A DNA stretch of 64,000 nucleotides, from the IMG/VR virus record IMGVR_UViG_3300037455_000462, positions 1 to 64,000 of that record, one strand, 5' to 3'. The notes beneath the pieces were generated by a model, which searched no databases, was not told the origin of the DNA, and worked only from the letters and a program-made list of their open reading frames with translations. Of the stretch, positions 1 through 64,000 are shown one piece after another. A program made the position numbers and the translations under genes. Every line of letters begins with the position of its first letter. Positions within the stretch are counted from its first letter, which is position 1. This DNA comes from a virus (taxonomy: Duplodnaviria > Caudoviricetes).

Positions 1-2094
1 ATGACAACCGTGGACGGCGTTACAACATACGAGTATGTCGAGCCTTCTATGGACGCTCCAATCGACCAAGCAAAAACAGCAAAGCAATACGCTGACATCT
101 TTGACGCTGTGAATGGTAACGACAAGGTTTATATCGACTTCAACGGTGAGTTGTGGCCAGTTACGGTTATGCAGAAAACACTTCTTAACGGCGACACCGA
201 CAACACCGCTCCACAAAGCGTGAAGGACGTTCTCGCCCCTGGAACAAGCACCGAACCTAAATTCTTCGTATGCGACACCGCAACAAGAGTTGCTCACCCA
301 ATCGTTAGATACATCATCACTCTTAAATCTGATGAATCACACAAACTCAACGATGACGAAAACCCAACTTCTACGGGCAACTACCTCATCTCTTCAACAT
401 TCAACAACGCTTTCGTTATTTCAGACCAACCACACCCGAACTTCGTGTTCTTGGAAGGAACTGAAGTGTACCAAGCACGTCAATCACTTTCAACCAACGA
501 CACCGTTGACATTGACGGCGTGAAATACGACATCGATTGGAGAGACAACATCTATCCTATCACCACTATCAACAATATGGAAGTCGCAAACGCTGCATAC
601 GCACCCGACTATGTTGCCGCTTATCCTATGGAAGGCAATGACGGCGAGGGCGATGAGCAACAATACATCGACAGCATTCCTTCAACTCTGACAGAGGTGA
701 CTATCAACTTGGGTGCAAACCACTATGAAATGTCAATCACCGTCAAGAGAAGCGTGAACGGAATCGATGCAAAGGACAACGAGTTCTTCATCCCCGCAAA
801 CAGCGATGACGAGTCTTACAACTATGTGAAACTCGGCAACTTCATCCTCTCAAAGGACGGCGACAACCATCGTTTGACAAGAATCGTTGAAATCACGGGT
901 GTCAGCGACAGCAACGGCTTAATCTCTTGGAGAAAGGTCGCTTGCCAAGACAAAGTTGTTCTCAACAACTTCGTTATCGACACCGACACTAACGAGGAAT
1001 GGTGTTCAACCGAATGCTTCTGCGACATCACCGAGTGGTTCACACACTACAACGTGTTCACCTTGGGTGGTTTCGAATTGAAGAAATCCCATATGCCAGA
1101 CGGAAGCAACGAGCGTCAGCACGAAATCCTTGACTTGCTCTCACAAGACTCAAAGGACAGCAACCTCTTCAACGCTCTCATCGACCGCGAACTTATTCAA
1201 TTCCGCTATGTGGTTGACACATTCGGTTTCGGTATCGAGGAATCCTGCAAAGACCAATACACAAAACTTTGTATGGAAAGAAAGAGCGCGTTTGCTATCA
1301 TCAACGCTCCGTCAAGCAATGACTTCAAGAACTCCGAGAACCCGTCATTCATCGACAAGAACAAATCAGTTTCTGCCGAGTTCATCGCCAAGGGCGGCGA
1401 CCCCGACAAGAACCCTACATTCTTGTTCACACTTCCCGATGTGGCTCACGGCGCAACTTGGGGCGCATACTACTACCCATACCTCAAAGTGTACTCAAAC
1501 TACACAACAATCAACGTTCCGCCTGCCGCTTACGTTTCAAACTTGTTCGTGGCTAAATACGAAACGGGTCAACCTTGGAACGCTGTCGCAGGACAGAACA
1601 GAGGCGTTATCAGCGGAAACAACGTTGTGGGCGTTGAATCAACACTCGTGAGAGACAACCGCGATTGGTTAGAGCCTGCGGGTATCAACTCAATCATCTA
1701 CCAAAACGGCGTTGGCTGCGTAATCTACGCTAACAAGACCGCTAAACAGACTCCGAAGTCCGCTTTGAGCGAAATCAACTGCCGCGAGGCTTGCATCTAC
1801 ATCCAAGACGGAGTTGAGAAGATTCTTCGCAACTACTTGTTCGAGGTGAACAACGCACAAACAAGACTTGAAATCAAGACATTGGTTGACAACTTCATCG
1901 ATATGGTGAAGAACAACGGCGGTGTTTATGACTTCAAGACCGTTATGGATAAGTCAAACAATGACGATGAGGTGATTGACCACAATATGGGTGTGATTGA
2001 CATCTTCATCGAACCCGCCCGCGCAATGGACATCCTCGTTCAAAAACTCACGATTTTGAGAACGGGTGTTATCGAAAGCGGTACTTTCGAATAA
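1..2094 (+). CDS. Tail sheath protein, C-terminal part (T4 gp18-like), 5'-truncated by window
   Basis: Sheath motifs YYPYLKV..VPPAAYV, PWNAVAGQNRG, RDWLEPAGINSI, SALSEINCRE, YLFEVNNAQTR, VMDKSNNDDEVIDHN, IFIEPARA. Confidence 0.9.
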   Translation: MTTVDGVTTYEYVEPSMDAPIDQAKTAKQYADIFDAVNGNDKVYIDFNGELWPVTVMQKTLLNGDTDNTAPQSVKDVLAPGTSTEPKFFVCDTATRVAHPIVRYIITLKSDESHKLNDDENPTSTGNYLISSTFNNAFVISDQPHPNFVFLEGTEVYQARQSLSTNDTVDIDGVKYDIDWRDNIYPITTINNMEVANAAYAPDYVAAYPMEGNDGEGDEQQYIDSIPSTLTEVTINLGANHYEMSITVKRSVNGIDAKDNEFFIPANSDDESYNYVKLGNFILSKDGDNHRLTRIVEITGVSDSNGLISWRKVACQDKVVLNNFVIDTDTNEEWCSTECFCDITEWFTHYNVFTLGGFELKKSHMPDGSNERQHEILDLLSQDSKDSNLFNALIDRELIQFRYVVDTFGFGIEESCKDQYTKLCMERKSAFAIINAPSSNDFKNSENPSFIDKNKSVSAEFIAKGGDPDKNPTFLFTLPDVAHGATWGAYYYPYLKVYSNYTTINVPPAAYVSNLFVAKYETGQPWNAVAGQNRGVISGNNVVGVESTLVRDNRDWLEPAGINSIIYQNGVGCVIYANKTAKQTPKSALSEINCREACIYIQDGVEKILRNYLFEVNNAQTRLEIKTLVDNFIDMVKNNGGVYDFKTVMDKSNNDDEVIDHNMGVIDIFIEPARAMDILVQKLTILRTGVIESGTFE

Positions 2095-2112
2095 TCCTAC
2101 TAATCATACGAC

Positions 2113-2146
2113 AAAGAGGGACATTGAAAAATGCCCCTCTTTTTTT
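2113..2146 (+). terminator. Rho-independent terminator after sheath gene
   Basis: AAAGAGGG-CAT / ATG-CCCTCTTT stem plus T-run. Confidence 0.7.
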
Positions 2147-2148
2147 AT

Positions 2149-2156
2149 TATAAATA
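2149..2156 (+). promoter_or_regulatory. T4-type late promoter TATAAATA (representative of about 21 copies)
   Basis: Exact TATAAATA just upstream of start codons. On +: 2149, 11093, 26097. On - (TATTTATA on +): 3479, 6535, 8474, 9736, 10993, 15220, 19486, 20465, 26029, 30935, 31399, 32050, 33022, 37831, 46314, 47628, 50390. Matches the T4 gp55 promoter consensus. Confidence 0.85.
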
Positions 2157-2173
2157 TTACAACAAACAATCCT

Positions 2174-2653
2174 ATGAAAATACTTAACACAGACGAATAC
2201 GTCAACGAAAAACTGAACATACAGCCAATATCAAAAGAACGGCTGAAAGAAATCAACGTTAAGGCTCTGCCGTCTTGGTCTGACACCGTTGTCGAGATAA
2301 ACGCAAAGAGATGGTCTGAAGATTCCGTTGAATGGCTGCGCAACAACAAAGAAGGATGCGCGTTCTTTGAACTCGGAAAATCCGACTGCAAAACGGGAAA
2401 GATGTCAATCGTTATGGGTTGGAGCGGCGGATTTGACGATGACGAGCCGCAGAACCCGAATGCTGACGGTGAATACCGAATATGCGTCAAACTCGCGTAC
2501 AACTGTGACGATATGCAGTGCGACTACGACTACGATTGGGAAATGCCATACGATGAAAACACGGGTGACGTTGACGACACAAACACCGCATACGAGGGGT
2601 TCGATGACGTTATGTGGCTGATAGAATATTGGAGAAAGAACTACAAGAAATAA
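2174..2653 (+). CDS. Hypothetical acidic protein with shared leader (putative internal head protein)
   Basis: Starts MKILNTDEYVNE-KLNIQPISKERL; late promoter upstream, terminator downstream; start re-assigned from 2066 to ATG 2174. Confidence 0.75.
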   Translation: MKILNTDEYVNEKLNIQPISKERLKEINVKALPSWSDTVVEINAKRWSEDSVEWLRNNKEGCAFFELGKSDCKTGKMSIVMGWSGGFDDDEPQNPNADGEYRICVKLAYNCDDMQCDYDYDWEMPYDENTGDVDDTNTAYEGFDDVMWLIEYWRKNYKK

Positions 2654-2729
2654 AAAAAGGCTCGCGGTTGCGAGCCTTTTTTATTTAGTGTTGTGATATA
2701 CAAAAACGCAGGCGATTTGCCTGCGTTTT
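2652..2729. terminator. Two back-to-back terminators between convergent genes
   Basis: AAAAAAAGGCTCGC-GGTT-GCGAGCCTTTTTT (2652-2682) and AAAAACGCAGGC-GATTT-GCCTGCGTTTT (2702-2729). Confidence 0.8.
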
Positions 2730-2770
2730 ATGTTAATTGATTTGAATAAGTTGTCGATTTGACTTACAGA

Positions 2771-3457
2771 TTATCTATTGCCGTATTCTTTTTCCAAATC
2801 TTCAATCATACGGTTTTGCAATTCCTCAACGCAAGCGACCATTTGTGGATAGAGAAGCCAATCCGTAAATTCAAAGTCTTCCTCTTTTACACAAACGTGC
2901 TTTCCACTCGCACCGAGAAATTCCAAATGTTTGTATGGAAACGTATAAGTGAAAATCTCGCTGTATTTGTTCACATAGTCATTATAAATCTCATTCGGTA
3001 TGCTGTTGTATTCCTCCGCATCTCTTGGCTCATCGCTTACCGCAAAACTCAATTCGTTCAAAATCTGTCTGTCTGACAATTCTATATTTCCGTTGTAGAA
3101 CTTGTAATCATAGTGACACCAGTCATCAAATGAGTTGTATTCCTCCCATTCGCCGCAATATATCTCTTTCACAGAGTCGCTATAAAGCGATGGATTGTTC
3201 AAACATTTTGACGCATCGTCATCCGTGTAGTTGTCGCCAACGAGGATTTTCATAGTGTCATTTGGTATATCCGCACTTATAATCCAAGCGGTTTCACCAT
3301 CATATTCACCACGAACAAATCCATATTCTTCTGGACTGTATTTGTAATATTTTTCCTGCATTTCCATAACAACATCTTTTATGTCGTTATAGTCGATTTC
3401 ATTTTTTTCGTTGATTTTGTGACTGTTAAACTCGTCAATTCTCATTATGTGTGTCAT
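2771..3457 (-). CDS. Hypothetical acidic protein with MTHIMRIDE leader
   Basis: 228 aa ORF; leader MTHIMRIDEFNSHKINE; late promoter at 3479. Confidence 0.7.
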   Translation of the reverse strand: MTHIMRIDEFNSHKINEKNEIDYNDIKDVVMEMQEKYYKYSPEEYGFVRGEYDGETAWIISADIPNDTMKILVGDNYTDDDASKCLNNPSLYSDSVKEIYCGEWEEYNSFDDWCHYDYKFYNGNIELSDRQILNELSFAVSDEPRDAEEYNSIPNEIYNDYVNKYSEIFTYTFPYKHLEFLGASGKHVCVKEEDFEFTDWLLYPQMVACVEELQNRMIEDLEKEYGNR

Positions 3458-3508
3458 AAATTCAAATTATATTTCTAATATTTATAACAGTGATTATTTG
3501 GCTTTTTT

Positions 3509-3576
3509 TGTTGATAACTTTGTTGATAACTTTTTCAGAAAAAATCTTTCGTGTATAAAAACATTTTGTATTTTTG
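3509..3576 (+). promoter_or_regulatory. Putative early (host RNAP) promoter: two TGTTGATAAC boxes plus TATTTTTG (-7 element)
   Basis: TGTTGATAAC at 3509 and 3521; TAnnTTTG at 3569-3576; same layout at 6590-6646 and 40405-40460. Confidence 0.65.
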
Positions 3577-3656
3577 CTGCGTGATTGTTATAAGCGGAAT
3601 AACTTATAAACCGCGCTTATAAGTCAAATCACTTATAAACGAAAAATGAATGTATT

Positions 3657-4223
3657 ATGATGAAACAACAAAGCCAATTAAAATCGTCAATAACAACGAT
3701 TAAAAAGCATCTGATTGACTGCGGCTGCACTTTCGAGAAGAAAAGCGAAAACTCGAATTCCGTGTATCTGAAGTTTATGAAAATCACTTTCCGCATTTCA
3801 GACCACTTCTCCCCAATATCCTGCAAGGGTGTGAACATTGTCGTGTCAATCAACGGCAAATTCTCTCTCACCGTGAACGGCGGGCTTTTAATCTACGACA
3901 AGATAGGCGAACTGAAAACGTTTCTTCGCAACTACTGCGAAATGCAGGCTTGCAACAATATTGTCAATATGAACATCGTCTGCGAGAAGATAGGGGAGCA
4001 GACTGAAAAATTGAACAAACTCAAAGCGGACGTTGTGAACGCCAACTCAAGCCTTATGAAAATCAACAGCCAAATCAACAACGCCGAAAAACAAATTGAA
4101 AATGTCAAATACCTAAAATTCAGCGATGACTTTGTTGTTGACTTGTCAGTATTGACGGGCAAGCAAAAAGCAAAACTGCTGCAATACGCAAACGCATACG
4201 CGAAGCAGATGAGCAAGAATTAG
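3657..4223 (+). CDS. Hypothetical early protein with C-terminal coiled coil
   Basis: 188 aa ORF downstream of the early-type promoter. Confidence 0.6.
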   Translation: MMKQQSQLKSSITTIKKHLIDCGCTFEKKSENSNSVYLKFMKITFRISDHFSPISCKGVNIVVSINGKFSLTVNGGLLIYDKIGELKTFLRNYCEMQACNNIVNMNIVCEKIGEQTEKLNKLKADVVNANSSLMKINSQINNAEKQIENVKYLKFSDDFVVDLSVLTGKQKAKLLQYANAYAKQMSKN

Positions 4224-4582
4224 TTTGAATCGTCAAAACACTGAATGGGTATTTTCACAAAGTCAGCCTCCGCCTTCGGATGCAGAGTGTTCCATCCCTG
4301 CGCAAGACCCGTCCAAGCATAACTTGTAAAGTAATTGAACGGGTTTTTGTATTTTTCGGGGTCGAAGTTGCGCCAATACCGCAGTATGTTCATCATAGCG
4401 TGAGCCTTGCAGTCCTCCATATCCTCCTTTGAATCATAATGGTTGCATCTGCTAACACGGTCAATAAGCATCTGACAGTATGTAATCGCATTCGGCGTAA
4501 GTTCGTCCTGCTCCAACGATATGAGCATTTCGTTGTAAAAATCTGTCGGGTCTATATAATTTTTTCCACGTTTTCGTCCCAT
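4220..4582 (-). CDS. Late-transcription sigma factor (T4 gp55-like), short
   Basis: N-terminal NYI motif and RYWRNFDPEKYKNPFNYFT, matching gp55 NFDPEKSxNPFAYFTQ. Confidence 0.75.
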   Translation of the reverse strand: MGRKRGKNYIDPTDFYNEMLISLEQDELTPNAITYCQMLIDRVSRCNHYDSKEDMEDCKAHAMMNILRYWRNFDPEKYKNPFNYFTSYAWTGLAQGWNTLHPKAEADFVKIPIQCFDDSN

Positions 4583-4606
4583 AGTTTATATATGTTCTAC
4601 ATATTA

Positions 4607-4618
4607 TATATAATAAAA
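4607..4618 (-). promoter_or_regulatory. Putative middle promoter TTTTATTATATA (representative of 6 copies)
   Basis: Same 12-mer on - at 4607, 11099, 48376, 54347, 57939 and on + at 20491 (1 mismatch); always intergenic and pointing at a downstream gene. Confidence 0.55.
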
Positions 4619-4642
4619 ATCCCGAATGTTTATTCGGGATTT
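4617..4642 (-). terminator. Terminator hairpin
   Basis: AAATCCCGAAT / ATTCGGGATTT inverted repeat. Confidence 0.65.
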
Positions 4643-4676
4643 CGTTTATTTATAAAGATGTTTCCAATAAATCATA

Positions 4677-5528
4677 CTATCGCTGCAATTTGTTGTTTCT
4701 AATATTCGCCGCCGACATAAAAACATTGGAAAAATAGTTGTACATAGAATCGTACATCCCGTCTATGATTGTTTTTGACAGCATTATCCTATTGTCGGCA
4801 TCTTCTTTCGTAAGTGACGGATTCATAGCGACATTCACCAAACAGCACTCTTCATTGTCGTCAGTAACGAACTCTTTGAATTTACCAAAAACAGAACCCC
4901 CTATCGAGGAAACACCGTTCACGTCATCCTCCATAACAAATGGTGTCACAAAAGACATACCGTATGTGTTCAAGCATTTCAACTTGTTCAAATTAATGTC
5001 CAATTTCATTGAATCGCCTCTGAACCTTTCGAATCCATTATCCAATTTCAAAAACTCTTTGGCTATTTTGTCGTCCCTAACATATATTTTAAGGTCGCTG
5101 AAACGGCGGCATTTCTCGACAAAAACGTCATCGTGTTCCAATGCGTGTATTTGTGAGTTGTTCATACGCCTAATATCGGACGGGATAAACTCGAACACGC
5201 TGTTGTCGTATATTCTTGGAACAAACAGAATAAGGCGACCGCACATTTTGCTGTCCGCTTCATACACTCCTATACCAAGTTTGCTGTTAGTATACAGCAT
5301 AAAGAAATTCGCGTAATTGTCATTAGACTTGATATACTTTATGAGTTCGGAATTGATATATGCAGCCATATCAACCATCTCGCGTGTTGGGTTGTCTTTC
5401 ATACCCAACACACTGTTCGGCTTTTTATTGGCAAGAGGGTCGCTGTTGAACCTATCCTTGTTTCTGTCAGCCAATCTCGCACCAACGCTTTCCGTGATAA
5501 AATCGTCAAATTTTAATATATGTTTCAT
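4677..5528 (-). CDS. Hypothetical protein with capsid-targeting-like leader
   Basis: True start likely MKHILKFDDFITES (ATG 5528); the upstream extension overlaps the next gene. Confidence 0.65.
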   Translation of the reverse strand: MKHILKFDDFITESVGARLADRNKDRFNSDPLANKKPNSVLGMKDNPTREMVDMAAYINSELIKYIKSNDNYANFFMLYTNSKLGIGVYEADSKMCGRLILFVPRIYDNSVFEFIPSDIRRMNNSQIHALEHDDVFVEKCRRFSDLKIYVRDDKIAKEFLKLDNGFERFRGDSMKLDINLNKLKCLNTYGMSFVTPFVMEDDVNGVSSIGGSVFGKFKEFVTDDNEECCLVNVAMNPSLTKEDADNRIMLSKTIIDGMYDSMYNYFSNVFMSAANIRNNKLQR

Positions 5529-5539
5529 AATTATTGTAA

Positions 5540-5956
5540 TTATTTTCTCTTGTCTTTCGGGTAAGTAACCTTGAGTTTCTTGTATATCGGGTACTTCGGT
5601 TTTTTCTTGTGCTGCGCCAACTGCGGGTACGCGCTCACAATCCTGCTGTAAGTCGGGAACGTCTCCACGATGTCGATGCCCGCGTCCTTCAGTCTGAACT
5701 GACGGAAATTGTTGCGTTCCAAATCCCAATACTGAATGTAGCCCAATGACTTGCAGACCTCTATCGAATAGCAATACTCGCCTTTCGGTTTCCAATGCTG
5801 CAATATGTAGTTGCTTTTCAGTGTGCCGAATGCCTTTCTATGTGTGCCGTCCTTTTTCTTGTACTCGAACACAACGAACCCGTTGTGCAAGGCTTCCTTT
5901 ATCTTCTTGCGCTTATAGGTCATTGATTCGAACAGTTCGTATGAATACACTTCCAT
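5540..5956 (-). CDS. SH3/Sm-like beta-barrel protein (WYL_2/DUF2693-like)
   Basis: GFVVFEYKKKDGTHRKAFGTLK ... YWDLERNNFRQFR signature. Confidence 0.7.
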   Translation of the reverse strand: MEVYSYELFESMTYKRKKIKEALHNGFVVFEYKKKDGTHRKAFGTLKSNYILQHWKPKGEYCYSIEVCKSLGYIQYWDLERNNFRQFRLKDAGIDIVETFPTYSRIVSAYPQLAQHKKKPKYPIYKKLKVTYPKDKRK

Positions 5957-5958
5957 AG

Positions 5959-6522
5959 TTAGTCTTCTTTTTTGAAATAGATGCCGTTGTACTTGCTGTT
6001 CTCGGCATCCTTGTTTATACGCATATAGCCTTTCGGCTTTTTAGTCACCAAGAAAGTGACCGATGTATCGACCATAACGTGAGCGGTGTTCATAAAAAGT
6101 CTGTTCAGCAGCATCTTCACATAGTTCTTTGAACGGTCAACGAGGGCAAACGGGATTCTGTAATCCTCACCGTTGAACGATATGTCGAGCAGAACGCTCA
6201 CGCGCTCCTCCTCGTTTCTGTTTCTCACAACGGATTTGCCGAATTTCTTCGAGCGCATTTTCCTGCCGTTGATTTCCCAATTCACATAGTCGCCGTCAAC
6301 CTCGTATTTGTCGCACATAATGGATGACACAGTTCCGTTTCCGCTATCAAATTTCGCAACGAAATCGCCTATTTCGGGAACATTTACCATCTCAAGATAG
6401 CCCACTCTTGTCAAGTCGTTTGTTGACTTGTGTCTTTTCACGCGCTTCTTCTCGCCGCCTTTCTCATACACAAGTTTCTCGCAAATGAAATTATCGTAAG
6501 TTTTTATTTCCATAAAAGTCAT
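5959..6522 (-). CDS. Retropepsin-like (RimK-associated type) protease
   Basis: AKFDSGNG (D-[ST]-G), EERVSV, LVDRS..MLLNR; leader MEIKTYDNFICE. Confidence 0.65.
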   Translation of the reverse strand: MTFMEIKTYDNFICEKLVYEKGGEKKRVKRHKSTNDLTRVGYLEMVNVPEIGDFVAKFDSGNGTVSSIMCDKYEVDGDYVNWEINGRKMRSKKFGKSVVRNRNEEERVSVLLDISFNGEDYRIPFALVDRSKNYVKMLLNRLFMNTAHVMVDTSVTFLVTKKPKGYMRINKDAENSKYNGIYFKKED

Positions 6523-6577
6523 AATATGTCTATATATTTATATGGGGGTGTAGTGTTTGTTTTTGGCTGCATAAAAA

Positions 6578-6646
6578 AGTTGATAATTTTGTTGATAACT
6601 TTATTTCGGAAATGAATCGCTGTAATTGAAAAATATTGTATTTTTG
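6578..6646 (+). promoter_or_regulatory. Putative early promoter with DnaA-box-like sites
   Basis: AGTTGATAAT (6578), TGTTGATAAC (6590), TATTTTTG (6639). Confidence 0.65.
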
Positions 6647-6696
6647 CGGAACATTAAAAACCAAAAAATATGTAGTATTAACCAAAACTTACGATT

Positions 6697-7479
6697 ATGA
6701 AAAGTACAAAGCAGATGACGCAGGAGAAAACCTACGCAAATGAGATTTTCGACAATGCAGAGGGATACATTCGTTCCCCGAATTTCGAGAAATACGTGCA
6801 TTCCATTGCGCGTATGCTGTCCATCAACGACAACTCGGAGATATTCGGCGACATTATGCAAGAGTGCGCTATTGCGGTAATCGAGTCGTTCAACACTTTC
6901 GACCCGCAGAAGTGCGGAGGGTTCTCGTTCTTTTGGGGTCACGCATTCAAACGAATGTACGAGTACGCCAAAAAAGAGATGAACAAGCAAATCAACGTGG
7001 TGCATATTCCGATTCACCGTACCAACGCGGCATTCGGAAACGAAAAGCGAAAGTACGCATACGAGCAGGTGAAGCATACCTACGTCAGAGGTCTTATGTT
7101 CGAGCGGATTTCAGACAATCCGTTTGACCAAGACAATATGGATGACGGCGTGTACCCGCACAACACACAAAACCAAAATTCTACCGTGTGCGGCATCGAG
7201 AAAGGGCGCGACAAGACGCTTTTCGATGACTACCAAATCTCGCTCAACTCGGATTCGGATGCCGTCATAGACATTGCCGAGGCGTACAAGAAACTGCCGA
7301 AAGATTGCCAAACCGTTGTCGGTATGCGCATCGGAAACATCAAGACCGATGACGGAAAAGACAGTTACGACAGCATCGCGAAAACGCTCGGTATATCAAA
7401 ACGCCGTGCGATATACCTATACGCCAAGGGAAGGGATTTGATGAAGGAGGAACTTTCCTGCTACAAATTCAAAACCTAA
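6697..7479 (+). CDS. Phage sigma70-family sigma factor
   Basis: DIMQECAIAVIESFNTFDPQK..FSFF (region 2), VVHIPI, C-terminal HTH SYDSIAKTLGISKRRA (region 4). Confidence 0.7.
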   Translation: MKSTKQMTQEKTYANEIFDNAEGYIRSPNFEKYVHSIARMLSINDNSEIFGDIMQECAIAVIESFNTFDPQKCGGFSFFWGHAFKRMYEYAKKEMNKQINVVHIPIHRTNAAFGNEKRKYAYEQVKHTYVRGLMFERISDNPFDQDNMDDGVYPHNTQNQNSTVCGIEKGRDKTLFDDYQISLNSDSDAVIDIAEAYKKLPKDCQTVVGMRIGNIKTDDGKDSYDSIAKTLGISKRRAIYLYAKGRDLMKEELSCYKFKT

Positions 7480-7505
7480 TTCCATACAACAAAGATTATA
7501 AAAAG

Positions 7506-7533
7506 AAACGCAGTTGGAATCCAACTGCGTTTT
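7506..7533. terminator. Bidirectional terminator
   Basis: AAACGCAGTTGGA / TCCAACTGCGTTT. Confidence 0.75.
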
Positions 7534-7553
7534 GCTTTTTATGGCGATTAGGA

Positions 7554-7862
7554 TTACGCCTCCTGCACTTTGCCGTTTACACTCAAAGCGATATATCCGC
7601 TCTCGTAATTGATTGAATCCTGCTTCGGGGAACGGTCGAGGTTCTCGGAATGGATTTCGAGCATAAACACGCCGTTCTTGTAATTGCGTTTGAGTTCGCG
7701 AAGACCCGCGTTGTATGCAGCGTCAGCCGTGCGGAAAGATTTTTCGTTATCCTCGGATGAAGCGACAATTTCAAGGACTTCCCAATCCTCTGTTGCCTTT
7801 GATATGTTCCAATAGTAGAACATACTCTGCGCCATTTCGTCAATTTTCATTATATGTGTCAT
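7554..7862 (-). CDS. Hypothetical protein with MTHIMKIDE leader
   Basis: Leader and 5' UTR similar to the genes starting at 3457, 15201 and 33002. Confidence 0.7.
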   Translation of the reverse strand: MTHIMKIDEMAQSMFYYWNISKATEDWEVLEIVASSEDNEKSFRTADAAYNAGLRELKRNYKNGVFMLEIHSENLDRSPKQDSINYESGYIALSVNGKVQEA

Positions 7863-7877
7863 AATCAAATTATATTT

Positions 7878-8450
7878 TTATGCAAACCTAACAGACAAGT
7901 ATCTGTCATCAAACTCAACCGTATTGGCAGGGAACAGCATATCGCGGTAACTTTGCAGGATTGTCGTGTGTGTAGTCCAACCTGGCTCCGCATAGCAAAG
8001 GCTGTAAACCCCGTGCAGGTAGATTTCATACAGTTCGTGGTAATACAGATGGTACTTTGCCACTGTGTCGTCCAAATATCCGTATTGACGCTCCTTTGAT
8101 GACTGCCAAACGGAATTCCTCTGATTGTCAAACTCCGATATATCCCTTATGTAATGGTTGCCCGAAACGTCATACGCTCCGAAAGCCATAGTGTAAGTCG
8201 GGTCAAGTTCGCTGTCAACCACAAACCAATTCACGCCCCAAATATCGCCGAACACTCGGCACAAGTCAAACGGCGCGTATCTGTCTATATAGAATTCATA
8301 CAGAGAGTCGTAACTGTCGAATGTGAAATACTGATATTGGCGTGTCTGTTTCTTCCACAGAAAAATCTGAACCTCTCTGATTTCCATTTGGTGAACCCGC
8401 AGGGTGTCAAAGAGGTCTATGATAAGTTTGAATGTAAGCAGTTCAATCAT
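7878..8450 (-). CDS. Hypothetical late protein
   Basis: 190 aa ORF behind TATAAATA at 8474. Confidence 0.55.
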   Translation of the reverse strand: MIELLTFKLIIDLFDTLRVHQMEIREVQIFLWKKQTRQYQYFTFDSYDSLYEFYIDRYAPFDLCRVFGDIWGVNWFVVDSELDPTYTMAFGAYDVSGNHYIRDISEFDNQRNSVWQSSKERQYGYLDDTVAKYHLYYHELYEIYLHGVYSLCYAEPGWTTHTTILQSYRDMLFPANTVEFDDRYLSVRFA

Positions 8451-8492
8451 AATATATCGCCAATAATACGATATATTTATAAACCGCGAGTG

Positions 8493-8744
8493 CTACATCT
8501 TTGCGAAAATTCTTTCCTCTTTGAGGCATTCGTATGTTTTCGTTCCGATATAAACGGGGGTTGTATGTCCTATGGGCTTCAGTATTCTGTCGCCCACCTT
8601 GAACTTCGAGTTCTCGCCGACAGCGACAACGGTCGCCACGCGCTGATAATGCTGCTTCGGCAATATGATGCCGCTTTCGGTTTTTTCTTCAAACAAAGGC
8701 TCGTCCTTAATCATAACGTAGCCGTTCTGCATTCTGACATTCAT
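8493..8744 (-). CDS. groES: GroES-like co-chaperonin
   Basis: EEKTESGIILP, VVAVGE, KVGDRIL, LKEERIFA. Confidence 0.85.
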   Translation of the reverse strand: MNVRMQNGYVMIKDEPLFEEKTESGIILPKQHYQRVATVVAVGENSKFKVGDRILKPIGHTTPVYIGTKTYECLKEERIFAKM

Positions 8745-8746
8745 AA

Positions 8747-9406
8747 TTAAAAAAGTTTTGGTTCGGTTTCTTCTTGTGATTCCTCGGTTTTTGCACTGTT
8801 GAGCATTTCGGTTTTGACTTTCGAGGCGGCAGCGTCAATGAGTTTCATCAAGTCGCGGGAACTTCTTGTTTTTGCACTGATTGCGTCAGTATCTTCTTCC
8901 GCCTCTACTTCGATAGCAGCCGTCATTTCGACATCGGTCGTTATCTGCTTGAACGATTCCTCTATTGAGGTTAGGTAGAGATTTTTCGTTTTGAGGAGTT
9001 CGACCTCCGTTTTCTGCAAGTCGGTAAAACATTTTACCATATTCGGGTTTATGAAACCCGTCAGTATGCTGTCGGCGACAGCCTTTATCACGTCCTCGGT
9101 GAGTTCGACTTGGTAGATTATCTTGCCGAGGCTGTCGGCATCCGCTTTCGCCTTGAACTGAACATAGTCGATGTCGTTGGAATTTTTAGAGTAAAGTTCT
9201 TTCGCGGAACTGACAATCTCCTCCGCCGCCTTTTTAGCGGCATTCGTCCGCTCTATCATCTCTTTGTCGCGTTCCTCACGCGCCTTGCGCAACGCTTCCT
9301 CGTCATTCTCCTCGAACACGAGCGTGTTGTTTTCCAATATGTTCGGGACAGTACCGTCATTGAAATCGTCAAGGATTCCTTCTATTTGGTCTGTGTTACT
9401 GCTCAT
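8747..9406 (-). CDS. Helical protein, possibly terminase small subunit (gp16-like)
   Basis: PNMVKCFTDLQK..ELLK and SSRDLMKLI loosely resemble gp16 motifs; ends KLF. Confidence 0.35.
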   Translation of the reverse strand: MSSNTDQIEGILDDFNDGTVPNILENNTLVFEENDEEALRKAREERDKEMIERTNAAKKAAEEIVSSAKELYSKNSNDIDYVQFKAKADADSLGKIIYQVELTEDVIKAVADSILTGFINPNMVKCFTDLQKTEVELLKTKNLYLTSIEESFKQITTDVEMTAAIEVEAEEDTDAISAKTRSSRDLMKLIDAAASKVKTEMLNSAKTEESQEETEPKLF

Positions 9407-9716
9407 TTTCGTTTATTATATTTGTCGATGTGTTTGTTGACCAACCTCCGCTGCTACCGTAACCGCCGTATCCGCGAAGCGGGCAGTTGATGCAGTCACG
9501 ATGCGGATTCGAGCAATGCGCCCAATCCGAACAGTTTTGGTTGTAGTCAACGGCAGGCACGTATATTGGGTTGTTGCGTGCAAGCAACGCCGCGTCAAGA
9601 GCCTCGTTGCAGGCAATAAGCATATCAATCAACTCGTCCTTTGATTTTTGGGCGTATATCTTTCTCGCTTCATCCCTTGTAATTAGCCTAATCGTCACAC
9701 ATTTGTTATTTTCCAT
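9396..9716 (-). CDS. Small Cys-rich hypothetical protein
   Basis: CSDWAHCSNPHRDCINCPLR. Confidence 0.55.
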   Translation of the reverse strand: MENNKCVTIRLITRDEARKIYAQKSKDELIDMLIACNEALDAALLARNNPIYVPAVDYNQNCSDWAHCSNPHRDCINCPLRGYGGYGSSGGWSTNTSTNIINENEQ

Positions 9717-9752
9717 AGTGATTATTTAAATTGTTTATTTATATCTATCCGT

Positions 9753-11093
9753 GTGAACTACCGCTATATTAAAGGCATAGCGGCTTCTGACTTCACAGAC
9801 AGTCGCTTGTTTCCAAGTCTTACACCGTCTCCATCAGTGTAATCGACAGTCCCTGCCGATATATTGAACTTCGTTATATCTCTCAATCCTTCCTTGAGGA
9901 TGTTCTTTGCTGCATTGACATCTCTGTCGTGTTGTTTACCACAATGCGGGCAAGTCCATTCACGGACTCTCAAATTCTTGACTTCCTTGTTCACATATCC
10001 GCATTCGCCACAAGATTGGCTTGACGGATAATACCTTCCAATTTTGACGAGTATTTTATTATTTTGTTCGCATTTATATAAAAGGAATTGCACGAATGTC
10101 CCCCAACCTGCATCGGCAATGTGCTTTGCAAGTCTATGGTTTTTCACCATTCCTTTCACGTTCAAGTCCTCCACGCAGATGATGTCGTATTGCCTTACCA
10201 ACTCCATTGAAACCTTGTGCAGGTTGTCCACTCTGCAATTCGCAAACTTCTCGTGTATTTTTGCGACCTTCAGTCTTTGTCTTTCGTACTGAACGCTGCC
10301 ATATTGCTTCCTCGAAAGATGCTGCTGCGCACGTTTCAACTTGCGTTGGTATTTTCTTATATATCTGTTATTTTTGAATTTCCTTCCGTCAGAAGTTATG
10401 GCGAAATCCTTTATTCCGAGGTCTATACCGACCGACTTGTTTGTCTTGCTGTAAGGTTCATAGGTCTGCTCGGTAAGAATCGAGACAAAATATTTGCCCG
10501 TTGATGTAAGTGTCACTGTAGCGGACTTGATTGCGCCGACAATTTCACGATGCTGTCTGAACTTTATTCCGCCATTGAACTTCGGGAAATAAATTCTTCC
10601 GTCTTTGACCTCAACGTGCTGCGGAACGCTGAAACTGTTTTTGTGCTTCTTTGACTTGAAATTCGGGAACTTTGCGTTTCCACGGAAGAAGTTGACGTAT
10701 GCCGTTTCAAGATGCCGCAGAGCGTGCTGCAATGTCTGGCTGTTTATTTCATTCAACCAAGCATAATCCTTATCCTTTTTAAGTTCTGTAAGTTTCTTTG
10801 CCTGCGCGTAGTAGTTGTCCGACTTGTGTGTTTCGTCATACTGCTTTTTTCGTTCCGACAAGAAATGGTTGTACACAAAGCGGGTGCAGCCGAAATGCTT
10901 TGCGAGCAGGACTTTCTGCTTTTCATTCGGTTCAAGTCTGAACTTGTACGCCTTGTGTATTGTTTTCGCCATAAATGTAGTTTTACTTAATATATTTATA
11001 CGGCTTACAAAATGTATATTTTCTTTGTAAGACAGCAAATCGTTCAATTCATCCGCTTGGATAAAGACCAAGCGGGTTTCTTGAACAAGTCTT
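9753..11093 (-). mobile_element. IS200/IS605-family element, tnpB only (non-autonomous)
   Basis: Left-end hairpin CCGCTTGG/CCAAGCGG (11053-11075); right-end hairpin CCGCTAT/ATAGCGG (9761-9783) ending TTCAC at 9753; probable TAM TTTAT at 11094-11098 (left boundary inferred). Confidence 0.75.
9764..10972 (-). CDS. tnpB: RNA-guided nuclease TnpB
   Basis: [11 protein letters not shown]-terminal HTH; RuvC triad GIDLG / VEDL / DRDVNAA intact; CGEC..CPHC zinc ribbon; start re-assigned to ATG 10972. Confidence 0.93.
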
Positions 11094-11129
11094 ATAAATA
11101 TATAATAAAAATCTCAAAAAAGTAAATAT

Positions 11130-13016
11130 ATGAAAACTTTTCAAGAAACCATACAGTCAAACGGACTTGAATTCGTGAGAGACCTTATGAACGGTTACAC
11201 AATGGTCTATGAAAAAATCAACGCTTCAACACTTTCATTCAAACGCATAGACGACACACTGTACTTTTTCAAGGGCAGGAACAACGAGGAGATAAACAGC
11301 ATCAACTCTATGCTGTATTCCTATTTCCAAGACGGCATAGACCACGTTAAGAGAACAAGTCTGATTTGGTACAAGGAACTCCCAGAGAATTGGCTGTTCA
11401 GAATGCAGTATGTCATTCAGAACGACAACAATATGATTAACTACAACAATATGCCGCAGAACAATCTCATTCTGTCGTGCATAGACACGGGCAACACAAT
11501 CATAGAAGACCCAAACGTCCTCAAAAAGTGGGCTGACAGACTTCAGATTGACTACGCGCAGCCCGTGTTCAACGGATTCCTATCCGAATTTCAAAAGGAA
11601 AGGTTGGTTGAATACCTGCAAAACGGAGACCTAAACGGCATATCGTTCTCGCAATACATCATCAGCCTCCTCAACCCACAAATGACACACAGCGCATTGA
11701 GCGATGAGTTTATGGGCGGAATAGACAGTTTCATATTCAAGTTCTACAAGCCAGGCGCGAAGAAATCCACAACGCTGAAACTCATCGACCCTTATATGAC
11801 CGCGCTCATACAGCAGAACAAACACGAGTTCGGTAAGATTGACGGAACGGAATCCGAGGTGGTGCTTGCAAATTTCATAGCATACCTGCAAACGGTGAAC
11901 CTCAACACGATAGAAGCGCAGGGTGAAACCGAGGAGGAAAGGTACATTGACGTTATCTGCAAACTGTTCAACAACTACATCAAGAAAGAGCAGGAGTTGC
12001 TCAAGGGCATAAAAGGTGATGTGAACGAATCGTATTCCGTGAACCTTGACAAAATAAAGAACACGGAAACCGTGGAACTGCTGCGCAACAACCCAAGCCT
12101 CACCACCGTTTTCCAAATCATAACGGGTATGTTTATGAACAAGAAAGACGACAACAACCCGAACTCCCTCATCAGCGGAAGTGTTATGGACGCTTTCAAC
12201 AAAGAGGTGAGTGACATTTGGAATCACGTGTCCGACAAAGCGGAGTCTGTTCAGACTTTCAAGGAACTTATGGGCGGCGACAAAACGGAGGCTGAAACCG
12301 AAAAGGTTATGACGTTCACCGAATATATGAACAACATAGGTCGCGGCGAAGAATACCTTTCCAATGACGATGAAGGCGGCAAATCCGAGGAAACAGAGAA
12401 AGACGGCAATTCCGAAAAACAAGCCGAGCAACCGAGCGAAACCGAACACAACGACAAACCGAGCGAAAGCGGCAGTTCGGAAACGACCGTTTCGGATAGC
12501 GGCAAAGAACCCGAAAAGGAAGAGCCAACGCAGGACAAAAACGAGGCAACCGAAAAATCTGACGAAGTAAAAAACGAAGAAACTGATTCGGAAAACAAAG
12601 AAAGCGGAAAGGAAAAGGAAGCAGAAAACAAGGAATCCGAAAACAATGAATCCGAGAATAAGGATTCCGAAAACAAGGAATCCGAGGATAATGCTGGCGA
12701 TAAAGAAAAAGGCTCGGAAAAGTCTGATGAAAAATCTGACGAAAACAAAGACAATGGCGAAACCGACAAAGACGGCGAATCCGAAAAGGACGAACCGAAA
12801 AAGGAAGAACCATCCGAAAACGACAAAGGCAAAACCGAAGAAAAGGACGAACCGAAAAAAGAGGAATCCAAAAAGGACGAGCCGAATGATGACGAACCCA
12901 AAAAGGACGAACCGAAAAAAGAAGAGCCGAAAAAGGAAGAGCCGAAAAAGGACGAACCAAAAAAGGAAAAGTCCAACGACAAAGACAACGACAAGTCGGA
13001 TAGCATATCCCTATAA
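11130..13016 (+). CDS. Late protein: degenerate ligase/nucleotidyltransferase-like N-domain plus long Glu/Lys/Asp tail
   Basis: VYEKINAS resembles motif I (EKxDG); DSFIFK and LKLID resemble motifs IV/V; about 230 aa charged low-complexity tail. Confidence 0.5.
   Translation: MKTFQETIQSNGLEFVRDLMNGYTMVYEKINASTLSFKRIDDTLYFFKGRNNEEINSINSMLYSYFQDGIDHVKRTSLIWYKELPENWLFRMQYVIQNDNNMINYNNMPQNNLILSCIDTGNTIIEDPNVLKKWADRLQIDYAQPVFNGFLSEFQKERLVEYLQNGDLNGISFSQYIISLLNPQMTHSALSDEFMGGIDSFIFKFYKPGAKKSTTLKLIDPYMTALIQQNKHEFGKIDGTESEVVLANFIAYLQTVNLNTIEAQGETEEERYIDVICKLFNNYIKKEQELLKGIKGDVNESYSVNLDKIKNTETVELLRNNPSLTTVFQIITGMFMNKKDDNNPNSLISGSVMDAFNKEVSDIWNHVSDKAESVQTFKELMGGDKTEAETEKVMTFTEYMNNIGRGEEYLSNDDEGGKSEETEKDGNSEKQAEQPSETEHNDKPSESGSSETTVSDSGKEPEKEEPTQDKNEATEKSDEVKNEETDSENKESGKEKEAENKESENNESENKDSENKESEDNAGDKEKGSEKSDEKSDENKDNGETDKDGESEKDEPKKEEPSENDKGKTEEKDEPKKEESKKDEPNDDEPKKDEPKKEEPKKEEPKKDEPKKEKSNDKDNDKSDSISL
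12786..12966 (+). repeat. Coding pentapeptide repeats K[DE]EPK
   Basis: Imperfect AAGGACGAACCGAAA units. Confidence 0.75.
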
Positions 13017-13033
13017 AGAAACATAATAAAGAA

Positions 13034-13657
13034 ATGGAAATATTACTCACAGAACAATTCACCGAAGCCATACTCGAAATGGCTGCTACGAAGAGAATCG
13101 CGCAGGAAATTGACGATTTCTTCGAGATGTTGAATGCACGCAAAAACACATTTGCCTACGCATACACAGCCAACACGATGGACAGCAAACTGAAAAGGAA
13201 CATCGTGAACGCTGACGGTGTGAGCGAGATAAACCCTATGTTCGGAAAACTCTACAAAGTCACCACATACAAATTCAACTTCGGCAGGACTTACAGAGAG
13301 GCTGTCAACAGAAAGAACCCCGCTTGGAACGTGCAAATCAAGAACGGTTACAGCGAAAGGGTGCAGGGTTACAAAATGGTTTATTTCAACGCGAAAGGCG
13401 ACTTAATGTTCCCCATAGCGGACTTCACATCAAAGTCGAGGTACTTTATGGTTGATGAGAACAACAACATCCAAGAATACAAACTTGACGAACTCAAACC
13501 ATATATGAAGCCTTCGTCAACCGTGCAACGCCAAAGCAGTTCTGGCGTCAACTACAAGAACATCAACGTTGACAAAATCTACAAATTCAACGCAGGCGGA
13601 AAGACTTGGAACAACAGAGTGTTCATCTACACGGAACTGCTGCCCGCTCTGAAATAG
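13034..13657 (+). CDS. Hypothetical protein, leader MEILLTEQFTEAILE
   Basis: 207 aa ORF in late operon. Confidence 0.65.
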   Translation: MEILLTEQFTEAILEMAATKRIAQEIDDFFEMLNARKNTFAYAYTANTMDSKLKRNIVNADGVSEINPMFGKLYKVTTYKFNFGRTYREAVNRKNPAWNVQIKNGYSERVQGYKMVYFNAKGDLMFPIADFTSKSRYFMVDENNNIQEYKLDELKPYMKPSSTVQRQSSSGVNYKNINVDKIYKFNAGGKTWNNRVFIYTELLPALK

Positions 13658-13690
13658 CACGGCAAACAAATCGTCATATATTACGCATAT

Positions 13691-14140
13691 ATGAAGAATC
13701 TATCTGACTACATAGAAAAGAAAGAGCATAAACCGATAGACGTGTCGCTTGGAAAATGCTTCGGCGGCGGAGGATATTGCTGCACCAATATCAGCGCGGC
13801 TGACTTGTTCCTGCAAATAATGCCGAAACTGAAAGATGAATTCAAGTCGGAACTACTGCAACTGAAGGACAGACCCCAATTCTCAAACGAGTTGTCGCCC
13901 GCAGCCGTTAACTTCTACGGAAGCGATGACAAAATCATAGCGACATACAAGCGCGAGGTAATGCGCAAGATACCCACACGACTAACCCCGTTCTCATCCG
14001 TCACATACGTTCCGACAGTAATACACAATGTCGTAAGTTTCGCCGATAGTTGCGACAGACAGAAATTCATCGACAAATGCAAAGAACTGTCAAACGGGGT
14101 TATCGACTTTGACAAATACATAAAACAAGCACAATTATGA
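13691..14140 (+). CDS. Hypothetical protein, leader MKNLSDYIE
   Basis: 149 aa ORF in late operon. Confidence 0.6.
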   Translation: MKNLSDYIEKKEHKPIDVSLGKCFGGGGYCCTNISAADLFLQIMPKLKDEFKSELLQLKDRPQFSNELSPAAVNFYGSDDKIIATYKREVMRKIPTRLTPFSSVTYVPTVIHNVVSFADSCDRQKFIDKCKELSNGVIDFDKYIKQAQL

Positions 14141-14607
14141 AAATACTGAACACGGATGAATTTGTAAACGAGAAACTCGGCATCAAACCCATAAACAAAG
14201 ACCGATTGGAAGACATCGTTCATAACGAGTTGCCATACAACACATTCAAGGCGAAAATCAATTTGCTGATTGACGACTTGAAAAAGGAAGTGGAGCAAAG
14301 TGAAGATGAAGAGGAATCTATGTCATTGGAAGATTTCGACCTGCGCTTCCCATACAACAATGAGATATTCCAAATACCAAATTCCGAAAAGGACATTGAA
14401 GAAATATGGGACAAAATACTCGTAGGATTCGAAATGGATAAGTTTGAAAAAAACGAGGACGGCGACCCCGAAACATTTGTTGAGGCTTGGCTGAACTACG
14501 ACCTCGGTGTCGGCAATGTATCAGCAGACCCTATGGTTAATTATGCCGTCAATATCGTACAGAAAAAAGACGGACGACTCGAAGTATCATACGTGAATGA
14601 AAAATAG
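14137..14607 (+). CDS. Hypothetical acidic protein with shared leader
   Basis: MKILNTDEFVNE-KLGIKPINKDRL. Confidence 0.75.
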   Translation: MKILNTDEFVNEKLGIKPINKDRLEDIVHNELPYNTFKAKINLLIDDLKKEVEQSEDEEESMSLEDFDLRFPYNNEIFQIPNSEKDIEEIWDKILVGFEMDKFEKNEDGDPETFVEAWLNYDLGVGNVSADPMVNYAVNIVQKKDGRLEVSYVNEK

Positions 14608-14639
14608 AAAAACAGCCGTCAAATCTGACGGCTGTTTTT
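14608..14639. terminator. Bidirectional terminator
   Basis: AAAAACAGCCGTCA / TGACGGCTGTTTTT. Confidence 0.8.
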
Positions 14640-14661
14640 GTTAAACGATATACATCATTGC

Positions 14662-15201
14662 TTATAGACAAGCATCTATATCCATCGCAACTTTTCCACC
14701 AAACACACTTGCTATTTTTGCAAACATACAGTCGGTAACAATATGTTGAAGTGAACCGAATGGGTTTGTGTTTCCGATATAATCATTACCTTTATCAATA
14801 ATATATTTGTAAAACGCTTTGTACTCTTCAAATTGGTCAGAATAGTGACTCAAATAATTTGCAATTTCATAACGCACCTCATAATGGTGATTTTGGCTTG
14901 TTAATTCAGCAAAATGATACAATATATTTTTTGGTATGACTATTCTCTTTTTCTTACAATGGTCATCTTTTACAAAAAAATCTATCATTTTTTTTGCAGA
15001 TTCGGCATAATCATTTGGTGATACCTTTTTTCCTTTGGTATGATTTCTCATAGTTTCATAAGAATCCGCCGCATCGGGATACGTGTTTTCAATATCCCAA
15101 CAAATACAATGGTATTTGTTTGAAAGTTCTTTAGCGAATTGTACATCAAACGAGTCTTGTTGGTTTTCCACCATTTCATCAATTTTCTTTATATGTGACA
15201 T
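14662..15201 (-). CDS. Hypothetical AT-rich gene with MSHIKKIDE leader
   Basis: Late promoter at 15220; leader family. Confidence 0.7.
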   Translation of the reverse strand: MSHIKKIDEMVENQQDSFDVQFAKELSNKYHCICWDIENTYPDAADSYETMRNHTKGKKVSPNDYAESAKKMIDFFVKDDHCKKKRIVIPKNILYHFAELTSQNHHYEVRYEIANYLSHYSDQFEEYKAFYKYIIDKGNDYIGNTNPFGSLQHIVTDCMFAKIASVFGGKVAMDIDACL

Positions 15202-15286
15202 AATTTCAAATATTTTATATATTTATAAAGCAAAAGCCGCCAAGAATGACGGCTTCGTAACTCCTTCAACAACTTGGTTGACGAGA

Positions 15287-16027
15287 TTAGATATATACGT
15301 TCTGACTTACCACATCGGGGTTCATAGGCGGATTCGGCGGCTCGCTGTTCACGCCGCTAACCATATGCGTATGCTTGTTGAAATACTCCAAGAACTTGTT
15401 TCCTTTAAGCAGACCCTCGACCGCTTCCTGCCCAAGTTTGATGCAGGGCGAATTGATGGTTATCTCCTTGTCGGAATTTATGGTAATGCTTCCGTTCTTC
15501 AACGATATAGCATCGCCGTTTGAATTGCTGATGCTCACCTCCCCCTCTGGCGACATTTGGAACACAGTTCCGCCGTATGCGTTCTTGAAGTCTATGACAA
15601 ACCCGTTCTCCTCCGTGAACAAAACCTTGATATACTCACCCTTGCGGAAATTGTCGCTGTCGTTGGCAAGATTGGTGTCATATATTAGGACGTGGGCGTT
15701 TGGATAATAATCCGTGCCTATCTCCGCAGACACCTCATCGGAAACATACATAATGCTGCTCCATTCTGGGGCGTTAATGCTTCCGCCGACCTTTACAACA
15801 GAGCCTATCTTCGGAACGGAGAAACATCCCGCGCCGCTGCTGCTGCCGCCCTGCGAAAGACACGCGGGCATAGCCCAAGGGAGCATTTCCGTTGGTATGA
15901 CATACGAGCCGTCATCCTTCTTTTGGTCGGTAACGCCGTATATTCTAACCCTTACACGCCCTTTGAACAGAGGGTCGATATTGTCTTCAACTTTTCCTAT
16001 CATATCGTTTGGCTTCTCATTATCCAA
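15287..16027 (-). CDS. Baseplate hub/spike protein (gp5 N-terminal OB fold)
   Basis: GKVEDNIDPLFKGRVRVRIYG..LPWA..VPKIGSVV; C-terminal HTH metal-binding tip motif. Confidence 0.85.
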   Translation of the reverse strand: MDNEKPNDMIGKVEDNIDPLFKGRVRVRIYGVTDQKKDDGSYVIPTEMLPWAMPACLSQGGSSSGAGCFSVPKIGSVVKVGGSINAPEWSSIMYVSDEVSAEIGTDYYPNAHVLIYDTNLANDSDNFRKGEYIKVLFTEENGFVIDFKNAYGGTVFQMSPEGEVSISNSNGDAISLKNGSITINSDKEITINSPCIKLGQEAVEGLLKGNKFLEYFNKHTHMVSGVNSEPPNPPMNPDVVSQNVYI

Positions 16028-16635
16028 TAGGCATCAATCAAGTCGTCTATCGGTTTTATGTTCTTGTAGTCGAGTTCGTTTTCCGTAACATATTTATAGA
16101 GCGGGTTGTTGATAAGCAAATCGTCACCAAGTTTGTTGTCTATGAACGCTTGAATCATATACTCCTTGTTGGCGTTGCCTTTGCCCGCGAGTTTCTTCGC
16201 CGATGTCGGGGCTACAATCATAAGTCTGTCGTAACCGAACATCCTTATTATGTCCTTGCGCAGAAACGAATTGAACATAATGAGGTCGATGAACGCCGCG
16301 CCTTGGCTTTGGAACGCGAACCCCTCAAGGGAAACGATGCATTCTTCAGACATATATCTTGTTATGCGTTCCGTTATCATATTGCTCATAAACGATGCGT
16401 CCCGCATTTTCGACATCTGCTCCGATTGGTACGAAGTCTTGTCTGTGTTTCGGTTATACGGGACAACCTCTATGATGTCCGAAAGAATGTTGTGGTAGTG
16501 GAATTTTTTAAGGGGTTTCTCCCTTTTCCATTCAAGACCCTCCGCGTTGAAAAACGAAACGAAAGTGAGTTCCGCACCGTTGTCAATACAAATGGAAGGC
16601 GAATTAAGTGAATAGTCTATGCCTATCCTTATCAT
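16000..16635 (-). CDS. RuvC-like Holliday junction resolvase
   Basis: IGIDYSLNSP, SLEGFAF, APTSAKK..GKGNANKE, DDLIDAYWI. Confidence 0.8.
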   Translation of the reverse strand: MIRIGIDYSLNSPSICIDNGAELTFVSFFNAEGLEWKREKPLKKFHYHNILSDIIEVVPYNRNTDKTSYQSEQMSKMRDASFMSNMITERITRYMSEECIVSLEGFAFQSQGAAFIDLIMFNSFLRKDIIRMFGYDRLMIVAPTSAKKLAGKGNANKEYMIQAFIDNKLGDDLLINNPLYKYVTENELDYKNIKPIDDLIDAYWIMRSQTI

Positions 16636-16682
16636 AAATTGTTCCTCTCGTGTTTATGCACCCAAATACGCCGAATTTCGGC

Positions 16683-17450
16683 TTATTTGAATACGGATGA
16701 TACATTAGTCGTTTTGTCGTCAAAGACCGATTTTAAGCGCGAAACCTGCATTTTGTCGGCAAGCAGTTCGGTCTGCTTGTCGGTCTCGTTTCCGTTGTTC
16801 TGTGACGGTATCGTCAAATCCTCGACAATGGTAGCCTCGATGTACTCTTGCGAATTCACCATCGATTCGAGTTCCGTGAGTTTCGCGCTCAAAGCAGCCT
16901 TTTCCGCTTCGAGGGAGTCTATCTTGTTCTGCATATCCGCAATCTTGTCCTCGTATTCAGACACGGTTGTGTTCAGTTGCGTTTGCAGATTCAAGACAGT
17001 CCCGTTCAGCGATGTTATGGTATCGGTCAGCGATGTTTCCATAACGTTGGCGTAGTCGCCCCAACGACCGCTATACAGCACGGTTTCGTCCGATGATGAC
17101 TTGCCGTCCTCGATGACAGTGGAGATATAGAATGTCTTGTCGGACAGATTCAGTATCTTCTCCGCATCGGATTCGCTTATGCGGAACACAACTTCCCCGT
17201 TAGCCATATCCACATTCTCCGCATCCTTGTAATGTGGTATGCGGATTTTGGTCTCGCCGCTGAAGAACGAGAGGTACACCGTTCCGAGATTCGTCAGATT
17301 CAACGGAACGTGGTTGTCAACCTCCTTATCCTCGCTTTCACGGTATATGGTGAAGAGGTAGTAGTTCGTGAACGGGGAAATCTCCATACAGATATCCCCG
17401 CGATAATACATAGTCGTGTTGGACGCTAACTGCTGTATGCGTGTCGGCAT
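16683..17450 (-). CDS. Probable structural protein with coiled coil
   Basis: Beta-rich N-half; heptad-repeat C-half. Confidence 0.5.
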   Translation of the reverse strand: MPTRIQQLASNTTMYYRGDICMEISPFTNYYLFTIYRESEDKEVDNHVPLNLTNLGTVYLSFFSGETKIRIPHYKDAENVDMANGEVVFRISESDAEKILNLSDKTFYISTVIEDGKSSSDETVLYSGRWGDYANVMETSLTDTITSLNGTVLNLQTQLNTTVSEYEDKIADMQNKIDSLEAEKAALSAKLTELESMVNSQEYIEATIVEDLTIPSQNNGNETDKQTELLADKMQVSRLKSVFDDKTTNVSSVFK

Positions 17451-17770
17451 TATTTTCTTTTTTGTTCTTCGAGTGTTTTCAATTCGGCATCAATCTGCTT
17501 CTCGCGCTCCAAGTCGAAACGCTTTCTGTCGGTTGACTGAATCATACGCTTCTCGCTCTTGAGACCCTCGATTCGCAGGTCGGTGTCTGTTATCTGATAT
17601 TTCCTAATGCTGTCTATGCGCTCGTTTATCTGCTCGACCTGCTCGGTTTGCCTCTTGTCGAAGCGTTTGACCTTCTTGTTGGTGGAGCAGGTTTTCGCCA
17701 TCACGCAGAGCATAAGGCAGATGATGATTAGGATTCCGTATTTGTTCAGAAATTCAAGTGCTTTCTTCAT
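17450..17770 (-). CDS. Membrane-anchored coiled-coil protein
   Basis: N-terminal hydrophobic GILIIICLMLCVMA segment. Confidence 0.5.
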   Translation of the reverse strand: MKKALEFLNKYGILIIICLMLCVMAKTCSTNKKVKRFDKRQTEQVEQINERIDSIRKYQITDTDLRIEGLKSEKRMIQSTDRKRFDLEREKQIDAELKTLEEQKRK

Positions 17771-17773
17771 AAT

Positions 17774-18661
17774 TTAGAATTTTTCGTTGTCAAGTGGAAT
17801 GTATGAGTTGATTTTCTCACGAAGAGTGACCTTACCGAGTTCCTTGCCGTCTTTGTCGTATGACATAACCTTCTCGTTCATCAGTTCCTCGAAATCACGG
17901 TAGTCCTTGCCCGCTTCCTTGCATTTGATTGTGCAGAAGTCGGCGAGATACTTGCCGCCGTTTGGAGAGGTCATCTGCTTGGCATCGCCAGTGAACGTGC
18001 TGCCGAAGTAAATCCACACATCGCCGCCGACAATATCGTGACCCTTTCCGTACTTCAAGATGTTAAGCATCTGCTCGGCACAGCCCTTGTGCGTTTTCGC
18101 GAGGATTTTGTCGTCAACCCTGCGGCTGCGCATTTGGTTCTGTTTCTTCGCGGTCTCGAAATTGTTGAGAACCCAAACGAGGTGGATGTTGTTCTTGTCG
18201 TAGCCACCCATACCCGCGAGAACGGCAATATCCTCAAGTTTCGGGTAATTCTTCAAAGTAACGTCAAAAAGGATATTGTCCTTTCTTTTCTTTGTAGCCT
18301 GCTGCTTGAACAAGGTGTTGTTCGTTTTCTTTGCGAGTTTGTTCGTGTCGGCGAAGTCGTGAAGGTTTGACACATCCTCGGTGTTTGTCATATCGACCTC
18401 ATCAAGGTACTTTCCGTAGGTTTCCTTGAACTGCTTGCTCAAAGGATTGTCCTTTTTCATTTTCATAAGGGTCTCCTTGATGTCATCGACATTGAGAACC
18501 TTCGCGTCAATACCAAGCACGTTGCTGACAACAAAGCCTTTGCCGCTGCCGCCACCGCCGCACATAATGACTATCTGCCCGTCTTTCGGGTAAGCCTTTT
18601 TGTTGAATGTGATGAGTTTCTCCAAAATCGCAGAGAACTCGTTGTAAAGCATTATGTTCAT
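17774..18661 (-). CDS. P-loop kinase (zeta-toxin/AAA_33-like) with capsid-targeting-like leader
   Basis: GGGGSGKG, LNVDD, ILFDVT, QNQMRSRRV; leader MNIMLYNEFSAILE. Confidence 0.7.
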   Translation of the reverse strand: MNIMLYNEFSAILEKLITFNKKAYPKDGQIVIMCGGGGSGKGFVVSNVLGIDAKVLNVDDIKETLMKMKKDNPLSKQFKETYGKYLDEVDMTNTEDVSNLHDFADTNKLAKKTNNTLFKQQATKKRKDNILFDVTLKNYPKLEDIAVLAGMGGYDKNNIHLVWVLNNFETAKKQNQMRSRRVDDKILAKTHKGCAEQMLNILKYGKGHDIVGGDVWIYFGSTFTGDAKQMTSPNGGKYLADFCTIKCKEAGKDYRDFEELMNEKVMSYDKDGKELGKVTLREKINSYIPLDNEKF

Positions 18662-18966
18662 TTCAGTTCATTTATTTTTTCCATTATCTGTTGTTCGGTT
18701 TGGAGACCGACCGCGACACTGACCGCGTTGCCGTCCTTGAAATACGCAACAAGCGGGATATTCTTCACGCCGAACTTCTCGGCTAACTCTTGGTTCTCCT
18801 CTATGTCACATTTCGCTATCGTAACATCGGGCAATTCCTCCGACATTTTGTCAAGTGTCTTCCCCAACACACGGCAGGGCGAACACCATTCAGCATAAAA
18901 ATCAACGATAACGATTCCCTTTGAGATGGTTTCCATAAAATTTTCCTTTGTCACTTTTGTAATCAT
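18658..18966 (-). CDS. trxA: Thioredoxin
   Basis: DFYAEWCSPC, FGVKNIP. Confidence 0.9.
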   Translation of the reverse strand: MITKVTKENFMETISKGIVIVDFYAEWCSPCRVLGKTLDKMSEELPDVTIAKCDIEENQELAEKFGVKNIPLVAYFKDGNAVSVAVGLQTEQQIMEKINELK

Positions 18967-18998
18967 ATCAATAAGTTTTTAGTTTGTTAATACTCTTA

Positions 18999-19469
18999 TT
19001 AATTATTAAACAAGCCGCTTTTCGTGTAATACAATTTGAGCAAAAGGTCGTCCCCGCAGAACAAATCCTCCTGCACTCTGTCAGCATATTTCCTTATGAT
19101 GCCGAAATACACTTCCTTTTTGGAATAACGTTCCAACGCAACATACAGAGTGGCTAAAATCTTGACCTTTTTCATTTTCTTGCCAACACGTTGCTCGTGC
19201 TTTTTCAATTGTTCAGCAATAGGGAGTTTCTCCCAAGATACAAATCGTTTTTCCGTCTCGGCTATAGCCACATCCATATTGACCCAACATTCCTGCGAGA
19301 AACCTTGTGTTCTGACATTTATCACGAATGACAATCTTTCACACACTTTCCTGCCTTTCCAAAAATTGTCAATATGCAGCAAATTTGCTTCTTTTTTGAG
19401 ACGTTCCTTGCTCATCGGGGTAATGTCCAACTTCTCCGAAACAAATCTCCTATATTCCAATACTTGCAT
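18999..19469 (-). CDS. Leader-bearing hypothetical protein, paralog 1 of 3
   Basis: MQVLEYRRFVSE-KLDITPMSKERL; own late promoter. Confidence 0.75.
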   Translation of the reverse strand: MQVLEYRRFVSEKLDITPMSKERLKKEANLLHIDNFWKGRKVCERLSFVINVRTQGFSQECWVNMDVAIAETEKRFVSWEKLPIAEQLKKHEQRVGKKMKKVKILATLYVALERYSKKEVYFGIIRKYADRVQEDLFCGDDLLLKLYYTKSGLFNN

Positions 19470-19498
19470 ACGAATCTATTTGTTATATTTATAAATCA

Positions 19499-19957
19499 TT
19501 AGAAAGGCAGTTCAAAATACAAGTCGATTATGTCGGACTTGTTCAAATTACATTCCTTCATAACACGCTCGATGTACTTGTCGATGACTGTTGAGAATTC
19601 GGGTCTGTTTCCGTACCTTTCGAGCGCGGCATAAAGAGTGGCTACGACCTTCGATTTTGTCATTTTCTTATCCGCCCTTTGCAAATGTTTTTTACGTTGC
19701 TCGGAAAACGGCAGTTTTTCCCAATCATCAAAACGCTCAAGCGTATGGGTGTACAGTTTGAAGAGATTTTTATCCAAGTCGATGCCTCTTGCATCAAAAT
19801 TATGCAGAAGCATATCAACGTTGGCGAGATTGTCTATCGGCAATTCCCCTTTGTTTATTTTCGGAATAATCTTGCCAATCTCACCAAGCCTATCCTTCGA
19901 AATAGGCTTTATGTTCAGTTTTTCGTTCACGAAATCTCTGTATTTCAATATTTTCAT
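19499..19957 (-). CDS. Leader-bearing hypothetical protein, paralog 2 of 3
   Basis: MKILKYRDFVNE-KLNIKPISKDRL (ATG 19957). Confidence 0.75.
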   Translation of the reverse strand: MKILKYRDFVNEKLNIKPISKDRLGEIGKIIPKINKGELPIDNLANVDMLLHNFDARGIDLDKNLFKLYTHTLERFDDWEKLPFSEQRKKHLQRADKKMTKSKVVATLYAALERYGNRPEFSTVIDKYIERVMKECNLNKSDIIDLYFELPF

Positions 19958-19971
19958 ACTATCGTAATATT

Positions 19972-20445
19972 CTATTGTTTTATAAAATAGATGTTGATTA
20001 TGTCTTTGTTGGATATGCCAAATTCCTTTTTGACACGATTGACGTAGCATTCGATTATGGGTGTGTATTCATCATCACCCAAATACAACTTGAAAGCAAG
20101 CCAAAGACACATAGCAACATCCAACTTCGGCATATCAATCTTGGAATATCTCTTGTGTTCCTCCAACTCGTTCTTGGTCGAGTAGTACTGCCAATTCAAA
20201 AACCTGCCCTTTATGAGAGAATACGCATTGTGCGCGATATGCTCGTTGCCGTGTATCAAAATGCCGCAAAACTGCTTATAACGAAGCCGAAGTGCGACAG
20301 AATGTTCGCATAGGGTGTTGCTGCTCAATCCACTGAACGCAAAAGGCTTCTTCAGCGAATCGGATTCCTTTTTGAGTCGCTCGTCCGACATAGGATGTAT
20401 GTCGAGTCTTTCGTTCACAAATTCGTCATAGTTGAGCAATCCCAT
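19972..20445 (-). CDS. Leader-bearing hypothetical protein, paralog 3 of 3
   Basis: MGLLNYDEFVNE-RLDIHPMSDERL (ATG 20445); late promoter at 20465. Confidence 0.75.
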   Translation of the reverse strand: MGLLNYDEFVNERLDIHPMSDERLKKESDSLKKPFAFSGLSSNTLCEHSVALRLRYKQFCGILIHGNEHIAHNAYSLIKGRFLNWQYYSTKNELEEHKRYSKIDMPKLDVAMCLWLAFKLYLGDDEYTPIIECYVNRVKKEFGISNKDIINIYFIKQ

Positions 20446-20518
20446 ATAATCACACATATTTCTATATTTATATTGTGACATATCGGATTTTTTTATTATA
20501 TTACATAAAAATAGGATT

Positions 20519-20962
20519 ATGGATTCATTAAACACACAAGCAATCACGCAGTTGTCAAAATCAAAAACCTATGTCGGAGCAAGTGTCGTTTTCCGATTCA
20601 CGCCGAACAGCCCGTATTCCAAATTCTCAAAACAGTACGGTGTGGATTTAAGAGTTCTGCTCGCCGAAAAAACCAAGCAAATCATACAGAAAGAATCGCA
20701 GAAAAACGTCACCACGCAATTGGACTACATTTGGTTCGATTCGGAGGCTGAACACTTGGACGCTTATCCTTCCCTTCTCGAAATAGGCGGGTATGCGATA
20801 ACTGACGGAATAACACCGAAAGAAGCATTGGCGTTAAGGTGGGCTTCGGGGGACATAGAAAAGGAATTGGAGAAACTGTTCCCGAATTGGGTCGCATTCA
20901 CAGCCAATATGTATTCCTTAACTGACGGCGAATTTTTGCAAATTGGAAATTGGAAGATATAA
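20519..20962 (+). CDS. Hypothetical protein
   Basis: 147 aa ORF behind middle-type motif. Confidence 0.55.
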   Translation: MDSLNTQAITQLSKSKTYVGASVVFRFTPNSPYSKFSKQYGVDLRVLLAEKTKQIIQKESQKNVTTQLDYIWFDSEAEHLDAYPSLLEIGGYAITDGITPKEALALRWASGDIEKELEKLFPNWVAFTANMYSLTDGEFLQIGNWKI

Positions 20963-21768
20963 TGCCGAAACTCATAATATCACCGATTACAAAAGAGCAT
21001 TTGGACAGAATGTCCAGCAGAACACCGATTGACGGCGAAGCGTTGGATTTCATAAGAGAATACAGCCTTGTTTTCAACCCGTCAACGTGTGCATACGATA
21101 CCGAAAAATATGTGTATATGACGGTTGACGAGCGTGTACTAAAACGCAACGGTGACGGATTCTCCATAAAGTTCGGGAAGATAGAAGGAACATTCGACTG
21201 TTCCGACAAAGGTCTTGTGTCGCTTAAAAACGCCCCGCTTGTAGTCACCGAAGGATTCCATTGCGAAAAGAACAAACTTAAAACGTTGGAGTTCTCGCCG
21301 AAAAAAGTGTACGGCACATTCACGTGTTACAACAACGGACTTGAATCCCTTTTAGGCGCACCGAAGAGAATCGGGAATCATTTTCATTGCGAATTCAACC
21401 ATCTGAAAACACTCGAACACGCCCCGAAGGTAGTATTGGGGGATTTCTCCTGCGTGCAGAACGAACTGATTTCACTCGAAGGCTCTCCGACCTATGTGAG
21501 CGGCGACTTCAGATGCGATTGGAACAAACTCAAATCGCTCAAATCGTCAACGGAAACCATCGGCGGCACTCTTTACTGCACAAGCAACGAATTGTCAAAT
21601 CTGCAACACACGCCGAACCACATAGGGCGAAACATTGTGTGCTACAAAAACCCTCTGACTTCGACAGAACTGCAAGGCACAACGCTCGGATACCTCGGAA
21701 GTGTCATCTCAAAAGAAAATGAATCGAAACCTCTGAATATTAAGTGGTCGGATTCGTTCATAATGTAA
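20962..21768 (+). CDS. LRR-like 22-residue repeat protein with partial leader
   Basis: About seven (F-x-C-x-x-N-x-L-x-S-L-x-G-x-P) repeats; starts MPKLIISPITKEHL. Confidence 0.75.
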   Translation: MPKLIISPITKEHLDRMSSRTPIDGEALDFIREYSLVFNPSTCAYDTEKYVYMTVDERVLKRNGDGFSIKFGKIEGTFDCSDKGLVSLKNAPLVVTEGFHCEKNKLKTLEFSPKKVYGTFTCYNNGLESLLGAPKRIGNHFHCEFNHLKTLEHAPKVVLGDFSCVQNELISLEGSPTYVSGDFRCDWNKLKSLKSSTETIGGTLYCTSNELSNLQHTPNHIGRNIVCYKNPLTSTELQGTTLGYLGSVISKENESKPLNIKWSDSFIM

Positions 21769-22660
21769 GCATATTGCCCAAACGCAGGTCGTCAGTGGCT
21801 CTTCTCCATTTTATGAACCCCGTGGCGGGCGTGAACGTCATCTCGCCGAGATACACAGTGCCGTCCACCTCGTAAAAATCCAATCTCACAAACCGAAAAT
21901 CAGCAGACAGCACGCTTGCATATTCTTTCATTTGGTTGAATTTACTCGGCTTTGCGTCAAGCATTTTCGAGTTGCTCGAATGGTCTAACCTCGAATAGTT
22001 CACGAACCGCCAAGTCATATCGTACCAATTAATGAAATAATGCTCGCTGCCGTTTTCCCCGATGTTCGAGTTTACGGTGCAGTAAATCGGTCTGCCGTTG
22101 AAACACCAAAATTTGTAGTCAAGCGGAGTACCGATGTGCCGCTCGGCAAAACATTTTCTTTCTATTGACAGATAGTGCGACTCAACGGTTTCCAAGCCAA
22201 ACGGAACTTCCAACCACGCTTTCAGTTTGTCCACACATTCGTCACGGTCTTTCTCATCCTTGTTTTCAACGACAATGTTCATATTCCAACCGTGATTGCA
22301 TTTCAGAACAAACTTCTGCGGCAGTTCCGAAAAATCCAAGTCATTCGGGCTGTCATAGACTTTCAGTATTGGAACGCATATATCCTTTCCGAGTTTTTCC
22401 TTACAGTAATCGTGTACCCTTATCTTGTCGGCACACAAAGACTTCAATGGGTTTTTGTCATCATTTATCTGCAACCACTGTATTTTCTCGCACCAAGTGC
22501 GCGGGTTGTCGATTTCGAACTTCTTATAACCTTTTATCGCGGCGCGTTCAAGCAAAGCCTGCTTCAGTCGCTCACGGTCGGTGAATGGATTTGTTGTATC
22601 CATAGTTTTTTGTATTTGGTTGATAATAGATTTGCTATTTGCTGATACGATATCCGTCAA
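21758..22660 (-). CDS. TupA-like ATP-grasp protein
   Basis: CADKIRVHDY, LPQKFVLKCNHG, DYKFWCFNG, FVRLDFY, YLGEMTFTPATG. Confidence 0.85.
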   Translation of the reverse strand: MTDIVSANSKSIINQIQKTMDTTNPFTDRERLKQALLERAAIKGYKKFEIDNPRTWCEKIQWLQINDDKNPLKSLCADKIRVHDYCKEKLGKDICVPILKVYDSPNDLDFSELPQKFVLKCNHGWNMNIVVENKDEKDRDECVDKLKAWLEVPFGLETVESHYLSIERKCFAERHIGTPLDYKFWCFNGRPIYCTVNSNIGENGSEHYFINWYDMTWRFVNYSRLDHSSNSKMLDAKPSKFNQMKEYASVLSADFRFVRLDFYEVDGTVYLGEMTFTPATGFIKWRRATDDLRLGNMLTL

Positions 22661-25600
22661 TTCCCATATCTGGCCACAACTCCTTGCACAATTTCTCCGT
22701 ATGGGTTATCTTGATTGCGTTGTAGAAATTCCTTTCTTTGTCGCGCATACCGTTTGACACGACACGCTTGTTGAGATTCCAAAGGGAATCGTTCTGCGAT
22801 TCGTTGAGTGTCGGGTACATTCTGCTGTTGAACGTGTTGACCGCGTTCACCTTGACACCGTGCTTGATGAAATGCGGTCTGTACCAACTCTCGTCACAAT
22901 TAAGCACATACTCGTTGCGCATATTCTCGTTCAAATATGCGTCAAACGGGAACACGAAAGGCGGGAAGCAGGAGCATCCTGCCATAAACATATTCTTGTG
23001 CGAAGGCTCTTCGTGCAGTTTCGTTTCGACAAATTTCAATCCGTGATAATCACAGCCTCGTGACGAATAGACCGTCAGACAGTCTTGGTGTTTCTTTGCC
23101 TCGTTGTAAATGTCCTCAATGAATGTTTCCTTGTAGAGAATATCATCGTCAAGAAGCACATTGTAGCAGTCGTTGAAATACTTGAAGCAATTGTAACGCT
23201 TATGACCCTTTGTGTTCTTTTCAACCCACATAATGTCTGTGAGCAGTTTTTCATCTATGCACTTGCGTATGGTTCTCGGAAGATTCTTGTCGTTGTATTC
23301 CTCCCTGCAAAGCCACAGCACGATTCTTTTCGGATAGAGCGTCTGCTTTTTCAGATTCTTGAGCATAGGGTAAAGACACCAATCGCGCTTGACCCAAGTC
23401 GTTATATTGACAACAATGTCTCTGTCAAGCAGGTTGTCATAGGTCTTTCCGTAAGTATTGAATATGTAGTCCCTAAACGCCTTGTGGCAGCGTTCAGTAT
23501 TGTCAATGCACGTTTCAGAGAAAGCGTGTCGTTTGTTTATGTCGCTCCTGCCTTGCAGAAACTCCATATTAAGACCATCCAAGCCGAATGTGTATTTCTT
23601 GCCGTTCAGCAAAGCGGCATAAGCGTACAGCAGGCTGTCGCTGCACAAACCGTCAATGTCCTCGGATATGACAACATTGTCATAGAGGTCTTCGAGATAA
23701 TCGCCGAAATATTCTTTCTTCACCAAAGAGAATGCGCCGCAATGCGAGTACAGACCGTTTTCCCATCGGCAGAGTTCGCCGCCACCCGTGACGGGTGCTG
23801 ACTTGCCGTTGTATATATAACGCTCGTACATTTTCTCTATGAAATTGTTCGGATATTCAATATCATCGTCAATGCTCAAAACCAAGTCATTCGGATAACG
23901 GTTGAGGGTGGGCAGGATGCGCTTGTGTGTTTTCGTGTTTTTTCTGACCCAATATATTTCAAATATATCGCCCTGCTTGTTCACGAGTTCCTTCGGCAGG
24001 TCTTTCTCGCCCTTCGGAAACTCATCGGAAGAAAGGTTAAGCACTATTTTGTACGGTTTCTTGGTCTGATTCAGCATCAAGTCAACGATATGTGCGCAGT
24101 TCCATATACGCTTGCGCCAAGAAGTGAACGACACGATTATCCTATCGTTGTCATACATCCACTCGGACGGCAAGTCTTGGTAGAGAAACACCTCCCTGCA
24201 CGATGTAGTCACCATTTCGTCAAGAATCGGTTTCGATTCGGAAACCGTGTCTATATAGTGCTTGTGTTCCGCACGCTTCTGTGACTTCATACCGAGGTCT
24301 TTCGACAATGTTAGTTTGTTGCTGTTGTCAACACGCAGGTTGTACAAAGACTTCTGAATGTTGTGTATCTTTATGACTTTGCGTAGCCTTGTGCGCAGTT
24401 CGGAGTCACCGCTCATACGCCAAGGCATATAGCCGCCGTATTTCAGCAAAACAGACTTCTTTATGCAGATGCTTCCCTCGGCGAAGCAATCCGTGTCAAC
24501 AACCGTGTCTTTGTCCGAAAATCTGTCCTGCCTATATTTTATCATATCCGCACCCTCTTTTTCCACGGCGAGCATAACCTCCGAAACCATATTCGGGTAC
24601 ATTCGGTCATCGCTGTCGAAACGCAATATCCAATCGTAAGCAGCCTCCTTCATTATGGTATTGCAAGTGATGTACGTTCCGACATTCTTGTCCATCATAA
24701 ACACTCGGAGATTCTTGTATTTGTACATAATGCCTTTCATTTTGGCGAGTGTCGTCTGACAGCCGTCAATTCCGACTATGATTTCCCAATTGTCGTTTGC
24801 CTTGAACCAATCCTGCGCGGCTATGGAATCCAAACATTCCTCAATGTATTTTTCCGTATGCCAAGCGGAAATGCAGATGCTGATGCCAAAAGTGTTTTCG
24901 GGCTTCTTGACCGTATTGCTCTTGCGCACGGCGTTGTAAGCAGCCTCGACTTTCTCGACCTGCGTGAACGAATGCTTGATTGCGGGATTGTTGACGCGCT
25001 TTGCCCCAGGGCAGATGGCACGTTCCTGCGGCGTGAAATAGTCCGCATTACCGACCGAGGGTCTCGGCTTCGGTTTCGGAGCGGGTGTCGGTGCGGCAAC
25101 GGTTTCTTGTACTTGTTTTGGCTGCTCTGTCGGTTTAACGGGCGCGGTGTTCTGTATATTCGGTTTCGACTTTATGGAAGGTGAAGTTACGGAAGATGTA
25201 GGATTCTTCTCACCCGAAAGCAACGCCTGGAAATAATTGTCGAAGTATTCCGACTTTTCATCGGTGAGTTCGTTGTATCTGAAATAGAATTCCTTGTTAA
25301 GCCTCGTTTTTGAACTTCCCTTGCCGCGCCTTTTGTACTTTATATCTATGAACTCGTCCAACGACTTCGTTACATAGTGTCGGACATAGCCGACATCGTG
25401 CCTAATGTTCGGGTCGGTTGTCTGCAACACATATCTTGCATCGCTGCCATCGGGGTATTTGATTCCCGTGATATAGTCGCAGTAGTGGACGTTCATCATC
25501 TTGAACTTGCTGATATTGGTTCGGTAAATCTGCTTATAGTATTTGTTCACGTCATTGTTGGAACAGAGTTCGGTGAATCTGTCCAACACGGGCGCGTCCT

Positions 25601-26003
25601 CATAATGCAGGTTGCCCGAATCCGAATAACAAAGCCAATGGAAACGGATGGCATTCGCCTTCCTGCACCAAGGCTGTTCCAAGAAATCCTTGATGTTGTC
25701 GTGGTCGTTCAGCGTAAGGAACTCGTCAATGTCGATGAACATTATCCAATCATAATCGACCGCGTATGTTCGGTAACATTCGTTGTATGCCTTGACCTGC
25801 GTTTCGCAGGACAATTGATGCCTGCCGCGATAGTTCACTATCGTCACACGGTCATCGTCAATCACCTCGGATATACGTTCACCGTCTATTTCGTTGTTGT
25901 CGTAAAGATAAATGTGGTCAAAGCCAAGGTTCAAATGGTAGTCAACCCATTCTTTGATGTAGAGATTCTCGCATTTAGCGATAGCGCATATACAAACATT
26001 CAT
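22635..26003 (-). CDS. Four-domain glycosyltransferase (GT92/GT2-like, GT2, and two further GT-A domains)
   Basis: DxD motifs FIDIDEF, RFDSDD, SIDDDIEYP, LLDDDILY; Pro-rich linker; late promoter at 26029. Confidence 0.8.
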   Translation of the reverse strand: MNVCICAIAKCENLYIKEWVDYHLNLGFDHIYLYDNNEIDGERISEVIDDDRVTIVNYRGRHQLSCETQVKAYNECYRTYAVDYDWIMFIDIDEFLTLNDHDNIKDFLEQPWCRKANAIRFHWLCYSDSGNLHYEDAPVLDRFTELCSNNDVNKYYKQIYRTNISKFKMMNVHYCDYITGIKYPDGSDARYVLQTTDPNIRHDVGYVRHYVTKSLDEFIDIKYKRRGKGSSKTRLNKEFYFRYNELTDEKSEYFDNYFQALLSGEKNPTSSVTSPSIKSKPNIQNTAPVKPTEQPKQVQETVAAPTPAPKPKPRPSVGNADYFTPQERAICPGAKRVNNPAIKHSFTQVEKVEAAYNAVRKSNTVKKPENTFGISICISAWHTEKYIEECLDSIAAQDWFKANDNWEIIVGIDGCQTTLAKMKGIMYKYKNLRVFMMDKNVGTYITCNTIMKEAAYDWILRFDSDDRMYPNMVSEVMLAVEKEGADMIKYRQDRFSDKDTVVDTDCFAEGSICIKKSVLLKYGGYMPWRMSGDSELRTRLRKVIKIHNIQKSLYNLRVDNSNKLTLSKDLGMKSQKRAEHKHYIDTVSESKPILDEMVTTSCREVFLYQDLPSEWMYDNDRIIVSFTSWRKRIWNCAHIVDLMLNQTKKPYKIVLNLSSDEFPKGEKDLPKELVNKQGDIFEIYWVRKNTKTHKRILPTLNRYPNDLVLSIDDDIEYPNNFIEKMYERYIYNGKSAPVTGGGELCRWENGLYSHCGAFSLVKKEYFGDYLEDLYDNVVISEDIDGLCSDSLLYAYAALLNGKKYTFGLDGLNMEFLQGRSDINKRHAFSETCIDNTERCHKAFRDYIFNTYGKTYDNLLDRDIVVNITTWVKRDWCLYPMLKNLKKQTLYPKRIVLWLCREEYNDKNLPRTIRKCIDEKLLTDIMWVEKNTKGHKRYNCFKYFNDCYNVLLDDDILYKETFIEDIYNEAKKHQDCLTVYSSRGCDYHGLKFVETKLHEEPSHKNMFMAGCSCFPPFVFPFDAYLNENMRNEYVLNCDESWYRPHFIKHGVKVNAVNTFNSRMYPTLNESQNDSLWNLNKRVVSNGMRDKERNFYNAIKITHTEKLCKELWPDMGIDGYRISK

Positions 26004-26118
26004 TGTCAAAGGTTTTTAAGTACGCAAATATTTATAAAGGCTCGATTTTATGGATTCAACAAAAACTCGGCAAAAACGAATGTTTTTTGTTGGGTCTATA
26101 AATAACAAAAACTAATAT

Positions 26119-26931
26119 ATGAATACTTGTATCTGTGCTATATTAAGAAACGAAAACGTTTATTTACAAGAATGGGTTGACCATCATTTGAACCTTGGAT
26201 TCGACCACATATATCTTTATGATAATAACGATATAAATGGAGAAAATCCAATGGATATAGTAAAAGACTATAAAAATGTGTATATTGACACAAGATTCAG
26301 AGGGATGGATGATATGTATCATCAACAAGACGCATATACTATTTTTTATAAAACGTATGGATTAAATTATGATTGGATTGCTTACATAGATATAGATGAA
26401 TACATACAATTAGAAAAATACAGCATTAAACAATTTTTATCACAAGACATTTTCACTGATTGTGATTGCATAAGATTAAGTTGGAAATGTTATACCGACA
26501 ATGACTTAATCATAGTTGAAAATAATAATTATTCAATAAAAAGATTCACCACACCAACAACATACCAAGCAACTTTATGTAAAAGTATAATTAGAGGAAA
26601 TCTCAATTACATCAATTCAATTTCAGCGCACGGAAGTGAAAACATAAAAAAACCTATGGATGCAAATGGTGATATTTGTGACAGTGGACACAAATGTCCT
26701 TTAAGATTTCTAAACGAAAATAAAAAATATGTTTGGACAAATGCTTGGATTAACCATTATAGATACAAAACCATACAAGAATTTATTGATAAAAAAATGG
26801 AACAATGGTGTAGTAGAAAAAATATCAAAGTTGATTGTATCAATTTAGAAGATTTTTTCAGAATAAATAAAAAAACAAAAGAAAAAATTGAATATATACA
26901 AAAACACATATTTGAAAATGAAAAACAATAA
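26119..26931 (+). CDS. GT92/GT2-like glycosyltransferase (AT-rich)
   Basis: CICAILRNENVYLQEWVDHHLNLGFDHIYLYDNN, YIDIDEY; paralog of domain 1 of the neighbour. Confidence 0.8.
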   Translation: MNTCICAILRNENVYLQEWVDHHLNLGFDHIYLYDNNDINGENPMDIVKDYKNVYIDTRFRGMDDMYHQQDAYTIFYKTYGLNYDWIAYIDIDEYIQLEKYSIKQFLSQDIFTDCDCIRLSWKCYTDNDLIIVENNNYSIKRFTTPTTYQATLCKSIIRGNLNYINSISAHGSENIKKPMDANGDICDSGHKCPLRFLNENKKYVWTNAWINHYRYKTIQEFIDKKMEQWCSRKNIKVDCINLEDFFRINKKTKEKIEYIQKHIFENEKQ

Positions 26932-28543
26932 ACTAAACGATTACTTTTTCGCATTTGATTCGGACTGCTTTGACGAAATCAAATCAAAAGTGTATGGCTA
27001 CACAATATGCAAAGAAAGCGGTAACATAAAAATATCAAACGGTACAAATGGCGTAATAGGGGGCTGTTACATAATGTTTGAACGCGAAAACGACACCGTT
27101 AAAATAAAGCAAGATGATTTATCTTCACAATACATATACTATTACAATGATGGTGGATATTGGGCTATTGGAAACTCATTTTACAACTTATGCAGTCTGC
27201 TGAAAAGCAAAGAAAAAAAACTAACTGTAAGAAACCTATACATAGACCAATATATTCATCAAAACCTACACGTGTACGCTTGCGGCAGAACAATGGTTGA
27301 TGAGGTTTATGTGTTAAGTCCTTTTTCCGAAATTCTCTTAACACGAAACAGTTTCACCATAATAGAAAAAGACGCTGAATTTGACACCATTGATTTGGAA
27401 AGCGAGGAAGGTATGGCTATTATTGATAGGTGGATTGACAAATGGTGTTCCATAATGAAGGCTATATACGATAGCGGAACTAACATACAAATTGACTTGT
27501 CGGGTGGATTCGACAGCCGAACCATTTTTTCACTTGCAAATCACGCAGGGATAAACTTCAGTGCCGAAACAGTGAACGTATATTCTAAAATCGGAAACAC
27601 AAAAGGTATGATTGACCACTTGGACAATGACTATGAGATAGCAGAAGAAATATCGGAAAGGCTCAACTTTATGCTCAATCTGCATAATGATATGTTCAAA
27701 TCAAACAAGGCGAGCAACAAAGGGGATACCCAATACGAAATATTAAGAAATCTGTTTATGTTCACGCACAAGGAAGGTTATCTCTGTACGGGTGTACGAT
27801 ATACACCTATGGTTCATTTTGGAGGCATAAACGGTGAACTCATAAGAAGAAAACTTGGTGGATTCACAAATTACAGAAGCCGCTGTTTCAACGACCCGTT
27901 CAGACAATCACAAAATGTTATAGACGCATTCATATCCGACTTGGAAAAAATTGAAAAAAAATCAAAAACACGGTTTGAGCGTGATGCTAAATTCTATCTC
28001 GAAACACAAAACAAATCGCATTACGGAGCGTGCATATACAACGACTTACTTGCAAACATTTTCCTAATATCACCATTCAACGACAGAAGCCTGCTTAAAC
28101 TGAAAATAAGAGATGGCATTGACCCGAATATAATATTTGCCATAATCATATACAAAACAGCACCGCAAATTTTTGACATAGATTTTTCAAGTAACAGAAA
28201 ATTCGATGACAATGTAAAGAAACTTACTATTGAACTGTGCAAAAAATACCCAAAGCGCAAAATGGTATATGACTATTCGTGTGAATTTGACTACAATATA
28301 GTCAAACCAATTGACAACGGAAATGACGGAAAGAACGGCGAACACGTGATGTATGAAATTTTTTCCGAAAACAAAAAGCGATTTGTAAACTACATAAGCA
28401 AAGTTTGGGGAGAAAAATACGCCGACAACATATACGAATACGCGAATAAATTCTATCTGAATAAAGACAATTTCTATCCAAACAAATGGGTGACAACCCT
28501 TACATCGGTAATCGAACTGTTGAAACTACTTGAATATGAATAA
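26918..28543 (+). CDS. Asparagine-synthetase-like amide ligase
   Basis: PP-loop DLSGGFDSR, GGINGELIR, SPFND; start probably MKNNKL. Confidence 0.65.
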   Translation: MKNNKLNDYFFAFDSDCFDEIKSKVYGYTICKESGNIKISNGTNGVIGGCYIMFERENDTVKIKQDDLSSQYIYYYNDGGYWAIGNSFYNLCSLLKSKEKKLTVRNLYIDQYIHQNLHVYACGRTMVDEVYVLSPFSEILLTRNSFTIIEKDAEFDTIDLESEEGMAIIDRWIDKWCSIMKAIYDSGTNIQIDLSGGFDSRTIFSLANHAGINFSAETVNVYSKIGNTKGMIDHLDNDYEIAEEISERLNFMLNLHNDMFKSNKASNKGDTQYEILRNLFMFTHKEGYLCTGVRYTPMVHFGGINGELIRRKLGGFTNYRSRCFNDPFRQSQNVIDAFISDLEKIEKKSKTRFERDAKFYLETQNKSHYGACIYNDLLANIFLISPFNDRSLLKLKIRDGIDPNIIFAIIIYKTAPQIFDIDFSSNRKFDDNVKKLTIELCKKYPKRKMVYDYSCEFDYNIVKPIDNGNDGKNGEHVMYEIFSENKKRFVNYISKVWGEKYADNIYEYANKFYLNKDNFYPNKWVTTLTSVIELLKLLEYE

Positions 28544-28545
28544 TA

Positions 28546-28574
28546 GAAAGGCGAAGCAAATGCTTCGCCTTTTC
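28546..28574. terminator. Bidirectional terminator
   Basis: GAAAGGCGAAGCA / TGCTTCGCCTTTTC. Confidence 0.8.
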
Positions 28575-30416
28575 TTATCTTATCAATGCCATTATCTTGT
28601 CTATCTGACCGTTCAGTTTGTTTTGGACTTTTTTGCCTTCCTCGTTCCTTTCGGAATACTTGCCTTTAGGCTTTGAAGTTCCGCTGCCCGTTTCGTTGGG
28701 GTCTTTGACACCGCCCTTGACGTGCATAGGGATATTCTTCCTGCCGTCAGCAATCTGCTTGTAGTAGTTTTCCAATTCCGCGCTGTTTGGGTTGTCCTTA
28801 TCGACATTGCCGAGATACGGAGTATGGAAGTAACGACCCCTGCCCGCGTTAAACATAGATTCGATGTCGCCCGCGTCACGAGGCTTGCCGTGCTTGACTT
28901 GGCAGGTGAACGCGACATTGACGGGGAAGTCGTCATAGCCGAGACCCTCGCCCATCTGCATCTCTATCTTGTCGCAGACCATATTGCCCATCATAGCGAT
29001 AGGGTTGAGCGGATTGCCGATTGTGACGTGCCACATACCCGTAGGCTCACCCGAAAGCAATGCGTTTGCAGGCTGCGTGACACCGAGTTTGCCGAGTTTG
29101 CCGTTGATAAGACCGCCGATGATATTCTGCAAGCCGCCCTTGATGACGCTCTTCGCCAAATTAGCCCATTCCTCAAGACTCTTCGGGAACTCGCCCCCGT
29201 TCCAACTCTCAATCTGACCCATCACGTGGTCAACGAGGCTCTTGCCGTATGCGGCGTAGTCGCCACGGGCGAAAGCGGCGAGGTCGCCAGGCTGCTTGCC
29301 ATAGCCGCCGCCGTTACCGTAGTAACGTGTAGCACCGCCCCACCAAGTACCCGTGTTAGTACCCATAAGAATCATATTGCCGATAATGTCGAGCATAGCG
29401 ATTTTCGGGTTCACGTATTGAAGCGATTTCAGTTCATATTCAAATTTCAGATTGAATGTCTGCTCGAAGTTAAGTCCGAGGTCACGGATATTGGTTTTCA
29501 TCACCGTATCTACTGGACCCTGCGTGTACTTCGAGTATTTGTCCCAAGGGTTGATGCTCGCAGCCTGCGCAGCGATACTCATCTGCTGCGGGGAATAATT
29601 GTGACCCGACAGCATACTGAAGAATGTCGCGCCCATACCGCGTTCAACAAGTCCGCCGTCCTGCGATTGGTTGTGCAGGAACGCGCCTATGCCGAAACTT
29701 GACGCGCCAGGAGTTCCGCTCGTTATGGTCTGAATCTCCGAGGTCTGCTCTTTCCAATTCGTACCCCAAGAGAATTTGAGAATGTCCTCCATCTTGTTTC
29801 CCGCGAACTCCGACATATATGTCGTTGCCGTTGCTATGGGAAGCATAGCGGAACGCACGTCCATATCAGCGTGTACCTCTTCGGGATATGCGAGAACAAA
29901 CGGAATGTCCGTGCAGGGCATACCGTAACGCCTCAACGTAATCAGATAGTTTGGCGGGATATGCTTGTAATACTTGTTGTAAATGAAGTCTTGTATTTTG
30001 TATTTGCCCGCCTTTATGTTCTCAAATGCGTCAATGATGTTCTTGTAAGTAGGCTCTGCGTTAGACCACATAAGACCCGCACGGGCAAGTGCCGTGTCAA
30101 AATTCTTTTTGATGACATTCTCGTCACCGACACGCATAACGCCGAGCATACCCATATAGTCCATAAGCATATGTCGTGCGAAAATGCTGAACGGGGCATA
30201 AAGTCTGTCAGTCCTTATGTCGTAGAAGTCCTTTGATACCTCTTTTCCCTGCTCCTCCTTCGTATCCATAGTGGTATAGGTTTCGCCGACAACTGTGCCG
30301 CCGTCCGCGCCCTTTGACACTTTCCAAGTCCAAGTGGGCGCAGATGTACCCGAAACCTCCCACACTTCTGAATAGGGGTTGAACATATCCGCGTATGCTT
30401 TGTCAATGGTACTCAT
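28575..30416 (-). CDS. Probable baseplate/tail-tube-initiator-type structural protein
   Basis: 613 aa Gly-rich ORF in late operon with the gp4-like gene; tube-fold-like segments FNLKFEYELKS and FPVNVAFTCQV. Confidence 0.4.
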   Translation of the reverse strand: MSTIDKAYADMFNPYSEVWEVSGTSAPTWTWKVSKGADGGTVVGETYTTMDTKEEQGKEVSKDFYDIRTDRLYAPFSIFARHMLMDYMGMLGVMRVGDENVIKKNFDTALARAGLMWSNAEPTYKNIIDAFENIKAGKYKIQDFIYNKYYKHIPPNYLITLRRYGMPCTDIPFVLAYPEEVHADMDVRSAMLPIATATTYMSEFAGNKMEDILKFSWGTNWKEQTSEIQTITSGTPGASSFGIGAFLHNQSQDGGLVERGMGATFFSMLSGHNYSPQQMSIAAQAASINPWDKYSKYTQGPVDTVMKTNIRDLGLNFEQTFNLKFEYELKSLQYVNPKIAMLDIIGNMILMGTNTGTWWGGATRYYGNGGGYGKQPGDLAAFARGDYAAYGKSLVDHVMGQIESWNGGEFPKSLEEWANLAKSVIKGGLQNIIGGLINGKLGKLGVTQPANALLSGEPTGMWHVTIGNPLNPIAMMGNMVCDKIEMQMGEGLGYDDFPVNVAFTCQVKHGKPRDAGDIESMFNAGRGRYFHTPYLGNVDKDNPNSAELENYYKQIADGRKNIPMHVKGGVKDPNETGSGTSKPKGKYSERNEEGKKVQNKLNGQIDKIMALIR

Positions 30417-30430
30417 TCTCTGTCAATATT

Positions 30431-30916
30431 CTAAAAAGCCAATTTGGAATCCTCGGTTATGAACTTGTATTCGATACCGTGCAAATCACAGTAGTTCCTG
30501 CAAGCCTTCGCCTTCTCCATATTCCTTATATAAGTTTCAGCCTCGCGCTTGTATCTCGCGACAGTCTTTTCGGTTTCGCGCCTCGGTTTCTTCGGAGCGG
30601 TCAAATCCTTCTTCGGCTTCACCTCCGCGATAATCTTGCGAACACCGTCCTTTGTCTTGTATTCAAAATAGAAGTCGGGAAAATACTCGTGATACTTCTC
30701 GTCAATGATGCTGAAATACCTAACTCTGATACACTCGCTCCCCCATTTGACAACGGTGGCGCACTCGTCAAGGAACTTGCACACCTTGTATTCCCAACTT
30801 GAACGGAATATTATCGGCAGATTGCCGCAATACTTCGCGGGAAACAATGGTGTGTAATAACCTTGCTGATAATGTGTGTTCTTGCCTCGTTTGGGCTGTA
30901 GCGATTTAATATCCAT
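30431..30916 (-). CDS. Head completion nuclease (T4 gp4-like, TnsA-type)
   Basis: KYCGN..IIFRSSWE, WGSE, YFPDF, EVKP, FITE. Confidence 0.85.
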   Translation of the reverse strand: MDIKSLQPKRGKNTHYQQGYYTPLFPAKYCGNLPIIFRSSWEYKVCKFLDECATVVKWGSECIRVRYFSIIDEKYHEYFPDFYFEYKTKDGVRKIIAEVKPKKDLTAPKKPRRETEKTVARYKREAETYIRNMEKAKACRNYCDLHGIEYKFITEDSKLAF

Positions 30917-30947
30917 AAGTTGTAATTTCCCATATATTTATAAAAAG

Positions 30948-30975
30948 AAAACGCGGGCATAATGCGCCCGCGTTT
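30948..30975 (-). terminator. Terminator
   Basis: AAACGCGGGC / GCCCGCGTTT. Confidence 0.7.
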
Positions 30976-30995
30976 ATATTTCATAAGTAAACCGT

Positions 30996-31379
30996 TTATG
31001 ACTTCCAACCACGATAGCGATTCGAGGTTATGAAACTACCCGAAACGTCAATAATAATATTTTTCGAATCGGTTTGTATTTCTATAATACCTTTTCCACT
31101 TCTTTCAAATGTATATGTTCCACCGTTTGCCGATACGTTTTGATTGTTTAATTTCCACCAATATCCCAACAATTTTTTTGCATCAGAAATATCCAAGCCC
31201 ATAAGGTCGTTTTTCATTTCATTAAAATCAGCAACCAAGTCTGTTCTTTCGGGTTCTTCTTCCTCAACTTCTTTAGGTGTTTCTTTTTTTGTACCTATGG
31301 ACTGCAATCTTTCTTTTGACATAGGTTGTATGTTCAATTTTTCATTCACATACTCATCAATGCTCAAAATATTTGTCAT
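30996..31379 (-). CDS. Leader-bearing hypothetical protein
   Basis: MTNILSIDEYVNE-KLNIQPMSKERL; own late promoter and terminator. Confidence 0.75.
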   Translation of the reverse strand: MTNILSIDEYVNEKLNIQPMSKERLQSIGTKKETPKEVEEEEPERTDLVADFNEMKNDLMGLDISDAKKLLGYWWKLNNQNVSANGGTYTFERSGKGIIEIQTDSKNIIIDVSGSFITSNRYRGWKS

Positions 31380-31469
31380 AATCCAATTTATGTTTCAATA
31401 TTTATAAAAAGAAAAAGACCCGATGATTCGGGTCTCGGAAAGTGTATAATCCAAAAACAGTATGTTCAA

Positions 31470-32033
31470 TTAGGCGTTGACCTTTGAAAGGTAGTCGTCC
31501 ATAACGGCTTTAATTGCCTTTTCCTTGATTTCGTCATAAATGTTCGAGTATTGGTCGATGCCGAGTTTGTCATCAAATTCACTGATGAGTTCGTCTGTGA
31601 CTTGTTCCGTCCAACTTTCAGAGAACACCTCGTTCAGTTCCTCCGCGCTCACTTCATAGTCTTCCGTGAGTTCAACCAAATCCACGGTGTTGCGGACGTA
31701 CTTGACATCGATGTCGTAATCGTCAATCGTCATATCGCTGTAATGAAGCACAACGAGGGATTCGATTGTCGCGCTGTCGGAAAGTTCGCCTTCATCGTCA
31801 GAAAGTTCAAAATAGTATTTGAGTTCAATTTCAAGATGCGTGTTCTTGTTTTTGTCCAACGCCTTGAAGTCCTCAATCGAACCCTTGCCCTCTCTGTCGA
31901 AATAATACCAACTCTCGCCGTCCCAAGAGCATCTCACCGTAATCATATCCAAATCGAGTTTGTCTGTGATTGTCTTGGTTATGCCCATATAAGCCTCTTT
32001 GATATATTGTTCGCTGTTCAATACTTTTGTCAT
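31470..32033 (-). CDS. Acidic hypothetical protein with capsid-targeting-like leader
   Basis: MTKVLNSEQYIKE; late promoter at 32050; hairpin at 31412-31435. Confidence 0.7.
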   Translation of the reverse strand: MTKVLNSEQYIKEAYMGITKTITDKLDLDMITVRCSWDGESWYYFDREGKGSIEDFKALDKNKNTHLEIELKYYFELSDDEGELSDSATIESLVVLHYSDMTIDDYDIDVKYVRNTVDLVELTEDYEVSAEELNEVFSESWTEQVTDELISEFDDKLGIDQYSNIYDEIKEKAIKAVMDDYLSKVNA

Positions 32034-32060
32034 AGTCGCTTGTTTTCTATATTTATAACA

Positions 32061-32462
32061 CTAATTGTCGCAATATCCTTCGACATCCTCGCCAAGCCAA
32101 ACATACAATGTTTCTTGACGATATATTTTTACACTTGCATATCCGTCACTTCCGATTTTGGCGCGTTTTATGTCGTCTTCATAAACAACATCGGAATCTG
32201 GTTTCACCGAATATGTAGCAAAATTTTTTGCTCCCTTTGTCAACTTATCCCCAATACGAACCAACCAAAGCCAACTCTTCGTCCTTTTTTCGATTTTATA
32301 AAAATATACAATACCTCTATATGTACAATACACAATATCCCCAACGTGATAGAGTTTTCTTGCAACATTGGTTTTGTCAAGCCGTTCCTTGCTGATAGGT
32401 TGTATATCGAGTTTCTCGGACAACGCCGTGACAAACTCATCAAACTTCATTATATTATTCAT
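32061..32462 (-). CDS. Leader-bearing hypothetical protein (SH3-like)
   Basis: MNNIMKFDEFVTALSE-KLDIQPISKERL; YHVGDIVY. Confidence 0.75.
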   Translation of the reverse strand: MNNIMKFDEFVTALSEKLDIQPISKERLDKTNVARKLYHVGDIVYCTYRGIVYFYKIEKRTKSWLWLVRIGDKLTKGAKNFATYSVKPDSDVVYEDDIKRAKIGSDGYASVKIYRQETLYVWLGEDVEGYCDN

Positions 32463-32471
32463 AATCTGATA

Positions 32472-33002
32472 TTATTCTACTTTATCAAATATTTCATTGA
32501 GTCGTTTTTCAATATAAGAAAAATCACCCCTAAAATTAGCACGGAATGGAAAGAGTCCAAATGTTGTTGACATCGGTATCAAATAACGGATACTGTCTTC
32601 CACCCTGCAAGCAAACACATCACAGTTACCATACCCATACACCTTTGCTCTGTTATAAAAATCATCCCAATCATAAAATATTGACTTTGAAAAATCCATA
32701 ACCCAATCATCCGTGACTATTTGACCGTTAATTTTGGGAAACCTACCATTACTTTTCGGTTGTGACGCAAGTGGATAAAACCAAGCACCTTTTTTTATTT
32801 GTGTGACAAGTTTCGGCAATTTACTCATTTTTATAGGACGAATGTTTAATTTTTCTTCAATACCTCCTTCACTTCCATAATAGAAAAACGGTTTATATGT
32901 GTCATTAAAGTCAATTTCATACGGATGATTGGCATTCATATAACTTCTAACCCCAAATTGCTTAACTTTAGCCATTTCATCAATTCTCATTATATGTATC
33001 AT
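32472..33002 (-). CDS. Hypothetical protein with MIHIMRIDE leader and internal EKLNIRPI motif
   Basis: Late promoter at 33022. Confidence 0.7.
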   Translation of the reverse strand: MIHIMRIDEMAKVKQFGVRSYMNANHPYEIDFNDTYKPFFYYGSEGGIEEKLNIRPIKMSKLPKLVTQIKKGAWFYPLASQPKSNGRFPKINGQIVTDDWVMDFSKSIFYDWDDFYNRAKVYGYGNCDVFACRVEDSIRYLIPMSTTFGLFPFRANFRGDFSYIEKRLNEIFDKVE

Positions 33003-33024
33003 AATTCAAATTATGTTTCAATAT

Positions 33025-34035
33025 TTATACAGACCGACCCACTCTCTCGAACTTCACAATCAAATCCAATATGTCAACATTCTTTATGTATTCGAATGTG
33101 AACGGCTGTATCTGCCGTTTCTCGTGTCTGTATATAGCCTGCACGGTAAGCGAATTTTGGTTTGACGATTTCGGCATCATCATACGGTCGTCCTCAAACT
33201 CGCCAAGCATAACACTATCTAAAAATTCACTATTAGCGTGTAGTTTGCGGCAAGTCAAAAGAACACCCTCGCTTTTGCCCTTTTGCTGTTTGGCTGCAAG
33301 GTATATCGAATGCGGAAGCGTGCTTGCATAGTCATATTTCTCAATATCGTCAATCGTCACATACACGTATATGGTCATCCTTGTGTCAAGCGAACCCGTT
33401 GTAATCACAACATCACCGCTTCTCAACTTTTTCTTCCAACCTTCCTTCTCTTCTATTCTAACCCACGGGTGTATGTCGCCGAGGCGTTCCTTGGATATGG
33501 GCTGTATGTTCAGTTTCTCATTGGTCGCCGATTTGCGTTCCCACACAACATAGGCGTTCTTTGTCGAAAATTCCTTCGCAAACACATTGACATAAAACTT
33601 GTTCCTTATCCAATATCCTTTGAGTGTCGGATAACGGTAAACTCTCATAATACTGCCGACTTTACCGTGAAGCCAATTCAAGTATTCATCATAATCCATA
33701 AGTCTCGTGGTGTTGTTTATGTCATACCCAAAGCCTGGTGTAATCATCACAAAACACCCCTTGTGCAAAAAATCCTTTGAAACGAGATACTCGGAGTCGG
33801 ATTTCGGAAAAAAGCCGTAATCGTCATAAGAAACATAAACCAAATAATTGAGTTCTTTGACATCGTTGTTCCCCGTGCCGAATGACACAACATCCCCCGT
33901 CTTGAAATTCTCACGCATCTCGCTCGCGGACTTGTATCTGACAAGGACACTACCAAGGCGTTCCTTGGTTATCGGCTGTATATTGAGTTTTTCCGTAACT
34001 TCGGAAAAACCGTCAACGCTTAACACTTTTGTCAT
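33025..34035 (-). CDS. Two-repeat protein, each repeat starting with EKLNIQPIxKERL
   Basis: Paralogous halves (GDVV..YVxxDD..G..YR..ER). Confidence 0.75.
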   Translation of the reverse strand: MTKVLSVDGFSEVTEKLNIQPITKERLGSVLVRYKSASEMRENFKTGDVVSFGTGNNDVKELNYLVYVSYDDYGFFPKSDSEYLVSKDFLHKGCFVMITPGFGYDINNTTRLMDYDEYLNWLHGKVGSIMRVYRYPTLKGYWIRNKFYVNVFAKEFSTKNAYVVWERKSATNEKLNIQPISKERLGDIHPWVRIEEKEGWKKKLRSGDVVITTGSLDTRMTIYVYVTIDDIEKYDYASTLPHSIYLAAKQQKGKSEGVLLTCRKLHANSEFLDSVMLGEFEDDRMMMPKSSNQNSLTVQAIYRHEKRQIQPFTFEYIKNVDILDLIVKFERVGRSV

Positions 34036-35729
34036 ATTTCATCTTGATTTTTCAAATCTGTATTCCATTTGTATTCAATGGTAACGTTGCCGAATCTATA
34101 TGTCGTGTTCTTGAATGTATGACCCGCGTCCTCGAATTTCTGCTCGTACTCACCGACAGCAAAGTCAACTTCCTTGATTATGAACGGGCGTTCCTTGTAT
34201 GACACGTGCCAATCGTCAGTGGTCGGTATTTTGTAGTCAACGCCGTTATACGTGAAATGCGTGAAACTCGCGTGCTTCTCGTCATACAGCATATTAATCA
34301 AATCACCGATATTGACATCGATTTCTATCGAGTTGGCATACCATCTCGGAAGCATACGCTTCATAAAAGACACGGGTTTCTCCACATAGTTCAAGTCACG
34401 TTTAAGCACCTTTTCGTTTATGGTGTAGCGACTGCCGCAATACAGCCTATCGCCCAAATCATAACTGTCGCCGAACAATGCGTACTCAAACATAGGCTTC
34501 TTTTCAATGACATAGAAGCATTTGCCGTTGTATGTGTACCAAGTGCCTTCAATGCCTTTGTTCTTGTCGTTTCTGACTTTTGTCATCATATTGCCCGCTT
34601 CCTTGAACGGCGCGTTCCAATTCTCTTCGAATTCCTCTTCGGGAATATCAACCAAATGGGAAACGCACTCGTTGCCAACGTGGAACGTCTCGCCTTTCGG
34701 GTTTTTTATCACCATAACATTGACAATCGGGTCTTTGCCGCAATGCTCGCAAACTTCGCCTGCATAGGTTCGATAGCACTTGACGAGTTCATAGTGGTCT
34801 TTCGGTAAATTCCTTTCTGTATAGACAGCCTTTCTTCTCGGAGATTCGTCCAAGTTGGTCATACCCGTTGTGTCTGGATGCTCGTCACGCCTAACAGCGT
34901 CCTCAAGCGACAACTTGGCGTTGAGTGAGAACGCATACCTTACATTCGCCACGGAATTCAAACCGCCACGCATTGTTTTCCGCATAACGGGTTTGCCTTT
35001 AAAATAGACTGTCATTTCCGCACCGTTCTTTTGTATGGCATCGCGTATTCTCTTTTCCTCCGCATCCCTTTCTGCGGCGACACGCTTTTCGTTTTCACGC
35101 TCTTCCATCTTCTCATAGACGGTATCTTCCAACCCCTTCAGTTCCGTGTTTTTTTCCGCATACAATCTGTCAAACCCCCAAGTCTTAACATAATGTTCGA
35201 CAACTTTCAATATGGACTTCAGTTCTTTCGATGGATTATATGAACTGAAATTGTTGTCAGCAAGATAATAATGGTTGAACTCGCCGTCAATCTTGGTAGC
35301 CTTTCCGTTGGCAACCGCATAGACCACGAGAACGCCGTATTTCGGGTCTGTGACCGTATTGGTCTCTTTGTCAAGTCTTGATTCATTGCCGCCGCGACTT
35401 TCGCTGCACATAGGATAAAAGACGAAACTGTGCGTATCATCAAGAGCGAACACGAATTTGTCGCCTTTGGGTGTTTCAACAAACTCATTCTTTATTCCGT
35501 AGAACTTGAATACATCGAACTCGCTCTTGTATGTCTTTTCATATTCATACTCGAAACTGAATCCGTGTTTTTCCTTTGCGTATGCTAAACGGCTTTCGTC
35601 ATACCCCGTTATGGTCGAGGCGAGGTATTTGAAGAATCTATCCAACGAATACCATCGGAACGTTTTGAGTTTGCAGTACACATTCTCGTTTATGAACTCC
35701 GAGGAGTCAAGCACATATTTCTTTTCCAT
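34032..35729 (-). CDS. Hypothetical protein with Zn-finger and capsid-targeting-like leader
   Basis: MEKKYVLDSSEFINE; CEHCGK..HVGNECV. Confidence 0.65.
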   Translation of the reverse strand: MEKKYVLDSSEFINENVYCKLKTFRWYSLDRFFKYLASTITGYDESRLAYAKEKHGFSFEYEYEKTYKSEFDVFKFYGIKNEFVETPKGDKFVFALDDTHSFVFYPMCSESRGGNESRLDKETNTVTDPKYGVLVVYAVANGKATKIDGEFNHYYLADNNFSSYNPSKELKSILKVVEHYVKTWGFDRLYAEKNTELKGLEDTVYEKMEERENEKRVAAERDAEEKRIRDAIQKNGAEMTVYFKGKPVMRKTMRGGLNSVANVRYAFSLNAKLSLEDAVRRDEHPDTTGMTNLDESPRRKAVYTERNLPKDHYELVKCYRTYAGEVCEHCGKDPIVNVMVIKNPKGETFHVGNECVSHLVDIPEEEFEENWNAPFKEAGNMMTKVRNDKNKGIEGTWYTYNGKCFYVIEKKPMFEYALFGDSYDLGDRLYCGSRYTINEKVLKRDLNYVEKPVSFMKRMLPRWYANSIEIDVNIGDLINMLYDEKHASFTHFTYNGVDYKIPTTDDWHVSYKERPFIIKEVDFAVGEYEQKFEDAGHTFKNTTYRFGNVTIEYKWNTDLKNQDEI

Positions 35730-35730
35730 A

Positions 35731-36687
35731 TTATCTCTTGTCTTTGTTCTGCGGTTCGTCATATCCCGCTTTTTTTATTGTATAATCCAAATCTTTGTCA
35801 CGATTGGATTCGATGTATGTTTTCGGAAATTCCCTTTCGGTTATCAGATTCTTGTCAATCTCGCCGCCCTTTATCTTTTCGGCGAGTTCGGGTATGCTTC
35901 TGTCGTCATAGTGGTCGTCCCCAAGGTGGAACTTCGTCAGCAATCCGCCTGGGTATATGCCCGCGTTGCCGTATTCGTCTGAACGGAATGTCATAACAGT
36001 ACCGTCCTTGCCTTTAGTCATCTCGCTGATTTCGTCAAGCAATATGCCGTTCTCGAACACGGGGTAGAAACTCTTGACATCTATGCCGAATGACACCTTG
36101 TATTCCTTTTGGCTATCCATTCCAAACTCAACGGGTCTTTGTTGTGAATAATCCTGCGGCAGGGTATAGGATGACTGAACGTTCATCATACCCAAGTCAA
36201 CGAAAAATGTCGTGACTGAATACATCTTGCTCATTATGCTCTCCGTCACTTTCAACATTTCAATCTGTGACGAACAAACCATATCGCAGGAGAATGTCAT
36301 ATTGATTGGCAGGAAACAGCAACGCAGGTAGAATGTCTTTAGGTATCCGTCAACCTCGTGGACAAATTTAGCCTGCGTGAACTTGTTGACTTGACTCCCA
36401 GAATCAACGGTGATGTTATCCATATTCAGCATACCACGGGGAACTCGCTCGTAGTCGCCTATAGCCTTGCCGTTGTCTATGGCATCGTATTGGAACTCGT
36501 CTTTAAGAAAACGCTCGCTGCCCGTGACAGAGAAGAAAAACGGTATGTCAACCTTCTCCACAGTACCGTCAGCCAAGTGCTGATATATATAGAGTTTCTT
36601 CCGCAGTTCAGACAAAAGGGCGACAATAATGTATCTGATGACACTATTGTCGTAATTCTCCGTCTGATTATAAACATTCATTGCCAT
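35731..36687 (-). CDS. Tail terminator/sheath stabiliser (gp15-like)
   Basis: VIRYIIVALL..VDIPFFF..ERFL..VPRG..PINMTFS..EMLKVTESI pattern. Confidence 0.55.
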   Translation of the reverse strand: MAMNVYNQTENYDNSVIRYIIVALLSELRKKLYIYQHLADGTVEKVDIPFFFSVTGSERFLKDEFQYDAIDNGKAIGDYERVPRGMLNMDNITVDSGSQVNKFTQAKFVHEVDGYLKTFYLRCCFLPINMTFSCDMVCSSQIEMLKVTESIMSKMYSVTTFFVDLGMMNVQSSYTLPQDYSQQRPVEFGMDSQKEYKVSFGIDVKSFYPVFENGILLDEISEMTKGKDGTVMTFRSDEYGNAGIYPGGLLTKFHLGDDHYDDRSIPELAEKIKGGEIDKNLITEREFPKTYIESNRDKDLDYTIKKAGYDEPQNKDKR

Positions 36688-36695
36688 AATAAGTT

Positions 36696-37259
36696 TTATA
36701 TGTTGTTCGGTTTTCTCGGATGTTTATCACGCTTGTTCAGCAAAGGCGAATATCCGAACATACCCCTTGTGTTGGTCGCATTCAGCAATTCCCATTTCGA
36801 CAAATCACCGTCAAAGCGGGAATATTCAAACATACGGGTTGCCCGCCGCACATTGCGCACATCCCAATCGGAAATGTCCCCGTTGAAATCGCTTCCAGCA
36901 AACATAACACACATATCTTCCACCTTACCCACATTCCATTTTGAAATATCCCCGTTGAATTTTGAATTTCGGAACATAGCGAACATATTTGTGACATTAG
37001 ATACATCCCACATCGAAATATCGCCGTTAAACTTGGAGTTGAAAAACACGCCGTTCATATCGGTTATCGCCGAAACGTCAATCACATTAAGATTGCACTC
37101 ATACCCCTGCTCGTCAATCAAACGGTCTATCGTGTAAATCAACTCTTCCCTTGTTTTGGAAAAATACAGACGGGTGAACATTTTATCCAACCGTTCTTTT
37201 GAAATGGGCGATATGTCAAGCCGCTCCCTTATATATCTTTCTGTTCCGAGAATCTCCAT
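36696..37259 (-). CDS. BspA/DUF285 repeat protein with shared leader
   Basis: FNGDISxWDVSNVTNMxxMF repeats; MEILGTERYIRE-RLDISPISKERL. Confidence 0.85.
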   Translation of the reverse strand: MEILGTERYIRERLDISPISKERLDKMFTRLYFSKTREELIYTIDRLIDEQGYECNLNVIDVSAITDMNGVFFNSKFNGDISMWDVSNVTNMFAMFRNSKFNGDISKWNVGKVEDMCVMFAGSDFNGDISDWDVRNVRRATRMFEYSRFDGDLSKWELLNATNTRGMFGYSPLLNKRDKHPRKPNNI

Positions 37260-37813
37260 TACTGTTGTGCATTATATTTCTGCTCGATATCCGCAATGTA
37301 ATCTTCGAGATATTTGAGGTGTTCCTCCTCGTCAGCGAGAATATGCACAGCCATATCGTAAGTTGTCGTATCCTTTCCCCTCGTGAAGTCAAGTAGTTTC
37401 TGATAGCCGTCAATGGCACATTTCTCGTGGGCTATGTTCATAACAACAAGAGACCTTGTGTCGTATGGCTTCTGCGGAATTTGATAAGCGCATTCGCTCA
37501 ACGAAGCCAAGTTGCGGATGTCTTTGAGTTTTTCGGCATCGCCGCCGAGTTCCGAAATGCGCTTGATAATCTTCGCCGCGTGGTCGTTGAGTTCGTCATC
37601 AGCCATTTCAGCAAATGTTTTTTCGATACTCGGTCTTTCATCGCCAACCAAGAACGGAACAATGACGTTATAGTGATACCATTGCAGGATTTCCTCGGCA
37701 TAACGCTTTTCGAGCATCTCCACCAAAGCAACTCTGTCAATGCGTTCCTCAACGCTCTCATTCACCTTGTTTTTGAAATAATCCTTGTTTGTGTATTGAC
37801 TCAAATTTTTCAT
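37259..37813 (-). CDS. Ferritin-like (DPS-like/bacterioferritin) protein
   Basis: AEE..WY.Y, DELNDHA..RISELGG, EKCAIDGY, ILADEEEH; ATG 37813 behind late promoter. Confidence 0.8.
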   Translation of the reverse strand: MKNLSQYTNKDYFKNKVNESVEERIDRVALVEMLEKRYAEEILQWYHYNVIVPFLVGDERPSIEKTFAEMADDELNDHAAKIIKRISELGGDAEKLKDIRNLASLSECAYQIPQKPYDTRSLVVMNIAHEKCAIDGYQKLLDFTRGKDTTTYDMAVHILADEEEHLKYLEDYIADIEQKYNAQQ

Positions 37814-37878
37814 AATAACTATTGTTTGTATATTTATAACTATTATGAATCTGACTGCCGTCAAACACCATAGCCAAT

Positions 37879-37905
37879 AAAAAACCCCGCATTTGCGGGG
37901 TTTTT
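37879..37905 (-). terminator. Terminator
   Basis: AAAAACCCCGC / GCGGGGTTTTT. Confidence 0.8.
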
Positions 37906-37906
37906 G

Positions 37907-40378
37907 TTATTTGTAAAACGGGCTGTTGTTTCTGCCCTTACAATTTTCGTCAAGTTCGATGTAGCAGCGTGACAATGGTTCATATTCGGGATTTACGCAC
38001 CAATCCAAATACTTTTTGAACTGGCTCATTATATCATAATTGTAGATAACAAAAAGCAACTTGTTCTTCATAGGTATGAGTTTTTTCAATGGATTTGCGT
38101 TGAACTCGCCGTCCGTCAAGAAAATCCATACGGAGAATCTGTCGTTCTGCACATTCTTCAATGCGTAATCAACACATTCGTTAACCTTTGTTGCAGTTCT
38201 GCCCGCATTATTGCTGTTAACCATATTCAGAATCTTCGTTATAGCCGCGTCTTTGTCTCTCTTGACCTCATCAGCCTTGAAGTAAACGGATGAACCCGTG
38301 TCGAGATTCCTTGCAAACGGCATAAGCGTAAGTCCAGAATATTCGAGTTTGTCGCAGCAATCGACAATTGTGTTGGCGAAAAGTTCGACAGTATTCCTAT
38401 CCACGGAATTTGATGTATCCACAAACACGTTTATATTCTGCGGTGCTGCATCGTTTTTGGGGTGATATGGCTGAATTATGTCGTGTGCAAGCGTTCTTCT
38501 GTTACCCCAACGAATCTTGTTTCTATCGGGTATCTTATGTTTTTTGTTGGCGTAGAGTGTATTGGATTCAAGGAATTTCTTGACAACTTCCTGCCATAAA
38601 TCATTTATGGTCTGCTGACTCATCTTCAACTTTGTGAATAATTTGCCCAACGCGCTTTTAGGACTGTTTTTGACAATATCATCACGTAGTTTTTGTATAT
38701 CGTCACCGCCCATAACGGGTCTGCTTGACAAATCGTGCATCAAATCCTTTATGCTATCCTCACCAAAACCGCTTCGTTTCAATGATTCACCAAGTCTTGA
38801 ATTCAAATCGCTCTGCCTAATCATCTCACCGACAACCCTCTGATTGACACGCTCGGTACTGTGGTTTATTCTGCCGCCATAGTCAAGAACCTTGCTCTTT
38901 CTATCACGGTTTCTTTCCTTTCTGTCAGTTCCATCGGAATAACCGTGTTGCTTTTTCTCGGAACGTTTGTCAATAACAGTGTCGGAATTGCCATTATTAG
39001 CCTTGCTTTCGTCACCGTTTTGACTATCCTGCTGATTGCCTTGCTGTCCGCTCTGCTGTCCGCTCTGCTGTCCGCTCTGCTGTCCGCTCTGCTCGCCGTT
39101 TTCTCGACTGCTTTCTTCACCATTTTGACCATTCTGCTGACTTCTCTGTTGACTTGCCTGCTGCTGTCCGTTGTCGGAACTGCTGTTCATATCTGCGGAG
39201 TTATCCGCTTCATCAACCGCTCTGTCAGCCGACCTTTGGGCTTTGTCGTTTTCGCCTTGTGCTTTCTTTGCATTTTCCCTTGCCGCATCGGTATCGCCTT
39301 TTTCGGCGGCTTCCTTTGCGCTGTCGGCTGCGTCTTGTGCGTCATTGGCTGCATCGTTTGCCTTATCAGCCGCTTCCTGCGCTTTGTCTGCGGACTGCTG
39401 CGCTCTATCAGCCTTTGACTTTGCGTTTTGGTATTCTTGTGAATCCTCGCCGTATTTACGCTTTGCTTTCTCGGCGGCTTCCTTTGCTTTGTCGGCTATA
39501 TCCTGCGCATCGTTTGCCGCTTCCTGCGCGTCATTTGCCGCATCCCAAGCATCTTCAGCAGCCTTTTGCGCTTCGTCAGCAGCCTCATCAGCGGACATAT
39601 CGGAAACGTTCTTTTGACCGCCGCCGTTGGAATCACCATTTTCGCCATTTGATTCCTTTTCTGCGTCTTGAGCAAACCAAGAGTTCATCTTGGCATCGTC
39701 CGCTGCGTTTTTCGCATCATTCGCATTCTCGCTTGCGCTGCCTGCGGCATCCCTTGCGGATTGGGTATCGCCATTCTTTGCCGCTTCTCTTGCCTTGTTA
39801 GCGTCACTTTGTGCTTTGTCTGCCGATTCCTGCGCTGAATCAGCGGCTTCCTGCGCATCGTTTGCTGCGGATGCCGCCTCGTCCGCGAGGTCTTTCATAT
39901 CCTTGTATTCCTGCGAATTTTCACCGAACTGTGCCTTTGCTTTCTCCGCATTTTCATTCGCTTTGTCCGCCGCGTTCTGTGCGCCGATAGCGGACTGACG
40001 TGCGGAATCAGCGGACTTCTGTGCTTTGTCTGCCGAATTCTGTGCGCTGTCAGCAGCCTCGTCAGCACTCATTTCGTCTATGCTTTTGGAACTGCTGCCG
40101 CCACTCTGACTATCGTCTTGCTGTTGACTATTATCCTTTTCGTCTGAAGGGAGAAGGCTGTCGTCTGACGATGAATCACCACCGCCTTGCTGATTCTTGT
40201 TCGGAACAATGGCACGCTCTTTATGGGTTTCGGGTTTTTTCTCTTCCTGCTGACCGCCTCCCCCTGGGGGTGGTGTTCCGCCAATCAATTCACCCATACT
40301 GTCGGACAAACCTTTTACAAGACCGTCCTCGTATTTGCTATAACCATTCGGTATTTCGGATTCGTTTATTTGTTTCAT
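37907..40378 (-). CDS. VWA-domain protein with long Ala/Asp/Gln-rich repetitive stalk
   Basis: MIDAS VFVDTSNSV..T..LTDGE; duplicated MSADEAA coiled-coil blocks. Confidence 0.8.
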   Translation of the reverse strand: MKQINESEIPNGYSKYEDGLVKGLSDSMGELIGGTPPPGGGGQQEEKKPETHKERAIVPNKNQQGGGDSSSDDSLLPSDEKDNSQQQDDSQSGGSSSKSIDEMSADEAADSAQNSADKAQKSADSARQSAIGAQNAADKANENAEKAKAQFGENSQEYKDMKDLADEAASAANDAQEAADSAQESADKAQSDANKAREAAKNGDTQSARDAAGSASENANDAKNAADDAKMNSWFAQDAEKESNGENGDSNGGGQKNVSDMSADEAADEAQKAAEDAWDAANDAQEAANDAQDIADKAKEAAEKAKRKYGEDSQEYQNAKSKADRAQQSADKAQEAADKANDAANDAQDAADSAKEAAEKGDTDAARENAKKAQGENDKAQRSADRAVDEADNSADMNSSSDNGQQQASQQRSQQNGQNGEESSRENGEQSGQQSGQQSGQQSGQQGNQQDSQNGDESKANNGNSDTVIDKRSEKKQHGYSDGTDRKERNRDRKSKVLDYGGRINHSTERVNQRVVGEMIRQSDLNSRLGESLKRSGFGEDSIKDLMHDLSSRPVMGGDDIQKLRDDIVKNSPKSALGKLFTKLKMSQQTINDLWQEVVKKFLESNTLYANKKHKIPDRNKIRWGNRRTLAHDIIQPYHPKNDAAPQNINVFVDTSNSVDRNTVELFANTIVDCCDKLEYSGLTLMPFARNLDTGSSVYFKADEVKRDKDAAITKILNMVNSNNAGRTATKVNECVDYALKNVQNDRFSVWIFLTDGEFNANPLKKLIPMKNKLLFVIYNYDIMSQFKKYLDWCVNPEYEPLSRCYIELDENCKGRNNSPFYK
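39042..39089. repeat. 4 x 12-bp perfect tandem repeat (encodes SGQQ)
   Basis: TGCTGTCCGCTC x4. Confidence 0.9.
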
Positions 40379-40404
40379 ATATCAGTCTTTTGTTTTTAAC
40401 ACCG

Positions 40405-40460
40405 CAAAAATATAAAATTTTTTTATACACAGTGCATTTTTTTACGAAAAGTTATCAACA
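40405..40460 (-). promoter_or_regulatory. Putative early promoter with DnaA-box-like site
   Basis: TGTTGATAAC (40460-40451), 38 nt gap, TATTTTTG (40412-40405). Confidence 0.65.
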
Positions 40461-40469
40461 CAATCTTGC

Positions 40470-41372
40470 TTATTGTTTTGCTCCGAATCTGCTGCGGAGT
40501 TCTTCGGCTACTTTGCTCATATCGCCGCCATATTTCTTTGAAAGACTTTCAAGTTCCTCAAACGTCTTTGTCGCATTGCGCTTATTAGCCTTGTATAATT
40601 GTCTAACAAGTTCCCTTCCGTCACGGTGTCCGTCCTTCCATTCAACAGAAGTCGGGATTTTGTTTTTCTTTTCTTGGTCGTTGTCGTCATTCTGCTGTTG
40701 TTGCTTCTGCTGCTGTTTCTGCTGCTGTCTCTGTTGCTTTTGCGCATTAGCCTTTTTCTGTCTGTCAATATAAAACTTGAAATCCTTTATAATGGTTTCC
40801 ATCGGAATACCTATAAGGCGTTTCTCATACCAACAGTCTATGGAAGGCCAGAACTCCTCGTTGCATAGACCGTCACTCACCATCATTCCGTTGATTTCCA
40901 AGTCGCCCGCAATATTGAGGTCTCCCCAAGTAGCCTTCGGAGTATTGACGGCATTATATGCGTGCATTCTCGAAATGTGGGCAAGCATAGAGTGCATAGC
41001 CTCGTGATAAAGACATCTGAACACACCGATTGCGCTCATATTCAAACCTCTTGGTGGTTTGTTATACAAGAAGCCGACATTTATGCAATAAATCATATTG
41101 TCGCTGACACACATAGTCGGAGTGACATAATCGTCCAACAAATACACAATGGTCGCACCACGAATGTACTTATATTCGTATGGATGGGTGTTCTTGAAAT
41201 ACATCAACGCGCTGTTAACGAGGTCAACAAACCTGCTGCCCTCGACCACATTGCCGTCATCCATAAGGATTCCGCCCATAGCGATAAGGTCTTCCGCATT
41301 GCCACCCTCTATATTGGTGTAACTTTCAAGAAGCACGGAATACTTCGTTGAGTCGTATATGTAATTTTTCAT
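40470..41372 (-). CDS. HExxH metallopeptidase-like protein (DUF2201 N-terminal type)
   Basis: TPTMCV, LYHEAMHSMLAH, NIAGDLEIN; Gln-rich linker. Confidence 0.75.
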   Translation of the reverse strand: MKNYIYDSTKYSVLLESYTNIEGGNAEDLIAMGGILMDDGNVVEGSRFVDLVNSALMYFKNTHPYEYKYIRGATIVYLLDDYVTPTMCVSDNMIYCINVGFLYNKPPRGLNMSAIGVFRCLYHEAMHSMLAHISRMHAYNAVNTPKATWGDLNIAGDLEINGMMVSDGLCNEEFWPSIDCWYEKRLIGIPMETIIKDFKFYIDRQKKANAQKQQRQQQKQQQKQQQQNDDNDQEKKNKIPTSVEWKDGHRDGRELVRQLYKANKRNATKTFEELESLSKKYGGDMSKVAEELRSRFGAKQ

Positions 41373-41388
41373 TGCCAAAAAATATTTC

Positions 41389-41420
41389 AAAACTCCCAAC
41401 CTATGAGATTGGGAGTTTTT
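41389..41420 (-). terminator. Terminator-like hairpin
   Basis: AAAACTCCCAA / TTGGGAGTTTT. Confidence 0.65.
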
Positions 41421-41426
41421 ATGTTA

Positions 41427-44285
41427 TTAAATCATTGACTTCGGTATAGAATCATACAATCCCTTCAAGTCAATGTCGGGGTGATTCTTTTGATAGTTCC
41501 TCCAAATAGCGATGTACTGTTCACTTTTTTCGTCACCCTTGGTATAGTTAACGCCCGTGAGGTCGCAGTATTTGAACACCCTCGCAATGAAGTCGCTTGA
41601 TGTGTTGCCACCTTTGTTGTCGTAGTTGATTTCCAAGAACTTGATTAAGTTTTCCAATTCGTGTGGAGATATCGGATTTTTCACGTTGTAGTGGCGCATA
41701 ATGTAACGTTTCAGATAATTCGTCATAACAACGGATTTCGTATCTTCAACCCTCATAGTCGGATTGGCAACGATGTCCTCGTATTTGTACTTGAACACGC
41801 CGTTACCTTGGTTGTCCATATAGTCTTCGACATATTCTTCAGCCGTTTTGTCTGGGAGGAATTTCTTTACAATTCTCTTGAACTCCTTTTCTCCGAGTTC
41901 GGTGTAAGACTTCAGTCCGCGAAGTCTGCAAACACGGTTGAGTTCTTCAATGCAGAAAGACCAAGAACGAGGGCTAATCTGACGGGTCTTGTTGCCCGTT
42001 GTTGATTCAGTAGGGTCAATGTTATGCCACCTTGAATTCTTGGTGTCAGCACCCATAGCACCTATATGGTCGATTGTGAAATCGTCAAATCCGCCTTTCT
42101 CTTTCGCCCATTTAGCCCATTCCTTGAAGTCGGGAACAAAGTTCACTGAAACGAAACGCTGTTTCAGAGCATCGCTCAACAACTGCCAATTCTGATTCAC
42201 TTGGATATCGTCAGTAGGTCTGTTGGAGCAAGCCATACAATACCATTTGCTGCCGAGTCTGTAACCCGAAGTGGTCTGACGGTTCATCATAATCTGTGCG
42301 ATACCGAACAATGTGTCGGGGTCTGCACGCAGGAACTCGTCAAACATCAAGATACCGCCGCCGCCGTGGACTTCGCTGTCCATTTCGATTCCGTCCTTGT
42401 CGTAAACAATGTCAACAGAACCGTTTGCTTCCGCATTACGAGCCTTGTCTATTTCACGGTCGCCCGTTGGTTGCCACATAGGAAGCCAACTCTTCGGGGC
42501 ATCGGAAGAATGCGCCGAAATATATTTCTTGAAATCCTTGTCAGTCATATTCCTGCCCTTGACCATTTCTTGGATTACGGGGTTTTGTTTGACCCTCTCG
42601 ATGTCAATGTCATTTATCTTGACGGGCATAGGCATAAACAAGTCACCCGCCTGCAAGGTGGAACAGTCCACAACAATGATTGACATCATATTTCCCGTAG
42701 AACCGCCGCTTTCAGCGATTTTCTTGTTTGCCGCTTTTATAAGGATTGATGGGATTGTGGTCTTTCCGATACCTGGCGCACCCCAAACCAACATAGGCTT
42801 ACCCGTTGGACGACCGTCCATAAGGATTTCGTTGATGTTGTCGTTCAAGTCATTCTCCAACTCGGAAGTGGTGACATCAACGGCATCTATGTTGAGGTAG
42901 GTTTGACCGCCTTCTTTCTCGATGGCTTTCAGTCCGACACGGCGTTCATTGACCTCAACGGATTCGCTGATACCCGCAGCCTTTGAAACGTAGTCCAAGA
43001 ATTTGAGGTAGTTGTCATATTCGAGACTGCCCTTTTCGATTTTGTCATAGTAACCGCTCTTTGAAGGATAGTTGACGGGCTTTCCGATTTCGGCATAAAC
43101 GCCGCGAATCTTGTGCTTGTGGATGAAGTTAACAATGTTCTGCGGCAAGTTAGCACCGAACATATCGAATGTCTTGCCGACAACGAATGTGAATCCGTCC
43201 ATAAGTTTTATACCGACACTCTTGAAAGCACCTTTGATTTTGTCAAACGCTTTCTTGGCGTAGTCGCCGATAACACCCTCGTTCATCACATAGTTCTCTT
43301 GGATGAACTTGGCTGTATCCATAACGTAGGTTTTTTGTTCGTCTGTGTCCATAATTCCAGTATTTCTGTAACTTTTCAATGTTTTAACCTTTCGCTTAAC
43401 GTCTTGGGCATTGCCGACCATAGCACTCATCTGCTTCCTTGATATTTCGGCATCGTCAACGCTCATCTGACCGATAACGGGCATATATCCGAGGAACGGG
43501 TTGATTGTGGCTTCCCAATGGTCGATGACCTCTTGCTTATCGAAGTCTGAAGCAACAAACATATTCTTAACGGATTCAGCACTTGAAAGTTCCCACTCAC
43601 GTATTGAATCGTTATTGAATGTTGATTTGTAGAACATACCGTCAAAGACAGTTCCGTTTGAAACATTCCAACCGCTCAAGTCAACGTTTGGTAAATCCTT
43701 GAATGCGAATACAGCGCAGAAGTTCTTAACGTCTGTCACATTGAAAATGGAGTAGGGGAGTTCGACATCCTGCGTTGTCATACCTTCCAACTCGCCTTTC
43801 AGAAGCATATCGTAAACAAGGTCTGCCGCATAGTTTATATCCCTCTTATCACCTTGGATATACGCTTTGTCACCACGGTTTTTAAGGGTTATCTCTTGGT
43901 GCGAAAGCCAATCGGCTTGTTCATCAGAAAGAGATTTGGACTTGCTTGCGTTTTCCTTCTGATTTTGTCTGACCTCGAAGTCGTGCATAGACTTGACACC
44001 CTTCATATCGTCATCATCGTCATCGGGAATATCGTTTTCGAGAGAGTTGTTTCCGATGTTTTCGTCATCAACGTCATCGAAGAATCCCTCATTGACAACC
44101 ATACGGCTGTTTCTGTTTTTAAGGAGTTCGTCAACGGATTCAGAAATCATTTGCGAATTCTCCGCGAAAAACTGCTCATAAAGTTTTCTTTTTTCCGAAA
44201 TAGGCAGGCTCTTGTCAACCTTGTTCCAAAAGTTTTCCCTTGCGTATTTTGAAACAATGCCTATATTGTAATCAAATGCGTTCAT
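41427..44285 (-). CDS. MoxR-like AAA+ ATPase with N-terminal DUF285-like repeats
   Basis: WGAPGIGKT, ILMFDEFLRA, ACSNR, ALKQRF, SPRSW; GWNVSNGTVFDGMF repeats. Confidence 0.8.
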   Translation of the reverse strand: MNAFDYNIGIVSKYARENFWNKVDKSLPISEKRKLYEQFFAENSQMISESVDELLKNRNSRMVVNEGFFDDVDDENIGNNSLENDIPDDDDDDMKGVKSMHDFEVRQNQKENASKSKSLSDEQADWLSHQEITLKNRGDKAYIQGDKRDINYAADLVYDMLLKGELEGMTTQDVELPYSIFNVTDVKNFCAVFAFKDLPNVDLSGWNVSNGTVFDGMFYKSTFNNDSIREWELSSAESVKNMFVASDFDKQEVIDHWEATINPFLGYMPVIGQMSVDDAEISRKQMSAMVGNAQDVKRKVKTLKSYRNTGIMDTDEQKTYVMDTAKFIQENYVMNEGVIGDYAKKAFDKIKGAFKSVGIKLMDGFTFVVGKTFDMFGANLPQNIVNFIHKHKIRGVYAEIGKPVNYPSKSGYYDKIEKGSLEYDNYLKFLDYVSKAAGISESVEVNERRVGLKAIEKEGGQTYLNIDAVDVTTSELENDLNDNINEILMDGRPTGKPMLVWGAPGIGKTTIPSILIKAANKKIAESGGSTGNMMSIIVVDCSTLQAGDLFMPMPVKINDIDIERVKQNPVIQEMVKGRNMTDKDFKKYISAHSSDAPKSWLPMWQPTGDREIDKARNAEANGSVDIVYDKDGIEMDSEVHGGGGILMFDEFLRADPDTLFGIAQIMMNRQTTSGYRLGSKWYCMACSNRPTDDIQVNQNWQLLSDALKQRFVSVNFVPDFKEWAKWAKEKGGFDDFTIDHIGAMGADTKNSRWHNIDPTESTTGNKTRQISPRSWSFCIEELNRVCRLRGLKSYTELGEKEFKRIVKKFLPDKTAEEYVEDYMDNQGNGVFKYKYEDIVANPTMRVEDTKSVVMTNYLKRYIMRHYNVKNPISPHELENLIKFLEINYDNKGGNTSSDFIARVFKYCDLTGVNYTKGDEKSEQYIAIWRNYQKNHPDIDLKGLYDSIPKSMI

Positions 44286-44307
44286 ATATGATGAATAATG
44301 TTTTTTC

Positions 44308-46284
44308 TTATTGTTCTGGGATATTGATTTGTGAAATAAGGTCTTCCTTCCAATCCAAACCGTTCAAGAAACTCTCTTTGAGAGAACCGTTCACGAAAGC
44401 ACGCCAAGTCAGATACTGACCGCGACCCTCGATAAATTCGTTCTCAACGGTTTCGATTACCTCATCAACATATTGTGGCGGAACAGCCCAACTTTCATCG
44501 TTGGTTTCTTTCACTTGTTGGAGTTTAGCCTTGACTTTCGTCCAAATGACAAGAACGGGCGGTGCTATGCGGTAGAACTTGCAGCGTCCTCTGATTGCGC
44601 CCCAACTGTCACCCAACTGACTTGAAAGTTTCTGCTCTGAAAGGTTGGTGATAATGATGAACCTGCTCATAATGTTCATTTCATCGGGTATCATACGCTC
44701 AATGCTCTTGACCTTTTCCTCTTCATCGGTCTGCTGCTGCGCCTTGCCTTTCTTGTTGAGTTTTTTCAACGTTTCTTGCGAAGGACATTCCTTCAGATAC
44801 CTTTTCTTGTAATTCACAATGCCGCCTTCCTTGCAACTCTCTATGCTGTAGAAATTGCCTCTGATAACATCGCCCATATCGGAAGCGGTCGGGCATTTCA
44901 CAGTAGGAAAGTCGCCTTTCGGCTCAAGAGCCTTTTTCCAAAAACCGATTTGGAAATCGCTGTCAAACAACTTCGGGGTATCGTCAAAAACAAGAACCTT
45001 TCCGTTGTTGTTGTATATGAAATTGTAAAGTTCCTTTGCGTTGCAGGTGGTGTTGTCACGCTCGGCATAGTCCCTTCCTTTTTCAAGTCTCATTTCTTTC
45101 TTGATTTCGTTCCAAGTTTCGGACTTACCGATACCGCCGACACCGCTGATGAAGATGGCGGGCGCACCGACATCCAATCTGTCCAATTTCTGAACCCTCG
45201 TGAGTTTGCAGAACTCAACAAGGAACTGTGTTCTTTTCTTCAAATCTTCCATCTGCGTGAAGTACAAATCAACCAATTTCTTGAACTCGCTGAAATTGTT
45301 TTTGTACATAATATTCACGAGACTGATGTCAATACCACGGTATTCAGTACCGTATTCGCTCGTAACACCCTCGGCTACATTGACACTCTCGTTTGTGAGA
45401 ACGTTTGCCTTGATGCCGAACATATCGTCCGTACATATAATATACACCACGGCGCAATAAACCTCGATGGAACTGCGTTTGTTGACGGGAATACCGCCAG
45501 AGAGGATGCGGCGCAGTTTGATGCCCTCGGCATCGCCAACACAAAGGCTTTCCGCAATGTCGTATGGTCTGAAATCAATGTTTTTCATATGTTCAGCCAA
45601 GTCGTTGATACCCTCGACTGTAATCTTGTCACCAAGCCAACTCGGTTTCTTCGCCTCGTTCTTGACCCACTTCAACACGGCTACGGTCTTTGGGTTCTTT
45701 GCAATGGAATTCCAAGCGACCCTAATGTCGTCATTGGTGAGAGCCTCGTTAATCATTTCCTCGGTGAACTCGACTTGCATACCCTCGTACAGACCATTCT
45801 GATAAGCATCTGGGTTCTTGATTATGTCAAACAGCAGGTCAAGCATACGGACAATACCCATATTCTTCGCGCTGATTGTGTAGTCGGCAACCTGCGAATC
45901 CTCTTTCAGATTGTAACTCTTGTAATAACGGATAACCGAACTGCTGCCGTTCCCAACGGGGGTCAACGTGACGGCGTTGCCGTTTCCGAGACCGCTCATT
46001 ATGAGAATTGTGTTCGTTCCGTCAATCAACTTGAAGAACGTATGGAAATACGCTTTCCAACCGCAGTTCTTGTTCAAGAGCGCGATTACGCTTTCCGCCA
46101 TTTTCTTCATTTTCGGATTGTCCGCCACGACCAAATTAGGCTCTGTGGCAAACGGTGTCGCATTAAGTTTGTCCGCAATGGCAACAGTGTCGATTTCACT
46201 GCCGTTGGATTCAAGCAGAAGATTAGGGTCTTCTTTCACAGCACTTTTGCTTATGCGACTTATTGAATCAGATAAATTTTTCAT
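44308..46284 (-). CDS. AAA+-type P-loop ATPase
   Basis: ISGVGGIGKS, VLVFDD, IIITN, AIRGR; late promoter at 46314. Confidence 0.75.
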   Translation of the reverse strand: MKNLSDSISRISKSAVKEDPNLLLESNGSEIDTVAIADKLNATPFATEPNLVVADNPKMKKMAESVIALLNKNCGWKAYFHTFFKLIDGTNTILIMSGLGNGNAVTLTPVGNGSSSVIRYYKSYNLKEDSQVADYTISAKNMGIVRMLDLLFDIIKNPDAYQNGLYEGMQVEFTEEMINEALTNDDIRVAWNSIAKNPKTVAVLKWVKNEAKKPSWLGDKITVEGINDLAEHMKNIDFRPYDIAESLCVGDAEGIKLRRILSGGIPVNKRSSIEVYCAVVYIICTDDMFGIKANVLTNESVNVAEGVTSEYGTEYRGIDISLVNIMYKNNFSEFKKLVDLYFTQMEDLKKRTQFLVEFCKLTRVQKLDRLDVGAPAIFISGVGGIGKSETWNEIKKEMRLEKGRDYAERDNTTCNAKELYNFIYNNNGKVLVFDDTPKLFDSDFQIGFWKKALEPKGDFPTVKCPTASDMGDVIRGNFYSIESCKEGGIVNYKKRYLKECPSQETLKKLNKKGKAQQQTDEEEKVKSIERMIPDEMNIMSRFIIITNLSEQKLSSQLGDSWGAIRGRCKFYRIAPPVLVIWTKVKAKLQQVKETNDESWAVPPQYVDEVIETVENEFIEGRGQYLTWRAFVNGSLKESFLNGLDWKEDLISQINIPEQ

Positions 46285-46316
46285 ATTTAGAATTGTATTA
46301 TATATGGCAAATATAT

Positions 46317-47063
46317 TTATATGTTACGGGGATTCTGTTTCTGAAATTCATTTATGTCAACTTTAACCCAATCAAGATGTTCGCGTTTGTCCATCAAAAT
46401 GTACCAATGACCGCCGTAGTCACTTTCCTCCCAACACAACTTCGCGTAATAGATGGTTTTTCCGTGTATATCCATCAGAGGGTATCTGAACATTCTGTCG
46501 GATGAAACGTCTGTTGTCAATTCGCATTTGTCGTAATATTTCGCGGGGACATAATCCGCCCTCGCATAAACACGGAATCTTCTGTACTTCATCAAAGAAC
46601 GCAATCCGTCCGCAATATCGTCATAATCGTACAAATGAAATATCTCGTATTGTTCCTCCGTATTCATAAACGCAGGCATAATGCAGCAGAACGCATCAGA
46701 ACGCTTATGCCCAACGACATACCCGTTCTTTTCGAGTATGCGTATAGCATTGTCTATGTCGTTGGAGTTGACGGGAAACTTCCAAACCTCGTGTTCTATG
46801 TCGCAGTCTTTGTCGATAAACACGCCGCCGACCCGTGACTTGAACACGGAGTATTCCGTGTTTTTGTCATCAATGTCATACCACATAAGACTTGAAACGA
46901 GTGCCACGGCGACCGCTTTCATCCTCTCCACGTTGTTATTCGGCATTTCGTTGAATTTGTTGAATTCGTCCTTTTTGATTTTCAGATTCGACAATGACGC
47001 TCCGAGGTTTCCGAGCCTCTCCTTGCTTATGGGCTTTATGCCGAGTTTTTTTACGCCTTCCAT
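46317..47063 (-). CDS. Hypothetical protein with partial leader KLGIKPISKERL
   Basis: 248 aa ORF. Confidence 0.7.
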   Translation of the reverse strand: MEGVKKLGIKPISKERLGNLGASLSNLKIKKDEFNKFNEMPNNNVERMKAVAVALVSSLMWYDIDDKNTEYSVFKSRVGGVFIDKDCDIEHEVWKFPVNSNDIDNAIRILEKNGYVVGHKRSDAFCCIMPAFMNTEEQYEIFHLYDYDDIADGLRSLMKYRRFRVYARADYVPAKYYDKCELTTDVSSDRMFRYPLMDIHGKTIYYAKLCWEESDYGGHWYILMDKREHLDWVKVDINEFQKQNPRNI

Positions 47064-47611
47064 ACAGCCAACTTTATTTCAACCTCCTGCGCACGGAATG
47101 TGCAGTTAAATGTTTTCATATCAATCGTATTGTTTGAATAGTTGAAGTCGAGACCGTCTATGCTCGTGAACAAGACGTTCTTGTATTCAATGGTGAACGC
47201 CTCGTACCCGTTTCCGTCAAAAATGCGCATAAACGGAACACCGTTTATGAACTTGTCGTTTGTTGACGAATAGTAGTAGTAGAACAAGTCGAGCATAAGA
47301 AAATAGTTTATGAACCCGTCATACAACTGCTGCGTGATTGTAAACTCCTTCTGCATCAGTTTCTCTGGCGATGCCGCCGAGCGGTATATCCTTGAATACG
47401 GGGTCTTTCTGTCGTATTGCTCGACCACATCGAACTGCACGTTCTGCATATTGAACCCTTGTATTCCGTAGTTCACATAGTCTATGCAGCGTCCGAACAT
47501 ATTGCCTGGGATTCTCTCCAAATACGGCATATACTTGTCTTCAATTTCTTGTGGAATGAGCGTCTTCGCAAAGAAGAACTCAAACATATTGTTTCTTGCG
47601 GGTTGTAACAT
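47051..47611 (-). CDS. Tail tube/tail completion-type protein (gp3/gp19 fold)
   Basis: EFTITQQLYDGFINY, YKNVLFTSIDGLDF, FNCTF; late promoter. Confidence 0.5.
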   Translation of the reverse strand: MLQPARNNMFEFFFAKTLIPQEIEDKYMPYLERIPGNMFGRCIDYVNYGIQGFNMQNVQFDVVEQYDRKTPYSRIYRSAASPEKLMQKEFTITQQLYDGFINYFLMLDLFYYYYSSTNDKFINGVPFMRIFDGNGYEAFTIEYKNVLFTSIDGLDFNYSNNTIDMKTFNCTFRAQEVEIKLAVWKA

Positions 47612-47645
47612 AAGTAAGAGTTTTCTTTATTTATAACAATAAAAG

Positions 47646-47674
47646 AAAAACGCCCTCGGATTGGGGGCGTTTTT
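47646..47674 (-). terminator. Terminator
   Basis: AAAAACGCCC / GGGCGTTTTT. Confidence 0.7.
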
Positions 47675-47707
47675 CATAGAATGGAAAATATTTGAAAGTT
47701 ACAGAAA

Positions 47708-47908
47708 TTACTTATTTTCTTTTTTATCTTTGGTGTCATTCCCGTTTTCGGTTTGGGGGGCTTGGTTTTCCTCCTCTGCGAAATAGTTGGGAACGAGGAT
47801 GTTTACAGCCGCGTAAACCAACGCAGCGTCTTTCAATGAGTATATGCCGCTTTGCTGTCCGATGACAGCAGCCTGCACAAGTACGTTAATTGCTTCTTTC
47901 TCGTTCAT
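47708..47908 (-). CDS. Small hypothetical protein
   Basis: 66 aa; follows hsp20 with a 2-nt gap. Confidence 0.55.
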   Translation of the reverse strand: MNEKEAINVLVQAAVIGQQSGIYSLKDAALVYAAVNILVPNYFAEEENQAPQTENGNDTKDKKENK

Positions 47909-47910
47909 AG

Positions 47911-48351
47911 TTATTGGATTTCAATTTCGTGTGACGCTTCTTCTTCCTTTTCCTTTTTAGGCATATAGATTTCAAGAACGCCGTTCTTGAGTTGCGCCTT
48001 GATGTCCTTTGCATTAACTTCGTCACCAAACGGGATTTTCACGTCCTCGTCCTTTTTCATATTGACGAAATTGCCGTTGATGTCCTCCCTTGCGTAGATA
48101 CGCACATAGTTGATACCGTTGGAAGTCTTGGCGATTTCAATGCCGATTTGCTCTCTGTCGATTTCGGGGATAAGCAGCAAAGCGACTTTCATATCGTCAT
48201 TATCCTCGATTTTCAGTCGCATACTGTCGTAACAGCAAGCGCAGTTGTTTTCGTTTCCTGCTGAAAAAAGTTTGTTGAAAGCCTCGTTGAAACCTTCAAA
48301 ATTAGCACCGAGTGCCGTAAACAAGTTGTCTAAATCTCTAATGTAGCCCAT
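47911..48351 (-). CDS. Small heat-shock protein (Hsp20)
   Basis: IKAQLKNGVLEIYMPK, C-terminal IEIQ (IxI) motif. Confidence 0.85.
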   Translation of the reverse strand: MGYIRDLDNLFTALGANFEGFNEAFNKLFSAGNENNCACCYDSMRLKIEDNDDMKVALLLIPEIDREQIGIEIAKTSNGINYVRIYAREDINGNFVNMKKDEDVKIPFGDEVNAKDIKAQLKNGVLEIYMPKKEKEEEASHEIEIQ

Positions 48352-48438
48352 AGTTTAATTTGTTTGTTTTAATACTATATAATAAAAATTGTCATTTTTT
48401 ATTTGCCGTTGAAATTTTTTTTTCAACAGAGCATTGTT

Positions 48439-48480
48439 AGCAAATAATATACCAATCAGAGCGGACTGACATTTTGTCAG
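48439..48480 (-). promoter_or_regulatory. Sigma54-like -24/-12 element with upstream palindrome
   Basis: TTGGTATATTATTTGCT (GG-N10-GC) and CTGACA-N3-TGTCAG upstream of hsp20. Confidence 0.5.
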
Positions 48481-49823
48481 TTCTTTATCGTTTTCTTCAA
48501 TGACTTCAAGTCATCCAAATACATATCAGACGGAACTTTCTTTCGCATTTCTTCAAGTTCTACCTTTTTGGAATCCCGCTCTTTTATGAGTTCGGCATAC
48601 CTTTCCTTGGTAAGCGAATAAATCGGCATATTTATCAGATAGTCGAATGAATTTGAAACCTTGTCGAACTTGTTTGCTTCAAGCCAATCGCAGATTTCCT
48701 TTTTCGGGACGTTGTTCACTTTCAGTTTCTTGTCGATTATGGACTTCACGAAACGCGCCTTGTTCGTCAGCACCATAAGTTCCTTTTCGAGAACGCCTAT
48801 CAGATATTTCTTGCGTTTGTCATACCAAGTGAGTCGGTAGTCGCAGAAATAAGGAACGATGTCTTCCGCCTTGTCGAATTGCAGAAGCCTGCCGTTCTCG
48901 TCAAGTGTAACGACATTCTCCGTTTCCGAACTGTTTATGTGAAGCACGCTTTCGAGTTTGTTGGATTCGATAAGTTCCTTCAGTGCCGTGCGTGTGAATT
49001 TCACCACATAATCGACAACTGACGAACTGTTGTTGTCATAATCCACAATCACCTTTTTGTCAACAAGTGAGTCAAGGTATTCCTCGTATTTCTCGAATGT
49101 TATGGACGGCGGCAAATCCGTCACCCTAACGGTGGTTGTGTTTAACACCTTGTAAACACCCGATATGAGCCACTTGTTTTTGTTTTCCTTATCCCTTGTG
49201 TATGTGCCTCCGAACTCCGCGAGCCAAGGCTTCAGTTCCTTCGGCTTTTTTCCGTTGAGATGCGCTATGCAGGCATCAACAACCTCAACGGGATTTCTGT
49301 TGAGTATGTTCGTTGAATACCCCACCGCTATGCCTGGACTTCCGTTCAGCAGCAACGTTGGAACTATCGGCAGAAAAAAGTTCGGCTCTACTACATAGCC
49401 TTCCTCGATTCTGTTTTCAAGCAACTCAAAGTCCTTGTATAAAAGTCTGAAATTTTTGGAAAGTTTTGTTCCGATATAACGGGGCGCACCCGCTGACGGA
49501 ACACGGAGGCTTCCGTACTGACCGTAGCCTTCAAGCAGCGGCAGGCTGTTCTTGAAAGTCTGCCCCATATAGGTTATCGCATCGTACATACTTCTGTCGC
49601 CGTGCGGGTACAACGCCATAGACGAAACATATCCGCCGAATTGAAAAACCTTCATAGATTTCTCGTTCCCGTTTTTCCAAATCTTGTTCGCAACAAAAAC
49701 AATCTTGCGCTGAACGGGCTTGAACCCGTCAATGCAACTCGGTATAGCCCTGTCCTCAACAACCGATTTCGCGAACAGCCGTTGGTCAACATCCAAAAAG
49801 TTGTCAATAGTCCTTAATTTCAT
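48477..49823 (-). CDS. Type II topoisomerase GyrA-like subunit (T4 gp52-like)
   Basis: RAIPSCIDGFKPVQRK, YPHGD, GQYGS, APRYI, LLNGSPGIAVG. Confidence 0.93.
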   Translation of the reverse strand: MKLRTIDNFLDVDQRLFAKSVVEDRAIPSCIDGFKPVQRKIVFVANKIWKNGNEKSMKVFQFGGYVSSMALYPHGDRSMYDAITYMGQTFKNSLPLLEGYGQYGSLRVPSAGAPRYIGTKLSKNFRLLYKDFELLENRIEEGYVVEPNFFLPIVPTLLLNGSPGIAVGYSTNILNRNPVEVVDACIAHLNGKKPKELKPWLAEFGGTYTRDKENKNKWLISGVYKVLNTTTVRVTDLPPSITFEKYEEYLDSLVDKKVIVDYDNNSSSVVDYVVKFTRTALKELIESNKLESVLHINSSETENVVTLDENGRLLQFDKAEDIVPYFCDYRLTWYDKRKKYLIGVLEKELMVLTNKARFVKSIIDKKLKVNNVPKKEICDWLEANKFDKVSNSFDYLINMPIYSLTKERYAELIKERDSKKVELEEMRKKVPSDMYLDDLKSLKKTIKN

Positions 49824-50371
49824 CTTACATTCTCCTTATACGAGTTCTTAAACAATGTGTCGAACACGCCACCGTAATAGCCTTCCTCCGCCATAATGGA
49901 CAAAGCCTCCCTATAATCCCACTCGCCTATTACATTGTAGTCGCCTTTGTCCTTGCTGTCAAGCAGAAAATCCACGGTGACATCAAAATAATAGTCGCCT
50001 ATTTTGTTGAAAGCGTGGTCTATCGGTATTCCTATTACAGTCATATATCCCTCCACGTACTTAACTTCGGGGTTTTCCATAACCTGCCCGTTGACGCTCA
50101 ACTTACCGATTGATTCAAGTATGTTGGCTGCGTGGAGGGAATTGCTGTAACATTCCTTTTTCTGAAATCTCCCGTACTTGCGAAGTCTGTCGATGACATC
50201 GGACTCGAACAAATCGTAAACCGAATGAATCTCGATTGGGCGCAGGCAGGAGAGTTTCCTTTCGAAATATTCCTTTTGGTAGCCAGAAGAAAGTCGGGCG
50301 AAGTTCTTCAGCATATTCGCCGTAGAATGGTCGTCCGACTCCGTTATAAACTCAATATATTTCTTAACCAT
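49820..50371 (-). CDS. Possible transglutaminase/papain-like protein with capsid-targeting-like leader
   Basis: MVKKYIEFITES; candidate C-H-D triad ECYSNS..YVEGY..HAFN..FDVT. Confidence 0.5.
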   Translation of the reverse strand: MVKKYIEFITESDDHSTANMLKNFARLSSGYQKEYFERKLSCLRPIEIHSVYDLFESDVIDRLRKYGRFQKKECYSNSLHAANILESIGKLSVNGQVMENPEVKYVEGYMTVIGIPIDHAFNKIGDYYFDVTVDFLLDSKDKGDYNVIGEWDYREALSIMAEEGYYGGVFDTLFKNSYKENVR

Positions 50372-50392
50372 TACAAATCCAATTTGTCATAT

Positions 50393-51970
50393 TTATACCT
50401 GCTTGGAAGCATCGGTAAACAAATCGAATTTGAGTGTCGGGTATGATTCATAATTTGTTATCTTGATGTCGCTCGGCTCTAATCTCAAAAGCCTCTCGTA
50501 TTCATCGTGGAACGGGTCAAAGGAGAGGTATATCGGAATCTCAATACCAGCCGCACCGAACAAATACGGATTTCTGTTGAGCATACGCTTCACGCCGTCA
50601 ATGTGGTTTTTGTAGATGTGTGCGTTTCCGAGAGAACCTCCGAGCATTTTCGGAATCATATTCACTGTTTTTGCGATTACACACAGCATAACGGCGTAAC
50701 TCATTATGTTGAACGGAACGCCCAAAGCCATATCGCAGGAACGCTGAATCCAACGCAGACTCAAATAATGTTTCGGCACACCATATTCTTCCATAGCGTC
50801 CTCCTCGTTGCCTTCTCTGTCATCTTCCTCGCGTATCATTCTTTCTTCAAGAATGCGCTTCCTTTCCTCGTATGGAATAGGCTCTGTGTAGAACTCCATA
50901 GCGTAGTGGCAGGGCGGCAAAGCCATCTCGTCCATACGCTTCGGATTCCAAGCGGAAACAACAAGCCGTCTGTTGTTCGGGTCGTTTTTCAATTTGTCCA
51001 TAACCTCTTTCAGTTGGTTGATTCCGCTGTTGTCGAAATCAGTCCACTGCGAACCGTAAATCACGCCGACATCGCCGTAAGTGTAAACTTTGTCACCGAA
51101 CTTGGTGGATGAACCGAATTCCACGTTCTTCATAAAAGTATCGAAGTCAACAACCTCGCATCCGTCAGCCTTCGCAAGCCTCAAATAGTATGCGTATGCG
51201 TCCTTGTCCCAAATATGAACGTTCCGCTCGACAAGATATTTGATGTTCTTGCAGCCCTGCAAAAACCAAACAAGTTCAACGACAACAGACTTCAGAGCCA
51301 TTTTCTTCGTTGTGATAACTGGCAGACCCTTGCGCAAGTCAAAATGCAGGTGGGCATCAAACAGACTTCTCGCCGTGCCGACCCTTGTCGGTGTGTCAAC
51401 GCCGTTTTCAAGAATGTCGCGAAGCAGGTTGAGATACTGCACGTCACAATGTGATTCGTGGCGTTTGCGGAAAATATTCAAAAAAATGCACTCATCGTCC
51501 TTATACACAATGTCCTTATGATACAGATTGGTGTTCAGCATATCAAAATAAGGAAAATACGTGTCGAACTTGTTTTCGTAGCCTTTCTTTATGATGCTCA
51601 AATAAACGGTGTCAGCCAAGTCGTTGTCCATCAACTCCTTGAAAAGTTTAGCACCACCGATATAATACACTTCCTTGTAACCCTCGGCTTCAACAACGCT
51701 TTCGGCTTCCGCGATGCTGCCGACTATCCTCGGCATATTCTCATCCGTGGCGTTCATAGGCGCATAGTTCTTGTCACTTGTGACAATGACATTAAATCTG
51801 TCTTTTAGGGGATGTCCTATTGATTCATAGGTCTTTCTACCCATAACAACGGCGTTGCCTTTTGTCAGTTCGACAAAACGCTTCATATCCGTTTTGTTTT
51901 TCCAAGGCATACCGCCTCCAATCCCGATTCCTCCATCGGGGCTTGCTGCTGCAACAATGTTTCTAATCAT
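50393..51970 (-). CDS. Fused dihydrofolate reductase-thymidylate synthase
   Basis: DHFR: GGMPW, VVMGRKTYESI, IGGA. ThyA: ELVWFL, IYGSQW, MALPPCH, QRSCDMALGVPFN, HIYKNH. Confidence 0.93.
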   Translation of the reverse strand: MIRNIVAAASPDGGIGIGGGMPWKNKTDMKRFVELTKGNAVVMGRKTYESIGHPLKDRFNVIVTSDKNYAPMNATDENMPRIVGSIAEAESVVEAEGYKEVYYIGGAKLFKELMDNDLADTVYLSIIKKGYENKFDTYFPYFDMLNTNLYHKDIVYKDDECIFLNIFRKRHESHCDVQYLNLLRDILENGVDTPTRVGTARSLFDAHLHFDLRKGLPVITTKKMALKSVVVELVWFLQGCKNIKYLVERNVHIWDKDAYAYYLRLAKADGCEVVDFDTFMKNVEFGSSTKFGDKVYTYGDVGVIYGSQWTDFDNSGINQLKEVMDKLKNDPNNRRLVVSAWNPKRMDEMALPPCHYAMEFYTEPIPYEERKRILEERMIREEDDREGNEEDAMEEYGVPKHYLSLRWIQRSCDMALGVPFNIMSYAVMLCVIAKTVNMIPKMLGGSLGNAHIYKNHIDGVKRMLNRNPYLFGAAGIEIPIYLSFDPFHDEYERLLRLEPSDIKITNYESYPTLKFDLFTDASKQV

Positions 51971-51971
51971 A

Positions 51972-52544
51972 TCATTTAAGGTTTTCTTGTAAATATTCCT
52001 GCGCTTTCTTGAACAACTCCCTCGTTTTCGAGAGTGAGATGCCCATAGTTTCCGATATACTTATAAAATCGGTTTTTCCGTTATGCGTCTGCTTGAAACC
52101 GAACTTCATATCAACAATGTCACGGCTGTTGCTGTCAAGTTCGCCCACAAGACGCTTGTAGTCAAGCACCAATTCCTCATAGCGGTTGTCGGTGTGCTGA
52201 CCGTGGTCTATGTCGTCACCGTTGTCGTATGTGATTGAAGTGTAGGAATGAACGATGTTCTCATAGTTTCGGAAAGCCGAATTAAGTCTGTTGTAGGGTA
52301 TTTTGACGATGTTGCGCTGCAAGTTTATCTCGTTCTTCGCGTACTCCGTCATAAGCGGTTTGCAGAAAACCCAAAAATTAGGGTTTTTCTCTTCGTCATA
52401 CCGTTCCATACTTTTGGCAACGGCAATGGCACACACCTGCCTAACGTCATTTTGGGTTTCGACATTGAAGCAGTTGAATTTGCAGAATATGTAATTAAGT
52501 ATTCTGCTGAAATCCTTTGATTTAATCAATTCCTCGAAGTTCAT
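51972..52544 (-). CDS. Second phage sigma70-family factor (paralog of 6697..7479)
   Basis: DVRQVCAIAVAKSMERYDEEK..F, NIVKIP, HTH ISISETMGISLSKTRE. Confidence 0.65.
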   Translation of the reverse strand: MNFEELIKSKDFSRILNYIFCKFNCFNVETQNDVRQVCAIAVAKSMERYDEEKNPNFWVFCKPLMTEYAKNEINLQRNIVKIPYNRLNSAFRNYENIVHSYTSITYDNGDDIDHGQHTDNRYEELVLDYKRLVGELDSNSRDIVDMKFGFKQTHNGKTDFISISETMGISLSKTRELFKKAQEYLQENLK

Positions 52545-52828
52545 ATCTCGTCAACTTTTTTGTACATAGCATTGGTGACTGTTTCGACCGTTATATTGTC
52601 GATTGATTCGGTGTTCGGTGTTCGCGAACACACTTCAAATACGCATTTCTTCGTGTTGTAAAAGGCAAATGCGTATTGCTTAATCTTTGTCACCGCACAC
52701 AAATAACGGCTTTTGCTGTCGTTATCCGAATCGCTAAACAAATCAAGTTGAACATTTCTCTTGATGGCGTACAAAACGCCATAGCCGCCTTCAGACGGCT
52801 TCTCCTTTCTCGAATCTTTCCATTCCAT
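52541..52828 (-). CDS. Small hypothetical protein containing QLDLF
   Basis: MEWKDSRKEKP N-terminus; QLDLF matches the beta-clamp-binding consensus. Confidence 0.55.
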   Translation of the reverse strand: MEWKDSRKEKPSEGGYGVLYAIKRNVQLDLFSDSDNDSKSRYLCAVTKIKQYAFAFYNTKKCVFEVCSRTPNTESIDNITVETVTNAMYKKVDEI

Positions 52829-52846
52829 AATAATTAAGTTTTATAG

Positions 52847-53626
52847 TTAATCTTTAATAATTTCCACGTTGTTGTAATCAATAGGTGTGTAAAATTTTCT
52901 GTTCTTTATCAAACCTTCAGCCTCTCTGTAATATGATATGAATTCGTCCTTCGCGATTTCGTCAATTTCGTCCTTGTTCGGTATAATCTTCACATTAGGC
53001 ACAATTTCGGTACACGAATAGTCAAATCGGTTTATCTTCACAAGAATCCTGCCTCCATCTTCCTGCACGCCATAGCAGTCCGTATAGAGAAAGTCCTTGG
53101 TTTTCTTCATAAAGTAATCGGGATATCCGTCAGTCGCGTGAATCTCCTTTTCAACAACGGGCGGCATAGCGACCGTTGGTTTCGGCTTCGGTGCTTGTGA
53201 TTCCTCCGCAACTTGTGTTCTCGGCTTCATAACGGGTTCTTGCCTGCTCGGTTTCAGATTGAGCGTGTCCTTGAAATTGGGGTTCACGTTCTTCCAAACA
53301 AACTCGCCGTTCTCATTTTTTCTTATGAAACTGTCACGCTTATTGCACAGCGCATTTATCGACACCTCATCGTGTTCGCCACCAAGCCATTTCGTGCCGA
53401 TTTCGCCAATGAGATTATACAGTTCCTCCGCTATGCGCTTCGGGCTGTAAAACTCACAATAATCCGTATACAGAGATTCACAGCACTTTTGCAAGTCGCC
53501 GTCAATAGCGGTTGTTTCCAAAACACCGTCATTGTACACAGCCTTCCAACCGCCTTCGGCGAATTGGATATTCACGTGCTTGCCGTCATCCCCGAACAGT
53601 TCTATTATCTTTGTGGTAACATCCAT
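52847..53626 (-). CDS. Hypothetical protein
   Basis: 259 aa ORF in operon. Confidence 0.6.
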   Translation of the reverse strand: MDVTTKIIELFGDDGKHVNIQFAEGGWKAVYNDGVLETTAIDGDLQKCCESLYTDYCEFYSPKRIAEELYNLIGEIGTKWLGGEHDEVSINALCNKRDSFIRKNENGEFVWKNVNPNFKDTLNLKPSRQEPVMKPRTQVAEESQAPKPKPTVAMPPVVEKEIHATDGYPDYFMKKTKDFLYTDCYGVQEDGGRILVKINRFDYSCTEIVPNVKIIPNKDEIDEIAKDEFISYYREAEGLIKNRKFYTPIDYNNVEIIKD

Positions 53627-53628
53627 AA

Positions 53629-54183
53629 CTAAACATTAAACACTTTTACAAAATCACTCAAAAAGTCACAGCGGATTATCTTGTCGCATCCGCCAAGCGT
53701 GCGTGTGTCAACATATCTGTTGTACGGCGCGGAAATAAGAATACCGACACCTGCGTCAACGCCCTTGAATTTCTTCGGGTTGTCGTCAATGAAGTATTCA
53801 AGCCTGCCGAATCTGTTTTTGTCGTGGAGAAAGCACAAGTCGTTGAACTTGAAACCGTTTTTCACGAGCCATTCTATCGTGTATGTCTTTTGCAAGACAT
53901 TCGGCTGCGTGGTAAGAATCACCACATCGTTTCTTGAAGCAAGTTCATTAAACGCATCCCTTGCACCCGCGATAGGCGGCGCATCATAGAAAAGTTCCTT
54001 GACGTGCTTGTTGAAGAAAAAGTCCTCGGCGTTGTCAAGCAATGGGAAGGATTCGCCCAAATCGTAGTGGGTCATATCCTCCATAGTCTTGTTGTCGTTG
54101 AACTCCTTGTTGTACACACCGATAGCCGCGAGAGTGAAATCCCGCAACACGCCATCGACATCTATACCTATTCTATTTCTCAT
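53629..54183 (-). CDS. 5'(3')-deoxyribonucleotidase (HAD family)
   Basis: IGIDVDGVL, ILTT, FIDDNP, APYN. Confidence 0.85.
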   Translation of the reverse strand: MRNRIGIDVDGVLRDFTLAAIGVYNKEFNDNKTMEDMTHYDLGESFPLLDNAEDFFFNKHVKELFYDAPPIAGARDAFNELASRNDVVILTTQPNVLQKTYTIEWLVKNGFKFNDLCFLHDKNRFGRLEYFIDDNPKKFKGVDAGVGILISAPYNRYVDTRTLGGCDKIIRCDFLSDFVKVFNV

Positions 54184-54202
54184 TTGTGTATCGTTTTATG
54201 TG

Positions 54203-54340
54203 AAAAAAGCACATACCAAGAACCGCTTTTTAATCACTATGACCTATGATATTCGAATTGCTGGATAATTCTTTCTGTATGCGCAACGAGGAACGTTATT
54301 ATGACTTTGGCAATCACGGATTATGCTGCGTGTTCCTCTC
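54203..54340 (-). ncRNA. Candidate structured small RNA with two tandem CAGCA-bulged stems
   Basis: GAGGAAC/GTTCCTC and GCGCATAC..AAGAATT/GGTTCTT..GTATGTGC stems, each followed by NNNCAGCA and an inner hairpin; promoter motif upstream, U6 downstream. Confidence 0.5.
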
Positions 54341-54373
54341 AATATCTATATAATAAAAATATCCGAAAAATAT

Positions 54374-55519
54374 TTACCTGCAATAAATTTTTCTTTCAAG
54401 CAACTCGCCTATTTCCGTGTCATACACGACATAGTATTGACAAGGCTCTTCGTATGCAAGACCGTTGCTCATCGCAAACGTGTTGTAGCCTATGATACTG
54501 CCGTTCACAGCGGCGTTTGAAATCGAAGTGCAGCAATGGAAGTGACCGAGGAAAATTCTGTCTTGGTCGAATGTGTTGTTCCATTTCAGACTCAACCTAT
54601 TGAGTGCAGGGTATATGCCGCAAACCGTACCCGTTCCGCTTCCACGAATCTGATAGCCGTGGCAGAAGATGAACCTTCTGTTGTCATCGGTGTCAACGAT
54701 GGCAAGTTCACTGTCGGGTATGTTGAACTCTATGGGGAGTTTCAGAGCGGCACAGAACTTTTCGATGTTTTTGTACATCAACCACTCGTAACTCATCCTC
54801 ACGCCGTTTGCGTGCTGAATCTTCTTTGTGGTGCGGCTGTGGTTTCCGACAATTCCGATGAACTGAATCTGCTTCAGTTTGGTGTTCTTGCATAGGAACT
54901 CCAACCCGCTTGTGATGAGGTTCTGTGCGAGCCAAGTCGCTTCAAGCGGTGTCATACCGTTGGTCTGCGCAAGTTCATCGTGGATATATCCGCTGATAGT
55001 GTCGCCAAGACTTGCAAAAATCAGACTTTCCACGTTATCCGAATTCAAGCAGGCTGCAAGATTGTCAAAGTAGTTTTCAATCCTATGTTTCGCAATCTCG
55101 ATATTGTACTCATTCTTTCCGAGAACGGATGCCGCCGTAACGGTTTCCTCTATGTGAGCGTCAGAAAACAACGCTATCGCATATCTGCTGCCGTCAACAC
55201 GGGTTTTCGACTTGAATTCATATCGTTCAAACGGAAGCGATTCCACATCCTTGAACTTTTTGAAATTTTCAAATTCCTCTTGGTCAACTGTCGGTTGCTG
55301 AACCTGCTCCGCATCGGTTACAGACCCATTAGGGTCGGCGGTTTTGAATGTGTAAACAACTCCATTGTGCTTGTAGAAACCGTCCAACTTCAGCATTTCC
55401 GCTATTCTGTCACGGTTTTTGTGAATGTGTTTCGCGAGTTTTCTGATGCTCGTGAACGTCATTCCGTTACTGCCAACAATGGCTTGGCTCACATTCGGTT
55501 TAATTTCATAGTTTGACAT
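54374..55519 (-). CDS. Calcineurin-like metallophosphoesterase with N-terminal HTH
   Basis: SDAH, LGD, VGNH, CHG, GHFH. Confidence 0.8.
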   Translation of the reverse strand: MSNYEIKPNVSQAIVGSNGMTFTSIRKLAKHIHKNRDRIAEMLKLDGFYKHNGVVYTFKTADPNGSVTDAEQVQQPTVDQEEFENFKKFKDVESLPFERYEFKSKTRVDGSRYAIALFSDAHIEETVTAASVLGKNEYNIEIAKHRIENYFDNLAACLNSDNVESLIFASLGDTISGYIHDELAQTNGMTPLEATWLAQNLITSGLEFLCKNTKLKQIQFIGIVGNHSRTTKKIQHANGVRMSYEWLMYKNIEKFCAALKLPIEFNIPDSELAIVDTDDNRRFIFCHGYQIRGSGTGTVCGIYPALNRLSLKWNNTFDQDRIFLGHFHCCTSISNAAVNGSIIGYNTFAMSNGLAYEEPCQYYVVYDTEIGELLERKIYCR

Positions 55520-55534
55520 ATTAGTTTATTTTGG

Positions 55535-56482
55535 TTATTTATTCAGTTTTCTTATTAAAATTCTTTTATAAACGCCGTTTCCGTCAATGGTAAACTGACC
55601 TCCTTCAACGCCAAACCCACCATTTCCGTCCACATCGTGTTCGTGACCGACCAACTCAAACTGCCTACTGTTGTACTTATCCATAAAGGTAACGGGTACA
55701 CCCATAGTGCCTTCATAGTCCATAGGTATATCCTCAACCTTATCGACATTGATTGCGTTGTAATTGTCGTACACAGAATATATATACGGGTCGAATTTTT
55801 TGTTTGTTTCCAAGAATTCGGGTTCAAATCCTATGTCCATATTGGTGAACCATCTTATTCCCCTAACGCGGATTGTCCTGCCCGTTTCCGTTTCACCGCC
55901 GCACGCACCATCATAGGTTTCATACCCTTTCGGAACGTCAAACACACATCCCCCGCATCTTATACTGACACCAAGGCGTATGTCCCCGCGCTTGAAATAT
56001 TGGAAAAGTTCCTTTGTCGTGACGGCATTGATGTTGCCAAGCACGACAAATTCCTTGCCGTGTTTCATAACAAGCGAAACAAATTCTCTGAAAAGCGAGA
56101 ACGGGGGATTCGTCACCACAACGTCAGCATCCTTCAAAATCTTGACACATTCCATTGAACGGAAATCGCCGTCACCATCCAAATATATGACCGATATATT
56201 ATTGCCGTCATATTCAGCGCATACTGCGCGTTTTGAATCGGCAGTCAGAAGATTGCGTTCCACATAGCAGGAAGCAATAAGTTTCTTCAAGTCGAGTTCG
56301 GCGAAGCGGTCTTTAAAATAAGCAAAGAACTTACTGACACGATAGTCATCGCAGTTGCAATACACAACCTTGCCTCTGAAAAAATCGGCATAGTGAGCCA
56401 ATTCCTTCTCGATGTCGGAATACCGAGTGTAGAACTCGTCCTTTTTGTCCTTTCTCGCTATGTTAAGCCCGCTGTTGTCCAT
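55535..56482 (-). CDS. EcoRI-family adenine DNA methyltransferase
   Basis: KDEFYT, VYCNCDD, GDFRS, VTNPPFSLF, MGVPVTF. Confidence 0.9.
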   Translation of the reverse strand: MDNSGLNIARKDKKDEFYTRYSDIEKELAHYADFFRGKVVYCNCDDYRVSKFFAYFKDRFAELDLKKLIASCYVERNLLTADSKRAVCAEYDGNNISVIYLDGDGDFRSMECVKILKDADVVVTNPPFSLFREFVSLVMKHGKEFVVLGNINAVTTKELFQYFKRGDIRLGVSIRCGGCVFDVPKGYETYDGACGGETETGRTIRVRGIRWFTNMDIGFEPEFLETNKKFDPYIYSVYDNYNAINVDKVEDIPMDYEGTMGVPVTFMDKYNSRQFELVGHEHDVDGNGGFGVEGGQFTIDGNGVYKRILIRKLNK

Positions 56483-57216
56483 CAGAAAAGTTTTTTGTTT
56501 GCTTCATCAATGCGTTTGCTCGCAATGTCAAAATATTCCTGCACCAATTCAAACCCTATGAAACTGCGGTTGGTATTCACGCAGGCTACGCCCGTAGTGC
56601 CGCTGCCCATACAGTTATCAAGAACGATACCGTTTTCGGGACAATACGAGCGTATTAGGAATTCCATAAGTTCAACGGGTTTCTGTGTTGGATGGATTTG
56701 GTCTTGTCTTCTCCACATCTGCGGAAAATCAAGAACGGTGGACGGATGCCTTGTTCCTTTGTTATCGGTCTGAACACCTTTTATTCCGTATTGCATATTA
56801 TTCACGTTATTTGGTGTATATTTTCTGCTGTACGGCTTACCTTCACCCATCTGTGGTTCATAATAAGACGCACTTTCACCAAATACAAGAATCATCTCGT
56901 GCTTTTTGAGTGGCATATATTTCGCAGTAAGCGGAGAGCCGCACTTCGACTTCTTCCACACCATATCGTATCGGAAAAGCCTCTCGTTTGACAACGCCAA
57001 CTTGAACGCAAAAAGACCCGCACCGAAAAGGACAATGTTGCCTTTCGGCTTGACTATGCGTTCATAGGCAGACCACATATCTTCAAACGGAATCACAACA
57101 TCCCATCGGTTAGCCGTTGTTCCGTATGGAAGGTCACACAGAACCAAATCGACACTGTTGTCCGCAATGCCTTTCATCAGTTCTATGCAGTCCCCGTGTT
57201 GCAGGTCAATCATCAA
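56482..57216 (-). CDS. N4/N6 (beta-class) DNA methyltransferase
   Basis: DLPY, HPTQKP, LDNCMGSGTT. Confidence 0.9.
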   Translation of the reverse strand: MMIDLQHGDCIELMKGIADNSVDLVLCDLPYGTTANRWDVVIPFEDMWSAYERIVKPKGNIVLFGAGLFAFKLALSNERLFRYDMVWKKSKCGSPLTAKYMPLKKHEMILVFGESASYYEPQMGEGKPYSRKYTPNNVNNMQYGIKGVQTDNKGTRHPSTVLDFPQMWRRQDQIHPTQKPVELMEFLIRSYCPENGIVLDNCMGSGTTGVACVNTNRSFIGFELVQEYFDIASKRIDEANKKLF

Positions 57217-57932
57217 AACAGACCTCCTTTCGGCGTGCTAATTTCATCAACGACACGTTTGTTAGCCATATCGCAATATGCTTCGTCCAATTCAAACCCG
57301 ATATATCTCCTATTGCTTTTCAACGCGGCTATCGCGGTAGTGCCGCTGCCCATAAACGGGTCAAGCACAACTTCGTTTTCCAACGAACTGCACTCGATAA
57401 GCGTCTGCATAAGCCCAACGGGTTTCTGTGAATTGTGTATGTTAGAACCGTCCTCGTTTTTGTCCTTCGTGTTTTGGAACGAAAGAAGGTCTGATACACC
57501 GCAATCGTATATCGGTCGCCCGCTTCCCTTCCGCAAGAAGAATATATGCTCGACTTGACCCATATAGTATGTTCCGCATATCTTCGTCCTTTTGTCCCAC
57601 ACAAGCAATTTCACGAAATGGAATCCGCTGTTTTTCACAGAATCGAAGAAATGCGGGAGGTTCACGTTGTTGCACATAATGTAACAATGCGAACCGTCTT
57701 TGAGTACACGGTAGAATTCGGGCAGATAATCGTCAATGTCAATGTCATTGTTCTCGAATATCCTTCCTTTCATCGTTAGTTCGGATTCATAATGTCCGCC
57801 CATAGTCCCGTTATTGCCCTTTGGCGTAACCCTATATGGAGGGTCTGTAGCAATAAGGTCTATACTTCCATCGGGTATCTGCTTCATACCCTCAAGGCAG
57901 TCCATATTATATATCCGATTCAGTTCAAGCAT
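57213..57932 (-). CDS. N4/N6 (beta-class) DNA methyltransferase
   Basis: DPPY, HNSQKP, LDPFMGSGTT. Confidence 0.9.
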   Translation of the reverse strand: MLELNRIYNMDCLEGMKQIPDGSIDLIATDPPYRVTPKGNNGTMGGHYESELTMKGRIFENNDIDIDDYLPEFYRVLKDGSHCYIMCNNVNLPHFFDSVKNSGFHFVKLLVWDKRTKICGTYYMGQVEHIFFLRKGSGRPIYDCGVSDLLSFQNTKDKNEDGSNIHNSQKPVGLMQTLIECSSLENEVVLDPFMGSGTTAIAALKSNRRYIGFELDEAYCDMANKRVVDEISTPKGGLF

Positions 57933-57960
57933 TTCTTATATATAATAAAAAATCAACAAA

Positions 57961-58764
57961 TTAAAATAGAGTTTTTGGCTTTTCTTCCAATCCGTCTATG
58001 TTGTCAAGCAGCACTTCGATTATATGATACTGTTGTAGTTTCTTCATAGCGATGCAGGATTTATACGATTTCCAATCAAAGGTCTTGAGCAGGTTCAGTA
58101 TCTCGTCCTTTTTGCGATGCGTGACCTTTATTTTGTATTCACCGCTGTAATGCTCGCCGTCATTCAGAATCTTCCCCATAGTGGCATCACCCCAACAACA
58201 CATACGGATATCGTAGTCGGTTATCGAATCATAACCCGCTTTGTCTTGGCGGTAAATTGTAACACCGTCCAATTGAAATTTGCGCTGCTTGTTGAGACCG
58301 TGCCTCGGTCGCCTATAGATGTTGAAACAGCACCAAAGGTTCTTGCCAGAATAGGATGCGTAACCCAAGTCCTCCGAATAAATCAAATCAAATTTATACA
58401 GCCGAACCGTATTGTTCAACTGACCTATCGGGAGAATAAAGGCGATATAGTCACATATATCCACAGCCTTGTTGAAGAATTTGATTGCAAGACCCATTTT
58501 ATCACCATAGGGCGGATTTCCTATCACAAGCCTGCCTTTTTTATAAGGTATATCCATTTCAAGGAAGTCACCGCACTCTATGCCGTCCGCTTCGGGTTCT
58601 ATGTCAATAGCCCTGCATTCCAATAAATTGGAGAAAGAACCGCTGCCCGCCGAAGGTTCTATTATGTCGGTGATGTTATCACGACCTATAACCTCGAATG
58701 TCTTGGCGACAAGTCTTTCAGCCAAATCTGTCGGCGTATAATATTTGTCCAACCTTATTTTCAT
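57961..58764 (-). CDS. N6-adenine (gamma-class) DNA methyltransferase
   Basis: DKYYTP, EPSAGSG, GNPPY. Confidence 0.85.
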   Translation of the reverse strand: MKIRLDKYYTPTDLAERLVAKTFEVIGRDNITDIIEPSAGSGSFSNLLECRAIDIEPEADGIECGDFLEMDIPYKKGRLVIGNPPYGDKMGLAIKFFNKAVDICDYIAFILPIGQLNNTVRLYKFDLIYSEDLGYASYSGKNLWCCFNIYRRPRHGLNKQRKFQLDGVTIYRQDKAGYDSITDYDIRMCCWGDATMGKILNDGEHYSGEYKIKVTHRKKDEILNLLKTFDWKSYKSCIAMKKLQQYHIIEVLLDNIDGLEEKPKTLF

Positions 58765-59705
58765 TTCGGACGCACGGGTTGGTTGGCTAAATTATCTCTG
58801 TTTTTAAGAACCACAATGCACTCGCTCGGCAAAGCCTCGCACTCGCCAAAGTCGTTCCACAGTTTAACCATATCCTCTGTCGGCTCTTCGTACACCTCGT
58901 ATGCCGTTGTCGCGAATGTTTCGGAATCCGTCCACAGAACAATGTCGCCTTTGCCGATTATATTGCCGTTGATGTCGTATGCGTGGTCTTGCGTGAACGG
59001 CTCTGACGAAGCCGACCTAACGGCGAGATGCGTGTTGCGGTCAATCCAATACTTGTGGATTGTGTAACCGTATTGTTCCAAGAAACCGAATGTCTTTCTG
59101 TGGCGTTCCTCGGTCATACCAAATACGCCCACATCGAAGCACTCGAAAATGATTGGCGGGAAATTGTTACTCACTATGGTCTTTCTCGCGCCGCACAAAA
59201 CCTCAAACTCGTGATTCTCAACGTCAATCTTGATAAGACCGATGTTCACAAATCCGTAACTGTCAAGGGTTTTTGCATTGACTATGGGCGTGTATTCATC
59301 CACGTTAAGCGAGTCAAAACCGTTGAATCTGACTTCCTTTTCTTTGTTCGAAAGAAAATCCATATACACGTCAATGTGTTCGGATTTCTCCCACAGCAGA
59401 GCGTTGGCACACAGTGCATACGCGCTTTCCTTGTTAGGCTCGAATGCGTATGCGTGTACGAAATTGGTATCCCAACAATACTCGCCGAGGTTTGCGCCGA
59501 CATCTATGATGCACTTGCTGAAATCAAAGAAACCGTCCTCGTTTCTGTTTATCTTGTTTATGCCGTCAACCTCAAGACACAAAGGAACGGGGTAATGGTC
59601 GGGGTAGTTGCTTTTCAAGCAATTAACATCCCAATCGCGCATAATCACGGAGTTCTTCGGTATTCTGACTGGAAACTTGTTGTATTCCTTGTAATAAAGT
59701 TCCAT
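58761..59705 (-). CDS. FkbM-family methyltransferase with extra C-terminal domain
   Basis: IDVGANLG, AFEP, LIKIDVENHE, IIFE. Confidence 0.8.
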   Translation of the reverse strand: MELYYKEYNKFPVRIPKNSVIMRDWDVNCLKSNYPDHYPVPLCLEVDGINKINRNEDGFFDFSKCIIDVGANLGEYCWDTNFVHAYAFEPNKESAYALCANALLWEKSEHIDVYMDFLSNKEKEVRFNGFDSLNVDEYTPIVNAKTLDSYGFVNIGLIKIDVENHEFEVLCGARKTIVSNNFPPIIFECFDVGVFGMTEERHRKTFGFLEQYGYTIHKYWIDRNTHLAVRSASSEPFTQDHAYDINGNIIGKGDIVLWTDSETFATTAYEVYEEPTEDMVKLWNDFGECEALPSECIVVLKNRDNLANQPVRPK

Positions 59706-59706
59706 A

Positions 59707-60570
59707 TTAAAATAATGTTTTGTTGTTTTCTATTTGATAATTGACGACAAGAACCTCGTCATCGGAATCGGACTTGTTTGTCTTATGATATGATGAATTA
59801 TTGTATTTGCTGCCGAGATGGAACGTGTTGTATCTGCCGCATATATCTTCAAGTATCGGGTTTCCGTATTTCAGATTGTTTGAAACGGCAAACCTCACAC
59901 CACGGCTGTCAAGGTCACGGAGAATGTCGGACAGCGTTTGCTCCTGCGATTCAGTCCAACCGTTCTTCTCGTTGTAAACAGCCACGCTTCCCAAATACGG
60001 TGGGTCGAAATACACGAAGTCACGCTCTCCGAAAACCGAATAGTCAATGCGGTCAAATGAAAGGTTCGTGCATTTCACATCCTTGCCGCTGAAACGGATT
60101 TTCATATCGTAGATGCCTGCCTTTTGGACATCGGAAAAATACGAGCGGTTCTCACCAAACGGCATATTGAATTTGCCGTTGCTTCCGAACCTGCCCTGCG
60201 CGTTGAATGCGTAGCAACAAAGAACATAGAGCGTAATCCAATCCCCGCCGTTTTTGTTGTAGTCGTCCCTCAACTTCAGATAGCCGTCCTTGTTGTATAT
60301 TGACAATCTGTATTTCTCTATCACATTGTATATCCCCGATATGATGTCATCAAAATCGGTCGTGGCAAAACCGTTGAACATAGAGAACACATAATCCGCA
60401 TATTCATTGTAAACATAAGAATCCGCATCGGCGTTCAGCAGCACAGTACCGCTGCCGCCGAACACATCGACAAACGTGCCGATTCGTTTCGGAAACAAAG
60501 GGACAATCTGCGGGAGCAACTTGAATTTGTTCCCCGTGTAGTTGATTGGCGATTTCAGATAAGCGCACAT
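59707..60570 (-). CDS. dam: Dam-family (alpha-class) adenine methyltransferase
   Basis: NYTGNK, DVFGGSG, FNMPFG, YFDPPY. Confidence 0.85.
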   Translation of the reverse strand: MCAYLKSPINYTGNKFKLLPQIVPLFPKRIGTFVDVFGGSGTVLLNADADSYVYNEYADYVFSMFNGFATTDFDDIISGIYNVIEKYRLSIYNKDGYLKLRDDYNKNGGDWITLYVLCCYAFNAQGRFGSNGKFNMPFGENRSYFSDVQKAGIYDMKIRFSGKDVKCTNLSFDRIDYSVFGERDFVYFDPPYLGSVAVYNEKNGWTESQEQTLSDILRDLDSRGVRFAVSNNLKYGNPILEDICGRYNTFHLGSKYNNSSYHKTNKSDSDDEVLVVNYQIENNKTLF

Positions 60571-60572
60571 AA

Positions 60573-61001
60573 CTAATCCAATTCAGTAACCAAGAACGAC
60601 CTCAATTTGCCGTCAAGGTATGCGTGTACGGTTGGATTCGTGTTGAGTTCGTCCTCCGTGTCCTCAACGCCGTAATCCTCCGTGTTACTGTTGGCATAGC
60701 GTTCCATATCGGTGAAGATAAGCCCGCTCCATCCGCCTGGACCTCCGAGGCTGTAAGTTTCAATCCCGTCACGAACCTCTCCGCTTTTCAACGTGAAACC
60801 GCCGTCAAAGTATTCAAGTTCGTGTTCACATCTGTCCAAGAATTCGTCAGTGCAGGTAAACGGGTTTTCGTGTTTCGCTTGCGGATTGTCCCACATAAGC
60901 GCAATCAGATGCTTGGCAAAGCCGAGGTCTTTCACCTCACCGTACTTGTCAATGACTTCATCGTACTTTACATCGTTGTAGTTTTTGTTCTTGCTTTCCA
61001 T
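60573..61001 (-). CDS. Hypothetical acidic protein
   Basis: 142 aa ORF in operon. Confidence 0.55.
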   Translation of the reverse strand: MESKNKNYNDVKYDEVIDKYGEVKDLGFAKHLIALMWDNPQAKHENPFTCTDEFLDRCEHELEYFDGGFTLKSGEVRDGIETYSLGGPGGWSGLIFTDMERYANSNTEDYGVEDTEDELNTNPTVHAYLDGKLRSFLVTELD

Positions 61002-61002
61002 A

Positions 61003-61731
61003 TTAAAAAAGTTTACTGTTAAACATATCCAATCGTTCCTTTGCTATGTTGAAATAGGTTTCGTCATTTTCTATGCCTATGAAATCCCTATTAAGATTAA
61101 GGCAGGCTACACCCGTAGTTCCGCTGCCCATACAGTTGTCAAGCACAACATCGCCCTCGTTAGTACCCATTCGGATTATACGCTCCATAAGGGCAACGGG
61201 CTTCTGTGTCGGATGACTTGTTTTCTCCTTCGAGTTATGCGGCAACGCGGGTATGTCAGCCCACACATCGGACAGCGTGATTCCGTCTTTCAGAACACCG
61301 TCCGTGTATTCTTTGCGTTTCGTGTCTGGTAATATCTTTATGTTATTGAACGTCCCGTTCTCGCCTTTGCAATAATACGAGATTGGCTCGTAGCCGCTTG
61401 CGAGAGCGTGACCGCGTGTGTTGTTGAAACCGCGCTTCCTGCACCAAATGATTATCCGTTTCTCCTTGAAACAAGTGTCGAGGATTCGGCAGATGTGTCT
61501 GTTATATTGGCGACTCGTGAAAAGGAAAACGTTGCCATTCGGCTTCAATATTCTGAAGTATTGGGCGACCAAGTATTCCACCCAAGACAAATACTCGCTC
61601 GATGTGTGCCATTGGTTGTCAAAGCCGTCAGCGACCACTTGGAAATAAGGAAGGTCGCAGACAACACAGTCAACCGAGTTGTCGGCGAAAGTCGGCATAA
61701 CCGAAAGGCAGTCGTCATTATACAGTTTCAT
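61003..61731 (-). CDS. N4/N6 (beta-class) DNA methyltransferase
   Basis: DLPY, HPTQKP, LDNCMGSGTT. Confidence 0.9.
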   Translation of the reverse strand: MKLYNDDCLSVMPTFADNSVDCVVCDLPYFQVVADGFDNQWHTSSEYLSWVEYLVAQYFRILKPNGNVFLFTSRQYNRHICRILDTCFKEKRIIIWCRKRGFNNTRGHALASGYEPISYYCKGENGTFNNIKILPDTKRKEYTDGVLKDGITLSDVWADIPALPHNSKEKTSHPTQKPVALMERIIRMGTNEGDVVLDNCMGSGTTGVACLNLNRDFIGIENDETYFNIAKERLDMFNSKLF

Positions 61732-61733
61732 CG

Positions 61734-62135
61734 CTACAGATTGAAATACGAATTGACTGTATCATATATGGAAGCCATACACGCATCAAGTTTGTCTATA
61801 TAAACAAACCTGCTGTCGATGTCGAACTTGGCATCCTTCCACGCGATTCTGTAAGTGACCGAGGTTTCGATGTGCGTGCCATCGGTCTTGAGGTTGTCAT
61901 CGGGCTTGTTCATAACCTCGTATTCGTTGGTTATGATTCCCGTTATCTTTCCTTTGGAAACCGTAACGACATCGTTCACATCGTCATAACACTTGAAATA
62001 CACCGTGTCGCCAATCGACAACTCGTGCCAACCGAATCTGTTGTTTGTCTGCGTGTCCTTTATGGCGTGCCTGCCTGCCTCCAATATGACACGGAGAGCG
62101 TTTTCCGTCTTTTCGAAATCTTTTTTATTGCCCAT
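61734..62135 (-). CDS. Hypothetical protein
   Basis: 133 aa ORF in operon. Confidence 0.55.
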   Translation of the reverse strand: MGNKKDFEKTENALRVILEAGRHAIKDTQTNNRFGWHELSIGDTVYFKCYDDVNDVVTVSKGKITGIITNEYEVMNKPDDNLKTDGTHIETSVTYRIAWKDAKFDIDSRFVYIDKLDACMASIYDTVNSYFNL

Positions 62136-63180
62136 TGATAAGTTTTTTTGCTATTTTCTTGATGTTCGATTTCACTTTGTCATCATATTCAAGCACATTG
62201 TCAACATACTTGTCAAGCATATCCTCTATGCTGACACACTCGCTCATACTGACTTTCGGCACATCTATAGTCAACGAACTTTTCTTCGGCACAAAATTGA
62301 TGTTGTAAATGTCGGAGTTGTTGTTGATGTAGCCGTATATCTTGTGAAAACTCAATTTCGAAAGAAGGTCGGAATCAACGCAAATATCAATATACTTGCG
62401 TTTGCAGAACTCCTTGAATTCGCGAAGCGGAAGGTCTTTCACTTCCTCATAGTCAACTCTCTTGAACTCTGCCGACACGCCGTTCCTATAAAACTCTTCA
62501 TCGCCGTTCTCTTTGACGCACATAACGCCTCTGTCGTTATCTCTGTCATTCTGCGACATCTGATATGGCGAACCCACATAGACTACGTTCTTGTAAGTCT
62601 GACGATGGTGTATGTGACCCGAATATATACGGCAGTCGAGTCGCGTGTCGTCCAAGTGGAGTTGGGATTCGGACTTGGTTCCAGAGGCGTTCATAGTGAC
62701 ACCGTTGAAATCGGCGTGGCAGACAACAATGTCGCAGTCATCCATACCGCAGAGCGTTTCGCTCAACAGACCGTTGTCGTTTATCCAAGGGACAAAGCCG
62801 ACAACCTTGCCATTTGGCATAGCGATGCTTTTCGGCTCTTTGATTACACTGATGTTCGGTATATGCTTCAAGCAATCAATGGAAGTGATGTCGTTGCTGT
62901 CTTTTTCATAGGCATCGTGGTTGCCGCAAAGCACATACACCTGCGAGAACATACGACCGAGTTTCTCGAAGATGTCCATAGTGAACGCCAACGTAGTAAG
63001 CCCGACCGTCTGTCTGTTGTCGAACACGTCCCCGCAATGTATGAGTATATCACCCTTGCGAGCCTTTTTCTCGAAAAGCGGGAACACGAATTTATCGAAG
63101 CATTCCCTAAAATGCTCCTCCCAAACTTTTGAATTGTTCTTTAATCCGAAATGCGTGTCGGAAATAAGCCAAATATTCAT
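62125..63180 (-). CDS. Recombination nuclease (gp47/Mre11/SbcD-like)
   Basis: SDTHFG, GDVFD, GNHD, SGHIH, YVGSP. Confidence 0.9.
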   Translation of the reverse strand: MNIWLISDTHFGLKNNSKVWEEHFRECFDKFVFPLFEKKARKGDILIHCGDVFDNRQTVGLTTLAFTMDIFEKLGRMFSQVYVLCGNHDAYEKDSNDITSIDCLKHIPNISVIKEPKSIAMPNGKVVGFVPWINDNGLLSETLCGMDDCDIVVCHADFNGVTMNASGTKSESQLHLDDTRLDCRIYSGHIHHRQTYKNVVYVGSPYQMSQNDRDNDRGVMCVKENGDEEFYRNGVSAEFKRVDYEEVKDLPLREFKEFCKRKYIDICVDSDLLSKLSFHKIYGYINNNSDIYNINFVPKKSSLTIDVPKVSMSECVSIEDMLDKYVDNVLEYDDKVKSNIKKIAKKLINGQ

Positions 63181-63666
63181 TTAGAAAAGTTTTGACCACC
63201 CGTCATCGCAGACGAGCAGGTTGTTCAACAATGCTTTGTTTGTCGTGTATTTTGACAACTCCTCGTAGAGTTTCACTTTCGCGCCGTTTGGCAGGTCTTT
63301 GATTACGGAATCGTATTTGAGGTTGAAGTAGTCGCAATATATAAGCAATATATTACTCAACGTGGTTATGTTCTTAAACACCACATATATCCTCAAAAGG
63401 TTCATAGGTATGTCGGCGATTCCGAGTTTGCGGGAGTCAACATTGAATATGTCATTGCAGTCGCGAATGTCCATAGTCTTTATGTAATTCACAACGCTCT
63501 CCTCGATTTCATCGACAACGCCGCCATAGTCGCTGACGGCGAACACATCCATATCCTCCGCCATAACACGCTTCATCGAAGATATGCTGTCCGATTCGGC
63601 AAAGGAATCCTTGTCGTTGTTGTAGTAGATTCCGCGCAGTTTATTAACGTCAATTCTTTTTCCCAT
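63181..63666 (-). CDS. Possible late-transcription coactivator (gp33-like)
   Basis: LIYCDYFNLKYDSVIKDLPNGAKVKLYEE resembles the gp33 helical core; hydrophobic C-terminus WSKLF. Confidence 0.35.
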   Translation of the reverse strand: MGKRIDVNKLRGIYYNNDKDSFAESDSISSMKRVMAEDMDVFAVSDYGGVVDEIEESVVNYIKTMDIRDCNDIFNVDSRKLGIADIPMNLLRIYVVFKNITTLSNILLIYCDYFNLKYDSVIKDLPNGAKVKLYEELSKYTTNKALLNNLLVCDDGWSKLF

Positions 63667-64000
63667 TTTCTATCATTTTGAAAAACTCACCAATGGGTAT
63701 CTTCATAGTTTCGCCCGTCCTTTTGTTGCGCACACAGATTTCCGATTCTCCGCAAACGCACTTACCAATATTGGACTGACCAACATAGCATACGAGTGTT
63801 TTCTCGTCATAGCCGCCCGTGATACCATCCATATATTTATAGCCGCTGCGGATTTTCTTGCTCGTGTCTTGGTAGTGCGAATCTGGCTCAAAGAAGTCCA
63901 ATCCCTCGTCAAAATTGAAATTAACCCCGCTCGAAGAGCCAACCGTATCAACAATGCGCTGAACAACCGTGTCAACGTTGTCGATGTTGACATTCGTCAT
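63650..64000 (-). CDS. Replicative helicase (gp41/DnaB) N-terminal fragment ending in split-intein N-half; 5'-truncated by window
   Basis: SGYKYMDGITGG..TLVCYVGQSNIGK (Walker A up to Lys) followed by CVCGESEICVR.. and a stop. Confidence 0.75.
   Translation of the reverse strand: MTNVNIDNVDTVVQRIVDTVGSSSGVNFNFDEGLDFFEPDSHYQDTSKKIRSGYKYMDGITGGYDEKTLVCYVGQSNIGKCVCGESEICVRNKRTGETMKIPIGEFFKMIENGKKN

Follow-up and report, generated by a model that had tools for sequence, protein, structure and literature searches.

A two-part N-terminal tag on about one-seventh of the genes of a jumbo phage fragment

Tagged genes and their putative promoters

The window analyzed here (positions 1 to 64,000 of IMG/VR record IMGVR_UViG_3300037455_000462) is part of a 105.9-kb contig, a genome fragment of an uncultivated jumbo phage with a CheckV completeness of 33%. 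Approximately one-seventh of the genes on this fragment encode an N-terminal tag of 24 to 27 residues, recognized by the motif [ILVF]-x-E/K-L-x-I-x-P-[VIM]-[TS]-K-x-R-L, in which the slash marks the predicted cut; the residues before it are referred to here as part 1 and those after it as part 2. The initial annotation counted 13 copies in 12 genes of the window, and all of these are present at their positions and confirmed in the encoded proteins. The 12 genes are as follows.

2174..2653, plus strand: tagged gene, 159 aa, acidic body of no known family; full tag at 2174-2245; TATAAATA at 2149; directly 3' of the tail sheath gene
14137..14607, plus strand: tagged gene, 156 aa, acidic body; closes a same-strand unit beginning at TATAAATA 11093
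18999..19469, minus strand: tagged gene, paralog 1 of a trio, 156 aa, basic helical body; TATAAATA at 19493
19499..19957, minus strand: tagged gene, paralog 2 of the trio, 152 aa
19972..20445, minus strand: tagged gene, paralog 3 of the trio, 157 aa; TATAAATA at 20472
20962..21768, plus strand: gene of an LRR-like family with part 2 only, starting MP-KLIISPITKEHL; late promoter not found nearby
30996..31379, minus strand: tagged gene, 127 aa; TATAAATA at 31406
32061..32462, minus strand: tagged stand-alone unit, 133 aa
32472..33002, minus strand: gene with another leader, MIHIMRIDE/M; a degenerate copy of the tag (GIEE/KLNIRPIKMSKL) lies inside the protein, at residue 51; TATAAATA at 33029
33025..34035, minus strand: gene of two units, 336 aa, tagged at the N terminus and again at residue 174 (internal copy, ATNE/KLNIQPISKERL)
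36696..37259, minus strand: tagged DUF285 (BspA-like repeat) gene, 187 aa
46317..47063, minus strand: gene with part 2 only, 248 aa, MEGVK-KLGIKPISKERL near the N terminus; downstream of TATAAATA at 47635

Of the 16 tagged genes on the contig, 7 have an exact TATAAATA site 14 to 21 nt upstream of the ATG, and the remaining ones, except for the gene at 20962, lie downstream of a same-strand site. These positions agree with the earlier assignment of all tagged genes but 20962 to units driven by TATAAATA. This sequence is enriched 4-fold (35 sites versus 8 expected) and also precedes the protease, sheath, and large structural genes. Judged by this promoter motif, the tagged genes, which are interspersed with tail genes, would be expressed late, alongside the head genes.

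Conservation, bodies, and internal copies of the tag

A search of the six-frame translation of the window with the strict pattern yields 14 matches, the 13 genuine copies and a chance match at 11731, where the frame is non-coding and 50 aa long; shuffled sequences (n = 100) give 0.01 matches on average. Outside the window, the same contig carries six more copies, at 70745, 71156/71660/72116 (all three in a single ORF), 85235, and 100930, which brings its total to 19. The Leu, Ile, Pro, Ser, and Arg codons vary freely among the copies; since the synonymous sites are variable, it is the peptide, and not the DNA, that is under selection.

The tag is even more abundant in related IMG/VR contigs, with 75 copies in 413 kb (complete) and about 90 in 192 kb. 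Tagged ORFs number 64 to 75 per genome, or 12 to 32% of the crude gene calls, and form arrays with 14 to 16 tagged genes side by side. Among 177 copies from three contigs, 170 have a Glu at P1, directly before the Lys, and 162 have I, V, L, or F at P3; the distance from Met to this Lys is 12 residues in 93 of the 145 N-terminal copies. The consensus of part 1, usually 12 residues long, is M-[KER]-I-L-x-[ST]-x-x-[YF]-[IV]-[NS]-E, and that of part 2 is K-L-x-I-x-P-[VI]-[TS]-K-x-R-L-x-x-hydrophobic. In the sequence logo, the Ser/Thr, Lys, and Pro of part 2 are almost invariant, and about 9 of the 27 tag residues are conserved hydrophobic positions.

The description of the bodies behind the tag as mostly unrelated holds in part. 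The 12 genes of the window represent roughly nine sequence families, and five Pfam families are seen across the clade, with DUF285, LRR_4, Fib_succ_major, and DUF4893 among the body types and many bodies unassigned. However, kinship extends beyond the paralog trio, to the DUF285 gene, to the gene at 33025-34035, a member of a further family, and to the one at 20962-21768, whose LRR-like family has about 40 tagged members in the related contigs; residue 3 of its product aligns to residue 13 of some 40 fully tagged homologues. Single-linkage BLAST groups 183 units into 40 clusters, and two repeat families, with 67 and 43 units, dominate the clade. The tagged bodies have a median pI of 5.6, and Foldseek returns weak matches to internalins and Bacteroides cell-surface proteins. 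Members of the DUF285 group have a second element, P-x-T-x-x-E-L, right behind the tag.

In AlphaFold2 models, the tag, whether N-terminal or internal, has pLDDT values of 49 to 63, as opposed to the well-folded bodies. For the DUF285 gene at 36696..37259, the values are 94 to 99 for the body and 54 to 62 for the tag; in the product of 33025..34035, both tags are modeled with low confidence (58 to 63 for the internal one) and lie outside the two folded units. The models depict the tag as a low-confidence appendage or linker, apart from the body fold.

There are 34 internal copies, spaced with a period of 150 to 165 residues in ORFs of two to four units. The part-1 helix is lost in these copies, and 32 of them retain [IVL]-x-E together with part 2, the other two having no Glu. 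The complete genome of a relative, G002, is colinear with the window contig (G000), and core genes of the two are 75 to 93% identical; tagged genes are 32 to 63% identical or non-syntenic, in conserved neighborhoods. The stand-alone unit at 32061-32462 corresponds to unit 3 of a fused three-unit ORF in G002 (80% identity), with the match beginning exactly at SE/KL. As would be expected of a polyprotein, a constant junction is located in an exposed linker and the same unit occurs both alone and fused; cleavage at this junction is a prediction.

Leaders lacking part 2 and the head machinery of a relative

Several genes of the window encode leaders of the part-1 type without part 2 or a leader of a third type, namely, the following.

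4677..5528, minus strand: part-1-only leader MKHILKFDDFITE/S, 283 aa
31470..32033, minus strand: part-1-type leader MTKVLNSEQYIKE/A, no part 2, 187 aa; TATAAATA at 32057
49820..50371, minus strand: part-1-only leader MVKKYIEFITE/S, similar to the T4 capsid targeting sequence (CTS), 183 aa; TATAAATA at 50397
2771..3457, minus strand: third leader type, MTHIMRIDE/F, 228 aa; TATAAATA at 3486; this type also at 14662-15201 and 32472-33002, both on the minus strand

A part-1 leader without part 2, MKKYDEFVAE/K, also begins an ADPrib_exo_Tox enzyme. With a 12-aa profile of part 1, about 18 untagged N termini outscore all of the 545 internal segments used as controls (maximum, 6.3 bits), and so does the T4 CTS (7.6 bits). 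Conversely, where part 1 is absent, part 2 starts within 2 to 6 residues of the start codon, which bears out the earlier placement of the start of part 2 at the predicted cut.

Protease and capsid genes are absent from the 105.9-kb fragment, and the evidence on the head machinery is therefore borrowed from G002. Its Peptidase_S77 protease (290916-292859) matches the T4 gp21 structure 5JBL (E value of 1.1e-5), and the alignment retains the stretches LGELDHP and SSRAAG, which we take to hold the catalytic His and Ser. This protease is fused to about 12 tandem 14-aa repeats bearing 10 Y-[LI]-x-E-[KQ]-L sites, to which part 1 shows a weak likeness (a profile score of at most 4.3 bits per repeat). 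The gp23-like capsid protein of G002 (62022-63818) has I/L-x-E sites in its N-terminal extension. Cultured distant relatives are the Tenacibaculum phage PTm1 and the Sphingomonas phage PAU, and the host of the clade is probably a member of Bacteroidota.

Possible roles of the tag and comparison with known systems

The data show the motif, where and how widely it occurs, its genomic context, and its modeled flexibility; cleavage, packaging, and delivery of the tagged proteins, as well as any role of part 2, are what we infer from them. The explanation that we consider the best, and moderately probable, is that late-expressed accessory proteins of this T4-related jumbo phage clade carry a bipartite leader, in which part 1 is a capsid-targeting segment of the T4 type that is cut off and part 2 is a retained docking N terminus. 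Part 1, like the T4 CTS, would bring the protein into the prohead scaffolding core, where the gp21-type prohead protease would cleave it off after [IVLF]-x-E; cleavage of multi-unit precursors at this same motif would release modules of about 150 residues. These mature modules, mainly DUF285 and LRR repeats, Fib_succ_major lectin-like domains, and folds of unknown type, would serve as internal (“ejection”) proteins, remaining in the head and accompanying the DNA into the cell. Part 2 would be dispensable for targeting and cutting and, as the common N terminus of all mature modules, would most likely dock them to one shared partner, either the core or DNA in the head or a host target.

The initial annotation had already proposed that part 1 is a T4-type propeptide cut after [ILV]-x-E, and the support for this proposal is good, though circumstantial, with several independent lines: the Glu at P1, the P3 preference, the leader length of 12 aa, and the profile score agree with a leader ending in [L/I]-x-E, and the complete relative encodes the protease and the capsid protein. 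The late promoters, the part-1-only leaders, and the internal copies in flexible linkers point in the same direction, and the 40 clusters and low syntenic identity are consistent with a leader common to unrelated, fast-varying cargo. Several considerations count against the bipartite-leader explanation. The number of tagged ORFs per genome far exceeds, to our knowledge, any known set of internal head proteins, and we know of no gp21 sites with a Lys at P1' followed by a conserved P' side of 12 to 15 residues. In addition, DUF285, LRR, and Fib_succ_major are typically cell-surface binding modules, which would fit an external role on the virion better. The absence of the protease and capsid genes from the contig itself, the low score of part 1 against the protease-linked repeats, and the two internal copies with no Glu are further points against it.

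A more tentative possibility concerns part 2, which might be a second, independent address label that acts after maturation and provides one partner for some 70 binding modules per phage. The protease would expose Lys-Leu-x-Ile-x-Pro-Val-Thr-Lys as a new N terminus, and the constant strand-plus-helix peptide might bind the packaged DNA or core, for ordered co-ejection, or a strand-accepting hub protein. Alternatively, the partner might be a host machine, e.g., an N-terminal-Lys-dependent degradation pathway, in which case the phage would inject a library of adaptors aimed at a single hub.

It is unlikely, in our estimate, that the whole 27-residue tag stays uncleaved as a docking peptide by which exchangeable binding modules (LRR, DUF285, lectin-like) are anchored on a common hub that is not inside the capsid, such as head or tail fibers or a baseplate adaptor, so that the virion displays a large repertoire of adhesins. 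Most body families are surface binding modules in bacteria, in line with the Foldseek matches, the late-expressed tag resides on genes among the tail genes, its conserved hydrophobic positions suit a binding peptide, and PTm1 and PAU reportedly bear head fibers or hairs. However, uncleaved docking gives no reason for the near-invariant Glu and the hydrophobic P3 to persist in internal copies whose part 1 is otherwise gone, for enzymes such as the ADP-ribosyltransferase to carry part 1 alone, or for units to be fused and split at the tag, and modules of 130 to 190 residues are small for fiber proteins.

Still more doubtful is an intracellular address tag unconnected with packaging, directing the modules as substrate adaptors to a machine of the host or the phage (e.g., a protease adaptor, a compartment, or the membrane), in a manner recalling the docking domain common to the poxvirus ankyrin/PRANC proteins. 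Such a role would agree with the large and fast-evolving gene families in which binding repeats are joined to one constant short module, and with a flexible tag independent of the body, but functions in host take-over do not usually have the late promoters of structural genes, neither the T4-type cut-site signature nor the CTS likeness of part 1 would have an explanation, and a candidate partner was not found.

The near-invariant Ser/Thr, Lys, and Pro of part 2 could also make it a modification or recognition site within a RiPP-like or secretion-like leader for a modifying or exporting enzyme. We consider this very improbable: matches to the radical-SAM family PF04055 occur only in G002, away from the tagged arrays, with none in contig G003 (about 75 tagged ORFs) or in the window contig, both of which are incomplete; no other linked enzyme gene was noticed; and the tag lacks a hydrophobic stretch like that of signal peptides, a double glycine, and any other known leader motif. 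Least probable of all is that the tagged genes are plain paralogs of a single diverged family and the motif forms a structural cap at its N terminus, as the two dominant repeat families and the DUF285 element behind the tag might suggest, because the tag is found on at least five Pfam-distinct body types and about 40 BLAST clusters, with both helical and beta-rich folds and in inter-unit linkers, and AlphaFold2 does not pack it on the body.

If the bipartite-leader reading is correct, this clade devotes 12 to 30% of its genes to predicted capsid-loaded, DNA-delivered proteins, and the concept of T4 internal proteins, about four in number, would extend to dozens of binding modules undergoing diversification. 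The tagged genes would then provide a list of candidate injected host-interaction or anti-defense factors for phages that lack a cultured host, and phage head cargo would have, in part 2, its first “post-cleavage” label defined by sequence. Part 2 also gives a handle on the old question of how internal proteins are arranged in the head and how they exit, and the bipartite tag could serve for packaging of foreign proteins, as the T4 CTS already does. The novelty here lies in part 2, for which we know of no counterpart, in the scale, and in the unit architecture; a capsid-targeting leader common to different proteins is an established concept.

In phage T4, the CTS MKTYQEFIAE is found on IPI-III and Alt and is removed by gp21 (PMC8442874, PMC5694885, PMC3012670), and a common capsid-targeting leader on unrelated proteins has been established for T-even phages (PMC3012670). 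The present leader is likewise 10 to 13 residues long, ends in hydrophobic-x-Glu, and is found on unrelated, fast-evolving proteins with late promoters in a lineage whose complete member G002 encodes a gp21-type protease and a gp23-type capsid protein; the ADP-ribosyltransferase with its leader parallels T4 Alt. In contrast to T4, a second, equally conserved segment of 12 to 15 residues past the cut would remain on the mature protein, each genome has 64 to 75 carriers, compared with about 4, the bodies are binding repeats (median pI of 5.6) rather than small basic DNA-associated proteins, and the motif also links units within multi-unit ORFs.

According to the account in PMC3012670 of Repoila et al. 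(1994), the IP1 loci of T-even phages hold diverse, quickly exchanged genes that have only the leader in common and are read as encoding injected anti-defense proteins. The turnover of tagged genes between G000 and G002 resembles that of these variable internal-protein loci (PMC3012670), although here the scale is larger (arrays of 14 to 16 genes), the leader is bipartite, and units are fused. Viral polyproteins cut at a fixed junction by a virion protease similarly have a constant junction peptide in a flexible linker; here, however, the units are paralogous or unrelated accessory modules, each of which also exists as a separate gene with its own leader.

The phiKZ-like giant phages (phiKZ, 201phi2-1, and SPN3US), in which processing occurs at [S/A/G]-x-E (PMC5694885, PMC7411985), would share with this clade a giant head loaded with many different proteins, a gp21-related protease that cuts after Glu, paralog families with conserved N termini, and possible precursors with several cleavage sites. 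However, their propeptides are mostly longer than 100 residues with no single portable consensus, the P3 residue is small there and I, V, L, or F here, and a conserved post-cleavage N-terminal motif has not been described for them.

Anatomy and distribution of the tag

All 13 peptide copies that the initial annotation reported for 12 window genes were recovered in their places by a six-frame scan. The strict pattern matched the window 14 times, compared with 0.01 matches per shuffled window; these are the 13 real copies and one chance match inside a short noncoding frame. G000, the source contig (an IMG/VR virus record of 105,907 bp; CheckV completeness, 33%), begins with the 64 kb of the window and carries six more copies beyond it, three of them within one 454-aa open reading frame (ORF). 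When all copies are aligned as DNA, the codons for Leu, Ile, Pro, Ser, and Arg vary freely at synonymous positions, which indicates that selection acts on the peptide and rules out a DNA- or RNA-level element.

Drawn from 93 distinct N-terminal copies, the consensus M-[KER]-I-L-x-[ST]-x-x-[YF]-[IV]-[NS]-E-K-L-x-I-[KQ]-P-[VI]-[TS]-K-x-R-L-x-x-hydrophobic comprises part 1, up to the predicted cut behind Glu, and part 2, from the Lys onward, which are conserved to about the same extent. Glu directly precedes this Lys in 170 of 177 copies, Ile, Val, Leu, or Phe stands two positions before that Glu in 162 of 177, and 93 of the 145 N-terminal copies have a Met-to-Lys distance of 12. The internal copies (n = 34) lie in ORFs with two to four units (a unit being the protein module, or body, behind one tag copy), where they recur every 150 to 165 residues, and nearly all of them keep only [IVL]-x-E followed by K-L-x-I-x-P-V-T-K-x-R-L, the I-L...Y of the leader being gone. 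Part 1 is absent from the window genes starting at 20962 and 47063 and from a few genes of relatives, where part 2 lies 2 to 6 residues from the start codon.

Units change between being fused and standing alone. An example is window gene 32061-32462, which is fully tagged: it shares 80% identity with unit 3 of an ORF of three units in G002, a complete 413-kb relative, and the match begins precisely at S-E-K-L. Elsewhere in G002, a 564-aa coiled-coil-rich late protein (278270-279964; L034:19900-20000 onward) ends in EDFINEKYNR, and three bases behind its stop codon the ORF at 279968-280369 starts with M-LNIQPLTKQDL. This junction resembles a single tag that a stop codon interrupts; either a fused precursor was divided recently, or the cause is an assembly or frameshift problem.

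A degenerate DNA pattern, used as the query for other IMG/VR contigs, located the motif in three further ones. Tag-profile matches number 22 in a 144-kb contig, 75 in the 413-kb contig (100% complete), and 90 in a 192-kb contig. The HMM scan proposed with the initial annotation extended the tag beyond the window: G000, G002, and G003 (the 192-kb relative) have 16, 64, and 75 tagged ORFs with 19, 75, and 88 copies, respectively; by crude gene calls, 14%, 12%, and 32% of their genes are tagged. On an ENA scaffold, 14 of 15 adjacent genes carry the tag. Only 205 carriers emerged when 1.84 billion cluster representatives were searched exhaustively with the profile; nearly all are tagged at residue 1, and those shared with the first protein search come from metagenomic sources only.

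Cultured relatives were sought by tblastn of a full tagged protein against 50,697 phage records, with no match, and no near-identical DNA was found in the phage collection. The tag profile did not match LR756500.1 or Tenacibaculum phage PTm1, a weak negative since the first-look filter gave no candidates, and its matches to PDB sequences were at chance level only. A literature search returned no paper with the peptide. The tail sheath links the phage to uncultured “huge phages” of 460 to 735 kb and, at a greater distance, to jumbo Tenacibaculum, Flavobacterium, and Sphingomonas phages. G000 breaks off (105800-105907; L003) within an ORF of collagen-like Gly-x-x repeats (GIQGVQGKQG...), and the homologous ORF of G002 wraps from contig end to start, so that the ends of G002 are arbitrary or its genome is circularly permuted.

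Prohead protease and related leaders

In T4, the internal proteins and Alt carry at their N terminus a capsid targeting sequence (CTS) of 10 to 20 residues, MKTYQEFIAE, which directs them to the scaffolding core and is removed by gp21 after hydrophobic-x-Glu; the internal proteins of T-even phages are diverse, with the leader as their sole common feature (PMC8442874, PMC5694885, PMC3012670). G000 runs colinear to the final 100 kb of G002, with core genes 75 to 93% identical, and from this relative we infer the protease and capsid genes of the G000 phage. The protease of G002 is as follows:

G002 290916-292859 (-) (L035:10916-12859): gp21-like prohead protease, a 647-aa fusion (Peptidase_S77; 5JBL)

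It matches the T4 gp21 structure 5JBL, and the alignment retains the LGELDHP and SSRAAG stretches, which we take to be the catalytic His and Ser sites. Its protease domain of ~200 aa is followed by ~12 tandem repeats and a charged C-terminal region. The repeats, of 14 aa (42 bp) and of the type H-[NS]-D-Y-L-A-E-[KQ]-L-x-x-N-F, contain the motif Y-[LI]-x-E-[KQ]-L ten times; such cut-like sites would be expected of a scaffold chopped at maturation, and the fusion may be a built-in scaffold. Mimicry of these repeats by part 1 proved a weak proposition, with no repeat scoring above 4.3 bits and the ORF ranking third among the untagged ones, and the resemblance amounts to a hint. The gp23-like capsid protein of G002 has I/L-x-E sites in its N-terminal extension, and in two contigs the arrays of tagged genes start directly after the capsid gene. 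The sequence TATAAATA, which is the consensus of T4 late promoters, shows four-fold enrichment; it is found 14 to 21 nt upstream of the ATG in many tagged genes as well as in those for the protease, the sheath, and large structural proteins.

Part-1-type leaders also occur without part 2. The window contains three:

31470-32033 (-): part-1-type leader without part 2
49820-50371 (-): part-1-type leader without part 2
4677-5528 (-): part-1-type leader without part 2

Outside the window, G000 encodes a 176-aa ADP-ribosyltransferase (96959-97489 [+]; L002:12959-13489; PF03496, ADPrib_exo_Tox; E = 1.3e-9) that begins with MKKYDEFVAE, nearly the T4 CTS. It parallels T4 Alt, and we regard it as a candidate injected enzyme of the Alt type. 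In relatives, such leaders are found on a PGA_cap/peptidase protein and others. With a 12-residue part-1 profile, ~18 untagged N termini and the T4 CTS scored higher than every one of 545 internal control segments. Since these simpler leaders have Ser, Ala, Gly, or Asn behind the Glu, the K-L-x-I-x-P segment is unlikely to be required for cutting. A further leader, M-x-H-I-[MK]-[RK]-I-D-E-[MF] with an I-x-E end, is seen in the late genes 2771-3457 (-), 14662-15201 (-), and 32472-33002 (-), and in relatives it is fused straight to part 2 (MTHIKRIDEMEECNE-RLNIQPVTKERL; G002 302551-303084).

Protein bodies and neighboring genes

The 183 units, with a median length of 152 residues, form ~40 BLAST clusters, of which two are large, and span several Pfam families rather than one homologous family. 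The initial view of bodies unrelated apart from one trio holds as to this diversity and the paralogy of the trio, but two large clusters dominate and the window itself contains DUF285 and LRR-like members:

36696-37259 (-): tagged DUF285 protein (Pfam/PHROGs search)
20962-21768 (+): LRR-like family member without part 1 (sequence comparison)
18999-19469 (-), 19499-19957 (-), 19972-20445 (-): trio of tagged paralogs (sequence comparison)

The other tagged window genes have few or no relatives. Among 145 tagged proteins, Pfam recognized DUF285 (27), LRR_4 (14), Fib_succ_major (10), and DUF4893 (6), the majority having no Pfam family; for most window bodies, Pfam and PHROGs yielded only DUF285 and an LRR-like PHROG, and the ESM Atlas gave no usable match for the trio body. 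In the AlphaFold2 model of the DUF285 protein, pLDDT is 94 to 99 for the body and 54 to 62 for residues 1 to 30; in that of the two-unit protein 33025-34035, two folded units flank an internal tag (58 to 63) and the N-terminal tag scores 49 to 63. These low-confidence segments mark the tag, as modeled, as a portable appendage or linker outside the body folds. Foldseek searches of both models against PDB returned nothing at E ≤ 0.001, with weak LRR-type rows only for the DUF285 model and nothing convincing for the two-unit protein; a weak NlpC/P60-like sequence match (E = 0.08) was also noted. The median pI of the units is 5.6, similar to that of the remaining proteome; a basic charge bias like that of the T4 internal proteins was not seen.

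Several other window genes were noted. In a 952-aa protein without the tag (41427-44285 [-]), an N-terminal segment of DUF285 repeats (residues 179 to 257) is joined to a C-terminal ATPase (phrog_1297); its gene shares a late operon with the part-2-only gene 46317-47063. Directly upstream of the tagged DUF285 gene, behind a TATAAATA site, is a ferritin-like/rubrerythrin-like protein (37262-37813 [-]; PF00210; E = 5e-17). A protein with a TnsA-like endonuclease N-terminal domain (30431-30916 [-]; PF08722; E = 3e-17), encoded between a conserved 613-aa gene and a tagged gene cluster, may represent a mobile or homing element. The same site, TATAAATA, precedes both a 1,124-aa protein with several glycosyltransferase domains (GT2, GT92-like; 22635-26009 [-]) and a 270-aa protein, transcribed divergently, that is paralogous to the N-terminal part of the former (26119-26931 [+]). 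By its PHROG matches, the 525-aa ORF at 50393-51970 (-) encodes a fused dihydrofolate reductase (residues 4 to 174) and thymidylate synthase (167 to 522); T4 encodes these enzymes by separate genes.

Possible role of the tag

In the best reading, which we hold with moderate confidence, the tagged proteins are cleaved by the prohead protease and packaged. The head genes of G002, the late promoters, and the leaders lacking part 2 are circumstantial evidence for a T4-type role of part 1. Part 1 would be a capsid-targeting propeptide cut off by this protease, multi-unit ORFs would be precursors cut into ~150-residue modules, and part 2 would remain as the constant N-terminal label of each mature module, for a putative shared partner. 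Judging from the models, in which K-L-x-I-x would form a short strand, with a Pro and a helix capped by Ser/Thr next, and from its approximately five conserved hydrophobic and three or four basic positions, part 2 is plausible as a docking peptide. No radical-SAM linkage to tagged genes was found in G000, G002, and G003. External display of the tagged modules stays alive as an explanation because their body families are typical surface binding modules.

The tagged modules lack the basic character of the T4 internal proteins. The number of carriers far exceeds every known internal-protein set; SPN3US, though, packs >40 MDa of ejection proteins (PMC7411985). The novelty lies in the conserved segment behind the predicted cut, in the scale, and in the way units are fused or split at the tag; the principle of a CTS-type leader is textbook for T4.
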